Counted from the first letter of the stretch, positions 1-64,000 are shown. The stretch is DNA of 64,000 nucleotides from Dysgonamonadaceae bacterium (GCA_041672395.1 JBAYZS010000003.1:6638-70637); one strand, 5' to 3'. Translations and numbers: made by a program. Notes: a model not told the origin generated them from the sequence alone.

Positions 1-734
1 CAGTTTATCTGAATGTAGGCAGGGGAGTTGCTGTAAATGGGTGGTTTGGTCGCGGAGAATGTACAGGAAAAACAGATATGTACAAAATATCAAATAATGG
101 TTATTTGAAAGGTTGTGATATTGTTTCTTTTGATGTTTATCCGGTAAATAGCAATGAGAAAGAGGTAAAGGACAGTATTTGGTATGTTGCAAAAGGACTT
201 GATAGTCTTCGTTTATGGTCGGACTATTCAAAACCAGCCTGGTGTTGGATTGAAACCACAAGGATTGGAAATGAAAGAAAGCCAACCACAGCTGAAGTCA
301 AGTCGGAGATTTGGATGGCGTTAATTCATGGTGCTACGGGAATCGGATATTTTTGTCATTCGTTTGCTAAGCCAACCAATACCGCAGCATTTTTACATGA
401 TAAAGAGATGATAACATCAGTAAGTATCGTCAATCGTCAGATTACAAGTTTAGCATCAATTTTAAACAGTCCGACAATTCAAAATTATGTAACCGCGAAA
501 AGCAGTAATCCATTAGTTCCCATTGATTTTATTGTAAAGAAAAAAGGTAAAGAATATTATGTTTTTGCTATATCAATGCGTCCCGGTAGATCCACTGCTA
601 GATTCACTATAGAAAAAGGCAAAAAAGTAGAAGTAATTGGCGAGAATAGAGCGTTGCAAATTGATAAAGACGGAAGTTTTTCAGATGAATTTTTAGATTA
701 TTCCGTTCATTTGTATAAAATATTGAGCAAATAA
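1..734 (+). CDS. C-terminal part of a glycoside-hydrolase-like protein, family not recognised; the 5' end lies left of the window
   Basis: Frame 3 is open from nt 3 (VYLNVGRGVAVNGWFGRGECTGKTD-M...) with no stop before the listed ATG at 78, so the ORF enters from outside the window. The protein has a globular composition with a WIETT-type acidic motif. It ends 1 nt before the next gene. Confidence 0.55.
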   Translation, partial: VYLNVGRGVAVNGWFGRGECTGKTDMYKISNNGYLKGCDIVSFDVYPVNSNEKEVKDSIWYVAKGLDSLRLWSDYSKPAWCWIETTRIGNERKPTTAEVKSEIWMALIHGATGIGYFCHSFAKPTNTAAFLHDKEMITSVSIVNRQITSLASILNSPTIQNYVTAKSSNPLVPIDFIVKKKGKEYYVFAISMRPGRSTARFTIEKGKKVEVIGENRALQIDKDGSFSDEFLDYSVHLYKILSK

Positions 735-735
735 T

Positions 736-2388
736 ATGAATCATAAAGTTTTAGTTTCAATCTTATTAATTACAGCTATATGCGTATCGTTTTCATGTAA
801 AGCGAATTCCAAGACATACAAAGCAGATGTTGTAATTTATGGAGGAACGTCAGCCGCCGTAATTGCAGCCGTAGAAGTCGCCCAATCAGGTAAGAAAGTA
901 ATAATTGTATCACCAGATATCCATCTTGGAGGGCTTTCGTCCAACGGTCTTGGTTTTACTGATACAGGGAATAAAGAAGTGATAGGTGGGTTAGCCCGCG
1001 AATTTTATCACCGTGTTTGGCTTCATTATAATGATTCCACATCATGGAAATGGCAGAAGCAATCGGAATATGGCAACAAAGGTCAGGGTACATCTGCAAT
1101 AGATGGAGAAAGCCGAACCATGTGGATTTTTGAGCCACATGTCGCTGAGCAGATATTTGAGGATTTTATTAAAGAGAATGACATAAAGATATTTAGGGCA
1201 GAAAGGTTGAACAGGGAGTCGGGAATACATATAAAAAGCAAAAAGATTGTATCCATTACCACCTTATCCGGAAAAGTATTTAATGCGAAAATATTTATAG
1301 ACGCCACTTACGAAGGAGATTTGATGGCTGTTGCCGGTGTGAATTATACTGTCGGTCGCGAAGCTTGTTCGGTTTATGGTGAACAATGGAACGGAGTACA
1401 AGCAGGTGTTTTTCATCATCCTCATTATTTTAAGGAAAAGATAGACCCATATGTTATTCCAACTGATCCATCAAGTGGATTATTACCATTTATCTCAGAT
1501 GAAAAGATTCCAACCAATTGTTCGGGTGACAATAAAATTCAGGCATACTGTTTCAGGTTATGTATGAGTAATCATCCTTTAAACCGTGTTCCTTTTAAAA
1601 GACCTGAAAATTATGATCCTCAGAATTATGAATTATTAGCCCGTGTTTTTGAATCCGGTTGGGATGAATGGTTCAATAAATTTGATATTATTCCTAATAA
1701 GAAAACAGATACAAACAACCACGGTCCTTTCAGCAGTGATTTTATTGGAATGAATTACGATTATCCCGAAGCAACCTATGAGCTCAGGCAAGAAATCATG
1801 AAAGAACATATTGATTATCAAAAAGGCTTGTTGTATTTTGTATCTAATAATGAGCGTGTTCCAAGACAAATCAGGGAAAAGATGCAAAATTGGGGATTAG
1901 CAAAGGATGAATTTATTGATAATGGAAATTGGCCCTATCAACTTTATATTCGTGAATCACGCAGAATGATTGGAACATATGTTACGACAGAGAATGATGT
2001 TCTTGGAAAACGAGAAGTTTTAGATCCAATTGGAATGGGTTCATACACAATGGATTCACATAATATTCAGCGTTATGTTACCGAAGAAGGATTTGTGCAA
2101 AATGAAGGAGATGTTGGGGTATATCCAACAAAACCTTATCAAATCTCTTTCGGTTCAATTATTCCAAAAGCTGAGGACTGCACTAATATTCTGGTTCCTG
2201 TATGTATTTCATCTAGTCATATTGCATATGGTTCAATCCGCATGGAACCGGTTTTTATGATACTAGGTCAATCGGCTGCCAGCGCTGCTATTATGGCAAT
2301 TGACAAGAAGTTGAATGTACAGGATGTTCCATACTCGGAACTAAATAATACGTTAAAACACAGAGGGCAAATTTTAAAACTTGATTAG
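736..2388 (+). CDS. Secreted FAD-dependent oxidoreductase of the kind found in Bacteroidota glycan loci
   Basis: N-terminal signal or lipoprotein-like peptide (LLITAICVSFSCKANS). It is followed by a Rossmann dinucleotide-binding motif (VVIYGGTSAAVIAAVEVAQSGKKVIIVSP...GGLSSNG). Length is 550 aa. Confidence 0.8.
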   Translation: MNHKVLVSILLITAICVSFSCKANSKTYKADVVIYGGTSAAVIAAVEVAQSGKKVIIVSPDIHLGGLSSNGLGFTDTGNKEVIGGLAREFYHRVWLHYNDSTSWKWQKQSEYGNKGQGTSAIDGESRTMWIFEPHVAEQIFEDFIKENDIKIFRAERLNRESGIHIKSKKIVSITTLSGKVFNAKIFIDATYEGDLMAVAGVNYTVGREACSVYGEQWNGVQAGVFHHPHYFKEKIDPYVIPTDPSSGLLPFISDEKIPTNCSGDNKIQAYCFRLCMSNHPLNRVPFKRPENYDPQNYELLARVFESGWDEWFNKFDIIPNKKTDTNNHGPFSSDFIGMNYDYPEATYELRQEIMKEHIDYQKGLLYFVSNNERVPRQIREKMQNWGLAKDEFIDNGNWPYQLYIRESRRMIGTYVTTENDVLGKREVLDPIGMGSYTMDSHNIQRYVTEEGFVQNEGDVGVYPTKPYQISFGSIIPKAEDCTNILVPVCISSSHIAYGSIRMEPVFMILGQSAASAAIMAIDKKLNVQDVPYSELNNTLKHRGQILKLD

Positions 2389-2577
2389 CTTAAAAGTAAC
2401 TGATTTTAATTGGATTATTAAACTTAGAAACATTAAGCAAACGAAACATGGTTTCATTACGGTCGTAATACAGCTATTATCATAACATTGGTTACGCTTA
2501 TAAAAGATGTAATTATTTTTTCAGTAATTTTGACTACTTGATATTAGTTAGATAATCATTTTTAAAGAGTAAAACAG

Positions 2578-2832
2578 ATGAAAGCAGCAGTATTAAATGA
2601 ATTAGACAGTGTTCCCGTTTACATTGATTTTTTCGATCCCGTTCCACAAGATGAAACACAAATAGTGATGAATGTTAAAGCTGCTGCGCTTAAGAATCTG
2701 GATAAAGTAAAAACCAAAGAATTTTATTATGCTCATTATTCAGAGTTACCTGAGATGCATGCTTTTGCAGCTGCAGACAAGTTAACGATTGAAACAGAGA
2801 GCATGAATCTAAAAGATATCAGTATGGCATAG
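2578..2832 (+). pseudogene. Possible remnant of a medium-chain (zinc-type) alcohol dehydrogenase or quinone oxidoreductase
   Basis: The 84-aa ORF starts MKAAVLNEL...PVPQDETQIVMNVKAAALKNLD, which resembles the N-terminus of MDR-family oxidoreductases. The roughly 250-aa catalytic and Rossmann core is missing. It sits isolated in an 840-bp AT-rich gap. Confidence 0.35.
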
Positions 2833-3229
2833 TCAGTCGATTCAAAAAGCAAAAGATTAGTTATTATTATTGACTGAATACCAATATTATAGCTCTTTTT
2901 TTAAGGTCAGATAATTTCTATCAAAAATAGATAAAATAACTGCAATTAAATTTGGTAGACTCAATTATTATTGTTATATTTATAGATTAAATGATTGTTA
3001 ACCCTTTAAATGCTGGAATAAAGGCATTTATAATAATTCGACCTAACCTGAAAATGATTAAATATAAGAATTTACATAGATATACACTATTTCGTTCTAT
3101 GTTTCGAAACGATATGAACAACATTTTTATTGCTCAAAGACTTTTATAGTGTATGGGATTTTAATCTGTTTAATTCATTTTTTTTTGCTTATTTTGTAAT
3201 CGATTTAATTAAGTATTTTTACAATATTA

Positions 3230-3772
3230 GTGAGAACAAATAAAGATATTTCATATATTTATAATTTATATGTGGATGACCTATTCACATATGGTACCTA
3301 TCTTGGCTTTGAAAGTGAAGTTGTTAAAGATGCTGTTCATGATGTCTTTGTAAAAATAACTATTGATTCAGGATTACTTAAGGATGTTTCAGATATTAAG
3401 TTTTATCTATTCAAGTCTGTGAAATATAGATTGTTTGACTTGCATAAAAAAACTATGAGAGAAATAATGATTGATAATACTGAGTTATTTGAAGAGCTGC
3501 CATTTAATATAGAATTAAATGTGGAAGACAATCTTATAGAAGAAGAGGAACAACTTCAGGTAAAAAATGAAATTAGTCTAATGCTAGATTCACTTACCAG
3601 CCGGCAGCGTGAAATTATATACCTTCGATATGTACAAGAATATGATTATGAAAAGATAGCTGAATTATTAAAGATTAGTGTACATAGTTGTCGCAAATTA
3701 GTATCAAAAGCCATTTTGAGTCTTCGGGATAAATTCGGTATATTAATTAAGGTTTTAGTTCTTCTTTCATAG
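3230..3772 (+). CDS. ECF-type RNA polymerase sigma-70 family factor
   Basis: Region 2-like segment DAVHDVFVKI. Region 4 helix-turn-helix LTSRQREIIYLRYVQEYDYEKIAELLKISVHSCRKLVSKAI. GTG start. It lies directly upstream of a FecR-type gene. Confidence 0.9.
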   Translation: MRTNKDISYIYNLYVDDLFTYGTYLGFESEVVKDAVHDVFVKITIDSGLLKDVSDIKFYLFKSVKYRLFDLHKKTMREIMIDNTELFEELPFNIELNVEDNLIEEEEQLQVKNEISLMLDSLTSRQREIIYLRYVQEYDYEKIAELLKISVHSCRKLVSKAILSLRDKFGILIKVLVLLS

Positions 3773-3930
3773 CACGTTATTTCCACCTTATCTGATACAT
3801 TTTAATTTTATTAAGTTAAAGTTTAATGATTTTTCAAAATAAAGGGTATAAATAAAATTTCAAATCGTCTATTTATTATATCAGGAATATTAAAATTGAA
3901 TGATTAAGAAAGTACAACCAAAAATCAAAA

Positions 3931-5091
3931 ATGAAACGTTATACTTATTTTTTAAAAGATAAAAAATTTATCCGTTGGCAGCTATTGTCAGATAGCAGTT
4001 TAGACGAATATTGGAAGAATTTCATTGAAGAACACCCAGAATCAGAAAATGAAATACATCAAGCTATCACCTATTTAAAGAATGAGGGATTAAATAAAAG
4101 TACATTAACTGAGAAAGAACGCATAATTCTATTTGATAAAATTCAAAATACTATCCGGCACAAGAAAAATTCAAAATTACAAAGACTTATATCATTCTCT
4201 GCAGCAGCTGTTGCTTTACTTATAATTGGTTTTTTGCTATTATATCCCAAACAGGAAGACAAAATTATTTTAGCCGATAAAGAGCATATTATGGGTGAAT
4301 TCTTGAACAGTGAAGATATTCAGCTTATTACCGGTAATGAGTCAATGTCATTTCAAAGTGATATTGATGTAAAGCTCAGTGGGGAAGGCAAAGCCGAAAT
4401 AGTACAAAATAATCATGACGTACAGAAAATTGAAATCAAACAAGATCAAGTTAATACATTAATTGTTCCCTTTGGAAAGCGTTCCACTTTGACACTTGCA
4501 GATGGAAGTAAAGTTTGGCTTAATTCAGGTTCAGTACTCAAATTTCCAGTACAGTTTATAGGTAATAATAGAGAGATCAGTCTTGTTTCCGGTGAGATGT
4601 ATATTGAAGTAGCCCCGAACAAAAAGATGCCATTTCGTGTTCTTTCTTCAGATTTCAATATTAAGGTTTACGGCACCAAGTTCAATGTCTCAAATTATGA
4701 AGGTTCTGCACATTCTGTTGTCTTGGTTGAAGGTAGCGTAAGTTTACAATCATCTAAAAGTAAAGAAACCTTTTTGTCACCTAGTGAGCAAGCTGTTTAT
4801 TCAGTAAATGGGACATTTAAAACTCAAACAGTTAATGTAAATCAATTCATCAGTTGGAAAAATGGATATTTAGAATTTAACAAAACCCCCATGACAGAAG
4901 TACTTAAACAAATTGGAAGATATTATAACCTATCGTTTGATTTTGGAGAAGATTCAAACTTACAAAAGCGTACCTGTACCGGGAAGATTTATTTATCCGA
5001 AAATTTAGATAATGTTATGACAACGGTTGGTTTACTATCATCAACTAAATACTCTAAAATCAATAATAAAATATTTATCACTAACGAATAA
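3931..5091 (+). CDS. FecR-family anti-sigma factor (transmembrane sensor)
   Basis: Cytoplasmic N-domain, a single TM helix (LISFSAAAVALLIIGFLLLY) and a periplasmic FecR-like domain (ADGSKVWLNSGSVLKF...GEMYIEV...FRV...V.GTKFNV). It sits between the ECF sigma factor and the STN-domain SusC. Confidence 0.9.
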   Translation: MKRYTYFLKDKKFIRWQLLSDSSLDEYWKNFIEEHPESENEIHQAITYLKNEGLNKSTLTEKERIILFDKIQNTIRHKKNSKLQRLISFSAAAVALLIIGFLLLYPKQEDKIILADKEHIMGEFLNSEDIQLITGNESMSFQSDIDVKLSGEGKAEIVQNNHDVQKIEIKQDQVNTLIVPFGKRSTLTLADGSKVWLNSGSVLKFPVQFIGNNREISLVSGEMYIEVAPNKKMPFRVLSSDFNIKVYGTKFNVSNYEGSAHSVVLVEGSVSLQSSKSKETFLSPSEQAVYSVNGTFKTQTVNVNQFISWKNGYLEFNKTPMTEVLKQIGRYYNLSFDFGEDSNLQKRTCTGKIYLSENLDNVMTTVGLLSSTKYSKINNKIFITNE

Positions 5092-5139
5092 TATAAAAAA
5101 AGAGCCTATGTAAATAATATATTAAAGATTTAAAAAAAA

Positions 5140-5167
5140 GTCGAACGATACTGCAATACCGTTCGAC
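5140..5167 (+). promoter_or_regulatory. Hairpin between the anti-sigma gene and susC (8-bp stem GTCGAACG/CGTTCGAC, 12-nt loop)
   Basis: The inverted repeat was read directly. An A8 run precedes it and no T-run follows it. Its function is unknown. Confidence 0.3.
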
Positions 5168-5217
5168 AAGTAGAAATTAATTACCTTGATTATTAATAAT
5201 TAAAATCTTACAAATTT

Positions 5218-8200
5218 ATGAATAAAAATTATATTGAAAGACAAGTAACTTTCAATAATTCAAAGTATGTTCAAAAAATCATGAGAACGACATTATTCTT
5301 TTTGTTTTTCTGTGTACTGTTTACTTCAGCGTCAAACAGTTATTCGCAAAAAATTACTCTTAATCTAAAATCCACTTCAATTAAGAAGATGTGTAATGCG
5401 ATTGAAGAAAAGAGTAATTATATCTTTGTTTTTTCGGATAATGCCGAAAAAATGATTAATGAAAGGGTGAATATTAACGTAAACTCAAAAGAGATTACTG
5501 ATATTCTTGAGGAGATTTTTACCAATTCTGGTTTGTCGTATAAAATATTAGAAAATCAGATTGTTGTTTATGAATCTAATGAAGTGACTCCAAATAAAAA
5601 AGTTGGAATTGATGTTCCAGTGAATATTGTTCAACAAACGAAAAAACAAATTTCGGGTAAAGTTGTAGATATTAAGGGCGAACCTTTAATTGGAGCCAAT
5701 ATCGTAGAAACTAGAACTACAAATGGAACTGTAACAGATATTGATGGAAATTTTTCGTTACAGGTGGAAAATGATGCTGTCTTACGAATCTCATACATTG
5801 GTTTTCTCGAGCAAAGCATCAGTACTGTAGGAAAAAACATCTTCAACATTGTTTTAAGTGAAGATACAAAAGCATTGGATGAACTGGTAGTAATAGGTTA
5901 CGGCTCCCGACAGCGCAAAAGTATTACTGGAGCAGTAGATCAGGTTAATTCCGAAATGTTTGAAGATCGACCTGTCAGCAATGCATTACAAGCTTTACAG
6001 GGGGCATCTGCAAATCTTATTATTCAGCAAAAAAACATGAATCCTAATGATAACAACCTTAGTATCAATATTAGAGGTGTTAGTACAATGGGAAATAATG
6101 ACCCTCTGATAGTTATTGACGGATTAATCTCCTCAACTAACACTCTTAACAGTATTAATCAGAATGATATAGAGAATGTGTCTGTTCTGAAAGATGCAGG
6201 TAGTGCTGCTATCTATGGTTCTCGTTCAGCAAATGGGGTAATTTTGGTGACAACAAAAAAAGGCTCAAAAATGAGCAAACCTTTGGTTAGATTTAGTGGT
6301 TTGGCTGGATATCAGGATCCAGATATTCTTTATCAACCCGTTGAAGGATGGCAAAATGCTATGTATCGTAATCAGGCAAACATGAATGCTGGTAGTGCTC
6401 CTATTTATACTCCTGCACAAATTCGTGATCTTTATGATCATAGAAGTGAGGAGTATTGGTATTTAAATAAAATTATGCAAAAAGGGTTGCAACAAAATTA
6501 TAACCTCAATATTTCAGGTGGTAGTGATAATACGACTTATATGGTTTCAGCCGGGTACCTGAATCAGGAAAGTAACTTTGTTGGTGGATACGGTATGGAA
6601 AGATATAACTTTAGAACCAATCTTACTACTGAATATAATCGAATTAAAGTAACTTCGTTATTGGCATATAATCGTCGTGACGAACGAACTATTGGAGGAG
6701 GTACAGGAAATACAATTATCAACTCTTCGCGTATACCACCATATTATTACTATCGTTTTGAACAAGATGGAAAATATCTGATAAATGATATTATAGGTGA
6801 TGACAACACAATGGCCAAACTGAAAGAAGGTGGATACGAGAAAAAGGATGAGGATAATATCATAGGTAGTCTAAATCTTGATTATAAAATTACAGAGGGA
6901 TTGACTGCCAAAGGCTTGTTGGGTATTGATTTAACACAGCATCACCGCTTCAGAAGGGATATTATGGTTCCACTTTACTCACGCAACGATTTGGAAAATT
7001 CTGTGGTAAACATAAATCCTAACCGTCTAACGGAAGATTACAACAACAAGCGGTACAATTTAAGTACGCAGTTTTTATTGGATTATAATCGTACGTTTAA
7101 TGAAGTACATAATGTTTCAGGACTTTTGGGAACCTCGAATGAATCTTACACATTCAAGTCGAGTCGTATTGCATGGAAATTTACTGATCCTGACTTGGGA
7201 TTGCCCACTACCGATGAATCGGAACAAGATACTGGAAATAATAACTCTAATGACAACACAGATCAAACAAGTATAACTTCAGTTTTTGGACGTTTAGGGT
7301 ACAATTATATGGACAAGTATTATGGCGACATTTCTTTTCGTTATGATGGTTCATCAAAATTTGCCAAAGATAATAGGTGGGGGTTCTTTCCTTCATTCTC
7401 TGCTGCATGGAGAATTTCGGAAGAAAATTTCATGGATGAATACAAAAATAGTGTTGGTGATTTGAAATTTAGAACATCTTATGGTATTTTAGGTAATCAA
7501 AATGTTGCAAATTATTCATATCAAACTGTTTACCAAATGTATACCAATAGCTATGTGTTCAATAACCAACCTGTTCCAGGGACTGGTTTTACATATGGAA
7601 ACCCTGATCTAACATGGGAAAAATCGGGCAACTTTAACATTGGTGTCGATGCTGGATTCTTAAACAATGACCTTTATGTTTCACTCGACTACTTTAATAA
7701 AAGGACGTGGGATATTTTGTTAGCTCCTGAAGTCTCTAGCGTTTTTGGTAGTTCTGCAGCCAATGAAAATGCTGGAGAGATGAGAAACCGAGGATGGGAG
7801 GCAACATTAAATTACAGGTTACGTTCAGGAGAGTTTAATCATCAGTTCAACTTGAACATATCAGATTCGAAGAATAAAATTACTGATTTTGGAGGCAAAG
7901 AAAGAATTGATCAAAGTGATCAAATGTATAAGCTTATAAGAGAAGGAGAAGCCCTGGGATCTTATTTCGGATATAAAACCGATGGTTATTTCCAAAATCT
8001 TGATGAAATTGAGAATAGTGCACTACCAGTAGGTGCGATTGTACAACCTGGTGATGTTAAATATGTTGATCAGAATATTGATGGTGTAATTGATGAAAAA
8101 GACCGTGTGGTATTAGGAAATGCATTCCCAAGATATACATTCGGATTTACGTATGCTATGCAATACAAAGATTTTGATTTTAGCATTATGCTTCAAGGAG

Positions 8201-8658
8201 TAGGGAAAAGAGATATGTACATACGTGGAGAATTGATTGAACCATTTCACTCTAATTACTCATATGCTATTTATAGACATCAGTTAGATTTCTGGACTCC
8301 AACTAATCCAAATGCAAAATGGCCAAGGTTGATTGCACCAAGCTCACCTTCAAGTAGTAATAACTGGGGAAAAGCAGGTACTGACATTTATCTTTTGAAT
8401 GGTGCTTATTTGCGTGTGAAAAATATACAATTGGGTTATACACTGCCTAAGCAGTTCACAGATAAGATTGGTATTCAAAAATTGCGTATAAGCGCAAATG
8501 CACAGAACCCACTTACACTTACCAGAAATTCATTTATAGATCCCGAATCATCTGAATTTGGCAACAACATGGGAGGTATCGGCGGTGTGGGTGCCAATAG
8601 TGCCCGTAATTATCCGACACTTGTCTATTATGGATTTGGTTTAGATATTGAATTTTAA
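5218..8658 (+). CDS. susC: SusC/RagA-family TonB-dependent outer-membrane transporter with an N-terminal STN signalling domain
   Basis: 1146 aa. It has an STN-like segment (ITLNLKSTSIKKMCNAIEEKSNYIFVF), a carboxypeptidase-regulatory-like segment (ISGKVVDIKGEPLIGANIVE...TDIDGNFSL) and a TonB box/plug (DELVVIGYGS). The C-terminus ends in F. An alternative start at 5281 (MRTTLFF) is possible. Confidence 0.95.
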   Translation: MNKNYIERQVTFNNSKYVQKIMRTTLFFLFFCVLFTSASNSYSQKITLNLKSTSIKKMCNAIEEKSNYIFVFSDNAEKMINERVNINVNSKEITDILEEIFTNSGLSYKILENQIVVYESNEVTPNKKVGIDVPVNIVQQTKKQISGKVVDIKGEPLIGANIVETRTTNGTVTDIDGNFSLQVENDAVLRISYIGFLEQSISTVGKNIFNIVLSEDTKALDELVVIGYGSRQRKSITGAVDQVNSEMFEDRPVSNALQALQGASANLIIQQKNMNPNDNNLSINIRGVSTMGNNDPLIVIDGLISSTNTLNSINQNDIENVSVLKDAGSAAIYGSRSANGVILVTTKKGSKMSKPLVRFSGLAGYQDPDILYQPVEGWQNAMYRNQANMNAGSAPIYTPAQIRDLYDHRSEEYWYLNKIMQKGLQQNYNLNISGGSDNTTYMVSAGYLNQESNFVGGYGMERYNFRTNLTTEYNRIKVTSLLAYNRRDERTIGGGTGNTIINSSRIPPYYYYRFEQDGKYLINDIIGDDNTMAKLKEGGYEKKDEDNIIGSLNLDYKITEGLTAKGLLGIDLTQHHRFRRDIMVPLYSRNDLENSVVNINPNRLTEDYNNKRYNLSTQFLLDYNRTFNEVHNVSGLLGTSNESYTFKSSRIAWKFTDPDLGLPTTDESEQDTGNNNSNDNTDQTSITSVFGRLGYNYMDKYYGDISFRYDGSSKFAKDNRWGFFPSFSAAWRISEENFMDEYKNSVGDLKFRTSYGILGNQNVANYSYQTVYQMYTNSYVFNNQPVPGTGFTYGNPDLTWEKSGNFNIGVDAGFLNNDLYVSLDYFNKRTWDILLAPEVSSVFGSSAANENAGEMRNRGWEATLNYRLRSGEFNHQFNLNISDSKNKITDFGGKERIDQSDQMYKLIREGEALGSYFGYKTDGYFQNLDEIENSALPVGAIVQPGDVKYVDQNIDGVIDEKDRVVLGNAFPRYTFGFTYAMQYKDFDFSIMLQGVGKRDMYIRGELIEPFHSNYSYAIYRHQLDFWTPTNPNAKWPRLIAPSSPSSSNNWGKAGTDIYLLNGAYLRVKNIQLGYTLPKQFTDKIGIQKLRISANAQNPLTLTRNSFIDPESSEFGNNMGGIGGVGANSARNYPTLVYYGFGLDIEF

Positions 8659-8669
8659 TATTTTACGAT

Positions 8670-10286
8670 ATGAAAACGAAGATCATACAATATATAACTA
8701 TATTTTTATTTGCTGTAATTACATTCTCATCCTGTAATGATTTGGACCTGGCACCAACAAATAAATTCACAGATGCCAACTATTGGACTTCTACCGAGAA
8801 AGCGACAGCAGTACTTAACATGGCATATAGCCAGATGTTTGGTTCCAATTACTTTTTCGCTAACGAACGTTTGTCGGATAATCTTTATGAAGGAAGAGGT
8901 AATACTGATGAGAAAATCATTACTTCAGGACAGGCAGATGCCGCTTTGGGTCGCTTCGCAAATGAGTGGAGAAATTGTTATGAAGGGATAAAAACCTGTC
9001 ATATATTTTTGGACAACGTGGATTTAGTTCCTAATATGGATAATGTTTTAAAAGAAAGAATGAAGGCTGAGATTAGGTTTATTCGGGCATTTTTGTTTTT
9101 TCGATTGACTAATCAATATGGTGACATTCCTTTTTTTGATTATAATATTACATTACAAGAAGCAAATACTATTTCACGTACATCTAAAGATGATGTAATA
9201 AAATTTGTAAGAGATGAATTAAATGAAATAGTAAGCTCGTTGCCAAAAAAAGGAGAATATGCGGATAAAGATATGGGAAGAATCACGCAAGGCGCAGCAA
9301 TGACATTGTTGGCACGTACTTATCTATACGAAAATGATTGGGCAAATGTTGTTTCAGTAACTGAAAAAATCATCAATGGTGATTATGGTCAATATCAATT
9401 GTTTTCAAGCTATGAAGGTCTTTTCTTGCCCGAAAATGAGCTCAACGATGAGGTGATTCTCGATATGGGATATACATTGAACATGAGAACCTGGAGCGAG
9501 ATGTATGATGCAATTCCACTGTCTGTTGGAGGTCGTATCAATGCATTTGCGCCTACACAGGAATTGGTGGATGATTATTTAATGAAGAATGGAAAATCTA
9601 TTCATGAAATTGGCTCTGGTTACGATGAAAATAATCCTTATATAAATAGAGATCCTCGATTTGGTGCTACTATTGTATATCATGGTTATCAATGGAAGAA
9701 GGCAAATGGTGCTATTTCGACTATTTATATTAAACCGGGATCCTCTGCAGATGCAGGTGCCTCTAATTTGGATGAATATGCAGGACCAGGTCAAAATTCA
9801 ACCGCTACTGGATACTATATAAGAAAATATTTTGATCCTACTGCTCCAGAAGGTATGGCAGCAGGATTAAATCTGGTTTTGATGCGTTATGCTGATGTTC
9901 TTTTGATGTATGCTGAAGCAAAGAATGAATTAGGGGAAATGAACGAAACTGTGTGGAACCAAACAATTCGCTTAATTCGTGTACGTGCAGGCTTTACCGA
10001 TGCATCTGCTTTGAATTATCCTTCTTCTGATCTTCAACAGATTATACGTCGTGAACGTCGTTCTGAACTGGCGATAGAAGGACTGCGTTTATTTGATATT
10101 CGACGCTGGGGTATCATTGAGTCGGTGATGAATGTTGCTCCAAAAGGAGCCAAATTTGCTGCTGGTAATACGCAATATATTACATTAGATCAGAGGAGAT
10201 TTAACGCAAACAGGGATTATTTGTTTGCCATTCCTCAGTCTCAACGAGATATCAATAAGAATCTCACTCAGAATCCTGAATATTAA
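8670..10286 (+). CDS. susD: SusD/RagB-family nutrient-binding outer-membrane lipoprotein
   Basis: Lipoprotein signal (FAVITFSSCNDL). TPR-like SusD signatures (RAFLFFRLTNQYGDIPF, LLMYAEAKNELG, RRERRSELAIEGLRLFDIRRWG). It immediately follows susC. Confidence 0.95.
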   Translation: MKTKIIQYITIFLFAVITFSSCNDLDLAPTNKFTDANYWTSTEKATAVLNMAYSQMFGSNYFFANERLSDNLYEGRGNTDEKIITSGQADAALGRFANEWRNCYEGIKTCHIFLDNVDLVPNMDNVLKERMKAEIRFIRAFLFFRLTNQYGDIPFFDYNITLQEANTISRTSKDDVIKFVRDELNEIVSSLPKKGEYADKDMGRITQGAAMTLLARTYLYENDWANVVSVTEKIINGDYGQYQLFSSYEGLFLPENELNDEVILDMGYTLNMRTWSEMYDAIPLSVGGRINAFAPTQELVDDYLMKNGKSIHEIGSGYDENNPYINRDPRFGATIVYHGYQWKKANGAISTIYIKPGSSADAGASNLDEYAGPGQNSTATGYYIRKYFDPTAPEGMAAGLNLVLMRYADVLLMYAEAKNELGEMNETVWNQTIRLIRVRAGFTDASALNYPSSDLQQIIRRERRSELAIEGLRLFDIRRWGIIESVMNVAPKGAKFAAGNTQYITLDQRRFNANRDYLFAIPQSQRDINKNLTQNPEY

Positions 10287-10318
10287 CAGATTATGGTTGA
10301 TAAATAAAATAACACAAT

Positions 10319-11446
10319 ATGAATACTATATATATAAAACTGATCATGCTTTCTTCTCTGATTTTCGCTTTTATGTCATGTAGCAGCGATGGAGAAGTGA
10401 GAGATTTGGGTGTTACCCCTGTTAAAACGCTGTATGAACCGACTGACGGAAGAGTACTTGTACTTCAGTCCTCTGCTTCAGCCATGTTGTATTTTGAATG
10501 GGAACCTGCAAGAGCAGAAGATAGTGGGGCAGTGCTCTATGATATTGCTTTCGATAAAGCAGATGGAAATTTTACAAATCCTGTATCTATAATTGCATCT
10601 GACAATAACGGGGGTAGCAATCACGCTACAATTACTCATAAACAGTTGAACCAAATAGCAGCGCTTGCGGGCATCGAATCGGCTGCTCAGGGTACGCTAA
10701 AATGGACTGTTTATGCTTCTAAAGGAATTAATCCCGTAAAAGCAGAGCAGGAACGTACACTTACTGTGACAAGACTTGCTGGGTTTGCGAACATTCCAGA
10801 GCAGTTGTTTATCACCGGTATTGGTACGGAAGCAGGAGTTGATGTCTCTAAAGCAATTCGTTTGAAAAAAATCACTGATGGTGAATTTGAAATTTATACA
10901 AAGCTAACTGAGGGTCAATCATTTCACTTTGTTAATTCTTCTTCAGGTGAACCTGTTGTCTATTCCTTAAGTGGTGAGAAAATTGTTGAGGGAGGTAGTT
11001 CTAATGTGTCAAAAACAGGTGTTTATAAATATTATCTCGACTTCAACATCGGATCATTTACATCCAAAGAGATAACTAAAATCAATCTCTTTTTATGCTG
11101 GTCACAAAGAAAAATCGAATTGCCTTATAAAGGACTTGGGGTATGGGAACTCACAAATCACACCATCACAGGACTAACAGGTAATGATAACAATGACGAC
11201 CGTTACAAGTTTAGGATGGAAAGCTCTGCAGGCGAAACTGAGTGGAGATCTCCTGCTAATGACAGTAAACCTTCTGGAAACGAAGCGTATTACTATATGG
11301 TGGAAAAAGACAATGTTCAACAGTGGACCGACGGACAAGTCTGGAAAAGTCCATCCACCACAGGATGGAGTGATAAGACATATGATTTTATGTTTTCACT
11401 TAATTCAGAGCGAGCCTATACACATAATTTAATCATCAAAGAATAA
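10319..11446 (+). CDS. SusE/SusF-like surface glycan-binding lipoprotein (paralog 1)
   Basis: Lipobox (FAFMSCSSD). SusE-like N-domain motif (FEWEPA...LYDIAFDK). It sits downstream of susD and is clearly alignable to the next ORF. Confidence 0.75.
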   Translation: MNTIYIKLIMLSSLIFAFMSCSSDGEVRDLGVTPVKTLYEPTDGRVLVLQSSASAMLYFEWEPARAEDSGAVLYDIAFDKADGNFTNPVSIIASDNNGGSNHATITHKQLNQIAALAGIESAAQGTLKWTVYASKGINPVKAEQERTLTVTRLAGFANIPEQLFITGIGTEAGVDVSKAIRLKKITDGEFEIYTKLTEGQSFHFVNSSSGEPVVYSLSGEKIVEGGSSNVSKTGVYKYYLDFNIGSFTSKEITKINLFLCWSQRKIELPYKGLGVWELTNHTITGLTGNDNNDDRYKFRMESSAGETEWRSPANDSKPSGNEAYYYMVEKDNVQQWTDGQVWKSPSTTGWSDKTYDFMFSLNSERAYTHNLIIKE

Positions 11447-11450
11447 TCGT

Positions 11451-12593
11451 ATGAAAAAGATAGTTTTAAGTATGGCTTTCATTGCTTTCGTTATGCTCCT
11501 TTTTGTTGGATGTAACGAAACAATGGGTGAACCTGACAATAGCCTTACAGATGTAAAAACGTTGATTGAACCAATGGATGAAAATGAAGTTGTACTTCTG
11601 CCGACTGCTTCCGCTTCTGTTTATTTTGAATGGGAACATGCAGATATGGATGGTGGTCCTGCTTTATATCAAATTGCTTTTGACAAGGTTGATGGAGATT
11701 TCACTAATCCTCTTTATATGGCCTATTCAGGCAATAATGGTTTCAACAATAACATTACACTGTCTCACAAGCAACTCAATAAAATTGTTGGTATGATTGG
11801 GGTAGGACCTTCAGCAAAAGGTACGATAAAATGGACAGTTTTTTCATCTAAAGGAACACATTTTGTTAAGGCAGCGAAGGAAAACAGACTTACGGTTACT
11901 CGTTTGGCTGGTTTTGCCGAAGAAGATATCCCTGTTGATCTTTTTGTTACGGGTGGAGCTTCTGAAGGTGGAGATGATCTTCTGAAGGCACATAAAATGA
12001 AAGCTGTTTCAACTGGTGAATTTGAAGTGTACACCAAACTTAAAGCAGGTGAACCATTTTATTTTGTGAGTGCAACTTCTGGTACATCAAACAGGTTTTC
12101 AATCGAAAATGGTTTGGTAAAAAAAGAAGGATCAACAACGGTTGCAACTGAGGGAGTTTATAGGATTACGCTTGATTTTAATACAGGTGCAAGCACTACA
12201 ACTCTTATTACACGAGTTGCATTCTATTTCAGTCCTGAAGGAAAAATTCTATTTGATATTCCTTACAAAGGTTTCGGTGTGTATCAAACAACAGCAACAG
12301 TTACCTTTAAACAAGAAGGATGGGGTCGTGATGAACGTTATAAATTCAGGATGTTTGTAAAAGAAAATGGAGGTAACGATGAAGAGAAAGAACTTGAATG
12401 GGGTACACTAAACCAGACTGATTCTCGACCGACTGCAACCAGTCCTGAGACATACTATTATATCAAATTAATGAATCCTACTCAGTGGGATAATAAATGG
12501 AAACTTATGGGTGACTTTGATGGCAATCCGGGTATTTATACAATTTATCTACAGGCAGATAAACCTTATACCCATTCTATCACTAAACCATAA
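11451..12593 (+). CDS. SusE/SusF-like surface glycan-binding lipoprotein (paralog 2)
   Basis: Lipobox (LLFVGCNET). It shares blocks with paralog 1: FEWE, LY.IAFDK.DG.FTNP, HKQLN.I, G.KWTV..SKG, LTVTRLAGFA, GEFE.YTKL and DDRYKFRM/DERYKFRM. Confidence 0.75.
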   Translation: MKKIVLSMAFIAFVMLLFVGCNETMGEPDNSLTDVKTLIEPMDENEVVLLPTASASVYFEWEHADMDGGPALYQIAFDKVDGDFTNPLYMAYSGNNGFNNNITLSHKQLNKIVGMIGVGPSAKGTIKWTVFSSKGTHFVKAAKENRLTVTRLAGFAEEDIPVDLFVTGGASEGGDDLLKAHKMKAVSTGEFEVYTKLKAGEPFYFVSATSGTSNRFSIENGLVKKEGSTTVATEGVYRITLDFNTGASTTTLITRVAFYFSPEGKILFDIPYKGFGVYQTTATVTFKQEGWGRDERYKFRMFVKENGGNDEEKELEWGTLNQTDSRPTATSPETYYYIKLMNPTQWDNKWKLMGDFDGNPGIYTIYLQADKPYTHSITKP

Positions 12594-12609
12594 ATGCAAT
12601 AATGAATAA

Positions 12610-12657
12610 AAGGTAAGAATGAATGTTATTTTGATAAAAAACTTTCATTCTTACCTT
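12610..12657 (+). terminator. Strong hairpin after the second SusE-like gene (14-bp perfect stem AAGGTAAGAATGAA/TTCATTCTTACCTT)
   Basis: The inverted repeat was read directly. The loop is about 20 nt and the tail CTTCTTTGC is T-rich but interrupted. Confidence 0.5.
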
Positions 12658-12764
12658 CTTTGCTGTTAATTACTAAATGACCTATTAAAGATATTTATTG
12701 AATATTAATCACACACTATTATGAGCACAGTTATTTGGAGTATGAACAATTGAAAATATTTAAG

Positions 12765-13895
12765 ATGAAAAAACAACACTTATTACTTTTACTGATTATC
12801 CCTATTTTGTTTGCATGTGGGAGTGAGAATATACCAGATCCAGGGAATGATGATGACAAAGATAGCATTAATTGGAACGCAGCAGCAAATGCCGGAAGTA
12901 ATGCATTGATATCTTCTTTTTGGAATATAAACGGTCAATATTTTAACACGGACAACAGCGGTAACACCACATTTCAATACTGGCCAAATGCACATGCTTT
13001 AGATGTTCTAATAGATGCTTACTTGAGGACAAGTGACACCAACTATAAAAGCTATTTCGATAAATGGTTTATAGGTGTGAAAGCTGCGAACGGTAATAGT
13101 TGGAATAATGACTTTTATGACGATATGGAGTGGAATGCATTGGCATTACTGCGTGCTTACAAGGTTACGAACGATGTTCGTTATAAGGATGCTGCACTGG
13201 AACTCTGGGGCTATATCAAGTTGGGTTGGAATGATAATGCTGGTGGTGGAATTACCTGGAAAAAAGGAATGGAGTATAGTAAAAATGCTTGTTCCAATGG
13301 TCCCGCAGCCATCCTTGCTGCACGTCTTTATCAGGAATTTGGAAATGTAGAAGATCGGGAATGGGCTGTAAAGATTTATAATTGGCTTAAGTCGACATTG
13401 GTAAACACCAATAACGGGATGGTTTATGATAATATTGACTCGCGTACGGGAATCATTAAGAAAGAGTGGATTTTCACCTATAATCAGGGAACTTACATAG
13501 GTGCTGCAGTTGAACTACATAAAATATTCAACGAGAAGGCCTATCTAAACGACGCTGTTTTAGCAGCTGATTATACAATCAGTAGTTTAGTAGATAATTC
13601 CATTCTGAAAAGCGAAGGAACAGGCGATGGCGCACTTTTCAAAGGTGTCTTTGTTCGTTATTTTACTCAACTGATTCAACAGGAACGACTTGATTCTCCT
13701 GTCAGAAAACGATATATTCAATTTATTAAACTCAACGCCGAAACCTTATGGAATCAAGGTACTAACAAATCTGGTACATTTTTTGGACCTAATTGGAGAG
13801 TTAAACCAGGAACCACTGTAGGATTGACAGAGCAACTCAGTGGTTGCATGTTGATTGAAGCAGCTGCACTTTTAGATAACAAAAAGCTCCTATAA
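12765..13895 (+). CDS. Glycoside hydrolase family 76 (endo-alpha-1,6-mannanase-like) lipoprotein
   Basis: GH76-type blocks: YWPNAHALDVLIDAY, FYDDMEWNALALLRAY, GGGITWKK and KNACSNGPAAILAARLY. The listed TTG at 12735 is unlikely to be the start. The ATG at 12765 gives MKKQHLLLLLIIPILFACGSEN, which is a lipobox. Confidence 0.88.
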   Translation: MKKQHLLLLLIIPILFACGSENIPDPGNDDDKDSINWNAAANAGSNALISSFWNINGQYFNTDNSGNTTFQYWPNAHALDVLIDAYLRTSDTNYKSYFDKWFIGVKAANGNSWNNDFYDDMEWNALALLRAYKVTNDVRYKDAALELWGYIKLGWNDNAGGGITWKKGMEYSKNACSNGPAAILAARLYQEFGNVEDREWAVKIYNWLKSTLVNTNNGMVYDNIDSRTGIIKKEWIFTYNQGTYIGAAVELHKIFNEKAYLNDAVLAADYTISSLVDNSILKSEGTGDGALFKGVFVRYFTQLIQQERLDSPVRKRYIQFIKLNAETLWNQGTNKSGTFFGPNWRVKPGTTVGLTEQLSGCMLIEAAALLDNKKLL

Positions 13896-13971
13896 AACAT
13901 ATATATATTTAAATATGTGGCAAATAATAAATAGAGATTAATTATGTTTTGAGGGGTCAAAAAAGCTTATA

Positions 13972-14011
13972 TTTTCACAAGATCCTCTTGAAAAGGAGGG
14001 TCTTGTGAAAA
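13972..14011. terminator. Bidirectional hairpin between the convergent GH76 and cupin genes
   Basis: TTTTCACAAGATCCTC ... GAGGGTCTTGTGAAAA forms a 16-nt stem with one mismatch, flanked by A/T runs. Confidence 0.5.
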
Positions 14012-14048
14012 ATAGCTTAATAAAAATTGATGAAAAAGTCGTTAACCA

Positions 14049-14375
14049 CTATTCACCTCGGATCATTGTGAGTAACATTTTGAATTGCTCAACAGCTTTC
14101 AAGGCATGTGGTACGTTAGCAGGCATAATTATACAATCACCTTTTTTCAGTAGATGCGGAACACCTTCCAGTTGTATTTCTGCTTCACCGTCCAGGATTT
14201 GAACAAAAGCATCGTAGTTTGCAGCATGTTCTGTTAAACCTTGTCCTTTATCAAAAGAAAAAAGAGTTATATTTCCTGCACTGTTTTTTGTGACCTGTTT
14301 ACTGATTACTCCGCCATCAGCATAATCTATTGATTCTTCAAGAGCAATCACTTTTGACTTTTCATAAGTTGTCAT
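14049..14375 (-). CDS. Small cupin-domain protein
   Basis: 108 aa with a single cupin barrel pattern (GQGLTEHAANYDAFVQILDGEAEIQLEG....KKGDCIIMPANVPHAL). Confidence 0.75.
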   Translation of the reverse strand: MTTYEKSKVIALEESIDYADGGVISKQVTKNSAGNITLFSFDKGQGLTEHAANYDAFVQILDGEAEIQLEGVPHLLKKGDCIIMPANVPHALKAVEQFKMLLTMIRGE

Positions 14376-14681
14376 AATCTTTATTGTATTTAGCAGTTTT
14401 ATTTACTTTTATGTTAACCGCTTGATTTATTAAAGCGCTAATTTAATTAATTAAATTCAAAAACATGGTAGGATTCACATAATTAAGAATTGTTCGTTAA
14501 TATAATTATTATTAAATAAACACTTTGAAATGAAAACATTCATAGCGGAGTCGTTATCAACCGAAAACTAGAATTATTTGATTATGGAATCATAACCACA
14601 ACAAGTGGCAATACCCGATGATTATAGACATATTCCTCATACTAATACAATTGTGGTCGTTCACAGCTGAAAAATAAGTAT

Positions 14682-14689
14682 TATATTTG
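14682..14689 (+). promoter_or_regulatory. Candidate Bacteroidota -7 promoter box TATATTTG upstream of kduI
   Basis: Exact match to the TAnnTTTG consensus, about 155 nt upstream of the kduI ATG in a 470-bp divergent intergenic region. Confidence 0.35.
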
Positions 14690-14844
14690 CATGCAAGGGA
14701 AAGACAACTCACTAGAATTGATTTTTTTCAATCTTCAACAGCCAAATGCTTTTTTCATATAGAGAATGAAATGTATGTTGAAATGAGTAGAAAACTTGTT
14801 GAACCTTTGTTAGACGAAACGATTTAATTTTAAAAGAGATAGAA

Positions 14845-15687
14845 ATGAAAACAAATTATGAACTACGCTATTCAGCACATCCTGAAGATGCTAAATCTTA
14901 TGACACGCAACGTTTACGCAGGGATTTTTTAATTGAAAAAGTATTTATTGGAGACGAAGTCAATATGGTCTATTCTATGTATGACCGCATGGTTGTGGGA
15001 GGAGCAATGCCGGTAAAAGAATCATTGCTATTGGAAGCAATTGATCCATTGAAACAATCATTTTTTCTGCACAGTCGAGAAATCGGGATTTATAATGTAG
15101 GTGGCAAGGGTAAAGTTAAAGTTGGAAAAGCAGTTTTTGAACTCGATTATAAAGAAGCACTATACTTGGGATCAGGAGATCGAGAAGTCTTTTTTGAAAG
15201 TGATAACTCAACGAATCCTGCTAAATTTTACTTCAACTCTGCAACGGCTCATCGAAATTACCCTGACAAAAAAGTAACTAAAGCCGATGCTGTTGTTGCT
15301 GAGTTAGGCTCACTTGAAACTTCTAATCATCGCAATATCAACAAAATGATTGTAAATCAAGTGTTACCAACTTGTCAGCTTCAAATGGGTATGACAGAAC
15401 TGGCTCCTGGAAGTGTATGGAATACCATGCCGGCGCATGTTCATTCGCGCAGAATGGAAGCTTATTTCTACTTTGAAGTTCCTGGAGATCAGGCAGTCTG
15501 TCATTTTATGGGAGAGGTGGATGAAACACGTCATATTTGGATGAAGGGTGAGCAAGCTATACTTTCTCCTGAGTGGTCCATTCACTCTGCAGCAGCTACT
15601 TCAAATTACACATTTATTTGGGGTATGGCCGGAGAAAACCTTGATTATGGTGATCAGGATTTTTCAGAGATAACAGACATTCGATAA
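14845..15687 (+). CDS. kduI: 5-dehydro-4-deoxy-D-glucuronate isomerase
   Basis: 280 aa. The N-terminus YELRYSAHPEDAKSYDTQRLRRDFLIEKVF and the cupin metal-site segment PAHVHSRRMEAYFYF are typical of KduI. Confidence 0.92.
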   Translation: MKTNYELRYSAHPEDAKSYDTQRLRRDFLIEKVFIGDEVNMVYSMYDRMVVGGAMPVKESLLLEAIDPLKQSFFLHSREIGIYNVGGKGKVKVGKAVFELDYKEALYLGSGDREVFFESDNSTNPAKFYFNSATAHRNYPDKKVTKADAVVAELGSLETSNHRNINKMIVNQVLPTCQLQMGMTELAPGSVWNTMPAHVHSRRMEAYFYFEVPGDQAVCHFMGEVDETRHIWMKGEQAILSPEWSIHSAAATSNYTFIWGMAGENLDYGDQDFSEITDIR

Positions 15688-15710
15688 GACAACAATTAAA
15701 TATTAAAGTG

Positions 15711-16502
15711 ATGGTAAATTTTTCATTAGAAGGTAAAATAGCGCTCGTCACGGGTGCTTCGTATGGTATTGGTTTTGCAATAGCTACTGCTTATGCAGAG
15801 GCAGGAGCAAAAATAGTGTTTAATGATATCAACCAGACATTAGTAGATAAGGGAATTGCATCTTATAAAGAAAAAGGCATAGAAGCACACGGTTACGTAT
15901 GTGATGTGACTGATGAAGATGCTGTAAATACTTTTATCAAAACCGTTGAGAAAGAGGTTGGTTCCATTGATATTTTAGTTAATAATGCAGGCATAATTAA
16001 ACGCATTCCGATGCACGAGATGTCCGCTGCTGAGTTTCGCCAAGTGATTGATATTGATCTGAATGGTCCATTCATCGTTTCAAAAGCAGTTATTCCACAA
16101 ATGATAGAAAAAGGCCACGGAAAGATAATAAACATCTGTTCCATGATGAGCGAACTGGGTCGTGAAACTGTCTCAGCTTATGCTGCAGCTAAAGGAGGAT
16201 TAAAAATGTTGACCAAAAATATCTGTTCTGAATACGGTGGTTACAACATACAATGCAACGGAATTGGTCCGGGTTATATTGCTACTCCACAAACTGCACC
16301 ATTGCGAGAAAAACAGTCTGACGGTTCACGCCACCCGTTTGATGCCTTTATTGTTTCAAAAACTCCGGCTGCTCGTTGGGGCACAACAGATGATCTGAAA
16401 GGTCCTGCTGTTTTTCTTGCATCTGAGGCTTCTGATTTTGTTAATGGACATATTTTATATGTTGATGGTGGAATATTGGCATATATTGGCAAACAACCGT
16501 AG
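15711..16502 (+). CDS. kduD: Short-chain dehydrogenase, 2-dehydro-3-deoxy-D-gluconate 5-dehydrogenase/gluconate 5-dehydrogenase type
   Basis: SDR motifs TGASYGIGFAIA, NNAG and YAAAKGG, in the position directly after kduI. The ATG at 15711 is preferred to the GTG at 15708. Confidence 0.82.
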   Translation: MVNFSLEGKIALVTGASYGIGFAIATAYAEAGAKIVFNDINQTLVDKGIASYKEKGIEAHGYVCDVTDEDAVNTFIKTVEKEVGSIDILVNNAGIIKRIPMHEMSAAEFRQVIDIDLNGPFIVSKAVIPQMIEKGHGKIINICSMMSELGRETVSAYAAAKGGLKMLTKNICSEYGGYNIQCNGIGPGYIATPQTAPLREKQSDGSRHPFDAFIVSKTPAARWGTTDDLKGPAVFLASEASDFVNGHILYVDGGILAYIGKQP

Positions 16503-16532
16503 AAACGGTTTAAATATTAAAACTGAAATCTG

Positions 16533-17681
16533 ATGAAATCAAATAAAATTATTCAATTATTAATGGTATTACTGGCTGTCATGTGTATCAGTTGCGGATC
16601 ATATAAAAAAGATTTAACGTTAAATGTCATGAACACAAGTTCATTAGACAGGAATAATGAAATTATGGAAATAGCTTGGGATGAAATAACTCAAAAGCTA
16701 TCGCTTATTGCAGATCAAAAAATCATAGTTACAGATATAAAAGGACGTCAGATTCCTTATCAACTAATAAAAAATGGCTCTGACAAGGTTGAAACATTAA
16801 TATTTCCTGTCACTTTAGCAGCTGAGGATTCTACAATATTTAAGGTATCTGTTGGAGATCCAGTTATGGTTCAACCTTTGGTTTATGGAAGGCTGGTACC
16901 TGAAAGAAAAGATGATTTTGCTTGGGAAAACAACCGCACTGCTTTCCGGATATATGGACCCGCTTTAAAAGCAACCGGCGAAATTAGCAATGGATTGGAT
17001 TTCTGGGCAAAAAAAACCGACTCGTTGATTATTGACAAATGGTATAAGAACGATTTGTCGGGTGTGGCATCTTACCATGAAGATCACGGTGAAGGACTTG
17101 ATTTCTACAAAGTTGGAAGAACACTTGGACTTGGCATGACGGCTCCTGTCGATAATGATACACTCTGTCTTGGTGATAATTTTGTAACAGTTGATATATT
17201 GGATAATGGTCCATTACGTTTAACTTTCAAACTTACTTATGATCCTTATATTGCTGGTGAACATAAGATAACTGAAACAAGGATTATCTCTCTCGATGCA
17301 TATAGCTTTTTCAATAAAGTGACTAATATCTTCGAGACAGATACCGCCGAACTGACTGTTGCAACTGGTATTGTAATGGCACCAGACAAACCGGAGATTA
17401 CCTTTGGACGTAATTCCGGCATCATTGCTTACGAAACTCCGGGTAATGACACTAACGGAATCATTTACACCGCGGTTATTAACCCGAATGGATTCGGAAT
17501 GATTAAGGTGTCCGGTGGACATTATTTGGGACTAAATAATTATCAAACGGGAACCCCATACACCTATTACACGGGAGGTGGTTGGAGTAAAGCGGGATTC
17601 GATAGTTTTGAAGAATGGACTCAATTTGTTCAATCTGAGAAAGTAAAAAAAGAACAACCACTAGTTATAAAAATCGACTGA
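16533..17681 (+). CDS. Lipoprotein of unknown function; from memory it resembles the DUF4861 family seen next to kduI/kduD in Bacteroidota
   Basis: Lipobox (VMCISCGSYK). 382 aa and beta-rich. It is embedded between kduD and kdgK, with a 1-nt gap to kdgK. Confidence 0.55.
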   Translation: MKSNKIIQLLMVLLAVMCISCGSYKKDLTLNVMNTSSLDRNNEIMEIAWDEITQKLSLIADQKIIVTDIKGRQIPYQLIKNGSDKVETLIFPVTLAAEDSTIFKVSVGDPVMVQPLVYGRLVPERKDDFAWENNRTAFRIYGPALKATGEISNGLDFWAKKTDSLIIDKWYKNDLSGVASYHEDHGEGLDFYKVGRTLGLGMTAPVDNDTLCLGDNFVTVDILDNGPLRLTFKLTYDPYIAGEHKITETRIISLDAYSFFNKVTNIFETDTAELTVATGIVMAPDKPEITFGRNSGIIAYETPGNDTNGIIYTAVINPNGFGMIKVSGGHYLGLNNYQTGTPYTYYTGGGWSKAGFDSFEEWTQFVQSEKVKKEQPLVIKID

Positions 17682-17682
17682 T

Positions 17683-18720
17683 ATGCAGAAAGTTATTACT
17701 TTTGGTGAGATCATGCTTCGGCTGGCTACACCGGGATATAAAAGATTTATTCAATCCGATAATCTTACTGCTACCTTTGGTGGGGGTGAGGCAAATGTTG
17801 CTGTCTCCCTCGCAAACTATGGAATTCCTGTAGATTTTGTAACGCGCTTACCTCAGAATGATATTGCTGAATGGTGTCTCTCGGATCTTAGAAAATACAA
17901 CATCGGAACAACTCAGATTCTGCGCGGTGGTGAAAGATTAGGAATCTATTTCCTGGAAACAGGAGCTGTTGCAAGACCATCGAAAGTAGTGTATGACAGA
18001 GCATATTCTTCCATTGCAGAGGTGAAAAAAGGGATGTTCAACTGGAAAGAAATATTGAAAGATGCCTCTTGGTTTCACTGGACCGGAATCACACCGGCTA
18101 TCTCTGAGGGGGCTGCCGATGTATGTCTTGAAGCCATTCAAACAGCCAACGATTTGGGTATAACGGTATCGTGCGACCTTAATTTCAGAAAGAATTTATG
18201 GAAATATGGTAAATCTGCTTCGGAAGTTATGCCTAAATTGGTTGAAGGGTGCAACATAATCCTCGGAAACGAGGAGGATTCTGAAAAGGTTTTTGGTATT
18301 AAACCTGATGGATTTCAGGTAGAACATACTGGAGGAGACATGGATGCCGCTGAATTTGAGTCGGTTTGCAATCAACTAATGCAGAAGTTTCCTCGGGCTA
18401 AAAAGGTGATAATCACATTGCGTGGTTCTATCAATGCTAACCATAACACGTGGGGCGCATGTCTCTATTCCGATAAATTATACAAATCAAAGAGATACGA
18501 CATTACGCATATCGTGGACAGAGTGGGAGGCGGTGATTCCTTTATGGGTGGATTAATTTATGGATTGCTCACTTACAAAGATGACGACCAGCAAGCACTG
18601 GATTTTGCAGCGGCTGCTTCTTGTCTTAAACATACCGTTTATGGTGATTTTAATCTGGTAACTGTGTCTGAAGTTGAAACCCTTATGAATGGTGGCGGTT
18701 CAGGTAGAGTGATTCGCTAA
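17683..18720 (+). CDS. kdgK: 2-dehydro-3-deoxygluconokinase (PfkB-family sugar kinase)
   Basis: PfkB signatures: N-terminal GGGEANVAVSLA and C-terminal DRVGGGDSFMGGLIYGL. The operon context is kduID and eda. Confidence 0.88.
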   Translation: MQKVITFGEIMLRLATPGYKRFIQSDNLTATFGGGEANVAVSLANYGIPVDFVTRLPQNDIAEWCLSDLRKYNIGTTQILRGGERLGIYFLETGAVARPSKVVYDRAYSSIAEVKKGMFNWKEILKDASWFHWTGITPAISEGAADVCLEAIQTANDLGITVSCDLNFRKNLWKYGKSASEVMPKLVEGCNIILGNEEDSEKVFGIKPDGFQVEHTGGDMDAAEFESVCNQLMQKFPRAKKVIITLRGSINANHNTWGACLYSDKLYKSKRYDITHIVDRVGGGDSFMGGLIYGLLTYKDDDQQALDFAAAASCLKHTVYGDFNLVTVSEVETLMNGGGSGRVIR

Positions 18721-18738
18721 TTGTTTAACATTCAATGT

Positions 18739-18771
18739 GTCAGGACAATCCAAGCCTTTATTTGTCTTGAC
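18739..18771 (+). promoter_or_regulatory. Intercistronic hairpin between kdgK and eda (GTCAGGACAA/TTGTCTTGAC, one G-U pair)
   Basis: The inverted repeat was read directly in the 74-nt kdgK-eda spacer. Confidence 0.3.
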
Positions 18772-18794
18772 TCTTGATTCTAATTATCTAAGTA

Positions 18795-19472
18795 ATGGCA
18801 AAATTTTCAAGAATGCAAGTTTATCAGATTATGGAAAATACCGGAATAATACCTGTATTTTATCATACTGATGTGGAAGTAGCAAAAGAGGTTGTGAAAG
18901 CGTGCTATGATGGTGGAATCCGGGTCTTTGAGTTCACTAATCGGGGTGATTTCGCTCATGAAGTGTTCGCTGACCTTGTTAAATGGGCCGACAACGAATG
19001 TCCTGAGTTGATCTTGGGCATTGGCTCTATTGTGGATGCACCTACAGCTGCTCTGTACATTCAATTGGGTGCAAACTTCGTGGTGGGTCCACTTCTAAAT
19101 GCTGATATCTTCAAGGTCTGTAACCGTAGGCAGATTGCTTACACTCCCGGTTGTGCAACTGCTTCAGAAATCGGACTTGCGCAAGAGTTGGGTGCAGAGA
19201 TAGTTAAAGTATTTCCCGGAGGTAGCGTTGGTGGTCCCTCTTTTGTAAAGAATATCAAAGGTCCAATGCCATGGACTCGAATCATGGTAACAGGTGGTGT
19301 TGAACCAACAGAAGAAAATTTGTCCGACTGGTTTAAAGCAGGAGTATCTTGTGTGGGAATGGGATCAAATCTTTTCCCAAAAGAGGTGCTAAAGTACAAA
19401 GATTGGATGAAAATCACAGAGTTATGCCGAATTTGTTTGTCGATAGTGCAAAAGCATAAAACAAATACATGA
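18795..19472 (+). CDS. eda: KDPG / 4-hydroxy-2-oxoglutarate aldolase
   Basis: 225 aa. Eda-type blocks: IPVFYH, GIRVFEFTNR, the Schiff-base region VKVFPG and VTGGV. It follows kdgK. Confidence 0.88.
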   Translation: MAKFSRMQVYQIMENTGIIPVFYHTDVEVAKEVVKACYDGGIRVFEFTNRGDFAHEVFADLVKWADNECPELILGIGSIVDAPTAALYIQLGANFVVGPLLNADIFKVCNRRQIAYTPGCATASEIGLAQELGAEIVKVFPGGSVGGPSFVKNIKGPMPWTRIMVTGGVEPTEENLSDWFKAGVSCVGMGSNLFPKEVLKYKDWMKITELCRICLSIVQKHKTNT

Positions 19473-19517
19473 TATTATTAAAGCCATGGATGTCCAAAAT
19501 TTAATATATTTAATCTA

Positions 19518-21443
19518 ATGATGAGTAAAAAAATAATCATTCTAATTCTTTTGTCTTTCTCAATTTTAAAAGTTAATGCTTATAGTGAGAAAAATCTATT
19601 GCAAAAAGCAGCTACAGCAGAACAGATCAAATCTGCCCTTATCCTTAATCAGAAATGGGTGCCGTACCCAAATTATAAAGACAGAAGTGGATGGGATAAA
19701 TTGATGGGAAACTTCAAATCTGAATATATACAAAAAGGTGAACAGGCGCTCAATTATAATTGGATTGTAATTAAAGCAACAGACTACCTTGATTATGAGC
19801 GCACAGGCACTCGTACAACCATGGAATCACCCTATGGAAAGAATATTCAAACCATAACAGATCTGTTATTAGCAGAATTAACCGAAGGGGAGGGCCGTTT
19901 TATAGATCAACTGATAAACGGAGTATTTTATACTTGTGAAATGACATCTTGGTCCATTGCGGCTCATCAGGTAAGACAAAGCAATGGTCGCTCATTACCT
20001 TTAAAAGATGAACATCTAATTGAATTGACATCAGGAGATGTTGGTAGTTTGTTTTCCTGGATTTATTTCTTTTTTCAGGATGAATTCGATAAAGTAAACC
20101 CGACTATCTCAAAACGATTGCGTCTTGAGTTGGAAGAAAGAATATTAGAACCATTTATGGGTAAGGATTTCTGGTGGATGGGGTTCAATTATCGCCCCGG
20201 AATAGTCATAAATAATTGGAATGTATGGTGTAATTTTAATGCGTTGCAATGTTTTTTATTATTGGAGAACGATAAAGATCGTTTGGCAGAAGCAGTTGCT
20301 AAATCAATGAGGTCTGTAGACCAGTTTATTAATTATTCAAAACAAGATGGTGCTTGTGAAGAAGGACCTTCTTATTGGGGACATGCAGCCGGTAAAATGT
20401 ACGATTACTTGCAACTGCTTTATGATGGAACTGGTGGAAAAGTATCAATTTTTGATGTACCTATGATAAAGAATATGGGGGAATATATTTCCAGAACATA
20501 TGTAGGGAACGATTGGGTAGTCAATTTTGCAGATGCTTCTGCGAAGTTATCATTAGATGCTAATTTTATTTTCAGATATGGAAAAGCTGTGCAAAGTAAT
20601 GAGATGATAGGATTCGCAAATATGCTTTCTAAAAATCAGAAGGATGTCAGTGCTCCAAACTATGGAAGGGATATTTTCAGATCATTTCAATCATTGTTAT
20701 ATTTTGAAGAGTTCTCACAGAATACTGCTGAATATACCACTCCTCAAAATACCTGGTATCCGGAAACGGAGTTTTGCTACATGAAAAATAACAAAGGGTT
20801 CTTTGTGGCATTAAAAGGTGGATTCAATAACGAGAGTCACAATCACAATGATGTTGGAACATTTTCACTTTACATGAATGAAGTTCCTGTGTTTATTGAT
20901 GCCGGTGTTGGCACTTATACTCGCCAGACTTTCAGCAGTGAAAGATACAATATATGGACTATGCAAAGTCTTTATCATAATCTTCCGGAAATAAATGGGC
21001 ATCAACAGAAGTTCGGGACCAACTATACAGCCAAAAACACAAAATATGATCCCAAAAACCAAACTTTCTCTTTGGATATCTCCGGGGCATATCCTAAAGA
21101 GTCTGGAATCAATTATTGGAAAAGAAATTACATTCTAAAAGAAGACATACTTTTAATCAGAGATGATTTCGATTTAGACAATTCCACTCAAAAGAATCGT
21201 ATTTATTTTCTGACATGGGGAAAAGTAGATAACTCTATAGAAGGGATTGTAATTGTTAATGTTATGGATCAGCAGGCTGAACTCAGGTATGACAAAAACA
21301 AATTTGTTGCTTCCATTGAAACAATAAAGTTAGATGATAAAAGATTATCTAATGTGTGGGGTGAAGAAATCAAGAGAATTATTCTTGAAGAGAAAACCCT
21401 AAGATCTAAAGCTAAATATGAATTCGCGATCATTAGAAAATAA
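19518..21443 (+). CDS. Secreted heparinase II/III-like protein (polysaccharide lyase-like)
   Basis: Signal peptide present. The C-terminal block ESHNHNDVGTFSLYMNEVPVFIDAGVGTYT matches the H.H.D..sF.l...G....D.G...Y pattern of heparinase II/III-like domains. It is the last gene of the hexuronate operon. Confidence 0.72.
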   Translation: MMSKKIIILILLSFSILKVNAYSEKNLLQKAATAEQIKSALILNQKWVPYPNYKDRSGWDKLMGNFKSEYIQKGEQALNYNWIVIKATDYLDYERTGTRTTMESPYGKNIQTITDLLLAELTEGEGRFIDQLINGVFYTCEMTSWSIAAHQVRQSNGRSLPLKDEHLIELTSGDVGSLFSWIYFFFQDEFDKVNPTISKRLRLELEERILEPFMGKDFWWMGFNYRPGIVINNWNVWCNFNALQCFLLLENDKDRLAEAVAKSMRSVDQFINYSKQDGACEEGPSYWGHAAGKMYDYLQLLYDGTGGKVSIFDVPMIKNMGEYISRTYVGNDWVVNFADASAKLSLDANFIFRYGKAVQSNEMIGFANMLSKNQKDVSAPNYGRDIFRSFQSLLYFEEFSQNTAEYTTPQNTWYPETEFCYMKNNKGFFVALKGGFNNESHNHNDVGTFSLYMNEVPVFIDAGVGTYTRQTFSSERYNIWTMQSLYHNLPEINGHQQKFGTNYTAKNTKYDPKNQTFSLDISGAYPKESGINYWKRNYILKEDILLIRDDFDLDNSTQKNRIYFLTWGKVDNSIEGIVIVNVMDQQAELRYDKNKFVASIETIKLDDKRLSNVWGEEIKRIILEEKTLRSKAKYEFAIIRK

Positions 21444-21468
21444 CCTAAAACAATCTTATAATTAAAAC

Positions 21469-22335
21469 TTAAATAAGTACTTTCAACAAAGAGGGAATCT
21501 GACTAGGTTCATTGGCAACCGGAACGCCTACTGCTTCAAACGCAGCGATCTTTTCGGCGGCTGTCCCTGATCCGCTGGAGATGATAGCTCCCGCATGACC
21601 CATCTGCTTTCCTGGAGGCGCCTGCTGACCAGCAATGAATGCAACAACAGGTTTCGTTACGTGTTTTTTTATATATTCGGCAGCACGTTCTTCGGCATCA
21701 CCACCTATCTCACCGATAAGCACGATGGAATCTGTTTCAGGATCGTTCTCAAACATTTCCAGTAGTTCCTGGTAATAAAGTCCTACAACCGGATCTCCGC
21801 CAACACCAATTGCTGTTGATTGTCCCATTCCGTTTTCGGTTAAGTTGTACACGACTTCATAGGTGAGAGTTCCACTGCGACTAATCACGCCGGTGCTTCC
21901 TTGTTTAAAGATCATTGTAGGCATAATCCCTACCAGACTCTTTTCGGGAGAGATCAGACCGGGACAATTTGGACCTATAAGATTAGCCCCTTTATTTTTG
22001 ATGAAATGGTATGCTTGTACTACGTCAAGTGTAGGAATACCTTCTGTAATACAGATTATAAGTTGAATGTCTGCGTCTGCTGCTTCCATCATAGCATCTT
22101 TAGCAAATGGTGCCGGAACAAAGATGATAGATGAGTTTGCACCTGTTTCTTTAACGGCCTCTTTTACCGAATTGAAAACTGGAATATCTTCGACAAATTC
22201 ACCTGCTTTACCAGGTGATGTTCCACCAATCACATTAGTTCCGTATGTTTTCATTTTAGATGCATGGAATCCACCGTCGCGACCTGTAATGCCTTGGACA
22301 ATCAAACGTGTGTTTTTATCGATTAATATGCTCAT
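21469..22335 (-). CDS. sucD: Succinate--CoA ligase subunit alpha
   Basis: Typical SucD blocks: [31 protein letters not shown] and the phosphohistidine region MGHAGAII. Confidence 0.95.
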
Positions 22336-22349
22336 AGCTTATTTGTTTT

Positions 22350-23495
22350 TCAGTCTTGATAATTGTATGTCAGTTCAACAGCTTTTTTTGTTGCGTCACC
22401 CATGGTTTCAGCAACATGAAAATGAGACCCTTCCAGCAAAGCACGCCCCTCCTTTTCATTAGTCCCTGTGAGCCGAATCACAATTGGGATGTCGGTTTTT
22501 ATCTGTTTAAATGCTTCAAGTAAACCGTGAGCAACATCGTCACACCGGGTAATGCCACCAAATATATTGATTAGCACTACTTGTACATTTTTATCGCTCA
22601 GCAAAAGTTTCATCGCTTCAATTACTTTTGTGGGATTGGAACTTCCGCCAATGTCGAGAAAATTGGCAGGGTTACCACCGTAAAGTTTGATCATGTCCAT
22701 TGTAGCCATAGCCAGTCCCGCACCATTGACCATGCAACCAATTTCTCCACCTAAATGTACATAACTGAAACCTTTGCTTTTGGCATTTTGTTCTTTTTTC
22801 TCCTCTTCGGTAGGTTCATTGAGTGAGGCTATTTTAGGATGACGATAAAGAGCATTGTCATCGAATGTCATTTTTGCATCGATAGCCATGATGCTCCCTT
22901 CTTGTGTGAGTACCAATGGATTAATCTCCGCAAGTGAGGCATCTGTATCAATAAATAGTTTGTACAGCTTTTGGAAAATTGAAGCTGCCTGACGTACTAA
23001 ATTTACATCATCAAACAGTTTGAAAGCAGCCTCCCGTGCTAAATAATCAGGAACACCAATTGAAGGATCGATCACAAACTTGTGAATCTTCTCCGGAGAG
23101 ATACGTGCGACTTCCTCAATTTCCATTCCACCTTCTTTGCTTAACATTAGAATGGTCGATTTTGAATTTCTGTCGATAATATAACTCGCGTAATACTCTT
23201 TTGAAATGTTTACCGCTTGTCCTATAAGGATTCGGTCCACTATGTAACCTTTGATGTTCATGCCCAGAATGTTAGATGCATGTTTGCGTAATTCGATTTC
23301 ATCAATTGCCAGTTTTACTCCGCCGGCTTTTCCTCTTCCGCCGGAATACACTTGTGCTTTCACAATTACTCTTTGTGAATCCAACTGTGAATAAGCTTTC
23401 ACTGCATCATCAACTGATCGGCACAAAACGCTCTGATCTACAGGAATTCCGTAGTTTGCAAACAACTCTTTTGCCTGATATTCATGAATTTTCAT
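22350..23495 (-). CDS. sucC: Succinate--CoA ligase (ADP-forming) subunit beta
   Basis: MKIHEYQAKELFANYGIPV; ATP-grasp region; C-terminal NIFGGITRCDDVA block. It lies directly upstream of sucD. Confidence 0.95.
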   Translation of the reverse strand: MKIHEYQAKELFANYGIPVDQSVLCRSVDDAVKAYSQLDSQRVIVKAQVYSGGRGKAGGVKLAIDEIELRKHASNILGMNIKGYIVDRILIGQAVNISKEYYASYIIDRNSKSTILMLSKEGGMEIEEVARISPEKIHKFVIDPSIGVPDYLAREAAFKLFDDVNLVRQAASIFQKLYKLFIDTDASLAEINPLVLTQEGSIMAIDAKMTFDDNALYRHPKIASLNEPTEEEKKEQNAKSKGFSYVHLGGEIGCMVNGAGLAMATMDMIKLYGGNPANFLDIGGSSNPTKVIEAMKLLLSDKNVQVVLINIFGGITRCDDVAHGLLEAFKQIKTDIPIVIRLTGTNEKEGRALLEGSHFHVAETMGDATKKAVELTYNYQD

Positions 23496-23637
23496 GGGCT
23501 ATTTCTAAAAATATTATGATGATTAAGAAACTATGATTAAACTACCATACAATTAACCATATAACAGAGAATTTGTTTTTTAAAATTGAAATAATTATAG
23601 AATAGATAAACAAAATAATTGGCAATTGATTATTTTG

Positions 23638-23645
23638 TATATTTG
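23638..23645 (+). promoter_or_regulatory. Candidate -7 promoter box TATATTTG, about 21 nt upstream of the DUF2130 ATG
   Basis: Exact TAnnTTTG match within TTTGTATATTTG. The same 12-mer recurs at 31241-31252. Confidence 0.4.
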
Positions 23646-23665
23646 TAGTTATAAGAATATAAATT

Positions 23666-24892
23666 ATGAATAATACCAAAATATCTTGTCCGCAATGCGG
23701 ATTTAACTTTGATGTTGAAGAAGCGCTGTCTAGCCAGGTTGAGGAGCGATTACGTGCTGAGCAACAGAAGAGAATTGCTGAAATAGACAAGGCTTATAAA
23801 GCAAAATTATATGCGTTGGAGACAAAGGAGGCTGACTTGGAAAAGCAGATTGCTGAACGAACAAACAAAGAATTGGCTATTAAGGAGAAAGTGATGGCTG
23901 ATAAGATAAATGCGAAATATCAGTCGGAATTGAATGATTTGAAGAAACAGGAGAGTGAAGCTCGCAAAGAGGTTGCGGAACTCAAGAACTCAAAAATTGA
24001 GAACGAAAAGCTTAAACGTCAGTTGACAGAGCAACGACAGAATATCGAATTGGAGTATGAACAAAAGTTGAGTAAGCAACTGAATGATAATCTTATCAGA
24101 ATAAAACAACAGGAAACGGATAAGGCGGAGTTAAAAATCAAGGAATATGAAATTCAGCTGGAGCAACAAGCCAAACTGATTGACGAAATGAAACGTAAAT
24201 CGGAGCAGGGCTCAATGCAGTTGCAGGGAGAAGTGCAAGAGCTGACTATTGAAGAGACTTTGAAATCGATGTTTCCTTACGATGATATTTCAGAAGTAGG
24301 AAAAGGTATTCGAGGAGCAGATGTGATTCAATCCGTCAGAAATAGAGTAGGAGTTGAGGTCGGTACCATTCTTTATGAAAGTAAGCGTACAAAAGCATTT
24401 AGCAACGAGTGGGTGAGTAAACTAAAGTCTGACGCTGTTTTGGTGAAAGCTAATATTTGCGTGATTGTAACCGAAGCCATGCCGGATGATATAGAACGGA
24501 TCGGTCAAAAAGAAGGAGTATGGATTTGTTCATATGCTGATTTTAAACCACTTATTATAGTTTTGAGAGATAGTTTACTGAAAATCAGCGAAGCATACAC
24601 TTCTCAAACAAATAAAGGTGAGAAGATGCAGATGCTCTATGATTATCTGTTAAGTCAGGAGTTTGTTTTGCAGCTAAGCGCTATTGTTGAGGGTTTTACT
24701 GAATTGCAAAGCAGTTATGCACAAGAAAAAATGCAGATGGAACGAATCTGGAAGAAACGAGAAAAACAACTTGAAAAGGTATTGTTAAATACCAATCATT
24801 TTATTGGATCTATTCAAGGTATTGCAGGGAGCTCAATACCGGGACTTAATCAGATTGGAGCCGATGACTCGATGTTGAAGTTAGACGAATAA
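23666..24892 (+). CDS. DUF2130-like protein: N-terminal zinc ribbon, long coiled coil, C-terminal globular (possibly nuclease-fold) domain
   Basis: It has an N-terminal CPQCG motif followed by about 170 aa of K/E/Q-rich heptad-like sequence. The C-domain carries the motifs GEVQE..., GIRGADVIQ... and LYESKRTK. Confidence 0.7.
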   Translation: MNNTKISCPQCGFNFDVEEALSSQVEERLRAEQQKRIAEIDKAYKAKLYALETKEADLEKQIAERTNKELAIKEKVMADKINAKYQSELNDLKKQESEARKEVAELKNSKIENEKLKRQLTEQRQNIELEYEQKLSKQLNDNLIRIKQQETDKAELKIKEYEIQLEQQAKLIDEMKRKSEQGSMQLQGEVQELTIEETLKSMFPYDDISEVGKGIRGADVIQSVRNRVGVEVGTILYESKRTKAFSNEWVSKLKSDAVLVKANICVIVTEAMPDDIERIGQKEGVWICSYADFKPLIIVLRDSLLKISEAYTSQTNKGEKMQMLYDYLLSQEFVLQLSAIVEGFTELQSSYAQEKMQMERIWKKREKQLEKVLLNTNHFIGSIQGIAGSSIPGLNQIGADDSMLKLDE

Positions 24893-24910
24893 ACTTCTTA
24901 AATAATAATT

Positions 24911-26893
24911 ATGAATAAGACCTTATTCAATCAATTACCACCTTTTCCTGAATTTCAGGAAGGTATTCGTCGTGCACCCGACAGAGGTTTTAGACTAACT
25001 CAGACTCAGACCGAAACGGCATTGAGAAACGCTTTGCGATACATTCCCAAAGAATTTCATAAATCTTTGGCTCCTGAATTTTTGGATGAACTAAAAACCC
25101 GCGGAAGAATTTATGGCTATCGATTTCGCCCCAAAGGGGATTTGAAAGCTAAATCCATCAACGAATACAAAGGAAATTGTATTGAAGGAAAAGCATTTCA
25201 GGTGATGATAGATAATAATCTCTGTTTTGATGTTGCTTTATATCCATATGAGTTAGTTACTTATGGCGAAACGGGACAAGTATGCCAGAATTGGATGCAA
25301 TATCGATTGATAAAACTCTATCTGGAAGAGTTGACTCAGGAACAAACGCTGGTGCTGGAGAGCGGTCACCCGTTGGGATTATTCAAATCAAAACCGGAAG
25401 CGCCACGCGTCATCATAACCAATTCCATGATGGTGGGGATGTTTGATAATCAAAAAGACTGGGAAATAGCTGCACAAATGGGAGTAGCAAACTACGGTCA
25501 GATGACTGCAGGCGGATGGATGTATATTGGTCCCCAGGGAATTGTTCACGGCACTTTCAATACACTGCTTACTGCCGGACGCCAACGATTAGGCGTTCCA
25601 AAAGACGGTAATCTGGCAGGACATTTGTTTGTATCGTCGGGATTGGGTGGAATGAGCGGAGCACAATCAAAAGCAGCCGACATAGCAGGTGCTGTTTCCA
25701 TAATTGCGGAAGTTGACATTTCAAGAATTGAAACCCGTCACAAGCAAGGATGGGTGCATAAAATAACAAACGATAATCATCAGGCATTCAATTGGGCACA
25801 TGAAGCAATCACCAATAAAGAACCATTGTCCATTGCATTCCATGGGAATATTGTTGATTTACTGGAGTTTGCAGAAATAAATAATATTAACATTGAACTC
25901 TTGTCAGACCAAACTTCTTGTCACGAAGTTTATACTGGCGGTTATTGTCCTGTGGATATTTCATTTGAAGAGCGCACACGATTATTAAGTGAGGATAGAG
26001 AAAAGTTTAAACAGCTTGTAGATCAGTCGCTTCATCGTCATTTTAACGTAATAAAGAAACTGATTGCCAAAGGAACCTACTTTTTCGATTACGGGAATTC
26101 ATTTATGAAAGCTATTTATGACTCAGGAGTGAAAGAAATATCAAAGAATGGAATTGATGAAAAAGAAGGTTTCATCTGGCCATCGTATGTTGAAGATATC
26201 ATGGGACCAGAACTGTTCGATTATGGATATGGACCATTCCGATGGGTTTGTCTGAGTGGAAATCATGATGATTTGATAAAAACAGATAAAGCTGCAATGA
26301 GTTGCATAGATCCTAATCGCAGAGCGCAAGACAGAGATAATTACCTTTGGATTCGCGATGCAGAAAAGAACAAATTGGTTGTAGGAACTCAAGCTAGAAT
26401 ACTCTATCAGGATGCACAAGGGCGACTGAGTATTGCATTGAAATTCAACCAAATGGTACGTGATGGAGAAATCGGTCCGGTAATGCTTGGACGTGACCAT
26501 CATGATGTTAGCGGAACAGATTCTCCATTCCGTGAGACAGCGAATATAAAAGATGGTAGTAATGTGATGGCAGACATGGCAGTGCAATGTTTTGCCGGAA
26601 ATTGCGCTCGTGGCATGAGCCTTGTTGCGCTTCATAATGGAGGTGGCGTTGGCATTGGAAAAGCAATCAATGGAGGTTTTGGAATGGTATGCGACGGTAG
26701 TGAGCGGGTGGATGAGATTCTTCGTCCTGCAATGATTTGGGATGTGATGAATGGTGTCGCCCGTCGTTCCTGGAGCCGTAACCCGAATGCAATGCAAACA
26801 GCTAAAGCTTTCAATGAATCTCATTCCAAAAACTATCATCTTACAATTCCAAATCTTGTTGATGATGACATTCTTAGTAATATTCTTAATTAA
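24911..26893 (+). CDS. hutU: Urocanate hydratase (long form)
   Basis: 660 aa. Urocanase blocks: GGMSGAQ, GYRFRP, MLGRDHHDVSGTDSPFRET and ALHNGGGVGIG. Confidence 0.95.
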   Translation: MNKTLFNQLPPFPEFQEGIRRAPDRGFRLTQTQTETALRNALRYIPKEFHKSLAPEFLDELKTRGRIYGYRFRPKGDLKAKSINEYKGNCIEGKAFQVMIDNNLCFDVALYPYELVTYGETGQVCQNWMQYRLIKLYLEELTQEQTLVLESGHPLGLFKSKPEAPRVIITNSMMVGMFDNQKDWEIAAQMGVANYGQMTAGGWMYIGPQGIVHGTFNTLLTAGRQRLGVPKDGNLAGHLFVSSGLGGMSGAQSKAADIAGAVSIIAEVDISRIETRHKQGWVHKITNDNHQAFNWAHEAITNKEPLSIAFHGNIVDLLEFAEINNINIELLSDQTSCHEVYTGGYCPVDISFEERTRLLSEDREKFKQLVDQSLHRHFNVIKKLIAKGTYFFDYGNSFMKAIYDSGVKEISKNGIDEKEGFIWPSYVEDIMGPELFDYGYGPFRWVCLSGNHDDLIKTDKAAMSCIDPNRRAQDRDNYLWIRDAEKNKLVVGTQARILYQDAQGRLSIALKFNQMVRDGEIGPVMLGRDHHDVSGTDSPFRETANIKDGSNVMADMAVQCFAGNCARGMSLVALHNGGGVGIGKAINGGFGMVCDGSERVDEILRPAMIWDVMNGVARRSWSRNPNAMQTAKAFNESHSKNYHLTIPNLVDDDILSNILN

Positions 26894-26913
26894 CCATTTA
26901 ATACTTATAAGCT

Positions 26914-27810
26914 ATGAATAAAATAATGGAATGTGTACCTAATTTCAGTGAGGGACGCGACAAGCACAAGATCGAGAAGATAGTCGATTGTTTCAGAGGC
27001 AGGGATAACTTGAAACTGCTGGACTATAGTAACGACGAAGATCACAATCGCCTGGTCGTTACTGTTATAGGTGAGCCAGATGAATTGAAAGATGCTGTTG
27101 TTGAAGCCATCGAAAATGCAGTTAATCTGATTGATATGAATGTGCACAAAGGTCAGCATCCGCGTATGGGTGCAGTAGATGTTGTGCCTTTTATTCCCAT
27201 CAAAAATATAACTATGGATGAGGCGATTGACTTTTCGAAAATAGTAGGACAAATCGCAACTGAGAAATTCAAGCTACCCGTGTATCTTTATGAAAAATCT
27301 GCATCGGCACCATATCGCGAAAACTTGGCTGTCATCAGAAAAGGTGAGTTTGAAGGGATGGAGGAAAAGATGAAACAACCCGAATGGCAACCTGATTTTG
27401 GTCCCGCCCAGCCGCATCCCACAGCAGGAGTTGTAGCCATCGGGGCGCGTATGCCATTGGTCGCCTATAACGTAAATCTTGGGACCAATAATCTTGAAAT
27501 TGCTACAGCAATTGCCAAAAAAGTTCGTCATATTGGTGGAGGTTTACATTTTTGCAAAGCGATGAGTGTAGCAATTGAACATCGCAATATTACCCAGGTG
27601 TCAATGAATCTGACCGATTTTACTCACACAGCCATTTATCGCGCCCATGAACTGGTGCGTATAGAAGCAAACCGTTATGGAGTTCCCATTGTGGGAGCTG
27701 AAATCGTGGGATTGGTTCCCATGGCCGCGCTCATAGACACAGCGGCTTATTATCTCGGATTGGAAAACTTTTCCATGCAGCAAGTGCTGGAAACGCGATT
27801 AATGGAATAA
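26914..27810 (+). CDS. Glutamate formimidoyltransferase (stand-alone FT domain)
   Basis: N-terminal ECVPNFSEGRD hallmark. At 298 aa it covers only the transferase half of FTCD. Confidence 0.9.
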   Translation: MNKIMECVPNFSEGRDKHKIEKIVDCFRGRDNLKLLDYSNDEDHNRLVVTVIGEPDELKDAVVEAIENAVNLIDMNVHKGQHPRMGAVDVVPFIPIKNITMDEAIDFSKIVGQIATEKFKLPVYLYEKSASAPYRENLAVIRKGEFEGMEEKMKQPEWQPDFGPAQPHPTAGVVAIGARMPLVAYNVNLGTNNLEIATAIAKKVRHIGGGLHFCKAMSVAIEHRNITQVSMNLTDFTHTAIYRAHELVRIEANRYGVPIVGAEIVGLVPMAALIDTAAYYLGLENFSMQQVLETRLME

Positions 27811-27828
27811 AAAACGGAAACATATATA

Positions 27829-29073
27829 ATGAATAACCTTATAATAAAGAACGCATCACAAGTTGTTACTTGTAGCGGGAACAAAGGAAAACACGGTAAG
27901 GAAATGTCTGATCTTCATGTGATAGATGACGGGACAGTAATCGTTACCGATGGAATTATCACGCAAGTACTTAAAGCTGGAGTAACCATACCCGTAAATG
28001 AAAATGATTACGAAGTGATTCATGCAGAGGGAAAAGCATTGCTTCCTGGGTTTGTTGATCCACATACTCATTTCATTTTTGGAGGCTATCGGGAGGAAGA
28101 ATTCTCCTGGCGTATGCGCGGCGACAGTTACATGAGTATTATGGAACGGGGCGGAGGAATTGTAAATACAACCAAAGCTACACGAGATGCTGCCGAAAAT
28201 GAACTTTATGAGTTGGGAAAACAGCGCCTTGATGCTATGATGAAGTTTGGAATAACTACGGTTGAAGGAAAAAGTGGTTATGGATTAGACAAGGAAACAG
28301 AACTCAAGCAGCTTCGTGTTATGAAGCAACTTAATCAGTCGCACCCAATGGATATAGTGTCAACTTTTATGGGCGCCCATGCCGTTCCTGCAGAATGGAA
28401 AGGTAGAGAAGATGCATTCGTCAATTTTAATATCAATGAATTGTTCTCTGTTGTTGCGAAAGAAGAATTAGCTGAATGTGTGGATATATTTTGCGAAAAG
28501 AATGTGTTCACGATTGAACAGTCGCGACGATATTTGACTGCTGCCCGTAAATATGGATTCAAATTGAAAATTCATGCTGACGAAATAGTTTCGTTTGGTG
28601 GAGCTGAACTAGCAGCTGAACTTAAGGTCTTGTCGGCCGATCATCTGCTTCAAGCCTCCGATGAGGGTATTCGTGCTATGGCTCAAAGTGGAGTCATAGC
28701 CACATTGTTACCTCTTACAGCTTTCTCTTTACGCGAAGATTATGCACGTGGACGCGAAATGATTGACAATAATTGCGTTGTAGCATTGGCGACCGACTTA
28801 AATCCTGGTAGTTCTTTTACCTCATCGGTTCCTTTACTTTTTGCTTTGGCTTGTATTTATATGCATTTGTCAGTAGAAGAGTCTATTACGGCTTTTACAA
28901 TTAACAGCGCTGCTGCGATTGATCGTGCCGATTGCATTGGAAGTATAGATGTTGGGAAACAGGGTGATTTGATATTACTGCAATTTCCATCATATAAATT
29001 TCTGCCTTATCATATAGGGATGAATCTCGTGGAAACGGTCATAAAGAAAGGAAACATAATTATTAATAACTAA
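27829..29073 (+). CDS. hutI: Imidazolonepropionase
   Basis: Amidohydrolase metal motif LPGFVDPHTHFIFGG. Further blocks KIHADE and TDLNPGSS. 414 aa. Confidence 0.92.
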   Translation: MNNLIIKNASQVVTCSGNKGKHGKEMSDLHVIDDGTVIVTDGIITQVLKAGVTIPVNENDYEVIHAEGKALLPGFVDPHTHFIFGGYREEEFSWRMRGDSYMSIMERGGGIVNTTKATRDAAENELYELGKQRLDAMMKFGITTVEGKSGYGLDKETELKQLRVMKQLNQSHPMDIVSTFMGAHAVPAEWKGREDAFVNFNINELFSVVAKEELAECVDIFCEKNVFTIEQSRRYLTAARKYGFKLKIHADEIVSFGGAELAAELKVLSADHLLQASDEGIRAMAQSGVIATLLPLTAFSLREDYARGREMIDNNCVVALATDLNPGSSFTSSVPLLFALACIYMHLSVEESITAFTINSAAAIDRADCIGSIDVGKQGDLILLQFPSYKFLPYHIGMNLVETVIKKGNIIINN

Positions 29074-29076
29074 GAT

Positions 29077-29703
29077 ATGAAACTACAAGATTTAACCATT
29101 AATGAATTCTTAGAAAAAACCGCAGGAAATGAGCCGGTACCAGGTGGAGGAAGTATTTCGGCACTGAATGGAGCCATTGCATCAGCATTAACAGAAATGC
29201 TTGCCAACTTGACTATTGGAAAAAAGAAATATCAAGAGGTAGAAGAAAGTATGAAGAAAACCGCTCTGGAAATGGCTGTTAACCGAAGTCGCTTTATGAA
29301 TGATGTTGATCGGGATGCTGATTCTTATAATCAAGTCATAGAGGCGTTTAAATTGCCAAAAGATACTGATGAACAAAAAGCTAAGAGAGGGGATAAAATC
29401 CAGGATGCTACAAAAATGGCTGCACTTGTGCCTATGGAGGTTGCACAACGTGCTTTTTCCATCATGGATTCAATTGCAAAAACAGTTTATAATGGTAACC
29501 GTAATGCTGTTACCGACGGTTGTATTGCTATGATGGCATGTCGTAATGCCGTTTTGGGCGCATTGTTGAATGTTCGCATAAATCTTTCGGCAATTAACGA
29601 TGGAGCTTTTGTCAAAGAACTATCTGATAAATGCAAAATACTTGAAAATGAAGCTGTTATCAAAGAACAAGAAGTGATAAAATGGGTTAACAATAACATT
29701 TAA
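29077..29703 (+). CDS. Formimidoyltetrahydrofolate cyclodeaminase (stand-alone CD domain)
   Basis: The motif PVPGGGSISALNGAIASALTEMLANLT is typical of cyclodeaminase/cyclohydrolase-family proteins. 208 aa and all-helical. Confidence 0.82.
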   Translation: MKLQDLTINEFLEKTAGNEPVPGGGSISALNGAIASALTEMLANLTIGKKKYQEVEESMKKTALEMAVNRSRFMNDVDRDADSYNQVIEAFKLPKDTDEQKAKRGDKIQDATKMAALVPMEVAQRAFSIMDSIAKTVYNGNRNAVTDGCIAMMACRNAVLGALLNVRINLSAINDGAFVKELSDKCKILENEAVIKEQEVIKWVNNNI

Positions 29704-29732
29704 AAGAATACAAAATATTGAAAATCACTTAT

Positions 29733-31226
29733 ATGAAAAACATATATATTATTGGTGAAGGTGAACTTACAATTGAAGATATTGAAAGAATCATAGACGA
29801 AAATATTAAACTGGAATTGTCGGAAGCGGCCATTGCGCGTATACAAAAATGCCGCGACTATCTCGACCGAAAAATGGAGATAAACACAAAACCTATTTAT
29901 GGTATAACTACAGGCTTTGGTGGACTTTGCGATTATTCCATCTCTAAATCCGACTTGAGTACGCTGCAGGAAAATCTGGTTAAGTCGCACGCTTGCAGCA
30001 TTGGAGAGGTAGTGCCGCCGACAATTGTGAAACTGATGTTGCTACTTAAAGCACACGCCTTGTCTTTGGGATATAGTGGTGTACAAGTGGCTACAGTACG
30101 GCGGATTCTTGATTTGTTCAATAATGATATTCTTCCCATTGTTTATGATAAAGGTTCCTTGGGTGCATCTGGCGATTTAGCGCCGTTGGCAAATTTATTT
30201 CTGCCCCTGATTGGTGTTGGAGAAGTAACATATAAAGAACAGATAACAGATATAAAGGATGTTCTTGCTGAATTCGGCTGGAAGCCGATTAAGCTTCAGA
30301 GCAAAGAAGGACTGGCGCTCTTAAACGGTACCCAGTTTATGTCTGCTTATGGAGTTTACACTATTATCAAATCGCAGCATTTTATCAAAAAGGCTGATTT
30401 GATTGCCGCAATATCACTGGATGCTTATGATGGTCATCTTGAACCTTTTGACGAAAAGCTTCATAAACTTCGTCCCCATATCGGCCAATTAGTGACTTCA
30501 CAAAACATTCGTAATTTTCTGAAAGACAGCCAGATCATCTCGCAATATAAAGAACATGTTCAAGATCCATATTCTTTTCGCTGTGTTCCACAAGTTCACG
30601 GTGCTGCAAAGGATGCGCTTAATTATGTAAAGTCGGTTGTGGTAACAGAAATTAATTCAGTAACCGATAATCCCACAATTTTTGTAGATGAAGATGAAAT
30701 CATTTCTGGTGGAAATTTTCATGGTGAACCACTTGCCATTTCTTACGATTTCTTAGCTATTGGTTTGGCAGAACTCGGAAATATCTCTGAACGGAGAACA
30801 GCCCAATTGATACTCGGCAAACGCGGACTGCCCGAGTTTTTGGTCGCCAATCCCGGCCTCAATTCGGGATTCATGATACCGCAATACGTAGCCGCATCCA
30901 TTGTCAGTCAGAACAAAATGTATTGTTATGCTGCCAGCAGTGATTCCATCGTTTCGTCTAACGGTCAGGAAGATCACGTAAGTATGGGCGCTACGTCTGC
31001 CATCAAGTTGACCATGATATTAGATAATCTTGAACTTATCTATGCGATTGAATTGATGAATGCCGCACAGGCATTGGAATTCAGAAAACCTTTGAAGTCA
31101 TCGCCCATCATTGAGAAACTAATTGAAGACTTCCGCTGCGAAGTTCCCTTTGTAGAAGATGATATAGTAATGAATAAATTAATTCGTAAAACGGTGGCGT
31201 TTCTTAATCACTTACAAATTGAATAA
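29733..31226 (+). CDS. hutH: Histidine ammonia-lyase
   Basis: MIO-forming motif GSLGASGDLAPLA plus the NGTQFM and GNFHGEP blocks. The ATG at 29733 is preferred to the listed TTG at 29718. Confidence 0.95.
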   Translation: MKNIYIIGEGELTIEDIERIIDENIKLELSEAAIARIQKCRDYLDRKMEINTKPIYGITTGFGGLCDYSISKSDLSTLQENLVKSHACSIGEVVPPTIVKLMLLLKAHALSLGYSGVQVATVRRILDLFNNDILPIVYDKGSLGASGDLAPLANLFLPLIGVGEVTYKEQITDIKDVLAEFGWKPIKLQSKEGLALLNGTQFMSAYGVYTIIKSQHFIKKADLIAAISLDAYDGHLEPFDEKLHKLRPHIGQLVTSQNIRNFLKDSQIISQYKEHVQDPYSFRCVPQVHGAAKDALNYVKSVVVTEINSVTDNPTIFVDEDEIISGGNFHGEPLAISYDFLAIGLAELGNISERRTAQLILGKRGLPEFLVANPGLNSGFMIPQYVAASIVSQNKMYCYAASSDSIVSSNGQEDHVSMGATSAIKLTMILDNLELIYAIELMNAAQALEFRKPLKSSPIIEKLIEDFRCEVPFVEDDIVMNKLIRKTVAFLNHLQIE

Positions 31227-31244
31227 ACTTAAAACAATATTTTG

Positions 31245-31252
31245 TATATTTG
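31245..31252 (+). promoter_or_regulatory. Candidate -7 promoter box TATATTTG between hutH and the MFS gene
   Basis: Exact TAnnTTTG match in TTTGTATATTTG, 56 nt upstream of the ATG at 31308. Confidence 0.4.
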
Positions 31253-31307
31253 CACGTTTTATAACTTAAAACCTATCAAAAAGAAAATAACATAATAACA
31301 GACAAAA

Positions 31308-32717
31308 ATGGTTGAAAAATTAAAGACATTAAGAGATTCTAAAAATGCAAGATGGGCAGCACTGTTTATAGTTGCGTTCATGATGCTTTGCGGATATTAT
31401 TTGAATGATGACCTTTCAGCACTGAAATCAATGCTGGAAAGTGATCTAAGCTGGTCAAGTTCCGATTATGGATTTTATCGTTCATCTTATGGATGGCTGA
31501 ATGTATTTGCATTTATGCTAATCCTTGGAGGAATTATCCTCGATAAATTGGGCGTTAGAAAAACAGGAATACTTGCAACAATAACCATGTTAGTTGGTAC
31601 AGGACTCAGATATTGGGCGTTAGTTAATACCGATCTGATGAATCAAACATGGAATATTTTAGGTGCAGACACCAATGCACAAGTTTTTGTGGCATCAATT
31701 GGATTTGCAATCTTTTGTGTTGGTCTGGAAGTTGCCGGTATCACGGTTTCAAAAGCAATTGTAAAATGGTTTAAAGGAAAAGAAATGGCGTTAGCCATGG
31801 GATTGGAAATGGCCACAGCCCGTTTGGGTACTGGTCTTGCCTTGGCCGTTGCACCTATAATCGCATTTAGCAATAAAGTATCTACACCGGTTCTATTTGG
31901 TATGGTTTTAATGATTATAGGCACAATCGCATTTCTTGTTTATACTAGACTTGATAAAAAACTGGATGCTTCACTTGTTACAGCCGGTGAAAAAACCGAA
32001 GAAACTAGTGAAGAAGACAAGTTCAAATTGAAAGATATAGGTCTGATAGTAAAAAATAAAGGATTTTGGTTGATAGCTTTACTCTGCGTATTGTTTTATT
32101 CAGCTGTTTTTCCATTCTTGAATTATGCCTCTGACTTGATGGTTAATAAGTTTGGAGTAACACCAAAATTTGCAGGATTGATCCCTAGTTTATTACCCTT
32201 GGGAACAATATTCCTAACTCCTTTTTTTGGTAATTTATATGACAGAAAAGGTAAAGGGGCTACAATCATGATTATTGGTGCAATTCTTTTGATTGTTGTT
32301 CATGCTCTATTCTCGGTTCCGTTTTTAAATCATCCTGCAATAGCAGTTGTACTAGTTATATTATTAGGTATCGCTTTTTCTCTTGTACCCTCAGCTATGT
32401 GGCCGTCTGTACCTAAAATTATTCCTGAAAAATTATTGGGAACTGCTTATTCGTTAATTTTCTTTGTGCAAAATATCGGACTGATGTTTGTACCGCTGAT
32501 TATTGGAAAGTTATTGGATAAATATTGTATTACTGGTCAAATGATGATTGATGGTCAAATGGTTAATCAATATGATTATACACTTCCAATGATTGCATTT
32601 ACTGTATTAGGCGTTTTTGCATTAATCTTTGCTTTCTGGTTGAAAGCTGAAGACAAACGTAAAGGTTACGGACTTGAGAAACCAAATATTGTAAAGGAAG
32701 AATCTGCTAATGCATAA
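31308..32717 (+). CDS. MFS transporter; from memory it resembles the MFSD1-type subfamily
   Basis: 469 aa with about 12 hydrophobic helices and a central charged loop (TAGEKTEETSEEDKFKLKD). Contains the block VKWFKGKEMALAMGLEMATARLGT. Confidence 0.85.
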   Translation: MVEKLKTLRDSKNARWAALFIVAFMMLCGYYLNDDLSALKSMLESDLSWSSSDYGFYRSSYGWLNVFAFMLILGGIILDKLGVRKTGILATITMLVGTGLRYWALVNTDLMNQTWNILGADTNAQVFVASIGFAIFCVGLEVAGITVSKAIVKWFKGKEMALAMGLEMATARLGTGLALAVAPIIAFSNKVSTPVLFGMVLMIIGTIAFLVYTRLDKKLDASLVTAGEKTEETSEEDKFKLKDIGLIVKNKGFWLIALLCVLFYSAVFPFLNYASDLMVNKFGVTPKFAGLIPSLLPLGTIFLTPFFGNLYDRKGKGATIMIIGAILLIVVHALFSVPFLNHPAIAVVLVILLGIAFSLVPSAMWPSVPKIIPEKLLGTAYSLIFFVQNIGLMFVPLIIGKLLDKYCITGQMMIDGQMVNQYDYTLPMIAFTVLGVFALIFAFWLKAEDKRKGYGLEKPNIVKEESANA

Positions 32718-32752
32718 ATTAGTTAATTAATAATTATACGAACGTTATATAT

Positions 32753-32783
32753 AAAAAGCGAGTCAATATTTGACTCGCTTTTT
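32753..32783. terminator. Bidirectional rho-independent terminator
   Basis: AAAAAGCGAGTCAA-TAT-TTGACTCGCTTTTT is a perfect 14-bp stem with A and T tails, embedded in a longer TATATA palindrome. It starts 36 nt after the MFS stop. Confidence 0.8.
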
Positions 32784-32840
32784 ATATATAATAATGAATG
32801 TTTATCTACTTTTTTCTTCCCAGTGTCGTCCTGATTTTTG

Positions 32841-32866
32841 TGGTTCTTCTTCAATTTAGTTGAAAA
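32841..32866 (+). repeat. IS terminal inverted repeat, left copy
   Basis: TGGTTCTTCTTCAATTTAGTTGAAAA. Its reverse complement occurs at 34734-34759. Confidence 0.9.
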
Positions 32867-34559
32867 GAATCTTTTCCATAATCATTTTTCTTTTCAGTAA
32901 ATCCAATCCTGCTCTTCCGTACATAACCCTTTTGACAACTTTCAGTTTGTTTACAAATCCTTCCGTTATACCATTTGTTATATTATATTTAATCGTGTTT
33001 TTAACAGCCTTAAAATCCATCTTGATTCCAGTAATAAATGCTTTAAGGGTGTTTACTTTAGTCTTCCAAAACTTCCTCATCCACCTGATTAATGCATCAG
33101 GATCATTGCCTGTAATTAGTTCATAAAATGCAGTGGAGGCTTCATACATTTGGTTAAACCAGGTGAATCTCGACAACAATTCGATAAGCTGCTCATCTTC
33201 ACGGTTTCTCTTCTTGCTGAAAATAGAATGTGTGACCATGGATGATAACAATTTAATGGGAACTAATTGAGATCTTGTTTCTACTTTCTTTATTATTGGC
33301 TTATAATCTTTGGCTCTGTAACCTTTATGACCATCACTCAGATACTTGTAGTGTTCGTAAAACGGAGATAAACTACCTTTAAATCCCATTTGACATACTT
33401 CGTGATAGATTTTAACAAGAGCTTTACCGGTAGCAGCCTCATCCTCCACATATTCGCTATATAAATGATATTTATTCCTATGCTTGTTGTTACGCTCAGG
33501 CAATATTCCCATTTCACAGAACTTAATGACTGTTTGTCTGGCTATTCCTAATTTTTTTGCTATTTCAGATGGTCTAGTTCCTTTTAACTGCAATGTTTTT
33601 ACCTCTATAAATTTAATCATACGTGAATCCTCACTTTTCGACTTTTGAGATGATCTCAAATCTTTAAGCTCATTATCAACTACTTCCTCCTTAACGATTT
33701 GGCTCTCTCTTATCGCATTACGATAGTCCGAATAATGCTCACCAATGAGTTTGGTAAAGCGCTCTGACATGTTTTTGATAAGATGAAACTTATCAGCAAC
33801 TTCAATTATAGGACGATCGATTGAACGGATGGCAGAACTGTATTCGGTGGAACGGTCACGACTGACCAAACTGACCTTGTTATGATTCTCCATCCATGAG
33901 CGAAAACTGTTTTCTCCTCTATTGCCTAATATATCTATTGGACGCTTATGGCGTAAATCTATTACGATGGTTCCATACGATAGTCCTTTACGCCAGGCCC
34001 AATCATCGATACCTATTTCTTCAACATCTTTATATGCGGAGGGACGCAAACGATGCAGGTCCCTTAAGATTGTTGATCGACTCAAAACAATGCCACTAAA
34101 AGATAAGAGTTTGCTAGCCATTCCCGAAGACACTGATAGTCCCTGTCGTATTACGGCTGTTTCGCATCTGCGGGTACGACGACGATAACGAAATATCTCA
34201 TTACCGGGTTGCTCGGCAAAGGTCCTTTTAGAACAATTGGAGTTTTTACAAAAGAACTTTCTTACTTCCAATGTTAACAAGACCTTCCTGCCTAAAATAG
34301 AAAGATCATGAATATCTCTTTGATAGCGACTATGGACTTTCTTGCTTTTATAACCACAATATGTGCAAACACCCAAAGAATCTGAGGATTTACAATAAAA
34401 ATGGAGTGTGTTTTCTGTATGATCTACGTTTTCTACGTATAACCCCGATGATATGTATAAATTGGATATATCAAAACTTTCATGATATTTTATCTTAGGG
34501 GATGATTCAGATTTTGATTTTTTTGTTGTAATTTTATTACCTATAGGATATTCCGACAT
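32856..34559 (-). CDS. ISL3-family transposase
   Basis: zf-ISL3-like segment (CTYCGYKSKKVHSRYQRDIHDL...FFCKN.NCSKRTFAEQ). DDE core (GIDDWAWRKG... SRDRSTEYSSAI ... ADKFHLIKN). Internal helix-turn-helix (IAKKLGIARQTVIKF). The ATG at 34559 (MSEYPIG) is preferred to the listed TTG at 34583. Confidence 0.9.
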   Translation of the reverse strand: MSEYPIGNKITTKKSKSESSPKIKYHESFDISNLYISSGLYVENVDHTENTLHFYCKSSDSLGVCTYCGYKSKKVHSRYQRDIHDLSILGRKVLLTLEVRKFFCKNSNCSKRTFAEQPGNEIFRYRRRTRRCETAVIRQGLSVSSGMASKLLSFSGIVLSRSTILRDLHRLRPSAYKDVEEIGIDDWAWRKGLSYGTIVIDLRHKRPIDILGNRGENSFRSWMENHNKVSLVSRDRSTEYSSAIRSIDRPIIEVADKFHLIKNMSERFTKLIGEHYSDYRNAIRESQIVKEEVVDNELKDLRSSQKSKSEDSRMIKFIEVKTLQLKGTRPSEIAKKLGIARQTVIKFCEMGILPERNNKHRNKYHLYSEYVEDEAATGKALVKIYHEVCQMGFKGSLSPFYEHYKYLSDGHKGYRAKDYKPIIKKVETRSQLVPIKLLSSMVTHSIFSKKRNREDEQLIELLSRFTWFNQMYEASTAFYELITGNDPDALIRWMRKFWKTKVNTLKAFITGIKMDFKAVKNTIKYNITNGITEGFVNKLKVVKRVMYGRAGLDLLKRKMIMEKILFN

Positions 34560-34733
34560 GATTTTTTCTTTATGATTTTGCAATATAAAGTTACTGAAAA
34601 TCAGTCGAATATCCTATTATTTTGCCTGCTATTTTATTGATTATTAGACGATTAGCTGGCACCTAGTGTTAATCTTTAAATAATAACAGTGTCTACTATT
34701 GCAAATGATTAACCACAAAAGGGAAGATGGAAG

Positions 34734-34759
34734 TTTTCAACTAAATTGAAGAAGAACCA
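34734..34759 (-). repeat. IS terminal inverted repeat, right copy
   Basis: TTTTCAACTAAATTGAAGAAGAACCA is the exact reverse complement of 32841-32866. Confidence 0.9.
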
Positions 34760-34823
34760 AATATTTCAGGACAAGACACCCATTTAACTTTGGAATAACC
34801 TCTGTGTAACTCCCACCATGGTC

Positions 34824-36464
34824 TCACTCTCCTCCCACCTTAGACTTCTCCTCCAGAAACTGACCAAATTCAATATATCTCTTATACAACTCATCGTATA
34901 TTTGATTTCTCTCTTTATTCGGCTGATAATTTGCAAGTATCCCCTGACCTAGGCTTTCTTGTGCTAGCTCGATTGTTTCGAAAATGTTGGCAGCAACAGC
35001 AGCATACATTGCTGCACCCATTGCACCTGCTTGTTGCGTTGCAGCTACCTCAATAGGTACGTTCATAACATCAGAAAGTGTTTGCATTACATATGGCGAC
35101 TTCAATGAAATACCTCCCACACCAATTACTTTCAATATTTTAACACCCTGCATCTCAAGATGTTCCAGAATGGCCCTGGATCCAAAAGCGGTAGATTCCA
35201 CAAAACATTTGTAAAGTTGGGCAGGGGTAGTACCGAGGGTTAAATCCATAACGCCACCTTTTAATGTCTGATCGGCAAAAGGTGTTCTGCGCCCGTTCAA
35301 CCAGTCAACAGCTACCAAATCATTACGACTAACCGACAGCGCTGAAGCTTCTTTGTTCAAACGGGGTAAAATAGTGGATAGAATCTCGGATTTATTGTCG
35401 TCATCAGGGAGCCACCATGAAAGGATATCACGAAGCCACGCATACATATCGCCAAAAGCCGATTGTCCGGCTTCCAATCCTGTAAATCCCGGTATCACTG
35501 AACCATCCACCTGTCCACTGATTCCCGGAATAGTTTTTCCACCTATGTCCTCTTTAGAAGTAACCACGATATCACACGTAGATGTCCCAATGATTTTCAC
35601 CATTGTATTTGGCTTAATTCCAGCTCCCACGGCACCGGCATGAGCATCGATAATTCCTACCGAAACATCAATGCCTCTGGGTAATCCAAGTATTTCCGAC
35701 CACTCATTGGTAATTTTGCCTGCTGATTTGTCGCTTGTAAATGTCCGACTACTCAAATGGTCTGTAAAGCCTTCAAACAAAGGATCAAGTGCCGAGAGAA
35801 ATTCTTGTGACGGATAACCATTCCATTCTTCGGCCCACATACATTTGTGACCCGCGGCACATCTACTGCGTTTCACATGTTCCGGCTTCAGATTGCCGGT
35901 CAGTAATGCCGGCATCCAATCGCAATGCTCAATAATGGAATAAGCATCCTTTCTAAGTCGTTCATTTGCGCGAAGAGCGTGAAGCCCTTTAGACCAGAAC
36001 CATTCAGAAGAATAGATTCCACCCGACAATGAAGTAAAATCGGTCTCCCATTTATGCGATAAGTTGTTAATATCATCTGCTTCTTTTATCGATGTATGAT
36101 CTTTCCAAAGGATAAACATTGCATCAGGATCTTCTGCAAATTGTGGAAGTAATGCTAAGGGCGTACCATTTTTGTCTGTCAGACAAGGTGTACTGCCGGT
36201 TGTATCAATTCCAATGGTAGTAATTTTATTCACTTCTTCTGTAGATAACTTTGCCAGCACACCTTTTGTTACTTCAATCAAAGAATCGATATAGTCTTGA
36301 GGATGTTGACGATATCTGTTTTCGGAAGGATCGCAATACAGCTCTTTTTTCCATCTTGAATAGAAGGAGATAGCGCAGGCTAATTCATTTCCGGTAGATG
36401 TATCTACAACAATTGCCCTACACGAATCGGTACCGTAATCGAGTCCTATAACTAGCTTTCCCAT
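34824..36464 (-). CDS. araB: AraB-type ribulokinase (FGGY carbohydrate kinase family)
   Basis: The N-terminus VIGLDYGTDSCRAIVVD...FYSRWKKELYCDPSENRYRQHPQDYIDS parallels the E. coli AraB N-terminus as I recall it (IGLDFGSDSVRA..., WYPRWQKGQFCD...FRHHPRDYIES). The 546-aa length fits AraB rather than FucK. Confidence 0.85.
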   Translation of the reverse strand: MGKLVIGLDYGTDSCRAIVVDTSTGNELACAISFYSRWKKELYCDPSENRYRQHPQDYIDSLIEVTKGVLAKLSTEEVNKITTIGIDTTGSTPCLTDKNGTPLALLPQFAEDPDAMFILWKDHTSIKEADDINNLSHKWETDFTSLSGGIYSSEWFWSKGLHALRANERLRKDAYSIIEHCDWMPALLTGNLKPEHVKRSRCAAGHKCMWAEEWNGYPSQEFLSALDPLFEGFTDHLSSRTFTSDKSAGKITNEWSEILGLPRGIDVSVGIIDAHAGAVGAGIKPNTMVKIIGTSTCDIVVTSKEDIGGKTIPGISGQVDGSVIPGFTGLEAGQSAFGDMYAWLRDILSWWLPDDDNKSEILSTILPRLNKEASALSVSRNDLVAVDWLNGRRTPFADQTLKGGVMDLTLGTTPAQLYKCFVESTAFGSRAILEHLEMQGVKILKVIGVGGISLKSPYVMQTLSDVMNVPIEVAATQQAGAMGAAMYAAVAANIFETIELAQESLGQGILANYQPNKERNQIYDELYKRYIEFGQFLEEKSKVGGE

Positions 36465-36470
36465 AATTTG

Positions 36471-37925
36471 TTATTTATCTAATGACGATTGGATTTTCTT
36501 ATTCCTTGCGACGGTTAAACTGTAGTAAGTGATGAAAGCAAATGCGAGTGCGGGAACCCAATAAGCAAATTTTATGCTGCCCGACTGATCAGAAAGGATT
36601 CCCTGTAATTGAGTTAAAAGTGCAGCTCCAGCAATAGCCATAACCATTCCCGATCCTCCAATTTTTGTATCTTCACCTAATCCCTTCATGCCAATACCAT
36701 AAATTGTTGGAAACATGAGCGACATGCAGCCGGAAATACCTGTCAGTGCATACACACCAGCAAATCCATCGCTGTAAATAGCAGATAAAGAGCATATTAA
36801 TGCTAATATTGCAAAGGCAGAAAGCAGATTAACGGGCTTAATATACCTCATTAACCATGTGCATACAAAACGACCTATAACAAACAGAATCAGGGACAAA
36901 ATGTAATATGTAGCTCCCGCTTGCTCTGCAGTACGGGGAAGCAAAGCATCTATTCCCAACCATTCAACTAATGAATAAAAGCTGCCTGCAACTGGCTCTA
37001 CACCGCGCAAAGCAGTGATAATAACATCAGAAGATGGGTTAGCTCCCAATGAGGCTATGACATCGTCGAATTTTAATTCTTGCATTGCATATCTGATGAT
37101 AAATGACCAGACAGCAATTTGTGCTCCTACATAGAAAAACTGTGCCAACACACCCCAAACATAGTTTTTATTATTTGTTAATCTTTTGAATGTAGCTCTG
37201 AGTTTCAACGACTTATTGTCCTCATGTACTTTTGGCATCTTAGTGAATAATATCAGAAGCATAAGCACAAGCATCACGATTCCTAATATTAAATATGCTG
37301 TTGAAACGGCTTTTAACTCGTTGTTCTGAATGTTAACTAGATCTATATCAGTCAATAATGTTCTTTCGGAGGCGGTCTTTGTATTCAATTGAGATAGTAC
37401 GTATATCTGACTCACCATCACCCCTGTTAATGCGCCAAATGGATTGAACGACTGTGAAAAGTTAAGACGACGGGTAGCTGTTTCCGGATCGCCAAGTGCA
37501 TAAACATAAGCATTTGTTGCGGTTTCCAAAACCGATAATCCGGCAAAAAGAACAAATATTGCGAATAAATAACTTGCAAAACTTAAAGGTGAACTGATAT
37601 TATTAACAAGCATTGCCGGGTAAAATAATGAACATCCTATGATACAAAGGATTAGTCCCAGTAGAACACCCGATTTGAACGTGTGCTTTTTAATGAAAAT
37701 TGCACCCGGAAGAGCAAAGCAGCCATAACCTAAAAGATAACAGACTACCTGAATCCAGGCTGTTTGTGTATCGTTCATACTCATGATTCGCTTGAATGCT
37801 GCAAGCATTGTATCTGTCATGTTGTTTGGAACAGCCCAAATAAAGAAAAGAGAGGTAAGTAGAATAAACGGTAAAACAATTCCCTTTGGCACTAAACGAT
37901 GTTTTTCTAAATTTCTTGAATTCAT
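36471..37925 (-). CDS. fucP: FucP-family sugar:H+ symporter (MFS)
   Basis: LPFILLTSLFFIWAVPNNMTDTMLAAFKR matches the FucP N-terminal signature (FALLCSLFFLWAVANNLNDILLPQF). 12-TM profile. 484 aa. Confidence 0.85.
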   Translation of the reverse strand: MNSRNLEKHRLVPKGIVLPFILLTSLFFIWAVPNNMTDTMLAAFKRIMSMNDTQTAWIQVVCYLLGYGCFALPGAIFIKKHTFKSGVLLGLILCIIGCSLFYPAMLVNNISSPLSFASYLFAIFVLFAGLSVLETATNAYVYALGDPETATRRLNFSQSFNPFGALTGVMVSQIYVLSQLNTKTASERTLLTDIDLVNIQNNELKAVSTAYLILGIVMLVLMLLILFTKMPKVHEDNKSLKLRATFKRLTNNKNYVWGVLAQFFYVGAQIAVWSFIIRYAMQELKFDDVIASLGANPSSDVIITALRGVEPVAGSFYSLVEWLGIDALLPRTAEQAGATYYILSLILFVIGRFVCTWLMRYIKPVNLLSAFAILALICSLSAIYSDGFAGVYALTGISGCMSLMFPTIYGIGMKGLGEDTKIGGSGMVMAIAGAALLTQLQGILSDQSGSIKFAYWVPALAFAFITYYSLTVARNKKIQSSLDK

Positions 37926-38032
37926 ATAAGTTTGTTTAGAATATGTTATTGATAATAAGATGTATAATCCTGTTAAAGCGGAGCGGTTAGCGTTCCAATA
38001 TTTATTATGTTAATGGTTTTGGGTGAATCAAT

Positions 38033-39283
38033 TCAAAATATTGTTTTAACTTTTTCAAGGTTCACTCTCAGCAGTTTTTCTGCTATGATAGATAGCTCAG
38101 CTTCATTACCCACAAAATGAAATACATTATGCGTATGAGAAAGTGATTCACCTGGTTTCAGAAATGCTGCTGGTGAACAACTTTCTAATTCGAGGAAAGG
38201 TCCCATAATGCTTCCATCCTCCAGTGGACCATCGTTATAGGCATTGAGTGCATCTCCTATTAGTGGGTTCTTTTTTGGATTCCACTCCTGATTTAAATAC
38301 ACACTGTTGGGTTCTACATCAAAAATAATTATTGTCAATCTGTCAGCTATCGGGTCATAATTTCCAGCAATAGTTTTTGTGCGTTTGGGGTTCATTCCAA
38401 TTTTGCTTCGGTGTTTTCCATCGGTTTTAAGATAGAGTATATCATTCTCAACTTTCAAATAGTCAGATGGTATCTCTCCAAAATAATCTGTAGTAGCAAC
38501 TGTGCCCAACTCTGCATCGTCGCCGGAATTATAAGGAACAACAGTTATTGCAGAATCAGATGGATTGAACATATCGAGCATCCAAATGCAGATGGTACCG
38601 GTTTTATCTGTCCATTCAAAATCATTCTTATTGGTTATTTTGTTATCGGTAGCATAAGCAACAGAATTTACACCTTCAGGTAATTGAATCCCTAACTTTG
38701 ACGTTATTCCCTCTTTTGTGATTAGCGAAATCTTCCTGTCTACAAGCAAGTTAAGTGTTGTTCCCTGAGAGTTCTTAACCGTAATATCTTTGGTTAATAG
38801 CGTTTCTGATGATGTAGCACTCTCGATATTCCATTCTTCTGTATCTAATGCTTTTGGAGTGTGCCAATTATCATAAATTTGTTCTTTTCCGGGTTCAAAA
38901 TATACGGAATATTGTCCTCCTTCTGGACCCAACCAGAAACGATTTTCTCCACCGTAACCGTTCATGTGTTCATCAATCTGCCCGGAATCAAAGACTCTGT
39001 AATTCACAAACCCGAGACTGTTCCCATCCAGACCATTAGCTGTTGAGGTAAATACTTTTCCCTGGTATTTTGCCGACAGAATTACTTGTGCCTGATCATC
39101 AGTCGACTTTAATATAATCAAACTGTCTTTTTTAGATAGATAGTTTAGGTCGTACCCAAATGTTCCTTTTTCATATTCCTTTTCCATGTTTTCTGATGTT
39201 TTTTTGTTGCCTGTGCAAGAGAACAGTAATGTACCTCCTATCATCGCAGGCAGCAGTGTTCGATAGATTTGTTTAAGTTTCAT
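38033..39283 (-). CDS. Lipoprotein of unknown function
   Basis: Lipobox (GGTLLFSCTGN). 416 aa and beta-rich, with the motif GYGGENRFWLGPEGGQ. I do not recognise a family. Confidence 0.6.
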   Translation of the reverse strand: MKLKQIYRTLLPAMIGGTLLFSCTGNKKTSENMEKEYEKGTFGYDLNYLSKKDSLIILKSTDDQAQVILSAKYQGKVFTSTANGLDGNSLGFVNYRVFDSGQIDEHMNGYGGENRFWLGPEGGQYSVYFEPGKEQIYDNWHTPKALDTEEWNIESATSSETLLTKDITVKNSQGTTLNLLVDRKISLITKEGITSKLGIQLPEGVNSVAYATDNKITNKNDFEWTDKTGTICIWMLDMFNPSDSAITVVPYNSGDDAELGTVATTDYFGEIPSDYLKVENDILYLKTDGKHRSKIGMNPKRTKTIAGNYDPIADRLTIIIFDVEPNSVYLNQEWNPKKNPLIGDALNAYNDGPLEDGSIMGPFLELESCSPAAFLKPGESLSHTHNVFHFVGNEAELSIIAEKLLRVNLEKVKTIF

Positions 39284-39354
39284 ATTGATTTAATTATCGT
39301 GATTTTCTTGTTTTTTTTCTTGGTTGAAATTCAGATTGTAATTCCTATGTATTT

Positions 39355-41442
39355 TTATTCTATTGTTCCAAACTTGTCGAGAATGCGATTGTAGGCTTCT
39401 GCGGCTGCTCCGTTTCCCCAATCATAAATGGTAAACTCACCCATACCTTCACCTTCGGGACCGGTACGTCCGCCATGACCGTAATTCTCCATCGTAAACC
39501 CATAATCCTCAGGTCCAAAGAATGAATTCACTTTCTCCCATTGCTTTTTGGTTACAGGATTCAGTGGACTATACATCATTACGAATGAGGCTTTTAATGC
39601 TGCATTACCTCTTTCGGTATATTCTTGCATGTCAAGCAGTTTGCCGTATTGAAGGATGAGCTCAGCAAACAGACTCTGTCGTGCATCATTCCATTCTGCA
39701 TCTGCATTTAGTACTCCAAAACCACCCAGTACATTCACATACATATATGGCGGTTGCCATGATGCTTGGGTCATTAACAGTTCATCAAGTGTTCGCTGTC
39801 CCAGTTCCAGGTAGCGCTGTTGTTTTGTTATCCGATAGCATTCCAATAGAGCTTCAGCTGTCCAGAACATTGAAAAATTGTTTTGCTTGTACATGTTATT
39901 TCTCGTTACTTTTTCCCCAACAAGATTATCCGACCCGTAACGTGAACAAGACCAGTAGGTTTCAAAATCTTCCCATCGTCCTGTGGATATGTTTTCTCGG
40001 ATAACCGCATCCATGGATTTTAATGCAGCTTCTTTATATTCTTGTTTTCCGGTTAATTCATAAAGTTTGAGGAGAAAAGTCACTGACATAGAGCTTTCTG
40101 GTGAGTCATTCAAATGGTTCATCGGTTTTAAAGTGTGCAAATCGAGCCATCCTGGAAAGAAGCCATTGGGAAATTGTATCTCCAGTAAAGCTTTTGCATA
40201 ACTTTGTGCATACTGGAGCAGTCGTGCATCTTTCTCCAGTTCATCATACCAGCGCAGCATCAGTAAAGCTGTCCAACTCATGTCAAGTACATGAAAAGGT
40301 GACTCTTTGGGATTCCATGTGTATGGGTTTCGATTAGAATTTCCCCAATAATGGGTATTCCAACCTTTACTGCGATTATACTTTTGCCCATCTATCTCTA
40401 CATCATGCATTTCTGTACCAATTAGTCCATAAAAGAAACCATCGACTTGCGGGAATGAGAGTGCCAGCTCTTTTGTGAGCATCGCTTTTTCCATCAATTT
40501 CGCATTTCCTGTTCTTCGGGCATACCGAAACAGACCGCTGGCAGATCGTAATGAGCTGAACCATGCCTGGTTCCATATCGATCTGAATTCACGTTCATTG
40601 ACCTTGCCTGGGTAATTGGGACTCTGCGTGACATTCACTATAAATACCGGTGCACCCACTTTTTTCCCGTCCAGTTTAAACTCTTGCCAAACGTTATCGG
40701 ACCAAGTATTGAATGCCCAGTTATAGGTATGTTCCACATATTTTTCCAGATTTACATTAACGGGATTTCCCGTCTGATAGAGAGCGTGTCCCCAGCGTTG
40801 CCAAAGGAATTCAAGTGGTTTTCGAAATGGGTTTTGCACTATTTGTACATCAGTGTAATGCATCAGATAAAATCCTATCTCTACTTCACCCTGAAGATAT
40901 TCGGCCCCCTTTTCCCTCAGAAAGAGCACATGATCATCAACTCTGCTGTTGCTCATCCCCAATTTCAGTCGGTTATTCGGGGCATCAAGATCGAGGTACC
41001 ATCTTACGGGAGTTCCTTTTTTCATGATGTCCAAATCGGGTATCAGCGCCATCATCTGTTCATTGTCTGAGACAATCAACGCTGGGGAACGAAATACATG
41101 TTGGTCGATAATGTGGTCAGCAGTGGGAGTCAAATGTGGCGACCAGTGGAAGGAAGGTTTGAATCTGGGAGTTACAACCACTTGCCAGTCATTCTGTTGC
41201 AAAGATTTATCGAGTTTAAAACTAATCTTTACATGCAGACAATTGTCATTAATAACGGTGATTTTAGTTTTCCCTTTACTCTTTCCTAATTGGTCGTAAT
41301 GAATATTTTGCGTCACTTGATCCTTGGGAAAAGACGTTTTTATAACCTCCGTCTGCTTTTTGGGCAGCATCGGTTCCTGGGCAATCAGCAAGAAAACCGA
41401 TGCACATAATCCGAATAGGGTGGTACAAAAACGTCTTTTCAT
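39355..41442 (-). CDS. Secreted protein of unknown function with a beta-rich N-terminal half and a helical-repeat ((alpha/alpha)6-like) C-terminal half
   Basis: Signal peptide MKRRFCTTLFGLCASVFLLIAQEP, using the ATG at 41442 because the listed start at 41451 is a TTG. The C-terminal 350 aa contain regularly spaced aromatic-rich helix pairs (WTALLMLRWYDE.., YAKALLEIQFPNGFFPGW, VTFLLKLYELTG.., FWTAEALLECYRIT..). Confidence 0.6.
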   Translation of the reverse strand: MKRRFCTTLFGLCASVFLLIAQEPMLPKKQTEVIKTSFPKDQVTQNIHYDQLGKSKGKTKITVINDNCLHVKISFKLDKSLQQNDWQVVVTPRFKPSFHWSPHLTPTADHIIDQHVFRSPALIVSDNEQMMALIPDLDIMKKGTPVRWYLDLDAPNNRLKLGMSNSRVDDHVLFLREKGAEYLQGEVEIGFYLMHYTDVQIVQNPFRKPLEFLWQRWGHALYQTGNPVNVNLEKYVEHTYNWAFNTWSDNVWQEFKLDGKKVGAPVFIVNVTQSPNYPGKVNEREFRSIWNQAWFSSLRSASGLFRYARRTGNAKLMEKAMLTKELALSFPQVDGFFYGLIGTEMHDVEIDGQKYNRSKGWNTHYWGNSNRNPYTWNPKESPFHVLDMSWTALLMLRWYDELEKDARLLQYAQSYAKALLEIQFPNGFFPGWLDLHTLKPMNHLNDSPESSMSVTFLLKLYELTGKQEYKEAALKSMDAVIRENISTGRWEDFETYWSCSRYGSDNLVGEKVTRNNMYKQNNFSMFWTAEALLECYRITKQQRYLELGQRTLDELLMTQASWQPPYMYVNVLGGFGVLNADAEWNDARQSLFAELILQYGKLLDMQEYTERGNAALKASFVMMYSPLNPVTKKQWEKVNSFFGPEDYGFTMENYGHGGRTGPEGEGMGEFTIYDWGNGAAAEAYNRILDKFGTIE

Positions 41443-41451
41443 TATCCTCAA

Positions 41452-43395
41452 TTATTCTTCTATTCGTTCAAGTGTGATTAATGTGAGCTCAAACAAATTA
41501 GCTTTCCCTTTGTCTCTGACATGAACCGTAATTGAGTTTATTTGAGGAGTAAGTTGAATATCCCCAACATAAACATTCTCTCTGTAGCCATCTTTATCAG
41601 ACTTAGTGGAAATCCAATCCGACAGTTGATTTTGTCGTTGCCATATCTGAAAATCAGCACCCTTGGGACTCTCGTGATAATTAAGCAATACTTTATATTT
41701 GCCTTCAGGTACATCGGTTAGTTTTACTCTTACTGCTCCTTTTCCATAAGATGAGATAGCCAATCCTCTGTCCAGTATAACCTGAATGCCCCGTTCAAGG
41801 GTGATCTCCATTAACTGAGGGAAGAACACATGTTTGTTGGGTAGATATACTTCTCTCAATTCTTCAGTCGGTTCCATTCGGTTTTTGAGCGGTTGATCAG
41901 CATAAAAGAATGCTGTTGAAGCATAATCAACCGGAAAATTGTTCCCCACTTCTCCATGTTCCATAGCAAGATAAATCTCTTTTTCGAAAGAGAGTTTATC
42001 GGAAAGAAAGAAACGGTAAGCACCCGTCCGGTTCATCGGTAATGAGTAGTCTAGTGAGCCATGAAGCGGCATGCTAATTCCACTGTCCCAACGGTCCAAA
42101 AGTGCATACCAGCCACCATTATAATAATCCTCTGATCCGGTGCCATGCATCCGCATTTTACCATCTACATATGTAGAATCATCTCCTTCCCAAAATAAGG
42201 TCATACCCGGTCGCAGTCCCTGTGCATGATGAATAGTTCCAACATAATGGCCTTTGCCTTGAGTTTTCAGAAAGGTGAAGAATTGACCGACTTCTGGTTT
42301 TTCGCGTCTCCACAATGTGTAAAGTTTTCCTTCCTCTTTTTTATCACGTTTATTATCGTTGTAATATACTTTTGCCGTCACGGATACAGGGTTCTGTTGA
42401 ACACCTTCCCGCTTTTTATATATCAGCTTCATCTCTGCCGATTTGTCGTATGGCATCGGGAGATAACTGTAGTTGGTGGTTCCATGGCGTCCCATAATAA
42501 TGCTACGCATTGCCGGTTTTCCAAATGCATATCCGAAGAAATCAGCTACCGGTGCATAAATTGCTTCTACTGGTTCGTTATCCCATTTGGCTGACAAGAT
42601 GATGTCTTTGTAAAATCCTTCAAATGACGTACCACCATCGATATCAAAACCTGCGATGCGACCACCTTCAGACTTGTCAAAAAATGTAACCTCTTCACCT
42701 GGAAGGATGGTAAAAGTCTTTACTTCTGTTTGGAGTTGAGTCGACTTTCCAAAAGCGTATTGATTGACAGTAGGTGATATGTTGCCCCATAAAGTGTTCA
42801 CCTCTGACAATAATTGTTTGTCTGTTTCAGAAAAAACACCTGTCCAGCTTTCTACATTTAACCTCGGTAGTTTGCGGTATTGAATCTGATGAAACATGAT
42901 CTTTTCTCCTTGAAACACAATCTTAAGTGATTTCTTGAATGGGATTGGAATATAGCAGTAATATCCACCAATTTCGTTACCCACAACCGGTTTAACAAAC
43001 GGATACACCTTACCTGAAAAGAGATCAATAAACTTTATTTTCAAACGTGGTTCCTTTTCACCATCAAAATAGAAAGCAAGCGTATCTTCAGTTGGAGTGG
43101 GGGTCCAGATTCGGTTTACAACACCCGGACCTTCAAACTCTGCCAGAACCAAATTGTCTTTTTCTTTGCGGATGTATGAGTACTTACCCGAGAATCCATC
43201 ATCATTACCTCCAGTCCTGTCATAACTTGATTCCTGGTCAATCAACTGGTTATGTCGGTAACGGGGAAGTTGATCCACACTTTTTAATTGTTTTACCTCA
43301 TCACTCCAATGATAGGTATTATTTTGACTTTGTGCCTGAAAAACTCCTGCCAGAAACAGAATTGCAACTAAAATTTTTAATGAGACTCTTTTCAT
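41452..43395 (-). CDS. DUF2961 / GH172-family protein with a C-terminal extra domain
   Basis: Signal peptide present. DUF2961 blocks: SSYDRTGGNDDG, GPGVVNRIWTPTP, FYFDGE, GTGSEDYYNGGWY, YRFFLSDKLSFEKEI and EHG..GNNFPVDYASTAFFYAD. About 120 further residues (KLTDVPEGKYKVLLNYHESPKGADFQIW) follow the core. Confidence 0.85.
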   Translation of the reverse strand: MKRVSLKILVAILFLAGVFQAQSQNNTYHWSDEVKQLKSVDQLPRYRHNQLIDQESSYDRTGGNDDGFSGKYSYIRKEKDNLVLAEFEGPGVVNRIWTPTPTEDTLAFYFDGEKEPRLKIKFIDLFSGKVYPFVKPVVGNEIGGYYCYIPIPFKKSLKIVFQGEKIMFHQIQYRKLPRLNVESWTGVFSETDKQLLSEVNTLWGNISPTVNQYAFGKSTQLQTEVKTFTILPGEEVTFFDKSEGGRIAGFDIDGGTSFEGFYKDIILSAKWDNEPVEAIYAPVADFFGYAFGKPAMRSIIMGRHGTTNYSYLPMPYDKSAEMKLIYKKREGVQQNPVSVTAKVYYNDNKRDKKEEGKLYTLWRREKPEVGQFFTFLKTQGKGHYVGTIHHAQGLRPGMTLFWEGDDSTYVDGKMRMHGTGSEDYYNGGWYALLDRWDSGISMPLHGSLDYSLPMNRTGAYRFFLSDKLSFEKEIYLAMEHGEVGNNFPVDYASTAFFYADQPLKNRMEPTEELREVYLPNKHVFFPQLMEITLERGIQVILDRGLAISSYGKGAVRVKLTDVPEGKYKVLLNYHESPKGADFQIWQRQNQLSDWISTKSDKDGYRENVYVGDIQLTPQINSITVHVRDKGKANLFELTLITLERIEE

Positions 43396-43414
43396 TGTTA
43401 TTCTTTATATGATT

Positions 43415-44605
43415 TCATTCATTACCCCACAAATTAGGATCATTACCTTTTGATTTTCTCCATGCATCGCGCCATTTATGAATATCCATGTGATTAATAA
43501 ATGGTTTTAGTGCTCGTTGAGCTTTTGTCGGTGCAGGAGTAAGAGCTACTGCACTATCTTGATACCAGTAAGCTACTGAAGCCAGATCCAACGTTAAATT
43601 ATTGTTTGAACCATGCTCAATTGTTCCTTTTACCTCTGTTTCAAAGAATATGGGATCATTAATGAAGAAACGATAAACATGAGTACGACCAAGCCAGCCA
43701 ACATCGTTATTTACACGTGGATAGCCAAAATAGGGATGTGAAAATGGTTCCTTTGGACACCATGACGTGTTGAAAAAATCTTCGGTGCCTGTTCCAATTA
43801 AAGAAGGGGATTTTTCTCCATCAATAAACCACATATCATCTCCTTCTCCATACCACATTGGAGTAGGTGAATGCACATAGTAATTTATACCAATAAAATG
43901 TCCTTTTCCTTTTGTGTTGATGAAAACATAATTTTGTTCTCCCGTTTTGTTAGGATGTTGTGCTCCGGTAAGCCCCCATTCAGTCTCTCCTTCAGGAAGA
44001 GCATCTGTAAGATTATGGTTGTACCAGGCATGAAAACGTCCCATATCTTCAGGTAGCTTATCCATTTGTAAATAATCTACATAAAAATAGAATGCGTTGA
44101 TAGTCTTATCAGTCTGATTTTCAATTTCTATTCGGGCACCTTTAGCAAATGGCATTGCAAAATAACTTGTTAGACCTGTTCCGTTTTCAGGTCCGGCCGA
44201 AAGTGGAAAGGAGGCGTAGTTATATCGTTCATCCCATCCTTGTCCAAAGAAAGGTCCGATAGGTGATTCAACTGATGGATAATCGTTTCCATCCCAATAC
44301 ATTCTGATGATAATATCATTTCTGCTCAGTTCATCCGGAGGAGGGGCAATTGTAATCCAAATGTGATTGATTACTCCTGCTCCTTTAATCTCAGCGATAG
44401 TTCTTTTTTCTCCCGGCGCAAATGTTTCCAGATGATCTCTGTTTCCTCCCGTTGGATCAGTACTGGAAATTCGTTTATTTTTAATTCCTGTTTTTAGCTT
44501 TGCCAAATCTAACATTTCTCCGGTCATATTTTCTTGAGCAATCGCAGGAAAACTAAACAGTAAAACCAATAGGAGTGACAAACTTTTTTTTAATAAATTC
44601 TTCAT
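43415..44605 (-). CDS. DUF2961 / GH172-family protein
   Basis: Signal peptide MKNLLKKSLSLLLVLLFSFPAIAQ, using the ATG at 44605 because the listed start at 44650 is a TTG inside fucI. Blocks: STDPTGGNRD, GAGVINHIWITI, MYWDGNDYPSVESPIGPFFG, GTGTEDFFNTSW, YRFFINDPIFFE and EHGSNN...ASVAYWYQ. Confidence 0.9.
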   Translation of the reverse strand: MKNLLKKSLSLLLVLLFSFPAIAQENMTGEMLDLAKLKTGIKNKRISSTDPTGGNRDHLETFAPGEKRTIAEIKGAGVINHIWITIAPPPDELSRNDIIIRMYWDGNDYPSVESPIGPFFGQGWDERYNYASFPLSAGPENGTGLTSYFAMPFAKGARIEIENQTDKTINAFYFYVDYLQMDKLPEDMGRFHAWYNHNLTDALPEGETEWGLTGAQHPNKTGEQNYVFINTKGKGHFIGINYYVHSPTPMWYGEGDDMWFIDGEKSPSLIGTGTEDFFNTSWCPKEPFSHPYFGYPRVNNDVGWLGRTHVYRFFINDPIFFETEVKGTIEHGSNNNLTLDLASVAYWYQDSAVALTPAPTKAQRALKPFINHMDIHKWRDAWRKSKGNDPNLWGNE

Positions 44606-44619
44606 GATCTTAAGTATAT

Positions 44620-46395
44620 TTATTTGTATAATGGACCAAAAGTAGCACAAGCACGATAATCTGCTCCTTCGTTATCTGATCCGAATGAACTCCAAGTCGA
44701 CGGACGGAAAATTTTGTTTTCGTCTACATTATGCATGTTTACTGGGATTGAAAGGGTTGAACATAAGGTGATTAAGTCTGCTCCAATATGGCCATAACTG
44801 ATGGCGCCATGGTTCGCTCCCCAATAATTCATAACTGAATATACATCTGCAAAACGACCTTTTCCGGTTGTTCGTGGTATAAAGAAGGTCGATGGCCACG
44901 TTTTGTCGGTTCGTTTATCAATGATATCAAAAACGTCGTCAGGAAAGGTAGCGGTCCAACCTTCAGCAATCTGCATGACAGGACCTAAACCTTTTACTAG
45001 ATTGATACGGCACATTGTAACTGGCATTCCATGTCGGGTAATAAACTTGGAAGAATAACCGCCACCTCTCATATATTCAAGGTTTGAAGGATACCATGTC
45101 GTAGCATCTAACATTTTGTCAACTTCTTTTTTAGTTATTTCCCAAAATGGTTTCATAACTGGATTACCTTCACTGTCGGATTGTTGACCGCTTCCATCTA
45201 AAGTACATGAACCTGAATTAATTAAATGAATGGCTCCGTCTTTTAATAATCCGTCTGGTTTCCAGCCGCTTACTCTTTCTATTGCTGTTGGACTCCAATA
45301 GGTTCTTACGTCTGCAAACATTTGAGAAGTGTTTGTGAGTAGATGATTGAACAACATACTGATTCCATTCAAATGGTCGTCTTCTGTAGCGAATATAAAT
45401 GCTTCTCGTATTCCATTCCAGTCGAATGAGGAATTTAATATTGCTTCTGAAAAATCACCGTCTGGCAAAAAATCTGTCCATTGTCTTTGTCCCTGAAATC
45501 CACCCGCAATTGCATTATGTCCAAGTGCTTCTTCTCCCCAACCCATTTCGTCAAGTTTGGGATTACCAAACATTAGGTCTCTCATAATCAAGGTCATCTT
45601 AACAACAAACTCCCAGTCCTTGTCTTTTTGTTCTCTCGAGTGAATCAAATGGGGGGGATTATAGTCTTCTCCTTCACGACTCATGCAATTCTCTTTTGTC
45701 CATGTCATGGCTTTTTGAAATTCTTCTTTGTCATATATCTCAAGTTGTATGCGACGGAGTATCTCACTTGAATCAACAAATTCAGTTCGCATGCCAAGAT
45801 ATTCTTGAAGAAAATCGGGGTTGACCATCGAGCCGCCAATGCCCATAGAAACTGAACCAATCGCTAAATATGATTTTCCTTTCATCTGGGCTAAAGCTAA
45901 TCCGGCGCGGGCAAATCGAAGTAGTTTTTCTTTTACATCTTCTGGAATAGTGGGATCGCCTACATCCTGAACATCTCTGCCATATATTCCAAATGTTGGT
46001 AATCCCTTTTGATTATGGACTGCTAATGCAGCTGCCAAATAAACAGCTCCCGGACGTTCTGTTCCATTAAAACCCCAAATAGCTTTTGGAATATTTGGAT
46101 TCATGTCTATTGTTTCAGATCCATAACACCAGCATGAAGAAACTGAAAGTGAGAGCCCAACATTCTCTCTTTCAAATTTTTCGGCACACATTGATGCTTC
46201 TTTCACACCACCAATGCATGTATTTGCTATTACACATTGAACCGGACTTCCGTCGGGATACTTTAGCGTTTCCTTGTATAGTTTTTCTACTTTTTTGGCA
46301 AGATTCATAGTTGTTTCTTCCAATGATTCTCTGATACCTTTTCTTCGACCATCAATAACGGGACGAATTCCAATTTTTGGATAACTTGTTTTCAT
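44620..46395 (-). CDS. fucI: L-fucose isomerase (also a D-arabinose isomerase in characterised homologs)
   Basis: 591 aa, the same length class as E. coli FucI. The N-terminus [21 protein letters not shown] and the later blocks are collinear with FucI. Confidence 0.93.
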
Positions 46396-46453
46396 TTCTA
46401 TTTAGTATTTAAATGTAAATTGTTAAACTGAATCACTAATTTTTTTATAAAAC

Positions 46454-47452
46454 TTATTCACGAACTTCCAATTCTGCTTCAATAATGCAGTTCTTAATTT
46501 CGTAATTTTTCATCTCCATCTGGTCTGTAAGTAATTGCATTGCATTTTTTGCCATTTCTTCGATAGGCTGTTTAATAAAAGGAATATTTAATGGTAGAAT
46601 ATAAAAGGCATCACTCTCATCGAAGCACATTAACTGAATATCGCTTTGATATTGTTTTTGTTTGTATAATTCCTTGATGCCACTTATTGAAATAGAGTTT
46701 GTTGTAAAATAGATTGCGTCTATAGTTGGCTCGTTAGATAATAATTCATGAATGACTTTTTCCATATCACTATTCAAAAATTCATACCGGACCATTTTTA
46801 TGTTTTTTTCATTGTAAAAATTAGCATTTTTAGTTGCTTCAACATATCCTCTATTTCGTTCATTTATATGAAACTGAGTCTGTTTATAAGTGATAAGAGC
46901 AATATTTTTAAAGCCTTTTTCAATTAGTTTTGAAATAGCATAATACGAAATTTCGAAATTATTAATTAATACTGAACATACATTAATTTCTGGAAAGTTT
47001 CTGTCGACCAGCACCAACGGAATTTTTTCATTTGCCAAATATTGGATAGTTTTTTCACTACCGGCAGGAGGGGTAATAACAAAACCATCTACTTGTCTTG
47101 ATTTCAATAGATTAACCATCTTGTCCATCTCTGATGATTCCTCATTTGTGTTAGCAATGATTACAGCATAACCTTTTTTTTCGGCCTCATTTTGTATATA
47201 TAATGCAAGCTTACCAAAAAAAACATTTGAAATATCCGCAACAATTAAACCAATTGTTGCGGATTTACCTATCTTCAAACCCTTGGCAAAGGAATTAGGA
47301 GTGTAATGTAATTCTTCGGCCTTTTCAAGTATCTTTTTAGAGGTTTCTTCGCTAACCCTCCCTTTTATGTTTTTTCCATTCAATACAAGAGACACTGTAG
47401 CGATAGAAACTCCAATTTCATCGGCAATATATTTCAAGGATATTTTTTCCAT
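46454..47452 (-). CDS. LacI-family transcriptional regulator
   Basis: N-terminal helix-turn-helix LKYIADEIGVSIATVSLVLNGK..., the hinge YTPNSFAKGLK and a periplasmic-binding-protein-like sugar-sensor domain. 332 aa. Confidence 0.9.
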   Translation of the reverse strand: MEKISLKYIADEIGVSIATVSLVLNGKNIKGRVSEETSKKILEKAEELHYTPNSFAKGLKIGKSATIGLIVADISNVFFGKLALYIQNEAEKKGYAVIIANTNEESSEMDKMVNLLKSRQVDGFVITPPAGSEKTIQYLANEKIPLVLVDRNFPEINVCSVLINNFEISYYAISKLIEKGFKNIALITYKQTQFHINERNRGYVEATKNANFYNEKNIKMVRYEFLNSDMEKVIHELLSNEPTIDAIYFTTNSISISGIKELYKQKQYQSDIQLMCFDESDAFYILPLNIPFIKQPIEEMAKNAMQLLTDQMEMKNYEIKNCIIEAELEVRE

Positions 47453-47508
47453 AATATTTCTCTTTTAATTTTTCTATTGAATTTAAATAAACGTATAGAG
47501 TTATAAGA

Positions 47509-48666
47509 TTAATTATTGCTAGCTATATCCACGCTCATCAAAAAAACGTTATATGGCTCCCATAAAGACATCAGAAAATAAAGTTTATCTTCATGTATCT
47601 TTAAAGGATGTATAAATGCACAATATAATCCGGGATATTCATTATCAGAAACCAATATTTTTGGTTTGCTCCACTCCGTAATATTATCTGCATCCCTATA
47701 TACTATAGCATGTTTCCTTTGAGGATTATTGGGGTCGCATGCATAATCATAATTATGGGTTAAAATCCATTTATTATATTTTTCGTGATATATTAGAGAC
47801 GCTTCACCAACGGGAGCCGGAATAATCGGAGTTGCTTCATTTTCATTGCCCTTAATCCATTGCTTAGATCTTCCGTTCCAATATTCATATTCGTTCATCT
47901 TCAATATATTATCCTCTTTAAAACGAGCAAGATAACCATCATCTCCTCTTCCTGAACATGTTCCAATCATATAAACAATGCCATCTTTCTTTGCATAAGT
48001 TACCTGTGAAAAATGACTTAAAGGATTAAAAGTTATTTCCTCTTTTCTTTGCCATGTTTTTCCATTATCTTAGGAGGCGTTAAGAGATGAAAAATTCGTA
48101 AGCCAAGAACAATCATGACCTGCCCAATCGTGAATATTCATATAATGAACATAATCAACTCCGTTTGCGCGAATTGCAGATGTAGGTATCGAAGTTTGAT
48201 ACTTTTCGGGATTTGTTTTACCTCCTGCAATAATTTCTCGTGCTTTTCCATCTAAATCTAATGCCATTCCAGAAATAGATAATCCATCTTCTAAGTTTGT
48301 GTCTTCTGAAAATGCCAAAACATTAGAACGCCAGTTAGAACCATTTCCACCTCCGCCATTTAGAAATGGTCGAAACCCCTCGCCATGGGTATCACCAAAG
48401 AATATTCCGATTTTATCTCCATCCATATGCCACATAATACCTAAATCAGTTCCTAAAACATCATAAGTCGCAGTATTATTAGGATTAGGAAAATTTTCAT
48501 CGGGCATCGAATTCCCGGTAACACGGGCAATTCGTTTGAGATTTGAAATATTAATAGATGGCTCTTTAATTATTTGTACTTTATCGGCATTACTATTATT
48601 TTTTTTTATCATCGTTTGAACATGCAATTAACAAAAGTGAGATTAAAAGAATGAATATATTTCCAT
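47509..48666 (-). pseudogene. DUF4185 / GH183-like (endo-D-arabinofuranase family) lipoprotein gene disrupted by an in-frame TAA and an out-of-frame signal peptide
   Basis: The ORFs 48070-48627 and 47509-47970 are in the same frame and are separated only by TAA at 48070-48072. The 99 nt between them translate without a stop (DNGKTWQRKEEITFNPLSHFSQVTYAKKDGIVY-MIGTC...). DUF4185-like blocks are present: GTDLGIMWHMDGDKIGIFFGDTHG, S*DNGKTW and VGEASLIYHEKYNKWIL. A lipoprotein signal peptide (IFILLISLLLIACSNDDKKK) lies in a different frame upstream of an A9 run at 48599-48607. Confidence 0.78.
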
Positions 48667-48668
48667 AT

Positions 48669-50027
48669 TTATTGCAATTGAATTGTATATAATAATTCTC
48701 CTGTTTCTCCGACCATATTTCCTTGAGAGGGCATGAAACTAGTCACAATAAATCGATTTTGATCTATTTGAGCAATGCCCGGATTTGCAAAAGAAGTAGA
48801 GCCTAAATTTGTATTTGGATTTAATTGATAATAAAATAATCCATTTCCAAATAAAATACGCCAGCTACTCCAATCATGTTGTATATATTGAGCCTCAATA
48901 AGTATATAATCACCATCTCTTCTGAAACTAGTTCTTGCACCTATATTGCCTTTAAAACCCATATTTTGGATATTATTATTTGAAATTATATCTTTCCAAG
49001 CTTTCCATTCGCTGAAATTCTGAATAATTCCAAATGCTTGTTGGTCATGTATAATGTTTTCATAATAATGGAACCCTAATAAAATATAAGAATTAGAAGG
49101 AGTATTACCTTCTATTTTCCTGATATCAGGTGTCCCTTCTGCTGTTGGAGCAAACGTACGAGTTATAGATTTATCATAAGATGGATTATTAATAATTAAG
49201 TCATCATATGAATTATAAAATCTTAATTGAACATTATTTGAACCTTGTATTACATCCTGTTCGTTAGCAACTAGATATCCATTTCCCCATTTTTCAATAT
49301 CACCTTGATGAGCCCTGTCTCCTAATTCTGTTATGTAAGTCCAACTTTTCAAGTCGTTACTTCCTGAAAGATACAATTTAAATCTACCATCATTGACCAT
49401 TGAATGAGAGACACCCAGATATGTGAATTTTTCATCAGCTTTCACTATTCGCAAAACATCCATTGTGATATTTCTATTATCCTTTAAACCAAAAATAGGA
49501 TTACTGTTTTTGATTGAATTTAATTTATTGATTAAATTATTAGTCTGAGGATTCTTTCTAAACCACCATTCATAAGCAATGTTCAGATTTACTGCAATAG
49601 CTTTAGATTCTAATTCATTTTGAGTTCTACCTGTATTGACAGTATTTAAATCAACAATTAAGCTATAATAATCTTTCAATGTCATTAAAGAGAGTTCATT
49701 CGTTTTGTATCCATAATCCAAAAGGAATTTATATGACATTGAAGCTAAACATAAATCATTGTCGCTCATTGATTTTAATTCAACTGATGGCGAAGCACTT
49801 ATTTTTTCTAAATTAGAAATCAAAGAGTTTCGTTTCTCATTATATGAAGTGGTCATTATAAATGAAAGTGGAGACCAATCCATATAAAGAAGAGTTTTGA
49901 CTAAGATATCTTCATTTTTAATTATAGGTTTTGTTTGAGAATTATTCTCGATATTCTCTTTTGAACAACCCGGAATTGCTATTAATAAGGATAATAGTAA
50001 GAGTGTATATTTTATAAGTTTTACCAT
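48669..50027 (-). CDS. Lipoprotein of unknown function (helical N-domain plus beta-rich C-domain with an Asp-box-like motif)
   Basis: Lipobox (LLIAIPGCSKEN). 452 aa. It has an SGSNDLKSWT Asp-box-like motif. Its start overlaps the stop of the upstream gene (ATGGTAA), and its stop lies 2 nt before the DUF4185 ATG. Confidence 0.6.
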   Translation of the reverse strand: MVKLIKYTLLLLSLLIAIPGCSKENIENNSQTKPIIKNEDILVKTLLYMDWSPLSFIMTTSYNEKRNSLISNLEKISASPSVELKSMSDNDLCLASMSYKFLLDYGYKTNELSLMTLKDYYSLIVDLNTVNTGRTQNELESKAIAVNLNIAYEWWFRKNPQTNNLINKLNSIKNSNPIFGLKDNRNITMDVLRIVKADEKFTYLGVSHSMVNDGRFKLYLSGSNDLKSWTYITELGDRAHQGDIEKWGNGYLVANEQDVIQGSNNVQLRFYNSYDDLIINNPSYDKSITRTFAPTAEGTPDIRKIEGNTPSNSYILLGFHYYENIIHDQQAFGIIQNFSEWKAWKDIISNNNIQNMGFKGNIGARTSFRRDGDYILIEAQYIQHDWSSWRILFGNGLFYYQLNPNTNLGSTSFANPGIAQIDQNRFIVTSFMPSQGNMVGETGELLYTIQLQ

Positions 50028-52201
50028 TGAATATTTACGATTGTACCTTCAGGATCATTTTCGAAAGTAATTTTGCATGTTTTGCTAAAACTATTCCATT
50101 CCCACTTTGCATCAGTAAGTGGATTCATTTCTGTATCTGTTATGACACACCTTTTTGGTGAAGTTGGCAGTAATACCCTAATAACGTTTGAAGTACTTAA
50201 TGGACTTTTAGAAAGAAATGAATAGCTTTTTTTTGTGATTTTTTCAACATAAATTCTTGAAGCTGATGCTAATACCTGAGGCTCCATTCTGTTCTCTACT
50301 TTATCTATGTTGAATAGATAAGCTTGACTTCCTGGCTTTACAATTTTTTGTGTTAAAATAGGAAGCTGAGGATCAAATAGATCAACAAATAATCCATTTA
50401 ATACATAAGCGTCATTATTAACACTTTCATCTAAGACTGATACAATTTCATATGGACCTCTTGATAACGAGAAATAATTTTTCAGTTTCATTGAAGAACC
50501 ATCCTTTTCATAAAGTCCTTTTACAACATTAAGTAATTTTAAATCTGTCCCTTTTTCTAGAATAAATTCTTTTGGATCATTGCGAAGTACATAAATAGTG
50601 CCTTTACCATATTTGTATTGGCCTTCATCGGGAAATGAATTTAATCCTAGTAATTTAAATAAGTGATCAGATGCTCGTTCGTAGGAATTCCCATCTTGAT
50701 TCCACCATTCAGGTACAGATTGAAAAGGATCATTATCTCGTCCGCAATATACCAGAATACCTCCGAATTTTACCCAATCAGCAATGTAACTGTGAGATTT
50801 ATCAGAAAGGGGTTTCATATTAGAATACGACATCAATAAAATTTTCGTGTCGTTCCAAGTTTCTGGATATTCTACATTTTCTAGATGAACTATATTTACG
50901 GGGATACCTTGTTTAATAAATGGAAGTGATTGACCGTAAAAATTTGAAAGTTGAGGATCTTCATATCCTTTGTGAGTTGGAAATCGCTGAAACATTAATG
51001 AATTCGCCATTAAAACACTAATACCGTGTGAACCGCTGACCTTATTTTCAGATAGTGGTATGTGGTTCAACGAATTTATCATTACTTGCATTTGTGTAGA
51101 ATAAAAACGAGGTATTTTATCTTTTTTATCACTTTCGGCGCTAGTTCTATATAATCCTTCATAGATTCTGTCAGGCCATGGCATTACTTCGTAATCACTA
51201 ATGTTTGGATACAATAATTGAGCCGTAAATGTTGCCTGATAATTATTCTTATAATCAACCCAATCACGAGGCAAATCTTCAATTGGGTCAGTAAGAAAAA
51301 ATATTTTTCGACCTGTTGGGGCTGTCATTGATTCCATAGATCCGTATTCAAGAAAAGCAGTTTCAAAAACCCTTTCTTTACGAATACCTTTGTAATAATT
51401 GGGTTCTCTGGAAGTACCTGTCCAAACTTGGGCTATATACCCATCTACTGAAGGAAGAGAAGCAAGACTTGCTTCTGGACTCACAATTTGCCATTGAGAA
51501 TAATTTACTAGTGAATGTGTAGGTACATAACAACGTACATTCAGCCCTTTGCTTTTTCCATATTCTTTGGCATATCTAAAACATTCATCTAAGGCACGAT
51601 AATATAAGTAATATTTCAGTTTATTAGATAAATAAGTGTTTTCAGGAGATTCATGTTGAGGTCTCCAGTCAAAACCGTAATAATTTTTCCATTCTTTTTT
51701 GAATGCCTCACTATAACCTGCTCTTGCCCAAAACTCAGGCTCTTCTAAGTAAATAGCATCAATGCCTGCATCAATTACTTTTTTTATGTGTTTTTCTTTT
51801 ATGTATTGAATAAAATTTAAAGTGGGTACGATATAAGGAACAAGATGTCCATGCCAAATAGTATCACCTTGACGTGTTTTCTGTCCTTCATCTAAATGCC
51901 ATTTTCCATCCCATTTTCCAGTGAAATAGTCTTGATATTCTCCCCAAGCAATTCCGGTCATGAAATGTGTTTGATATCCTTTATCCCGCCACGATTCAAC
52001 TCTGTCTTTAAAAGATAAATCTTTCCTGTCATTTGCTCCATAAACAATTGCAATGTCTGCACGAGTGTCAGTTACCGGTTTCCAAGGGGCAGATGTCTGA
52101 AATGCTGTTTTCTCTTTATTCTTCTGAAATGTGTTTTGTGAATATACTCCTATAAAATAAAGAGATACAAATAATATTGCTATATAAATCTTGATTTTCA
52201 T
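50021..52201 (-). CDS. Secreted protein of unknown function; glycoside-hydrolase-like TIM barrel followed by further domains
   Basis: Signal peptide present. 726 aa. The N-half alternates beta/alpha segments and has an AIYLEEPEFW motif reminiscent of clan GH-A acid/base strands. The middle region (ILLMSYSN...WVKFGGILVYCG) resembles the glutamine-amidotransferase-like trimerisation domain of GH42-type enzymes. I do not recognise a family. Confidence 0.55.
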   Translation of the reverse strand: MKIKIYIAILFVSLYFIGVYSQNTFQKNKEKTAFQTSAPWKPVTDTRADIAIVYGANDRKDLSFKDRVESWRDKGYQTHFMTGIAWGEYQDYFTGKWDGKWHLDEGQKTRQGDTIWHGHLVPYIVPTLNFIQYIKEKHIKKVIDAGIDAIYLEEPEFWARAGYSEAFKKEWKNYYGFDWRPQHESPENTYLSNKLKYYLYYRALDECFRYAKEYGKSKGLNVRCYVPTHSLVNYSQWQIVSPEASLASLPSVDGYIAQVWTGTSREPNYYKGIRKERVFETAFLEYGSMESMTAPTGRKIFFLTDPIEDLPRDWVDYKNNYQATFTAQLLYPNISDYEVMPWPDRIYEGLYRTSAESDKKDKIPRFYSTQMQVMINSLNHIPLSENKVSGSHGISVLMANSLMFQRFPTHKGYEDPQLSNFYGQSLPFIKQGIPVNIVHLENVEYPETWNDTKILLMSYSNMKPLSDKSHSYIADWVKFGGILVYCGRDNDPFQSVPEWWNQDGNSYERASDHLFKLLGLNSFPDEGQYKYGKGTIYVLRNDPKEFILEKGTDLKLLNVVKGLYEKDGSSMKLKNYFSLSRGPYEIVSVLDESVNNDAYVLNGLFVDLFDPQLPILTQKIVKPGSQAYLFNIDKVENRMEPQVLASASRIYVEKITKKSYSFLSKSPLSTSNVIRVLLPTSPKRCVITDTEMNPLTDAKWEWNSFSKTCKITFENDPEGTIVNIQW

Positions 52202-52304
52202 TTCGCTGTCTATGAATTTAAAGACAAGAGCATGTTATTTATACTTGACCAAGTAAACATTCTCCTGTCATAATAAATATGAATTAAGGAATATCAACTA
52301 TTAT

Positions 52305-52329
52305 GGCTTAATTATAATTATGCCTTTTT
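52305..52329 (+). promoter_or_regulatory. Near-perfect 20-nt AT-rich palindrome GGCTTAATTATAATTATGCC followed by T5
   Basis: Read directly. It lies in a 698-bp non-coding region between the divergent 726-aa gene and clpB. No upstream plus-strand gene exists for it to terminate. Confidence 0.3.
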
Positions 52330-52899
52330 ATATCTTCAGTAGCATTATTTATTCTTGCAGCAGCTCGAATAAACACAGTCCTTTTAGATGGTATTACTCC
52401 ATTTGGTCAGTTTCTGACTTTAAGCTGAATTAATGTTTTTAATCATTAAAGTTTATCAAGTTTTTCATTACCTCCACTAAATTGGAAAATTACCATTTAT
52501 TTCATTTATTCAAAGAATAATAGTTGTAATGAAAGTTCCTGTCTTTCTGGTTATGTTTATGGAAACTCTTTTTTACTTATTGATTCTTTAGATAACATTA
52601 AATATTTAATACAAATATACTAAGTTAAACGATTAATCAAAAATTATTTTATATGTTATAAAACATATTTTATGTAATATTTGTAATTTATAATGATTCT
52701 ATTTTAGATGCTTTTTTCGTGGCTTTTCCTGTTAATGATGGTCTCACTGTCCTATAAATATGTTTCGTACTGACAAAACGTCATAATTCATCCTTTTGGC
52801 AAAGATTTTGATCTTTATATTCAGAAAACGAAGTAATTACGAAACAAAAACAGTATTGCTTTGTTCAAAATAAGTTAATAATGAAAGGAGATATTTTAT

Positions 52900-55488
52900 A
52901 TGAATTTCAATAATTTTACTATTAAAGCACAAGAGGCTATACAAAAAGCCATTGAATTGGCTCAATCTAAAAATCAACAAATGATTGAACCTATTCACAT
53001 TCTTAAAAGTGTGATGAATGTTGGCGAAAATGTCACCAATTTCATATTCCAGAAATTAGGTGTCAATATTCATAATCTGGAAATCGTCCTAAATAATCAA
53101 ATCGAATCATTATCACGTGTTTCGGGTGGGGAACCCATGCTCAGTCGCGAAAGTAATAGTATGTTGCAAAAAGCAATAGATTTTACCGGAAAAATGGGCG
53201 ACCAATATGCATCAATAGAACACTTGATCATGGCGCTGTTTGCTGAAAAAAGTACGGCTTCTCAAATATTAAAAGATGCTGGTGTCACTCAGAATGATCT
53301 TGATGCTGCAATTAATGAATTAAGAAAAGGAGAGAAAGTAACTAGCCAATCTGCTGAAGATACTTATCAATCGTTAAGCAAATATGCGATTAATCTGACA
53401 GAAAAAGCGCGTAATGGAAAACTTGATCCGGTTATCGGACGAGATGAAGAAATCCGTAGGGTATTACAGATTTTAAGTCGACGAACAAAGAATAATCCGA
53501 TTCTGATTGGTGAGCCTGGTACAGGTAAAACAGCAATTGTTGAGGGACTTGCACATCGAATTATTCGTGGAGATGTTCCCGAGAACTTAAAGAGTAAACA
53601 GATATTTTCCCTCGATATGGGAGCACTTATTGCTGGTGCAAAATATCAGGGAGAATTCGAAGAACGACTGAAGTCGGTAGTGAATGAGGTGGTGAAGTCG
53701 GAAGGGGAGATCATCTTATTTATCGATGAAATTCATACTTTAGTTGGTGCTGGAAAGGGAGCAGGAGCAATGGATGCGGCTAATATTCTGAAACCGGCAT
53801 TATCAAGAGGCGAACTGCGAACTATTGGCGCTACTACTCTTGATGAATATCAGAAGTATTTCGAAAAGGATAAAGCGCTTGAACGCCGTTTCCAAATGGT
53901 GATGGTCGACGAACCTAGTGTGGAAGACACAATCTCAATACTTCGTGGATTGAAGGAGAAATACGAAAATCATCACAAAGTGCGTATTAAAGATGAAGCA
54001 ATAATTGCTTCATCGCAACTTTCGCATCGATATATCACCGATAGATTCTTACCCGACAAGGCAATAGATTTGATGGATGAGGCTTCTGCAAAGTTACGAA
54101 TGGAAATTGATTCTGTTCCTGAAGAGTTGGATGAGATTCAGCGTAAAATAAAGCAACTGGAGATAGAACGTGAAGCTATCAAACGTGAAAATGATATCAC
54201 CAAGTTGGAGCAACTTGCTAATCAGATTGAGAATCTGAAACAGGATGAAAGTGGATTCAAAGCTAAATGGAAAAGCGAAAAAGACCTGATAAACAAGATT
54301 CAACAGAATAAAATCGATATCGAAGATGCTAAATTCCAGGCAGACAGAGCTGAACGTGAAGGGGATTATGGTAAAGTAGCCGAACTTCGTTACGGAAAGA
54401 TTAAAGATAAGGAACGAGAGATCGAAGAACTACAAACCCAACTGCATGAACAGCAGGGTAATAGGGCAATGATAAAGGAGGAAGTGGACTCTGAAGATAT
54501 TGCTGATGTTGTTTCAAGGTGGACAGGAATTCCTGTAAGCAAAATGCTTCAAAGCGAGCGTGAGAAATTGCTTCATCTGGAAGAAGAGTTGCACAAACGG
54601 GTAGTTGGTCAGGATGAAGCAATTACGGCTGTCGCTGATGCTATTCGTAGAAATAGAGCTGGACTGAGCGATCCAAAACGTCCAATTGGCTCATTTATAT
54701 TTCTTGGAACAACGGGTGTAGGTAAAACTGAATTAGCTAAAGCCTTGGCTGATTATCTGTTTGATGATGAAAATTTGATGACGCGTATCGACATGAGTGA
54801 ATATCAGGAGAAGTTTAGTGCTACACGATTAATTGGAGCGCCTCCTGGATATGTTGGATATGACGAAGGTGGTCAACTTACAGAGGCAATTCGTCGTAAA
54901 CCTTATTCAGTAGTATTATTTGATGAAATAGAAAAAGCTCATCCTGATGTGTTCAATATTTTACTGCAAGTACTTGATGATGGCCGTCTTACCGACAACA
55001 AGGGTAGGGTGGTGAATTTCAAGAATACGATCATCATTATGACATCAAATATGGGGTCATCACAAATACGAGAGAATTTCGAGAATATTAATGAACGGAA
55101 TCGAGATGAAATCATCGAAAACACCAAAAATATGGTGATGAGTATGCTCAAATCGACTATTAGACCTGAATTTCTTAATCGTATTGATGATATTATCATG
55201 TTCGCACCTTTGAACCAGGATGAGATCAATCAGATAGTTCGATTACAATTGGATAATCTAAAGAAGATGTTAGTTGAAAATCAAATTGAACTGAAATATA
55301 CTGATGAAGCTGTCAAAAGCATCGGTGAAGCAGGTTTCGATCCTGAATTTGGAGCACGTCCGGTTAAAAGAGTAATTCAGCGTAAGGTTCTGAATCAATT
55401 ATCTAAAGATATATTAGGCGATAAAGTAGATAAATCTATGCCAATCATAATAGATGCAATTGATGATATAATATTCTTTAAGAATTGA
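52900..55488 (+). CDS. clpB: ATP-dependent chaperone ClpB
   Basis: 862 aa. It has a Clp N-domain, two AAA+ modules (GEPGTGKTAIVEGLA and GTTGVGKTELAKALA) and the long coiled-coil M-domain between them. Confidence 0.96.
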   Translation: MNFNNFTIKAQEAIQKAIELAQSKNQQMIEPIHILKSVMNVGENVTNFIFQKLGVNIHNLEIVLNNQIESLSRVSGGEPMLSRESNSMLQKAIDFTGKMGDQYASIEHLIMALFAEKSTASQILKDAGVTQNDLDAAINELRKGEKVTSQSAEDTYQSLSKYAINLTEKARNGKLDPVIGRDEEIRRVLQILSRRTKNNPILIGEPGTGKTAIVEGLAHRIIRGDVPENLKSKQIFSLDMGALIAGAKYQGEFEERLKSVVNEVVKSEGEIILFIDEIHTLVGAGKGAGAMDAANILKPALSRGELRTIGATTLDEYQKYFEKDKALERRFQMVMVDEPSVEDTISILRGLKEKYENHHKVRIKDEAIIASSQLSHRYITDRFLPDKAIDLMDEASAKLRMEIDSVPEELDEIQRKIKQLEIEREAIKRENDITKLEQLANQIENLKQDESGFKAKWKSEKDLINKIQQNKIDIEDAKFQADRAEREGDYGKVAELRYGKIKDKEREIEELQTQLHEQQGNRAMIKEEVDSEDIADVVSRWTGIPVSKMLQSEREKLLHLEEELHKRVVGQDEAITAVADAIRRNRAGLSDPKRPIGSFIFLGTTGVGKTELAKALADYLFDDENLMTRIDMSEYQEKFSATRLIGAPPGYVGYDEGGQLTEAIRRKPYSVVLFDEIEKAHPDVFNILLQVLDDGRLTDNKGRVVNFKNTIIIMTSNMGSSQIRENFENINERNRDEIIENTKNMVMSMLKSTIRPEFLNRIDDIIMFAPLNQDEINQIVRLQLDNLKKMLVENQIELKYTDEAVKSIGEAGFDPEFGARPVKRVIQRKVLNQLSKDILGDKVDKSMPIIIDAIDDIIFFKN

Positions 55489-55510
55489 AGATAATATTAA
55501 TGTATATTAG

Positions 55511-55540
55511 AGCGGGAGCAATGTGCTTACCGCTTTTTTG
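55511..55540 (+). terminator. Probable intrinsic terminator after clpB
   Basis: AGCGGGAGCA-ATG-TGCTTACCGCT forms an imperfect hairpin followed by TTTTTT. Confidence 0.5.
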
Positions 55541-55548
55541 TTGAAATA

Positions 55549-57012
55549 TTACCGCTTCCAAAAATCAGGTACGAAAAGTGATAATACCGTAAAAAGTTCC
55601 AAGCGTCCAACCAACATCAGAAAACTCATATAATACTTTGCAAATGAACTTACTTCTGCAAAATTTCCTGCCGGTCCATGTTCTCCCAATCCAGGACCTA
55701 CATTACCTAAACTGGCTATGGCCGCACCAACGGCTTCACTAAAAGACATACCTGAAAGACTTAAGATAACAAAACTTATGCCCGTAAGTGAGGTGTATAG
55801 AAACATGAAAGCCAAAACTTTTGAAACAACAGATTGTTGAATAACCTTTCCGTTCATTTTTACCATGAGTAGGGCATTCGGATGCACCTGTTTTCTAAAT
55901 TCAACCAAACTGTTTTTAACCATAACAACCAGTCTGGATATTTTCATTCCTCCCGATGTAGAACCTTCGCTAGCACAGAAAATCATTAATGACAGAAAAA
56001 CAAACCAGTAAACATGGCCCCATGTGAGATAATCAAAAGTAGCATAACCTGTAGTTGTGATGATAGAAACCACCTGAAACAAAACCGTTCTTAAAGTATA
56101 TTCAATGTTTTGCATTTGACCATTGAGTAACAGACTGGAAGCAATGATTATAGAGTAAATCAATATGATAAGACAATACCATTTAAATTCTTCATCTTTG
56201 AATACTTTGATCGACCTTTTTCTAAAGAAGGAATAAATAAGAAAGAAGTTTGTACCACCCAAAAACATCATTATTATTAGTACATATTCAGTAAATGCCG
56301 AGTTGTAGTAAGCAATGCTTGATTGTTTGGTAGAAAAACCCCCACATGAAATTCCAGAAAGCGTGTGGCAAGCAGAATCAAAAGCATCCATTGGACCTGC
56401 CCAAAGCAACAGAAAACCAACGATAGTCAAAATAGAATAGATGAGCAAAATATTTTTTGCCATATCTTTGATACGAGGTGTTATTTGATTCTGCATGATT
56501 CCTGTTACTTCAGCATCAAATAATTCTACCGCACTACCACCGAAAAGTGGCATAAAGCCCATGACAAAAACAATGATTCCCACGCCACCAATCCATTGAG
56601 TGATACTTCGCCAAAAATGCAAACATTTTGGGAATGCTTCAACATTTATGAGCGTAGAACCGCCGGTTGTTGTAAATCCGGCCATACTCTCAAAAAAAGC
56701 ATTATCGAAAGAAGGGATAGCATCACTAAAAATATATGGTAATGTTCCCAACAGAGCCATCATGGTCCAGCCTAAAGTCACAGCCAGATAACCTTCACGT
56801 TTTGTAATATCCTGTCGCCCTTTTATAAACCTTGACAGTAAAAGAAGTAATATACCGGTTAGTGAAGTAATAACAACTGAAATGTAAATACCTTTTGTTG
56901 CAGGTTCATTATAATATTCCCCTATGAAAGTAGAAAATAGCATAAAAATGGATTCTACTGTTAGTAAAAATCCTATAATCTTGATAACAAATGAAAGATT
57001 AAAATTCTTCAT
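55549..57012 (-). CDS. trkH: TrkH-family potassium uptake protein
   Basis: 487 aa and polytopic, with repeated M1-P-M2 units carrying TTTG/GG-type selectivity loops (GFTTTGGS, ITTTGYAT). It is adjacent to trkA. Confidence 0.9.
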   Translation of the reverse strand: MKNFNLSFVIKIIGFLLTVESIFMLFSTFIGEYYNEPATKGIYISVVITSLTGILLLLLSRFIKGRQDITKREGYLAVTLGWTMMALLGTLPYIFSDAIPSFDNAFFESMAGFTTTGGSTLINVEAFPKCLHFWRSITQWIGGVGIIVFVMGFMPLFGGSAVELFDAEVTGIMQNQITPRIKDMAKNILLIYSILTIVGFLLLWAGPMDAFDSACHTLSGISCGGFSTKQSSIAYYNSAFTEYVLIIMMFLGGTNFFLIYSFFRKRSIKVFKDEEFKWYCLIILIYSIIIASSLLLNGQMQNIEYTLRTVLFQVVSIITTTGYATFDYLTWGHVYWFVFLSLMIFCASEGSTSGGMKISRLVVMVKNSLVEFRKQVHPNALLMVKMNGKVIQQSVVSKVLAFMFLYTSLTGISFVILSLSGMSFSEAVGAAIASLGNVGPGLGEHGPAGNFAEVSSFAKYYMSFLMLVGRLELFTVLSLFVPDFWKR

Positions 57013-57052
57013 GCCATTCTATTCTTCTGTTTCCAGGGAATTATTTAATAAG

Positions 57053-58390
57053 TCAGTTAAATAATTTTTCAATACTTTTTAAAGTGTTATTCAAGAAGAT
57101 AACCACCACTTTGTCATATGCTTCAATTTGTGTTTCCCCTTCAACCAAAATTGGAACATCGTTACGAATTAAAGCGCCAAAAGTAATGTCCGACGGGAGG
57201 TTTAGATTCTTAATGAGTTTTTTTGTAACCAACGAATTAGGTTTAGCTACTACCTCACCCACATTAGCATTAGCAAAGTTCAGATTCTTAATATTACTTG
57301 CATCAGCTTTTAGCAATAACTCATATATTTTGCTGGCAGCAATCATTTTCTTGTTGATAACTGCGCCAATATCCAGTTTTTCAGCCATAGAAATGTAATC
57401 ATTATTTTCCACTTCAGCAATTGTTTTTTGAACACCATATTGTTTAGCAGCAAGGCATGCCAATACATTTGCCTCCGAGTTTCCGGTAAGTGCTAAAAAA
57501 GCATCCATATCTTTTATACCCTCGCTTTGTAATAACTCTCCATCTCTGCCGTCTCCAATAAAAATTGTTACATTTGATGGTACCTTTTCAAATAATAATT
57601 CTGCTCGGTCTCGGTTTTGTTCTATAATTTTAATATTCATGCTTTTAGGCAGAAATTGAACAGTTCTTAATGCGATTCTGCTCCCACCCATAATCATTAT
57701 ATTTTTAGCTTCGAAAGATACTTTTCCGAATATTTCAGGTAATTTATCAAGATGAGCATGTAGAGTGGTGAAATAAACCAAATCGTTATGTAGAATCTTG
57801 TCGTTTCCTTTAGGAATCAAAGTGTAATTATCCCTTTTGATAGCAACTAAATGAAATAATTTGTTTGACTGAGAAATTTCATATAAATATTTATTCGCTA
57901 TAGGAGCATTATCTCTAACTTTAGCCCCAGAAAGTATCACAGCACCATTTGCCAGTTCCCACCAAACTCTGGTCCACGGTTTTTTAAGTGCAAGAGCGAT
58001 TTCCTTTGCAGCAACCATTTCTGGATAGATCATAGAATGAATTCCTAAACTTTCAAAAAACTCTTTATTCTTTGGTAGAAGATATTCATAATTATCTATA
58101 CGAGCCAATGTTTTTTTTGCGCCCAACTTATTTGCGAGCATGCAAGCAGTAATGTTTTGTGATTCTTCTGGTGTTACCGCTATAAATAAATCTGCTTTAT
58201 TTATGTTTGCATTCTCTAAATCACTGAGTGAAGTGCATTTACTCTCAATAGTAAGCAATTCGGTATTCTCCCGGAGTGAGCTAAAACGTTCTTTGTCGGC
58301 ATCCATCAATGTGATGTCGTGTTGTTCTTGTCCTAATAATCGGGCAAGATGCGTACCTACAGCGCCAGCACCGGCAATAATTATTTTCAT
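57053..58390 (-). CDS. trkA: Trk system potassium uptake protein TrkA
   Basis: Two tandem RCK/NAD-binding units (MKIIIAGAGAVGTHLA and IMIMGGSRIAL). 445 aa. Confidence 0.92.
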   Translation of the reverse strand: MKIIIAGAGAVGTHLARLLGQEQHDITLMDADKERFSSLRENTELLTIESKCTSLSDLENANINKADLFIAVTPEESQNITACMLANKLGAKKTLARIDNYEYLLPKNKEFFESLGIHSMIYPEMVAAKEIALALKKPWTRVWWELANGAVILSGAKVRDNAPIANKYLYEISQSNKLFHLVAIKRDNYTLIPKGNDKILHNDLVYFTTLHAHLDKLPEIFGKVSFEAKNIMIMGGSRIALRTVQFLPKSMNIKIIEQNRDRAELLFEKVPSNVTIFIGDGRDGELLQSEGIKDMDAFLALTGNSEANVLACLAAKQYGVQKTIAEVENNDYISMAEKLDIGAVINKKMIAASKIYELLLKADASNIKNLNFANANVGEVVAKPNSLVTKKLIKNLNLPSDITFGALIRNDVPILVEGETQIEAYDKVVVIFLNNTLKSIEKLFN

Positions 58391-58413
58391 TTCATGATAA
58401 TTGATAGAATAAC

Positions 58414-60363
58414 CTATTTGGGCATAGTTTTATCTCTTGAGAAAAGCAGAGGAAACTTAAATTCTTTCTTTTTTTTTTTATTATGAATCTGAATGATTGA
58501 ATCTAATATTCCTTGATTATCCAGTTTACATAATTTTAGAAGTTCATTTACCGAACCATGTGTAACAAATTCATCAGGCAGCCCCAAGCGATGTACAGAA
58601 ATATTATCATATCCATTATCAGATAAATATTCAAGAACGGCACTTCCCAAACCACCTGTTATTACTCCGTTTTCAAGTGTAATAACCTTTTCAAAGTTTT
58701 CTGCTACTTCTTTTAGCAGATCCTCATCAATTGGTTTAAGAAAGAGCATGTCATAATGTGCAACACTAATACCCATTTCTTCAGCCTTAGCTATTGCTTT
58801 TGCCGCCTCATTTCCAATAGTTCCCAAAGATAACAAAGCTATTTCATTACCATTCTTAAGTTTTCTCCCTTTCCCTATTGGCAGATTCTCCATGTTATTT
58901 TGCCAATCAGTCATTTCACCCCTTCCTCGCGGGTAGCGAATAATAAATGGAGCATTGCTTCCATAAACAGCTGTGTACATTAAATTTCGGAGGTCATGTT
59001 CATTTAAAGGAGCAGATATTATCAGGTTTGGAATTGGTCGAAAGCATGCCAAATCAAAAGCTCCATGATGTGTAGCTCCATCTTCGCCCACCAAACCAGC
59101 TCTGTCCAGACACATGATCACTTTTAAATTCTGCAAAGCAACGTCATGTATAACTTCATCAAAAGCCCTTTGCATAAAAGAAGAATATATGTTACAAAAC
59201 GGAATCAATCCTTCTTTTGCCATTCCGGCAGAAAAAGTGACCGCATGTCCTTCAGCAATTCCCACATCAAAAGCTCTTTCAGGATATTTATTCATTAAGA
59301 ACGACATAGAACATCCGGTAGGCATAGCAGGAGTAATACCAACAATTTTGTCATTCTTATCAGCCAATTCCACCAGAGTTTTACCGAAAACATCCTGATA
59401 AAGTTGTGTTTGAATATTTTTTTTTAATGACAATCGCTCACCCGTTTCCTTATTAAAAAGTCCGGGAGCATGCCAAATAGTAGCAGCCTTTTCTGCAGGT
59501 TTAAAGCCCTTTCCTTTTATTGTTTTAATATGAAGGAGTCTTGGTCCTTTCATATCCTTTATATTATTTAGAACTCGAATAAGTTCAGGAAGATTATGTC
59601 CATCAACAGGTCCAAAATAACGAATATTGAAACCTTCAAATATGTTTTGCTGTTTTGTCAGCAGCGATTTCATACTGTTATTAAAACGAAGTACAGAGTT
59701 TTTCTGATTTTCGTCGATTAGTTTGCTTTGCTTGAATTTATTATAAACTTCATTTCGAAGCTTATTATATTTTGCAGAAGTAGTTAGTTTTACCAGATAA
59801 TTTTGAAGTCCACCAACATTATTATCGATCGACATATCATTATCATTTAGTATAATAAGCAGGTTGTTTGGTTGAGAACTAGCATTGTTCAAACCTTCAA
59901 ATGCCAATCCACCTGTCATCGCACCATCTCCGATAACTGCAATTACATGTCTGTCGTTTTCATTTTTCAAGTTTGCCGCCACAGCCATACCTAATGCAGC
60001 AGAGATAGAAGTAGAAGCATGTCCTGTTCCAAAACTGTCATACTCACTTTCAGTTGGATTAGTAAACCCCGACAGCCCACCTAATTTTCTATTTGTATGA
60101 AATGTATCACGCCTTCCTGTTAATATTTTGTGACTATAAGCTTGATGTCCTACATCCCAAACAATTCTGTCATATGGAGTTTTGAATAAATAATGAAGGG
60201 CGACAGTGAGTTCTACCGTGCCCAAACTTGAGGCAAAGTGTCCCGGATTATGTGACAACTGATCGATAATGAATTCTCTAAGTTCAGAGCAAACATTCAC
60301 CAGTTCATCAATTGTCAGACCTTTCAAGTCGGTCGGACTATTAATATTTTGTAGTAATTTCAT
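58414..60363 (-). CDS. dxs: 1-deoxy-D-xylulose-5-phosphate synthase
   Basis: Blocks [18 protein letters not shown], the TPP-binding [11 protein letters not shown], and the transketolase-like pyrimidine and C-terminal domains. The non-conserved tail NKKKKKEF... is encoded across an A11 run. Confidence 0.95.
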
Positions 60364-60412
60364 TTATCATCCATTCAAATACATTTATATAAAATGCATT
60401 TGAATTATTTAA

Positions 60413-62617
60413 TTAGTTTGCCATATCCGAAAGGAACTTAATTCTAGTCAATCGGATTTCAGTTTCATTATAATCAGGAAGTTCTTTTAATGCTAAACTC
60501 AAGTCGTCCGTTTCAGCTTCTTGAAAATAGTCATAGATATCCTGCAGTGAGTCAGCATCCATTACCTCATTCAGGAAATAATCGATATTTATTTTTGTAC
60601 CGGCATAAACGATAGCTTCCACTTCGTCGAGCATTTCATTAAAGTCAATGCCCTTGGCTTCAGCCAAATCATCAAGTGCTACTTTTCTATCAATTGCCTG
60701 AACGATAGATACTTTTAATTTAGATTTATTAGCAACAGTTTTTACACGCAGATCTTCCGGGCGAATTATTTCATTCTCTTCTACATATTTTTTGATAACG
60801 TCCACGAATTCTTGTCCGTAACGTTTAGCCTTGCCGGCACCCACACCGGGAATATTTTGCAACTCTTCAAGCGTAATCGGATAAGAAGTAGCCATTGCAT
60901 CAAGCGAAGCAGGTTGAAAAATCACATAAGGAGGTACATTCAGCTTCTTAGATAATTTTTTGCGCAAGTCCTTCATGATTGCATAAAGCACTGTATCGGC
61001 TGCACCTCCGCTGCCTCCTCCGGAATTCATCATTTCAGCCTCTTCAGCATCAAGACCGTCAACGTCTTCTAGATCTTCTTCATCTTCTTTAATTATTTTG
61101 AAAGAAACCGGATTCTTCAGAAAATCTTTACCTTTTTTGGTGATTTTCATTATACCATAATTCTCAATATCTTTCTTTAAATAGTTTTCCAAAAGAGCAG
61201 TTCGAATAACAACTTCCCAAACTCTCTCATCCTCATCTGAACCAGATCCGAATTCTTCAAGTTCAGTATGTCCGAAAGCTTCAATTTCAGATGTTTCTTT
61301 ACCGACTAGGAAATTAACGATATAATCCGTCTTTTGTTTTTCTTTAAGCGCATTAATCGCTTCTATTACCGTTATAAGTAATTCTTTTGCTTCCACTTTA
61401 ATTTTTGGATTTAAACAATTATCACAATTTCCACAGTTGGGTTCGTTATAATCTTCACCGAAGTAGTGTAAAAGCACTTTTCTTCGGCAAAGAGAAGTAT
61501 CTGCATAAGCAGTAGTCTCAATCAGTAGTTGTTTACCAATTTCCTGTTCTGAAACCGGTTTCCCCTGCATGAAACGTTCAAGTTTCTGAATATCTTTATG
61601 AGAATAAAAGCAGATGCATTTACCCTCTCCTCCATCTCTACCGGCTCTACCAGTTTCCTGATAATAACCTTCAAGACTTTTAGGGATGTCATAATGAATA
61701 ACATACCTGACATCCGGTTTATCAATGCCCATACCAAAGGCGATGGTAGCAACAATAACATCAGCTTTTTCCATCAGGAAAGCATCCTGATTTGCTGTAC
61801 GATCAGCTGCATCCATGCCTGCGTGATAGGGCAGAGCTCGAATATCGTTTGCCTGAAGAATTTCTGCAAAATCATTCACTTTTCTACGACTCAAGCAATA
61901 AACAATACCCGATTTTCCTTCCTGTGAAAGAATATATTTAATGATTTCTCTATCAATACTATCTGTTTTTGGCCTTACCTCATAAAAAAGATTTGGTCTG
62001 TTGAATGATGACTTAAACACATTCGCACTTGTCATCCCCAAGTTTTTTTGTATATCGTGTTGCACTTTTGGCGTTGCAGTAGCTGTAAGTGCAATAATTG
62101 GCTGACTACCAATTTGTGCAATAATTGGACGAATTCTACGATATTCAGGTCTGAAGTCATGCCCCCATTCAGAGATACAATGCGCTTCGTCTACTGCATA
62201 AAAAGAGATAGTCACACTTCTCAGAAATTCAATGTTTTCTAATTTTGTGAGTGATTCAGGAGCGACATACAATAATTTTGTTTTTTCTGAAATCACATCT
62301 CTCTTAACATTCTCAATTTCCTGTTTGTTGAGAGATGAATTCAGGAAATGTGCAATGCCATCATCTTCGCTAAAATTTCGCATTGCATCCACCTGATTTT
62401 TCATCAAAGCAATCAGAGGAGAAATTACAATTGCCGTGCCCTTCATCATGAGTGCAGGCAATTGGTAGCACAGCGATTTTCCACCACCGGTAGGCATTAA
62501 AACAAAAGTATCCTTTCCGGACATAACACTTTTTATAATGGCTTCTTGAGTGCCTTTAAAAGTGTCAAACCCGAAGTGTTCCTTTAACTTTTCGTGAAGA
62601 TTCTCTCGTTTTTCCAT
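60413..62617 (-). CDS. recQ: ATP-dependent DNA helicase RecQ
   Basis: Motifs: LKEHFGFDTFKGTQEAII, PTGGGKSLCYQLPA, DEAHCISEWGHDFRPEY, the RQC zinc motif CRR...C..CDNC and a C-terminal HRDC-like region. 734 aa. Confidence 0.95.
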   Translation of the reverse strand: MEKRENLHEKLKEHFGFDTFKGTQEAIIKSVMSGKDTFVLMPTGGGKSLCYQLPALMMKGTAIVISPLIALMKNQVDAMRNFSEDDGIAHFLNSSLNKQEIENVKRDVISEKTKLLYVAPESLTKLENIEFLRSVTISFYAVDEAHCISEWGHDFRPEYRRIRPIIAQIGSQPIIALTATATPKVQHDIQKNLGMTSANVFKSSFNRPNLFYEVRPKTDSIDREIIKYILSQEGKSGIVYCLSRRKVNDFAEILQANDIRALPYHAGMDAADRTANQDAFLMEKADVIVATIAFGMGIDKPDVRYVIHYDIPKSLEGYYQETGRAGRDGGEGKCICFYSHKDIQKLERFMQGKPVSEQEIGKQLLIETTAYADTSLCRRKVLLHYFGEDYNEPNCGNCDNCLNPKIKVEAKELLITVIEAINALKEKQKTDYIVNFLVGKETSEIEAFGHTELEEFGSGSDEDERVWEVVIRTALLENYLKKDIENYGIMKITKKGKDFLKNPVSFKIIKEDEEDLEDVDGLDAEEAEMMNSGGGSGGAADTVLYAIMKDLRKKLSKKLNVPPYVIFQPASLDAMATSYPITLEELQNIPGVGAGKAKRYGQEFVDVIKKYVEENEIIRPEDLRVKTVANKSKLKVSIVQAIDRKVALDDLAEAKGIDFNEMLDEVEAIVYAGTKINIDYFLNEVMDADSLQDIYDYFQEAETDDLSLALKELPDYNETEIRLTRIKFLSDMAN

Positions 62618-62644
62618 AAGAATGATAATGCCTATTCAAAAATA

Positions 62645-62662
62645 AATGTTCACATTTGAACA
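62645..62662. promoter_or_regulatory. Perfect inverted repeat ATGTTCA-CATT-TGAACAT about 30 nt upstream of the recQ start
   Basis: Read directly. It is a candidate operator, and no binding protein can be assigned from the sequence. Confidence 0.3.
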
Positions 62663-62798
62663 TCAACAAATATATAGACTATTTTTTAAAACTTAAAACA
62701 AAAATCATATTTTGTAAACAACTAAGTTAATCGTTATTTATTATTCTGCAAAAAATTTATTATATAATCATTGATTCTTTTCTTTTATTGCGCATAAA

Positions 62799-62832
62799 AT
62801 TATTCCTGCTCCGAAAAAGGAACAGGAATAAT
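62799..62832 (-). terminator. Hairpin downstream of clpX (10-bp perfect outer stem ATTATTCCTG/CAGGAATAAT)
   Basis: Read directly. On the minus strand it is followed by a short TTTT run. Confidence 0.5.
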
Positions 62833-62859
62833 TATTTATTTTAGAATAAAAGTTCTGTA

Positions 62860-64000
62860 TTATGCAACTTGAAGATTCAGTAGATTTGATTTTTCGAGGT
62901 GCTCTTGTGCATATATTTTTGTGACATTAAGTTTCTTCTTATCATCTTCAGAAGGTAGGTGAAACATAGCATCAATCATGATAGCCTCAACAATAGACCG
63001 CAGTCCGCGTGCACCAAGTTTATATTCAATAGCTTTATCAACAATATATTCAAAAACATCACTGTCAAAAGTGAGTTCTATTTTATCCATGTCAAATAAT
63101 TTTACATATTGTTTGACAATTGAATTTTTTGGTTCACTTAATATACGAAGTAAAGCTGATTTATCCAACGGATCAAGATAAGTAAGGATTGGTAATCGTC
63201 CGATAATCTCAGGGATAAGTCCAAACGATTTCAAATCCATTGGCGTAACATATTTCATTAAGTTGTTTCGATCAACTTCCGCTGTCTTTCTTCCGGCAGC
63301 ATAACCGACAACTCTTGTGTTTAATCGTTGTGCAATTTTGCGTTCAATACCATCAAAAGCCCCACCGCAAACAAAGAGGATATTTTTAGTGTTAACCTCA
63401 ATCATACGCTGTTCGGGATGTTTTCTTCCTCCTTGAGGTGGAACATTTACAACAGATCCCTCCAGCAATTTTAGCAAACCTTGTTGCACTCCCTCACCGC
63501 TAACATCACGGGTGATCGACGGGTTATCACTTTTGCGAGCAATTTTGTCTATTTCATCAATAAACACAATGCCTCTTTCTGCAGCAGCCACATCATAATC
63601 GGCCACTTGCAAAAGTCGTGTAAGAATACTTTCTATATCTTCTCCAACATAACCGGCTTCAGTTAAAACTGTTGCATCAACAATTGTGAAAGGGACTTTC
63701 AATAATTTTGCAATTGTTTTTGCCAATAGTGTTTTTCCTGTACCCGTAGGTCCAACCATGATAATATTGGATTTTTCAATCTCAACATCATCTTTCATGG
63801 TTTTTTGCAGAATTCTTTTATAATGGTTATAAACAGAAACTGACAAGTAACGTTTGGCACTATCCTGACCAATTACATACTGATCCAAAAAATCTTTAAT
63901 TTCTTTTGGTTTTGGAAGTAAGTCCATTGATAAGTTTGTTTTGGACTTTTTGGAACCCTTAAACGCTTCATCCACAATGCCATGTGCCTGTTCAACACAT
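62860..64000 (-). CDS. clpX: ATP-dependent Clp protease ATP-binding subunit ClpX; the 5' end lies right of the window
   Basis: AAA+ Walker [16 protein letters not shown], the GYVGEDIE pore loop and the IFIDEIDKI Walker B. The frame stays open upstream of the listed GTG (…[13 protein letters not shown]…), which is the end of the ClpX zinc-finger domain. The gene therefore runs off the window. Confidence 0.93.

Follow-up and report, generated by a model that had tools for sequence, protein, structure and literature searches.

A LacI-linked operon of an uncultured Dysgonomonadaceae bacterium, a pared-down relative of D-arabinan locus PUL42 with a predicted role in scavenging of D-arabinofuranosyl oligosaccharides and D-arabinose

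Results

A group of genes within a 64-kb stretch of DNA (hereafter the window, that is, the whole stretch analyzed) of an uncultured member of Dysgonomonadaceae probably forms, as judged from its sequence, a LacI-controlled operon for periplasmic scavenging of alpha-D-arabinofuranosyl (D-Araf) oligosaccharides and D-arabinose, descending from a locus of the PUL42 type of Dysgonomonas gadei. The route proposed by an earlier sequence-only reading, from D-Araf release via FucP, FucI and an AraB-type kinase to D-ribulose-5-P, is supported by orthologous relationships with characterized enzymes of D. gadei, by conserved neighborhoods in 80 related loci and by published proteomics.

Organization and conservation of the locus

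All the 11 co-oriented genes listed by that reading were found on the minus strand at 34824–52201, with short or overlapping junctions that range from a 7-nt overlap (genes A and B) to 107 nt, and the domains it had named, including the GH172 and GH183 assignments, were recovered by Pfam and NCBIfam searches of all 11 proteins. Nine of these genes are common to the window and its closest relative (locus L003), with dN/dS of 0.03–0.12 at dS of 0.3–0.9, and are, to judge from these ratios, under purifying selection. An ISL3-family insertion (32788–34840, minus strand) forms the boundary directly downstream of the operon and is outside the system; the 575-aa ORF therein (32856–34583) carries the DDE_Tnp_ISL3 and Zn_ribbon_ISL3 domains, and the segment is missing from the closest relative, in which an MFS gene follows directly after the kinase gene. 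Terminal decay of the entire locus, its function being gone, could be read from this adjoining IS element together with one pseudogene, one gene relic and a degenerate internal operator (see below), but is very improbable in view of the dN/dS values, the full length of all ORFs except the GH183 pseudogene, and the retention of the gene order in several genera.

GH172 enzymes

Two GH172 proteins are encoded, in both of which DUF2961 exceeds the Pfam gathering score (273 and 186 bits versus 27). GH172a (43415–44605; DUF2961 E 2e-81), a predicted exo-alpha-D-arabinofuranosidase of 396 aa from ATG with an SPI-type signal peptide, is aligned without gaps over 373 aa with Dg79 of D. gadei (PDB 8AH3; 68% identity, E 6e-191) and is 86% identical with PDB 4KQ7. 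On sequence grounds it is the orthologue of Dg79/DgGH172c, a characterized exo-alpha-1,5-D-arabinofuranosidase. GH172b (41452–43395; 647 aa), in which DUF2961 was detected in two stretches, has the Dg71-type architecture with a partly duplicated domain, carries the precomputed domains GH172_1st, GH172_dom, GH172_2nd and DUF8441, and shares 27% identity with GH172a. The Dg71-type enzymes are without known preferred substrate.

Since GH172 also includes alphaFFase1, which GH172a matches at E 2e-54 (7V1V) and to which DgGH172c was called highly similar by Shimokawa et al. (PMC10509167), the substrates of the two enzymes could instead be alpha-D-fructofuranosides or the difructose dianhydrides of caramel or inulin origin, D-arabinose not being involved. 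This assignment is hardly probable: GH172a is much nearer to Dg79 than to alphaFFase1, DFA I was not cleaved by any of the three D. gadei enzymes, neither a fructokinase nor a fructose transporter is encoded, the presence of FucI and ribulokinase suits a pentose, and the relatives link the locus to GH183 and GH116.

Regulator, isomerase, permease, and kinase

The LacI-family regulator (46454–47452) was identified by the Pfam domains LacI and Peripla_BP_1. The L-fucose/D-arabinose isomerase FucI (44620–46395) scored 1053 bits with NF008220 and 1025 bits with TIGR01089 and is 62% identical with E. coli FucI, and the FucP-type MFS permease (36471–37925) scored 412 bits with TIGR00885 (cutoff 280) and is 33% identical with E. 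coli FucP. The AraB-type ribulokinase (34824–36464) is 46% identical with E. coli AraB, matches PDB 3QDK at E 6e-90 and passes NF003154 (674 bits, cutoff 428); it is just below the cutoff of the stricter L-ribulokinase model TIGR01234 (559 versus 583), and with the pentulose-kinase model TIGR01315 it scored 174 bits versus a cutoff of 409. E. coli AraB phosphorylates D-ribulose, and the product enters the pentose phosphate pathway (PMC12307932). According to published proteomics of D. gadei grown on D-arabinan, FucI ranks first in abundance among the carbohydrate-active proteins, and expression was also seen for LacI, the ribulokinase and a protein of 416 aa.

An operon of the L-fucose, L-galactose or L-arabinose type, with FucI and FucP in their name-giving roles and the kinase acting on L-ribulose, would agree with the passing of the L-fucose equivalog models by FucI and FucP and of an L-ribulokinase model by the kinase. 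It has, however, little credibility, as family searches identified neither FucK/FucA (needed for L-fucose) nor AraA/AraD (needed for L-arabinose) in or adjoining the locus, the glycosidases are of D-Araf-specific types, and the homologous FucI and ribulokinase of D. gadei are those expressed on D-arabinan.

Operator sequences

A LacI-type operator palindrome, TTAAACGATTAA (pattern TTAAWCGWTTAA), is located at 52625–52636 upstream of gene A and is the single match to the pattern in the 64-kb window (0.1 expected). The palindrome is kept upstream of LacI and FucI in about 25 related loci, and in the closest relative a distance of 135 nt separates the operator from the A homologue downstream. A second conserved palindrome adjoining the operator, ATATGTTATAAAACATAT (52651–52668), is unique in the window (0 expected by chance), and in most related loci near variants thereof precede the operator at the same relative place. 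Control of the nine genes that the window has in common with its closest relative appears to be exerted by one LacI-type operator, that upstream of A. A copy upstream of FucI, AGTTTAACAATTTAC (46415–46429, minus strand), is degenerate with loss of the central CG, as seen by reference to AGTTAAACGTTTAAT, which is conserved in the LacI–FucI spacers of the relatives, and the regulatory picture is therefore incomplete.

GH183 pseudogene and missing SusC/SusD

The DUF4185/GH183-like gene (47509–48666), already recognized as broken by the sequence-only reading, is a pseudogene of a GH183 endo-D-arabinanase, the two halves of which (48070–48627 and 47509–47970) were each detected at E ~1e-35. The lesions are an in-frame TAA within an Asp-box (S*DNGKTW) and frame-shifts in the lipoprotein signal region. 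An identical split was found in two independent metagenome contigs (L001 and L002; 100% identity of both halves by tblastn); because the same break is thus present across three assemblies, the pseudogene is real and fixed, and does not represent a sequencing error.

By tblastn with five SusC/SusD pairs as queries, no match was detected in the region 30–56 kb, and the sole pair of the window (5218–10286) is part of a different locus about 25 kb off, of the sigma/anti-sigma GH76 kind. GH116 gave no match anywhere in the window. A relic of a DUF3823-like lipoprotein gene, its 3' end with an in-frame stop, was found by tblastn at 52287–52403 on the minus strand, where a stretch of 39 codons is 74–79% identical (E between 1e-15 and 2e-16) with 267–268-aa proteins of three related loci (L006, L086 and L087); its translation shows stops. 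In intact loci the DUF3823-like gene sits between SusD and the A homologue, and since the relic remains, the absence of SusC/SusD is a secondary loss. The claim of a locus without SusC/SusD was thus confirmed, but not its standing as an undescribed novelty, as SusC/SusD-less versions also occur in several other genera.

Neighborhoods of 80 related GH172a loci were surveyed. FucI is present in 46 and the LacI–FucI–GH172a core in 39 of the 80, and GH116 was found in 21 related loci. GH183, present in 21 loci, is always accompanied by SusC (21/48 versus 0/32 loci; Fisher p = 3e-6). The uncharacterized Petrimonas/Proteiniphilum loci L012 and L021, in the order LacI–FucI–GH172a–SusC–SusD–GH183–X–GH116, share with the window an orthologous LacI–FucI–GH172a core (58–85% identity) and the same operator; these two loci retain the canonical outer-membrane and endo-acting module, whereas in the window GH172b–H–DUF6786–FucP–kinase are located downstream instead.

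The visible sequence is 64 kb of the genome, and a second locus with SusC/SusD and intact GH183 may exist; in that case the present locus would be half of a full D-arabinan system, with intact GH183, GH116 and SusC/SusD elsewhere and polymers still degraded. Bacteroidota often spread the genes for one glycan across several loci, and some genomes are represented in the survey by two separate GH172a loci, for instance L042 and L066 from USLU01, or L048 and L075 from Parabacteroides sp. PH5-46. Such a split is nevertheless unlikely, given that the local GH183 was left to decay and the adjoining SusC/SusD deleted, that both are entirely gone in the closest relative, and that the other SusC/SusD-less loci likewise have no GH183 within 10 kb.

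Secreted proteins outside characterized families

Four secreted proteins had been regarded as impossible to place in any family. In this form the statement does not stand: the fourth belongs to a Pfam family without assigned function, DUF6786, and for A, B and H, although all are outside characterized families, folds or domain relatives can be recognized.

Gene A (50021–52201; 726 aa, secreted) gave zero Pfam, NCBIfam or PDB sequence matches and so has no GH42 membership by sequence. Its AlphaFold2 model (pLDDT 73.5, pTM 0.76) suggests a TIM barrel, a trimerisation-type domain and a beta-sandwich, and the best Foldseek matches are GH42 (3tts, E 3e-11) and GH164 (6t7g), but with TM of 0.45–0.47; the earlier description as TIM-barrel-like is backed by this match to a GH42/GH164-like fold. 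The dN/dS of A against the closest relative is 0.12. Gene B (48669–50027; lipoprotein of 452 aa, signal ...LLIAIPGC) is without match in the Pfam search and gave weak PDB matches, exclusively to GH130 (E 0.2–1.1); its C-terminal region of about 270 aa is a widespread unannotated domain, found elsewhere with CBM96, PKD or fn3 domains. The A–B cassette usually lies within GH92/GH76/PI-PLC-like loci and is joined to the D-arabinose module in the window and in L006. As the homologues of A and B are mainly in GH92/GH76/GH125 mannoside loci, their substrate may not be arabinan, and by this distribution the two are not D-arabinan-specific. As a weaker possibility, the target of the cassette may be mannan, as a component of glycolipids resembling lipoarabinomannan.

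Gene H (39355–41442; secreted, 695–698 aa), a candidate D-arabinan accessory hydrolase by homologue fusions and predicted fold, is below threshold with the family HMMs of GH116, GH127 and GH88, the match to the GH127 catalytic domain being 17 bits versus a cutoff of 24.9 (E 0.003). Some homologues carry a precomputed GH88 match, and several are 1121–1174-aa fusions with GH183. Instead of the helical-repeat protein described earlier, a model of low confidence (pLDDT 67) suggests an N-terminal beta-sandwich and an (alpha/alpha)6 barrel, with fold matches of the GH52/GH63/GH116 type at E ~1e-6 but TM of 0.16–0.34. The DUF6786 lipoprotein (38033–39283; 416 aa, PF20583 E 8e-157) is encoded in 24 of the 80 loci, including all 14 with a FucP homologue, usually adjoining FucP, and in L077 it forms a fusion with an entire GH116. 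No profile similarity to a mutarotase of the aldose-1-epimerase superfamily was found, the hhalign probability with E. coli GalM being 1.4%, and PDB searched by profile gave no match. An uncharacterized 416-aa protein, HMPREF9455_02469, is abundant in the D-arabinan proteome of D. gadei and is probably of the same type. It is conceivable, albeit doubtful, that H and/or DUF6786 founds a new enzyme family, directed at a feature of D-arabinan beyond the reach of GH172, GH183 and GH116; its targets might then be beta-D-Araf caps, the Araf–Galf junction, or succinyl/GalN-decorated residues. The useful leads from this locus are these unplaced proteins.

Discussion

In the proposed scheme, the locus no longer has its polymer-harvesting front end, owing to decay of GH183 and deletion, save the relic, of SusC–SusD–DUF3823 before gene A, and GH116 is absent. 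Small D-Araf oligosaccharides, probably originating from breakdown of Corynebacteriales-type arabinan by other organisms, would enter the periplasm, no SusC/SusD pair being dedicated to their uptake. There, GH172a (of the alpha-1,5-selective type) and GH172b (of the Dg71 type) are predicted from orthology to free D-arabinose, a step probably assisted by H and DUF6786. By E. coli precedents, D-arabinose would be imported by the FucP-type permease, isomerized by FucI to D-ribulose, and phosphorylated by the AraB-type kinase to D-ribulose-5-P for the pentose phosphate pathway.

The coexistence of genes for degradation and catabolism within a single locus, put forward earlier as undescribed, has been published for D. 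gadei PUL42 (Al-Jourani et al. 2023, PMC10115798; Ross et al., preprint 10.64898/2026.08.13.744632) and for Microbacterium arabinogalactanolyticum (Shimokawa et al. 2023, PMC10509167). The Microbacterium locus combines GH172 and GH183 with a putative isomerase and kinase, in a scheme leading from D-arabinose to D-ribulose-5-P and the pentose phosphate pathway, but this Gram-positive system employs an ABC importer and intracellular exo-enzymes, whereas the window encodes an MFS FucP-type permease and glycosidases with signal peptides. The L-fucose/D-arabinose cluster of E. coli B follows the same route, from FucP through FucI to C5 phosphorylation of D-ribulose by the D-ribulokinase DarK; the window differs in its AraB-type kinase, the attached glycosidases, and the absence of fucA, fucK and fucO.

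A canonical PUL of Bacteroidota, with SusC/SusD co-localized with CAZymes, is not formed by the locus. With PUL42 it shares the LacI-type regulator, FucI and ribulokinase together, a GH172 orthologous to a characterized enzyme (Dg79 type, 68% identity), a GH172 of Dg71 architecture, the uncharacterized 416-aa lipoprotein, and GH183, here a pseudogene and not intact. The two SusC/SusD pairs of PUL42, its GH116 (the subfamily-4 exo-beta-D-arabinofuranosidase) and the Dg67-type broad-specificity GH172 have no equivalent in the locus, and A, B and H are without demonstrated counterpart in PUL42. Because the enzymes for trimming D-arabinose from small sugars and for its entry into central metabolism are kept while the outer-membrane uptake pair and the polymer-cutting enzyme were lost, the locus is a pared-down relative of PUL42 and, as such, not a new system but a variant of one already known.

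Organization of the locus

Minus-strand open reading frames ran continuously from 52201 to 34824 in the ORF listing of the window and, together with the family searches against Pfam and NCBIfam by which genes were assigned, confirmed the set of 11 co-oriented minus-strand genes at 34824-52201 recognized before from the sequence alone. In the direction of transcription, these are A (50021-52201; 726 aa with an SPI-type signal, without family), B (48669-50027; a 452-aa lipoprotein without family, overlapping A by 7 nt), a DUF4185/GH183 gene in two pieces (48070-48627 and 47509-47970), a LacI-family regulator (46454-47452), FucI (44620-46395; NF008220, 1053 bits), the DUF2961 proteins GH172a (43415-44605; 396 aa counted from its ATG) and GH172b (41452-43395; 647 aa, DUF2961 in two stretches), H (39355-41442; its sole match a sub-threshold one to GH127), a 416-aa lipoprotein (38033-39283), FucP (36471-37925; TIGR00885 over cutoff), and an AraB-type ribulokinase (34824-36464; NF003154 over cutoff). 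Among the four secreted proteins previously held to be unplaceable, A, B, and H are indeed without family, but the 416-aa lipoprotein belongs to PF20583 (DUF6786; E 8e-157).

The upstream neighbor is the divergent clpB. At the other end, an ISL3-family insertion (32788-34840, minus strand) with a 575-aa transposase (32856-34583) lies between the kinase and a convergent MFS gene, and is missing at the corresponding site of L003, the closest related locus. The source names of the protein database give the host as an uncultured Dysgonomonadaceae bacterium. The window also carries, on the plus strand, a separate canonical locus (3230-13895) with an ECF sigma factor, a FecR anti-sigma factor, SusC, SusD, two SusE-like genes, and a GH76 alpha-1,6-mannanase. 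Between it and the studied locus are histidine-utilization genes (urocanase and histidine ammonia-lyase; 24911-31226, plus strand), which have no relation to the D-arabinose finding.

Gene content for a probable D-arabinose utilization system

The cell walls of mycobacteria and related organisms contain the polymer D-arabinan, and the identification of enzymes cutting it dates only from 2023. GH172a shares 86% identity with the orphan structure 4KQ7 and, without gaps over 373 residues, 68% with 8AH3 (DgGH172c/Dg79), a characterized enzyme of PUL42, the published D-arabinan locus of Dysgonomonas gadei. GH172b is partially duplicated in the manner described for Dg71 of the same locus. Identities to the E. 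coli proteins were 62% for FucI, 33% for the permease (FucP), and 46% for the kinase (AraB). Neither FucK/FucA nor AraA/AraD was found at the locus by family searches, and thus the sole route completed by the genes present is from D-arabinose through D-ribulose to D-ribulose-5-P. E. coli AraB phosphorylates D-ribulose, by which the pentose phosphate pathway is fed (PMC12307932); for the kinase of this locus, we infer the final step to D-ribulose-5-P from gene content. The release of D-arabinofuranose and catabolism of D-arabinose proposed in the sequence-only reading is largely borne out by the likeness of GH172a to Dg79 and by FucI, FucP, and the AraB-type kinase, and the locus is most likely a scavenger of small D-arabinofuranosides and free D-arabinose.

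Distribution of related loci

Species-representative genomes were scanned with GH172a, 80 loci were retrieved out of 199 confirmed matches, and the window proteins plus SusC, SusD, GH116, and others were mapped onto them. FucI was present in 46 of the 80 loci, and LacI and FucI together adjoined GH172a in 39; GH183 was found in 21, DUF6786 in 24, FucP in 14, and the kinase in 10. All 14 FucP-bearing loci carried DUF6786, mostly adjoining FucP. PUL42-like loci are thus widespread among Bacteroidales, in modular forms. The order in Petrimonas and Proteiniphilum is LacI-FucI-GH172a-SusC-SusD-GH183-(370 aa)-GH116, in which the approximately 370-aa unannotated secreted protein (18267-19379 in L012, a canonical D-arabinan locus) holds the same place between GH183 and GH116 in about 17 loci. 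Both this protein, typical of Proteiniphilum/Petrimonas-type loci, and the DUF4886 proteins recurrent there are missing from the window. GH183 occurred within 10 kb solely in company with SusC (21 of 48 SusC-positive vs. none of 32 SusC-negative loci; p = 3e-6). Versions with catabolic genes and without SusC/SusD are L003, L013, L034, L036, L040, L046, and L067, in addition to the window.

Reductive evolution of the locus

The two GH183 pieces share one frame and are parted by a TAA within the Asp-box (S*DNGKTW); frame-shifting also affects the lipoprotein signal. The gene is split identically in two independent metagenome contigs, so that a sequencing error is ruled out and this GH183 is a genuine, fixed pseudogene.

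The lack of SusC/SusD had been noted as a novel feature; the absence itself stands, but it represents a loss. The leader of the window is about 290 nt longer than that of L003, and the extra DNA includes, at 52287-52403, the 3'-terminal 39 codons of a DUF3823-like lipoprotein gene, interrupted by a stop (E 1e-15 to 2e-16). In the intact related loci L006, L086, and L087, the DUF3823-like gene is located between SusD and the A homologue. Between L006 and L086, a GH92-type locus, identity is 65% for SusC and 70% for SusD. The identity of L006 SusC to the SusC of L012 is only 28%, and L006 SusD gave no match to L012 SusD at E 1e-5. The comparison of L006 with L086 shows that uptake cassettes have been shuffled as modules between loci. 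The SusC-SusD-DUF3823-A-B cassette (L006:10222-19851) is common to the D-arabinose-type L006 and GH92-rich loci. Our conclusion from these arrangements is that such a cassette was once linked with the D-arabinose module and that its outer-membrane part was deleted in the lineage of the window.

L003 is reduced further, the relic, B, and GH183 also being gone. The dN/dS values against L003 were 0.03-0.12 in all nine shared genes (dS 0.3-0.9), and judging from these low values the remaining genes of the locus are under maintenance. The locus documents a reduction from a polymer harvester to an oligosaccharide/monosaccharide scavenger, for which the relic is direct evidence.

Putative operator sites

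A palindrome search confined to the window told little owing to the high AT content of the DNA, and the operator was recognized solely through comparison across loci. A conserved palindrome, (A)GTTAAACGTTTAA(T), was found in the LacI-FucI spacers and upstream regions of LacI, often in two copies, with another palindrome, of the pattern ATATGTTGTAAAACATAT, upstream of it. The operator pattern occurs once in the 64 kb, at 52625-52636, with the second palindrome at 52651-52668; both are upstream of A rather than LacI, and the site preceding FucI is degenerate. This arrangement is shared by L003 (protein identity 84-97%), in which 135 nt separate the operator from A. The second palindrome, ATATGTT(N)TA(W)AACATAT, is conserved, 18 bp long, and precedes the LacI-type operator by about 15-20 nt; most related loci have it upstream of LacI. 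It suggests a second regulator. The conserved TTAAACGTTTAA operator provides a handle on the regulon.

Uncharacterized secreted proteins

The sequences of A, B, H, and DUF6786 gave no meaningful match in the PDB. Homologues of A, more than 7,500 at about 70% identity, are spread throughout Bacteroidota and elsewhere accompany GH76, GH92, GH125, GH127, and GxGYxYP proteins; they are also located in GH76 loci (L083) laid out like that at 3230-13895 of the window. The A model (pLDDT 73.5) matched GH42 beta-galactosidases, a GH164 beta-mannosidase, and a GH35-like glucosyltransferase (E ~1e-10, TM ~0.45). B has few close homologues, with GH92 and PI-PLC-like genes as neighbors. Its C-terminal region of about 270 residues is a widespread unannotated domain, found elsewhere in proteins with CBM96, PKD, or fn3, and Pfam searches of remote homologues gave no family for it. 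Placement of B by PDB profile was given up, only weak GH130 matches (E 0.2-1.1) being obtained. Near the B homologues of L087 and L088 are PI-PLC_X/Rv2075c_cat proteins and several GH92 genes, neighborhoods that hint at inositol-phosphate-linked mannoside substrates. A and B together appear to belong to a cassette directed at mannosides.

H has 1,759 homologues, some matching GH88, and at least nine clusters of them are fusion proteins of 1121-1174 aa in which GH183 is N-terminal. The metagenome proteins P0170-P0183 combine GH183 (residues 152-459 of P0170) with an H-family domain that shares 73% identity with H of the window. The low-confidence H model (pLDDT 67; fold-match TM 0.16-0.34), of which only the gross architecture was used, has an N-terminal beta-sandwich and an (alpha/alpha)6 barrel. 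The idea that H substitutes for GH116 was dropped, since both are present in the Bacteroides loci L020, L022, and L041; L013 has H without GH116 and L034 GH116 without H, with no clear anticorrelation.

For DUF6786, no relative was detectable in the PDB and no mention was found in the literature. A C-terminal 'ELE..SP..L.PGES..H' motif prompted the idea of a mutarotase-like protein, which was rejected on hhalign against E. coli GalM (probability 1.4%) and an empty PDB profile search. In a Tannerella MAG (L077:6183-9881), a single 1232-aa ORF joins DUF6786 to a complete GH116, comprising both its N-terminal and its catalytic domain, a fusion that rests on one MAG contig and may be an assembly artefact. 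By these fusion and neighborhood links, H and DUF6786 are good candidates for D-arabinan-related activities. All four uncharacterized secreted families are nominated for enzyme discovery, the gene-fusion and neighborhood evidence pointing towards arabinan or lipoarabinomannan.

Comparison with known D-arabinan utilization systems

The gene list of PUL42 was taken from the text of the papers and the proteomics table. During growth of D. gadei on D-arabinan, the most abundant of its carbohydrate-active proteins is the fucose isomerase predicted in PUL42; the same gene range of the table includes a LacI-type regulator (02465), a 416-aa uncharacterized protein (02469), a ribulokinase (02482), and two pairs of SusC/SusD size, and 02468 is a putative GH116 (Shimokawa et al., PMC10509167). 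The combination of degradative and catabolic genes, claimed as novel in the sequence-only reading, was therefore already in print, and the scheme from D-arabinose to D-ribulose-5-P and the pentose phosphate pathway had been drawn by Shimokawa et al. (PMC10509167). The pathway was read correctly yet is not new, and the claims of novelty mostly fail. Current understanding is not overturned, both the pathway and the joint organization having been published previously; the value of the locus is in clear evidence for reductive evolution and in leads for enzyme discovery. Compared with the known D-arabinan utilization system, the locus is a reduced variant without SusC/SusD.

Follow-up and report, generated by a model that had tools for sequence, protein, structure and literature searches.

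The window, i.e. the whole stretch of 64,000 nucleotides analysed here, comes from an uncultured Dysgonamonadaceae (Bacteroidota) species of landfill-type metagenomes. Its minus strand carries a locus with the gene order unk726, unk452, GH183 pseudogene, LacI, FucI-type isomerase, GH172a, GH172b, unk698, DUF6786, MFS and ribulokinase, followed by a gene for an ISL3 transposase (Table 1). Both of the exo-acting GH172 genes are intact according to Pfam and NCBIfam, in agreement with an earlier note on this DNA, and both GH172 proteins have signal peptides. Interpretation of 44620-46395 and 43415-44650 as a split SusC gene proved wrong, as these frames are the intact genes of the FucI-type isomerase and a GH172 enzyme.

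The isomerase is an L-fucose-isomerase equivalog and has a ribulokinase-type FGGY kinase as its partner; neither an aldolase nor an epimerase gene was found in the locus. Isomerase and kinase fit a predicted conversion of D-arabinose via D-ribulose to D-ribulose-5-phosphate and not the catabolism of fucose or L-arabinose. The putative functions encoded in the locus as a whole fit harvesting of D-arabinofuranosides with subsequent isomerisation and phosphorylation of D-arabinose. Possibly, the transposase gene at the distal edge has to do with rearrangements of the region. A scan for sigma-70 promoters and terminators gave results at chance level, the model used being ill-suited to a Bacteroidota genome.

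Table 1. Features at and around the interrupted gene. Positions are counted from the first nucleotide of the window; G and L numbers denote genomes and loci used for comparison.
Feature	Position	Strand	Evidence or remark
ISL3-family transposase gene, 575 aa	32856-34583	-	240 nt downstream of the ribulokinase gene, distal locus edge
Intact back end: LacI, FucI-type isomerase, two GH172, unk698, DUF6786, MFS, ribulokinase	34824..47452	-	Pfam/NCBIfam
Ribulokinase-type FGGY kinase gene	34824-36464	-	
unk698, large secreted protein, 698 aa	39355-41451	-	dN/dS 0.11; G001, G007, G010, L023
L-fucose-isomerase equivalog gene	44620-46395	-	1053 bits
GH183/DUF4185 endo-D-arabinofuranase pseudogene, ATG to terminal TAA	47509..48666	-	Pfam PF13810, 8hhv, Foldseek
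Open C-terminal propeller half	47509..48069	-	called 153-aa ORF begins at ATG 47970
TAA nonsense codon, x of S-x-D-x-G-x-T-W	48070..48072	-	residue 186 of about 372
Predicted catalytic Asp codons	48391..48447	-	D61 48447-48445 (GTDLG); D79 48393-48391 (FFGDT)
Lipoprotein signal peptide	48596..48664	-	GNIFILLISLLLIAC, then SNDDKKK and stop; lipobox Cys 48622-48620
A9 homopolymer	48599..48607	-	leader and mature frames offset by one nucleotide; leader-frame TAA immediately after
Polymorphic 5' segment	48645..48664	-	DNA alignment and translation of two haplotypes
ATG start	48664..48666	-	mature-domain frame, closes after 7 codons (MEIYSFF, stop)
unk452, intact 452-aa lipoprotein, unnamed family	48669..50027	-	directly upstream of the GH183 gene
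unk726, large secreted protein, 726 aa	50021-52201	-	dN/dS 0.12; G001, L023
Spacer between unk726 and clpB, 698 bp	52202-52899		
DUF3823 relic, last 39 codons, in-frame TAA	52287..52403	-	tblastn with L023 DUF3823: 79%, E=1e-15

Family membership of the interrupted gene

The two ORFs called in this region, 48070-48627 and 47509-47970, share one frame as had been described before, and the 99 nt following the stop of the upstream ORF (48069 to 47971) are indeed open. The upstream piece matched PF13810 at profile positions 3-132 with 121.5 bits and the downstream piece at positions 134-308 of 309 with 145 bits, the family cut-off being 39.5 bits. The two halves are contiguous on the profile; hence the stop replaces a single profile position within one gene, and an origin of the halves from different families, considered in the earlier note, is ruled out. 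In a whole-genome search the read-through frame scored 284 bits against DUF4185 with '1 TAA inside', and the 2.5-Mb genome has no other DUF4185 copy.

The read-through translation matched PDB entry 8hhv, a solved endo-alpha-D-arabinanase (EndoMA1), with E=4e-43. An AF2 model of the read-through protein (pLDDT 85.4) showed a predicted 5-bladed beta-propeller whose top Foldseek matches were 8ic1/8hhv (E=8e-32, TMq 0.80, rmsd 2.5 A), M. tuberculosis AraH2 (8an0) coming next. Entries 8HHV and 8IC1 both represent EndoMA1 of Microbacterium arabinogalactanolyticum (Shimokawa et al. 2023, PMC10509167). The modelled protein thus resembles EndoMA1 in its 5-bladed catalytic propeller, with 30% identity. 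EndoMA1, however, has an additional CBM-like beta-sandwich and is active and secreted, whereas in the window the gene is cut short at residue 186 and lacks any usable leader.

Residues D61 and D79, spaced by 18 residues, align onto Asp33 and Asp51 of 8hhv, and both lie upstream of the stop within the N-terminal fragment. In EndoMA1, Asp33 is the nucleophile and Asp51 the acid/base (PMC10509167); in DgGH4185b these catalytic roles fall to D170 and D188, which are also 18 residues apart (PMC10115798). By analogy, D61 would be the nucleophile and D79 the acid/base. PF13810, 8hhv, the Asp pair and Foldseek all agree with the initial classification as a DUF4185/GH183-like gene. A functional GH183 enzyme, which cuts D-arabinan of the mycobacterial type internally, requires an intact ORF combined with an export signal, a combination which this gene lacks. 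By descent, fold and predicted catalytic residues the sequence is therefore classified as a member of GH183, yet as a pseudogene.

An in-frame TAA codon interrupts the Asp-box

Across the junction, the minus-strand frame reads ...DCSWLTNFSSLNAS-TAA-DNGKTWQRKEEITF... (in short, ...LTNFSSLNAS-TAA-DNGKTWQRKEE...); the stop codon lies at 48072..48070. That it falls on the variable position x of an Asp-box was confirmed with alignments of 16 and 120 homologs: S185, D187, G189 and W192 are invariant, residue 191 is T or S, and the stop column is filled by Y (31), E (17), S (16), A (11), K (9), T (8) and others. The protein contains one S-x-D-x-G-x-x-W motif. Asp-boxes normally sit in inter-strand hairpins, and in the AF2 read-through model the stop is located in the one that connects strands 176-184 and 193-200. 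Family-wide conservation and, as far as the model goes, position in a blade beta-hairpin are both those of an Asp-box. The predicted propeller is interrupted about halfway, in the middle of a blade. At the orthologous position, where a comparison had been proposed, intact relatives have sense codons: TAC (Y) in the closest whole-genome relative, and TCT (S) and CAG (Q) in the two closest metagenomic ones. Every inspected contig carrying the interrupted gene has TAA.

The 5' end carries further lesions and is polymorphic

The earlier note, while correct about the TAA in the Asp-box, missed that the 5' end of the gene is broken as well. Its view that a single point mutation had cut the gene in two does not hold, as each of the two haplotypes found has at least three disabling lesions (leader, A9 offset, TAA). 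Three-frame translation placed the lipoprotein leader in a frame that differs from both the ATG frame and the mature-domain frame. Most homologs open with a leader that is similar in type and equally long, e.g. MELFKHIHILLLPIIFYFVSC in L023, the closest intact locus (Logan SRR21517856, 71% amino acid identity). Owing to the leader and frame lesions, an exported enzyme is impossible even without the TAA in the Asp-box.

Haplotype B (SRR11970084, SRR11970121; L015/L016/L029) contains an extra 16-nt tandem copy after 48664 which brings the ATG into the leader frame, and a T>A exchange at 48645 which turns the leader Leu codon TTA into TAA (MEIYSFRNIFIL, stop, ISLLLIAC...). These are the only differences between haplotype B and the window over about 3.7 kb. 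In the haplotype of the window, the private lesion is the difference in frame between leader and ATG. In favour of the longer 5' form as the ancestral one, its leader comprises 21 residues from M to C and equals that of L023 in length; against this, the perfect 15-nt repeat in it has the appearance of a recent duplication. Both haplotypes share the TAA and the A9 offset, which are thus the older lesions, and each has gained a further private one, in keeping with a sequence that selection no longer maintains. No start-to-stop frame joins leader, catalytic residues and a complete propeller.

Recurrence of the lesions in independent assemblies

Whether the lesions are artefacts was checked on independent assemblies from JGI, ENA and Logan, which represent three pipelines. 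The exact 180-aa product was encoded on 16 contigs and the exact 153-aa product on 15; as some of the 16 contigs may be related samples of one study, the truly independent number is below 16, with two haplotypes and one slightly diverged JGI strain being distinct at minimum. The following carriers were inspected: JGI 3300014203, a landfill metagenome (PMC9723747), ENA ERZ27247361, and Logan SRR11970084, SRR11970121 and SRR6485349. The TAA was present in all inspected carrier contigs (L013-L016, L026-L029), and A9 in 8 of the 8 loci retrieved. Between the JGI strain and the window there were 5 SNPs in 6.5 kb, all outside the pseudogene.

A search of 5.8 billion protein clusters yielded 497 homologs. 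There was no intact conspecific allele among the 120 of them that were listed; all 120 are full-length, the best of the matches listed being 73% identical. Since Logan and other contigs drop rare variants, minor intact alleles may exist in populations. A pattern scan of metagenome and genome contigs with NNN at the stop gave no matches, but does not bear on intact alleles, since near-identical records are withheld and a known carrier contig was likewise not returned. No related loci were found in genome contigs with the read-through protein. In sum, the gene displays what defines a pseudogene: its lesions recur in independent assemblies and are missing from homologs, and the interrupting codon is one that this genome uses as a stop.

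Selection and age of the inactivation

Across 119 homologs, no variation occurs in 35 alignment columns, and 90 columns reach a conservation of at least 95%. The gene in the window deviates at none of the former and at one of the latter, the family having a median of 1 deviation (range 0-7) at the columns of at least 95% conservation, although such absence of missense decay is equally expected of a still-functional gene. From this, the period of neutral evolution would be bounded roughly at about 0.02-0.04 substitutions per site. The locus genes differ from those of a same-genus genome (G001) by dS values of 0.3-0.9, which places the inactivation much later than the species split. All nine locus genes shared with G001 have dN/dS values of 0.03-0.12, indicative of purifying selection. 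The recent pseudogenisation envisaged in the earlier note is supported by the low column deviations and by the recurrence of the lesions across samples.

Alternative explanations

The earlier note also allowed for a strain-specific or sequencing variant, i.e. for a TAA and/or A9 offset that are sequencing or assembly errors or private variants of a gene which is really intact. The genome is a 126-contig draft and homopolymer runs are error-prone on some platforms, but identical TAA and A9 lesions on 15-16 contigs, of which those inspected come from 5 samples and three independent pipelines, together with a second 5' haplotype, led us to reject this explanation; in addition, a substitution to TAA is untypical of assembly errors, and all neighbouring genes are intact. 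Hardly more can be said for the idea that A9 is a phase-variation switch and the gene a contingency locus in its OFF state. The homopolymer is positioned exactly at the junction of leader and mature domain, but it has the same length in all retrieved loci, homologs have no such run, and neither the TAA nonsense codon nor the leader lesions could be reversed by slippage. With 72 A/T runs of length 9 in the genome, the presence of one here is unremarkable. Both explanations are considered extremely improbable.

Rescue by recoding would demand that slippage or frameshifting at A9, combined with read-through or reassignment of the stop, yields some full-length enzyme. Bacterial RNA polymerase is known to slip on runs of at least nine A, e.g. 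in the poly(A) tracts of endosymbionts, and the mature-domain frame is free of missense decay. Against this, TAA is the main stop of the genome (it ends 819 of 1128 long frames, 73%, and also closes the upstream gene and the pseudogene itself), and no stop-reading anticodon was found among its 43 tRNAs; stop-codon usage and tRNA set thus led to rejection of recoding. A slippery site and a stop conserved in orthologs, which would characterise programmed frameshifting or read-through, were not found: in orthologs the leader is in frame, with no offset at an A run, and the stop column is occupied by sense codons (Y, S, Q, K, E and others). Moreover, three independent events per molecule would be needed because the leader either has no usable start (window) or contains a TAA (other haplotype). 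We regard such rescue as very unlikely, and assign a similarly small probability to a functional truncated or two-piece product, be it an active 180-aa N-terminal fragment or reassembly of the N- and C-terminal pieces. Such a product could be invoked since D61 and D79 both precede the stop and since both pieces are called as ORFs with undecayed sequence. Neither piece, however, has a signal peptide, although the substrate is an extracellular polymer and the homologs are lipoproteins or secreted; the 5-bladed propeller is predicted to be cut mid-blade, and the 33 residues between the stop and the next ATG, which include the Asp-box strand, would be missing. Finally, the sister species deleted the gene outright.

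With high probability, the gene is thus a true pseudogene, non-functional and inactivated only recently, of a GH183 retaining endo-alpha-D-arabinofuranase that was originally surface-bound or secreted.

Loss of the front end of the locus

The spacer between unk726 and clpB contains the remainder of a DUF3823 gene, which marks a deletion of SusC-SusD-DUF3823 upstream of the locus. A palindrome or terminator-like feature of the spacer lies inside this relic, and the spacer is not simply non-coding DNA. Orthologous SusC and SusD were not found in the genome, where the best matches (37% and 29%) belong to another PUL, and the adjacent SusC/SusD pair of a canonical Bacteroidota PUL is missing at the locus. 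In the sister species G001, the syntenic locus has about 22 bp in place of unk452 and DUF4185. A deletion is suggested by about 9 nt of this remnant, which are similar to the beginning of unk452. G001 shares the junction on the clpB side; the DUF3823 relic is missing there. Among the 16 GH172-bearing genomes searched (that of the window and 15 relatives), 10 lack GH183, a count that is only indicative because GH172 also has activities unrelated to arabinan. It appears from these comparisons that SusC/SusD/DUF3823 were lost before the species split and that GH183 was then lost twice, apparently by recent pseudogenisation in the organism of the window and by deletion in G001, and that the exo-acting and catabolic back end was kept under selection throughout.

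The closest intact locus, L023, has the order unk727-unk450-GH183-GH172b-unk702-DUF6786-MFS-kinase, which matches that in the window, with genes at 61-79% amino acid identity. Unlike the window, L023 keeps SusC-SusD-DUF3823 upstream as well as an intact GH183 of 391 aa whose lipobox leader is in frame, and it is devoid of the LacI-FucI-GH172a insert. Characterised GH183 endo-D-arabinofuranases of the same bacterial family are DgGH4185a/b (HMPREF9455_02480/02481) encoded in PUL42 of Dysgonomonas gadei (Al-Jourani et al. 2023, PMC10115798). They share with the gene studied here the Pfam and CAZy family and the spacing of the catalytic Asp pair, and PUL42 likewise includes GH172 exo-D-arabinofuranosidases and a fucose-isomerase-type gene. 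The copy in the window differs from them in being a pseudogene with at least three lesions and a single gene instead of a tandem pair, at a locus that has lost SusC/SusD.

Proposed consequences for D-arabinan utilization

The changes at this locus amount to ordinary gene decay, in the setting of a PUL whose front end is being lost, and pseudogenisation of PUL enzymes is already known. Two lesions, the TAA in the Asp-box amid the propeller and the one-nucleotide offset at A9, were present in every sampled copy. Shared and private lesions together leave no translatable leader, and the longest possible products would be unsecreted half-propellers. The 180-aa fragment would contain both predicted catalytic Asp residues and only about half of the fold. 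We infer that active endo-arabinanase is not made and that the organism itself no longer cleaves polymeric D-arabinan. It would instead consume D-arabino-oligosaccharides or D-arabinose released by other organisms, by way of secreted GH172 exo-enzymes, import by the MFS transporter, and conversion by FucI-type isomerase and ribulokinase into the pentose phosphate pathway. Such scavenging of oligosaccharides, first suggested in the earlier note, is plausible from gene content alone, and the loss of SusC/SusD/DUF3823 lends it additional support.

Among gut Bacteroides, keystone organisms reportedly differ from recipients in having a surface endo-glycanase (Cartmell and co-workers, 2018). The organism studied here resembles the recipients in that the surface endo-enzyme is missing while exo-acting and catabolic genes are kept, which predicts that it depends on oligosaccharides set free by others. 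That system differs in that it concerns plant arabinogalactan and has intact SusC/D, whereas here the polymer would be D-arabinan, SusC/D are lost, and the recipient-like phenotype is a prediction.

More tentatively, and with a probability we put below even, the locus may document how a 'selfish' D-arabinan PUL of the SusC/D type was converted in stages into a SusC/D-free operon that is controlled by LacI and serves scavenging only. Under staged conversion, selection would have maintained the surface endo-GH183 during most of the period after the loss of SusC-SusD-DUF3823. This would imply a role independent of SusC/D, e.g. release of oligosaccharides as a public good. GH183 would then have been lost twice, independently and recently, leaving a pseudogene here and a clean deletion in the sister species, and unk452 could act on D-arabinan and partly substitute for GH183.

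For annotation, the two ORFs should be joined into a single entry marked as a GH183 pseudogene, and CAZyme-based predictions of metabolism should not count the organism among the D-arabinan depolymerisers. With neither the endo-enzyme nor SusC/D, it represents a natural genotype for studying how anaerobic waste communities share the D-arabinan of Mycobacteriales cell walls. The erosion of the front end in stages and the conserved proteins that lack annotation merit further pursuit.

Conserved neighbours of unnamed families

Searches of Pfam, NCBIfam and PDB sequences with unk452, unk726 and unk698 revealed nothing significant. These three conserved, unannotated secreted proteins are candidates for new enzyme families. 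The family of unk452 comprises 161 'hypothetical' Bacteroidota homologs, none of which has a Pfam domain; many of its Asp and Glu residues are invariant. A member of the family adjoins GH183 in the intact relatives L023 and L025, and in G001 unk452 was deleted together with GH183. An AF2 model of unk452 (pLDDT 91.5) consisted of an N-terminal helical domain and a 5-bladed beta-propeller which matched GH43, GH130, GH93 and GH62 in Foldseek with probability 1.0. Judging from this model, unk452 could itself be a glycosidase and a candidate new family in D-arabinan loci. The description of the interrupted gene as the only recognisable endo-acting enzyme of the locus stands at the level of sequence, but not in view of the predicted glycoside-hydrolase-type propeller in unk452. 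Likewise, unk726 and unk698, which are conserved in D-arabinan-type loci and under purifying selection, are candidates for unknown enzyme families. The dS of unk726 versus G001 was 0.29 and thus clearly below that of the other locus genes (0.50-0.93), which could reflect either recombination between species or strong codon constraint.

A greatly expanded D-arabinan locus was observed in another genome of the same family (G007:C62:79-131 kb; L003, L008, L009, L011, L012, L019, L020). With seven DUF4185 and seven GH172 matches, most of them on one contig, it contrasts with the eroded locus in the window.
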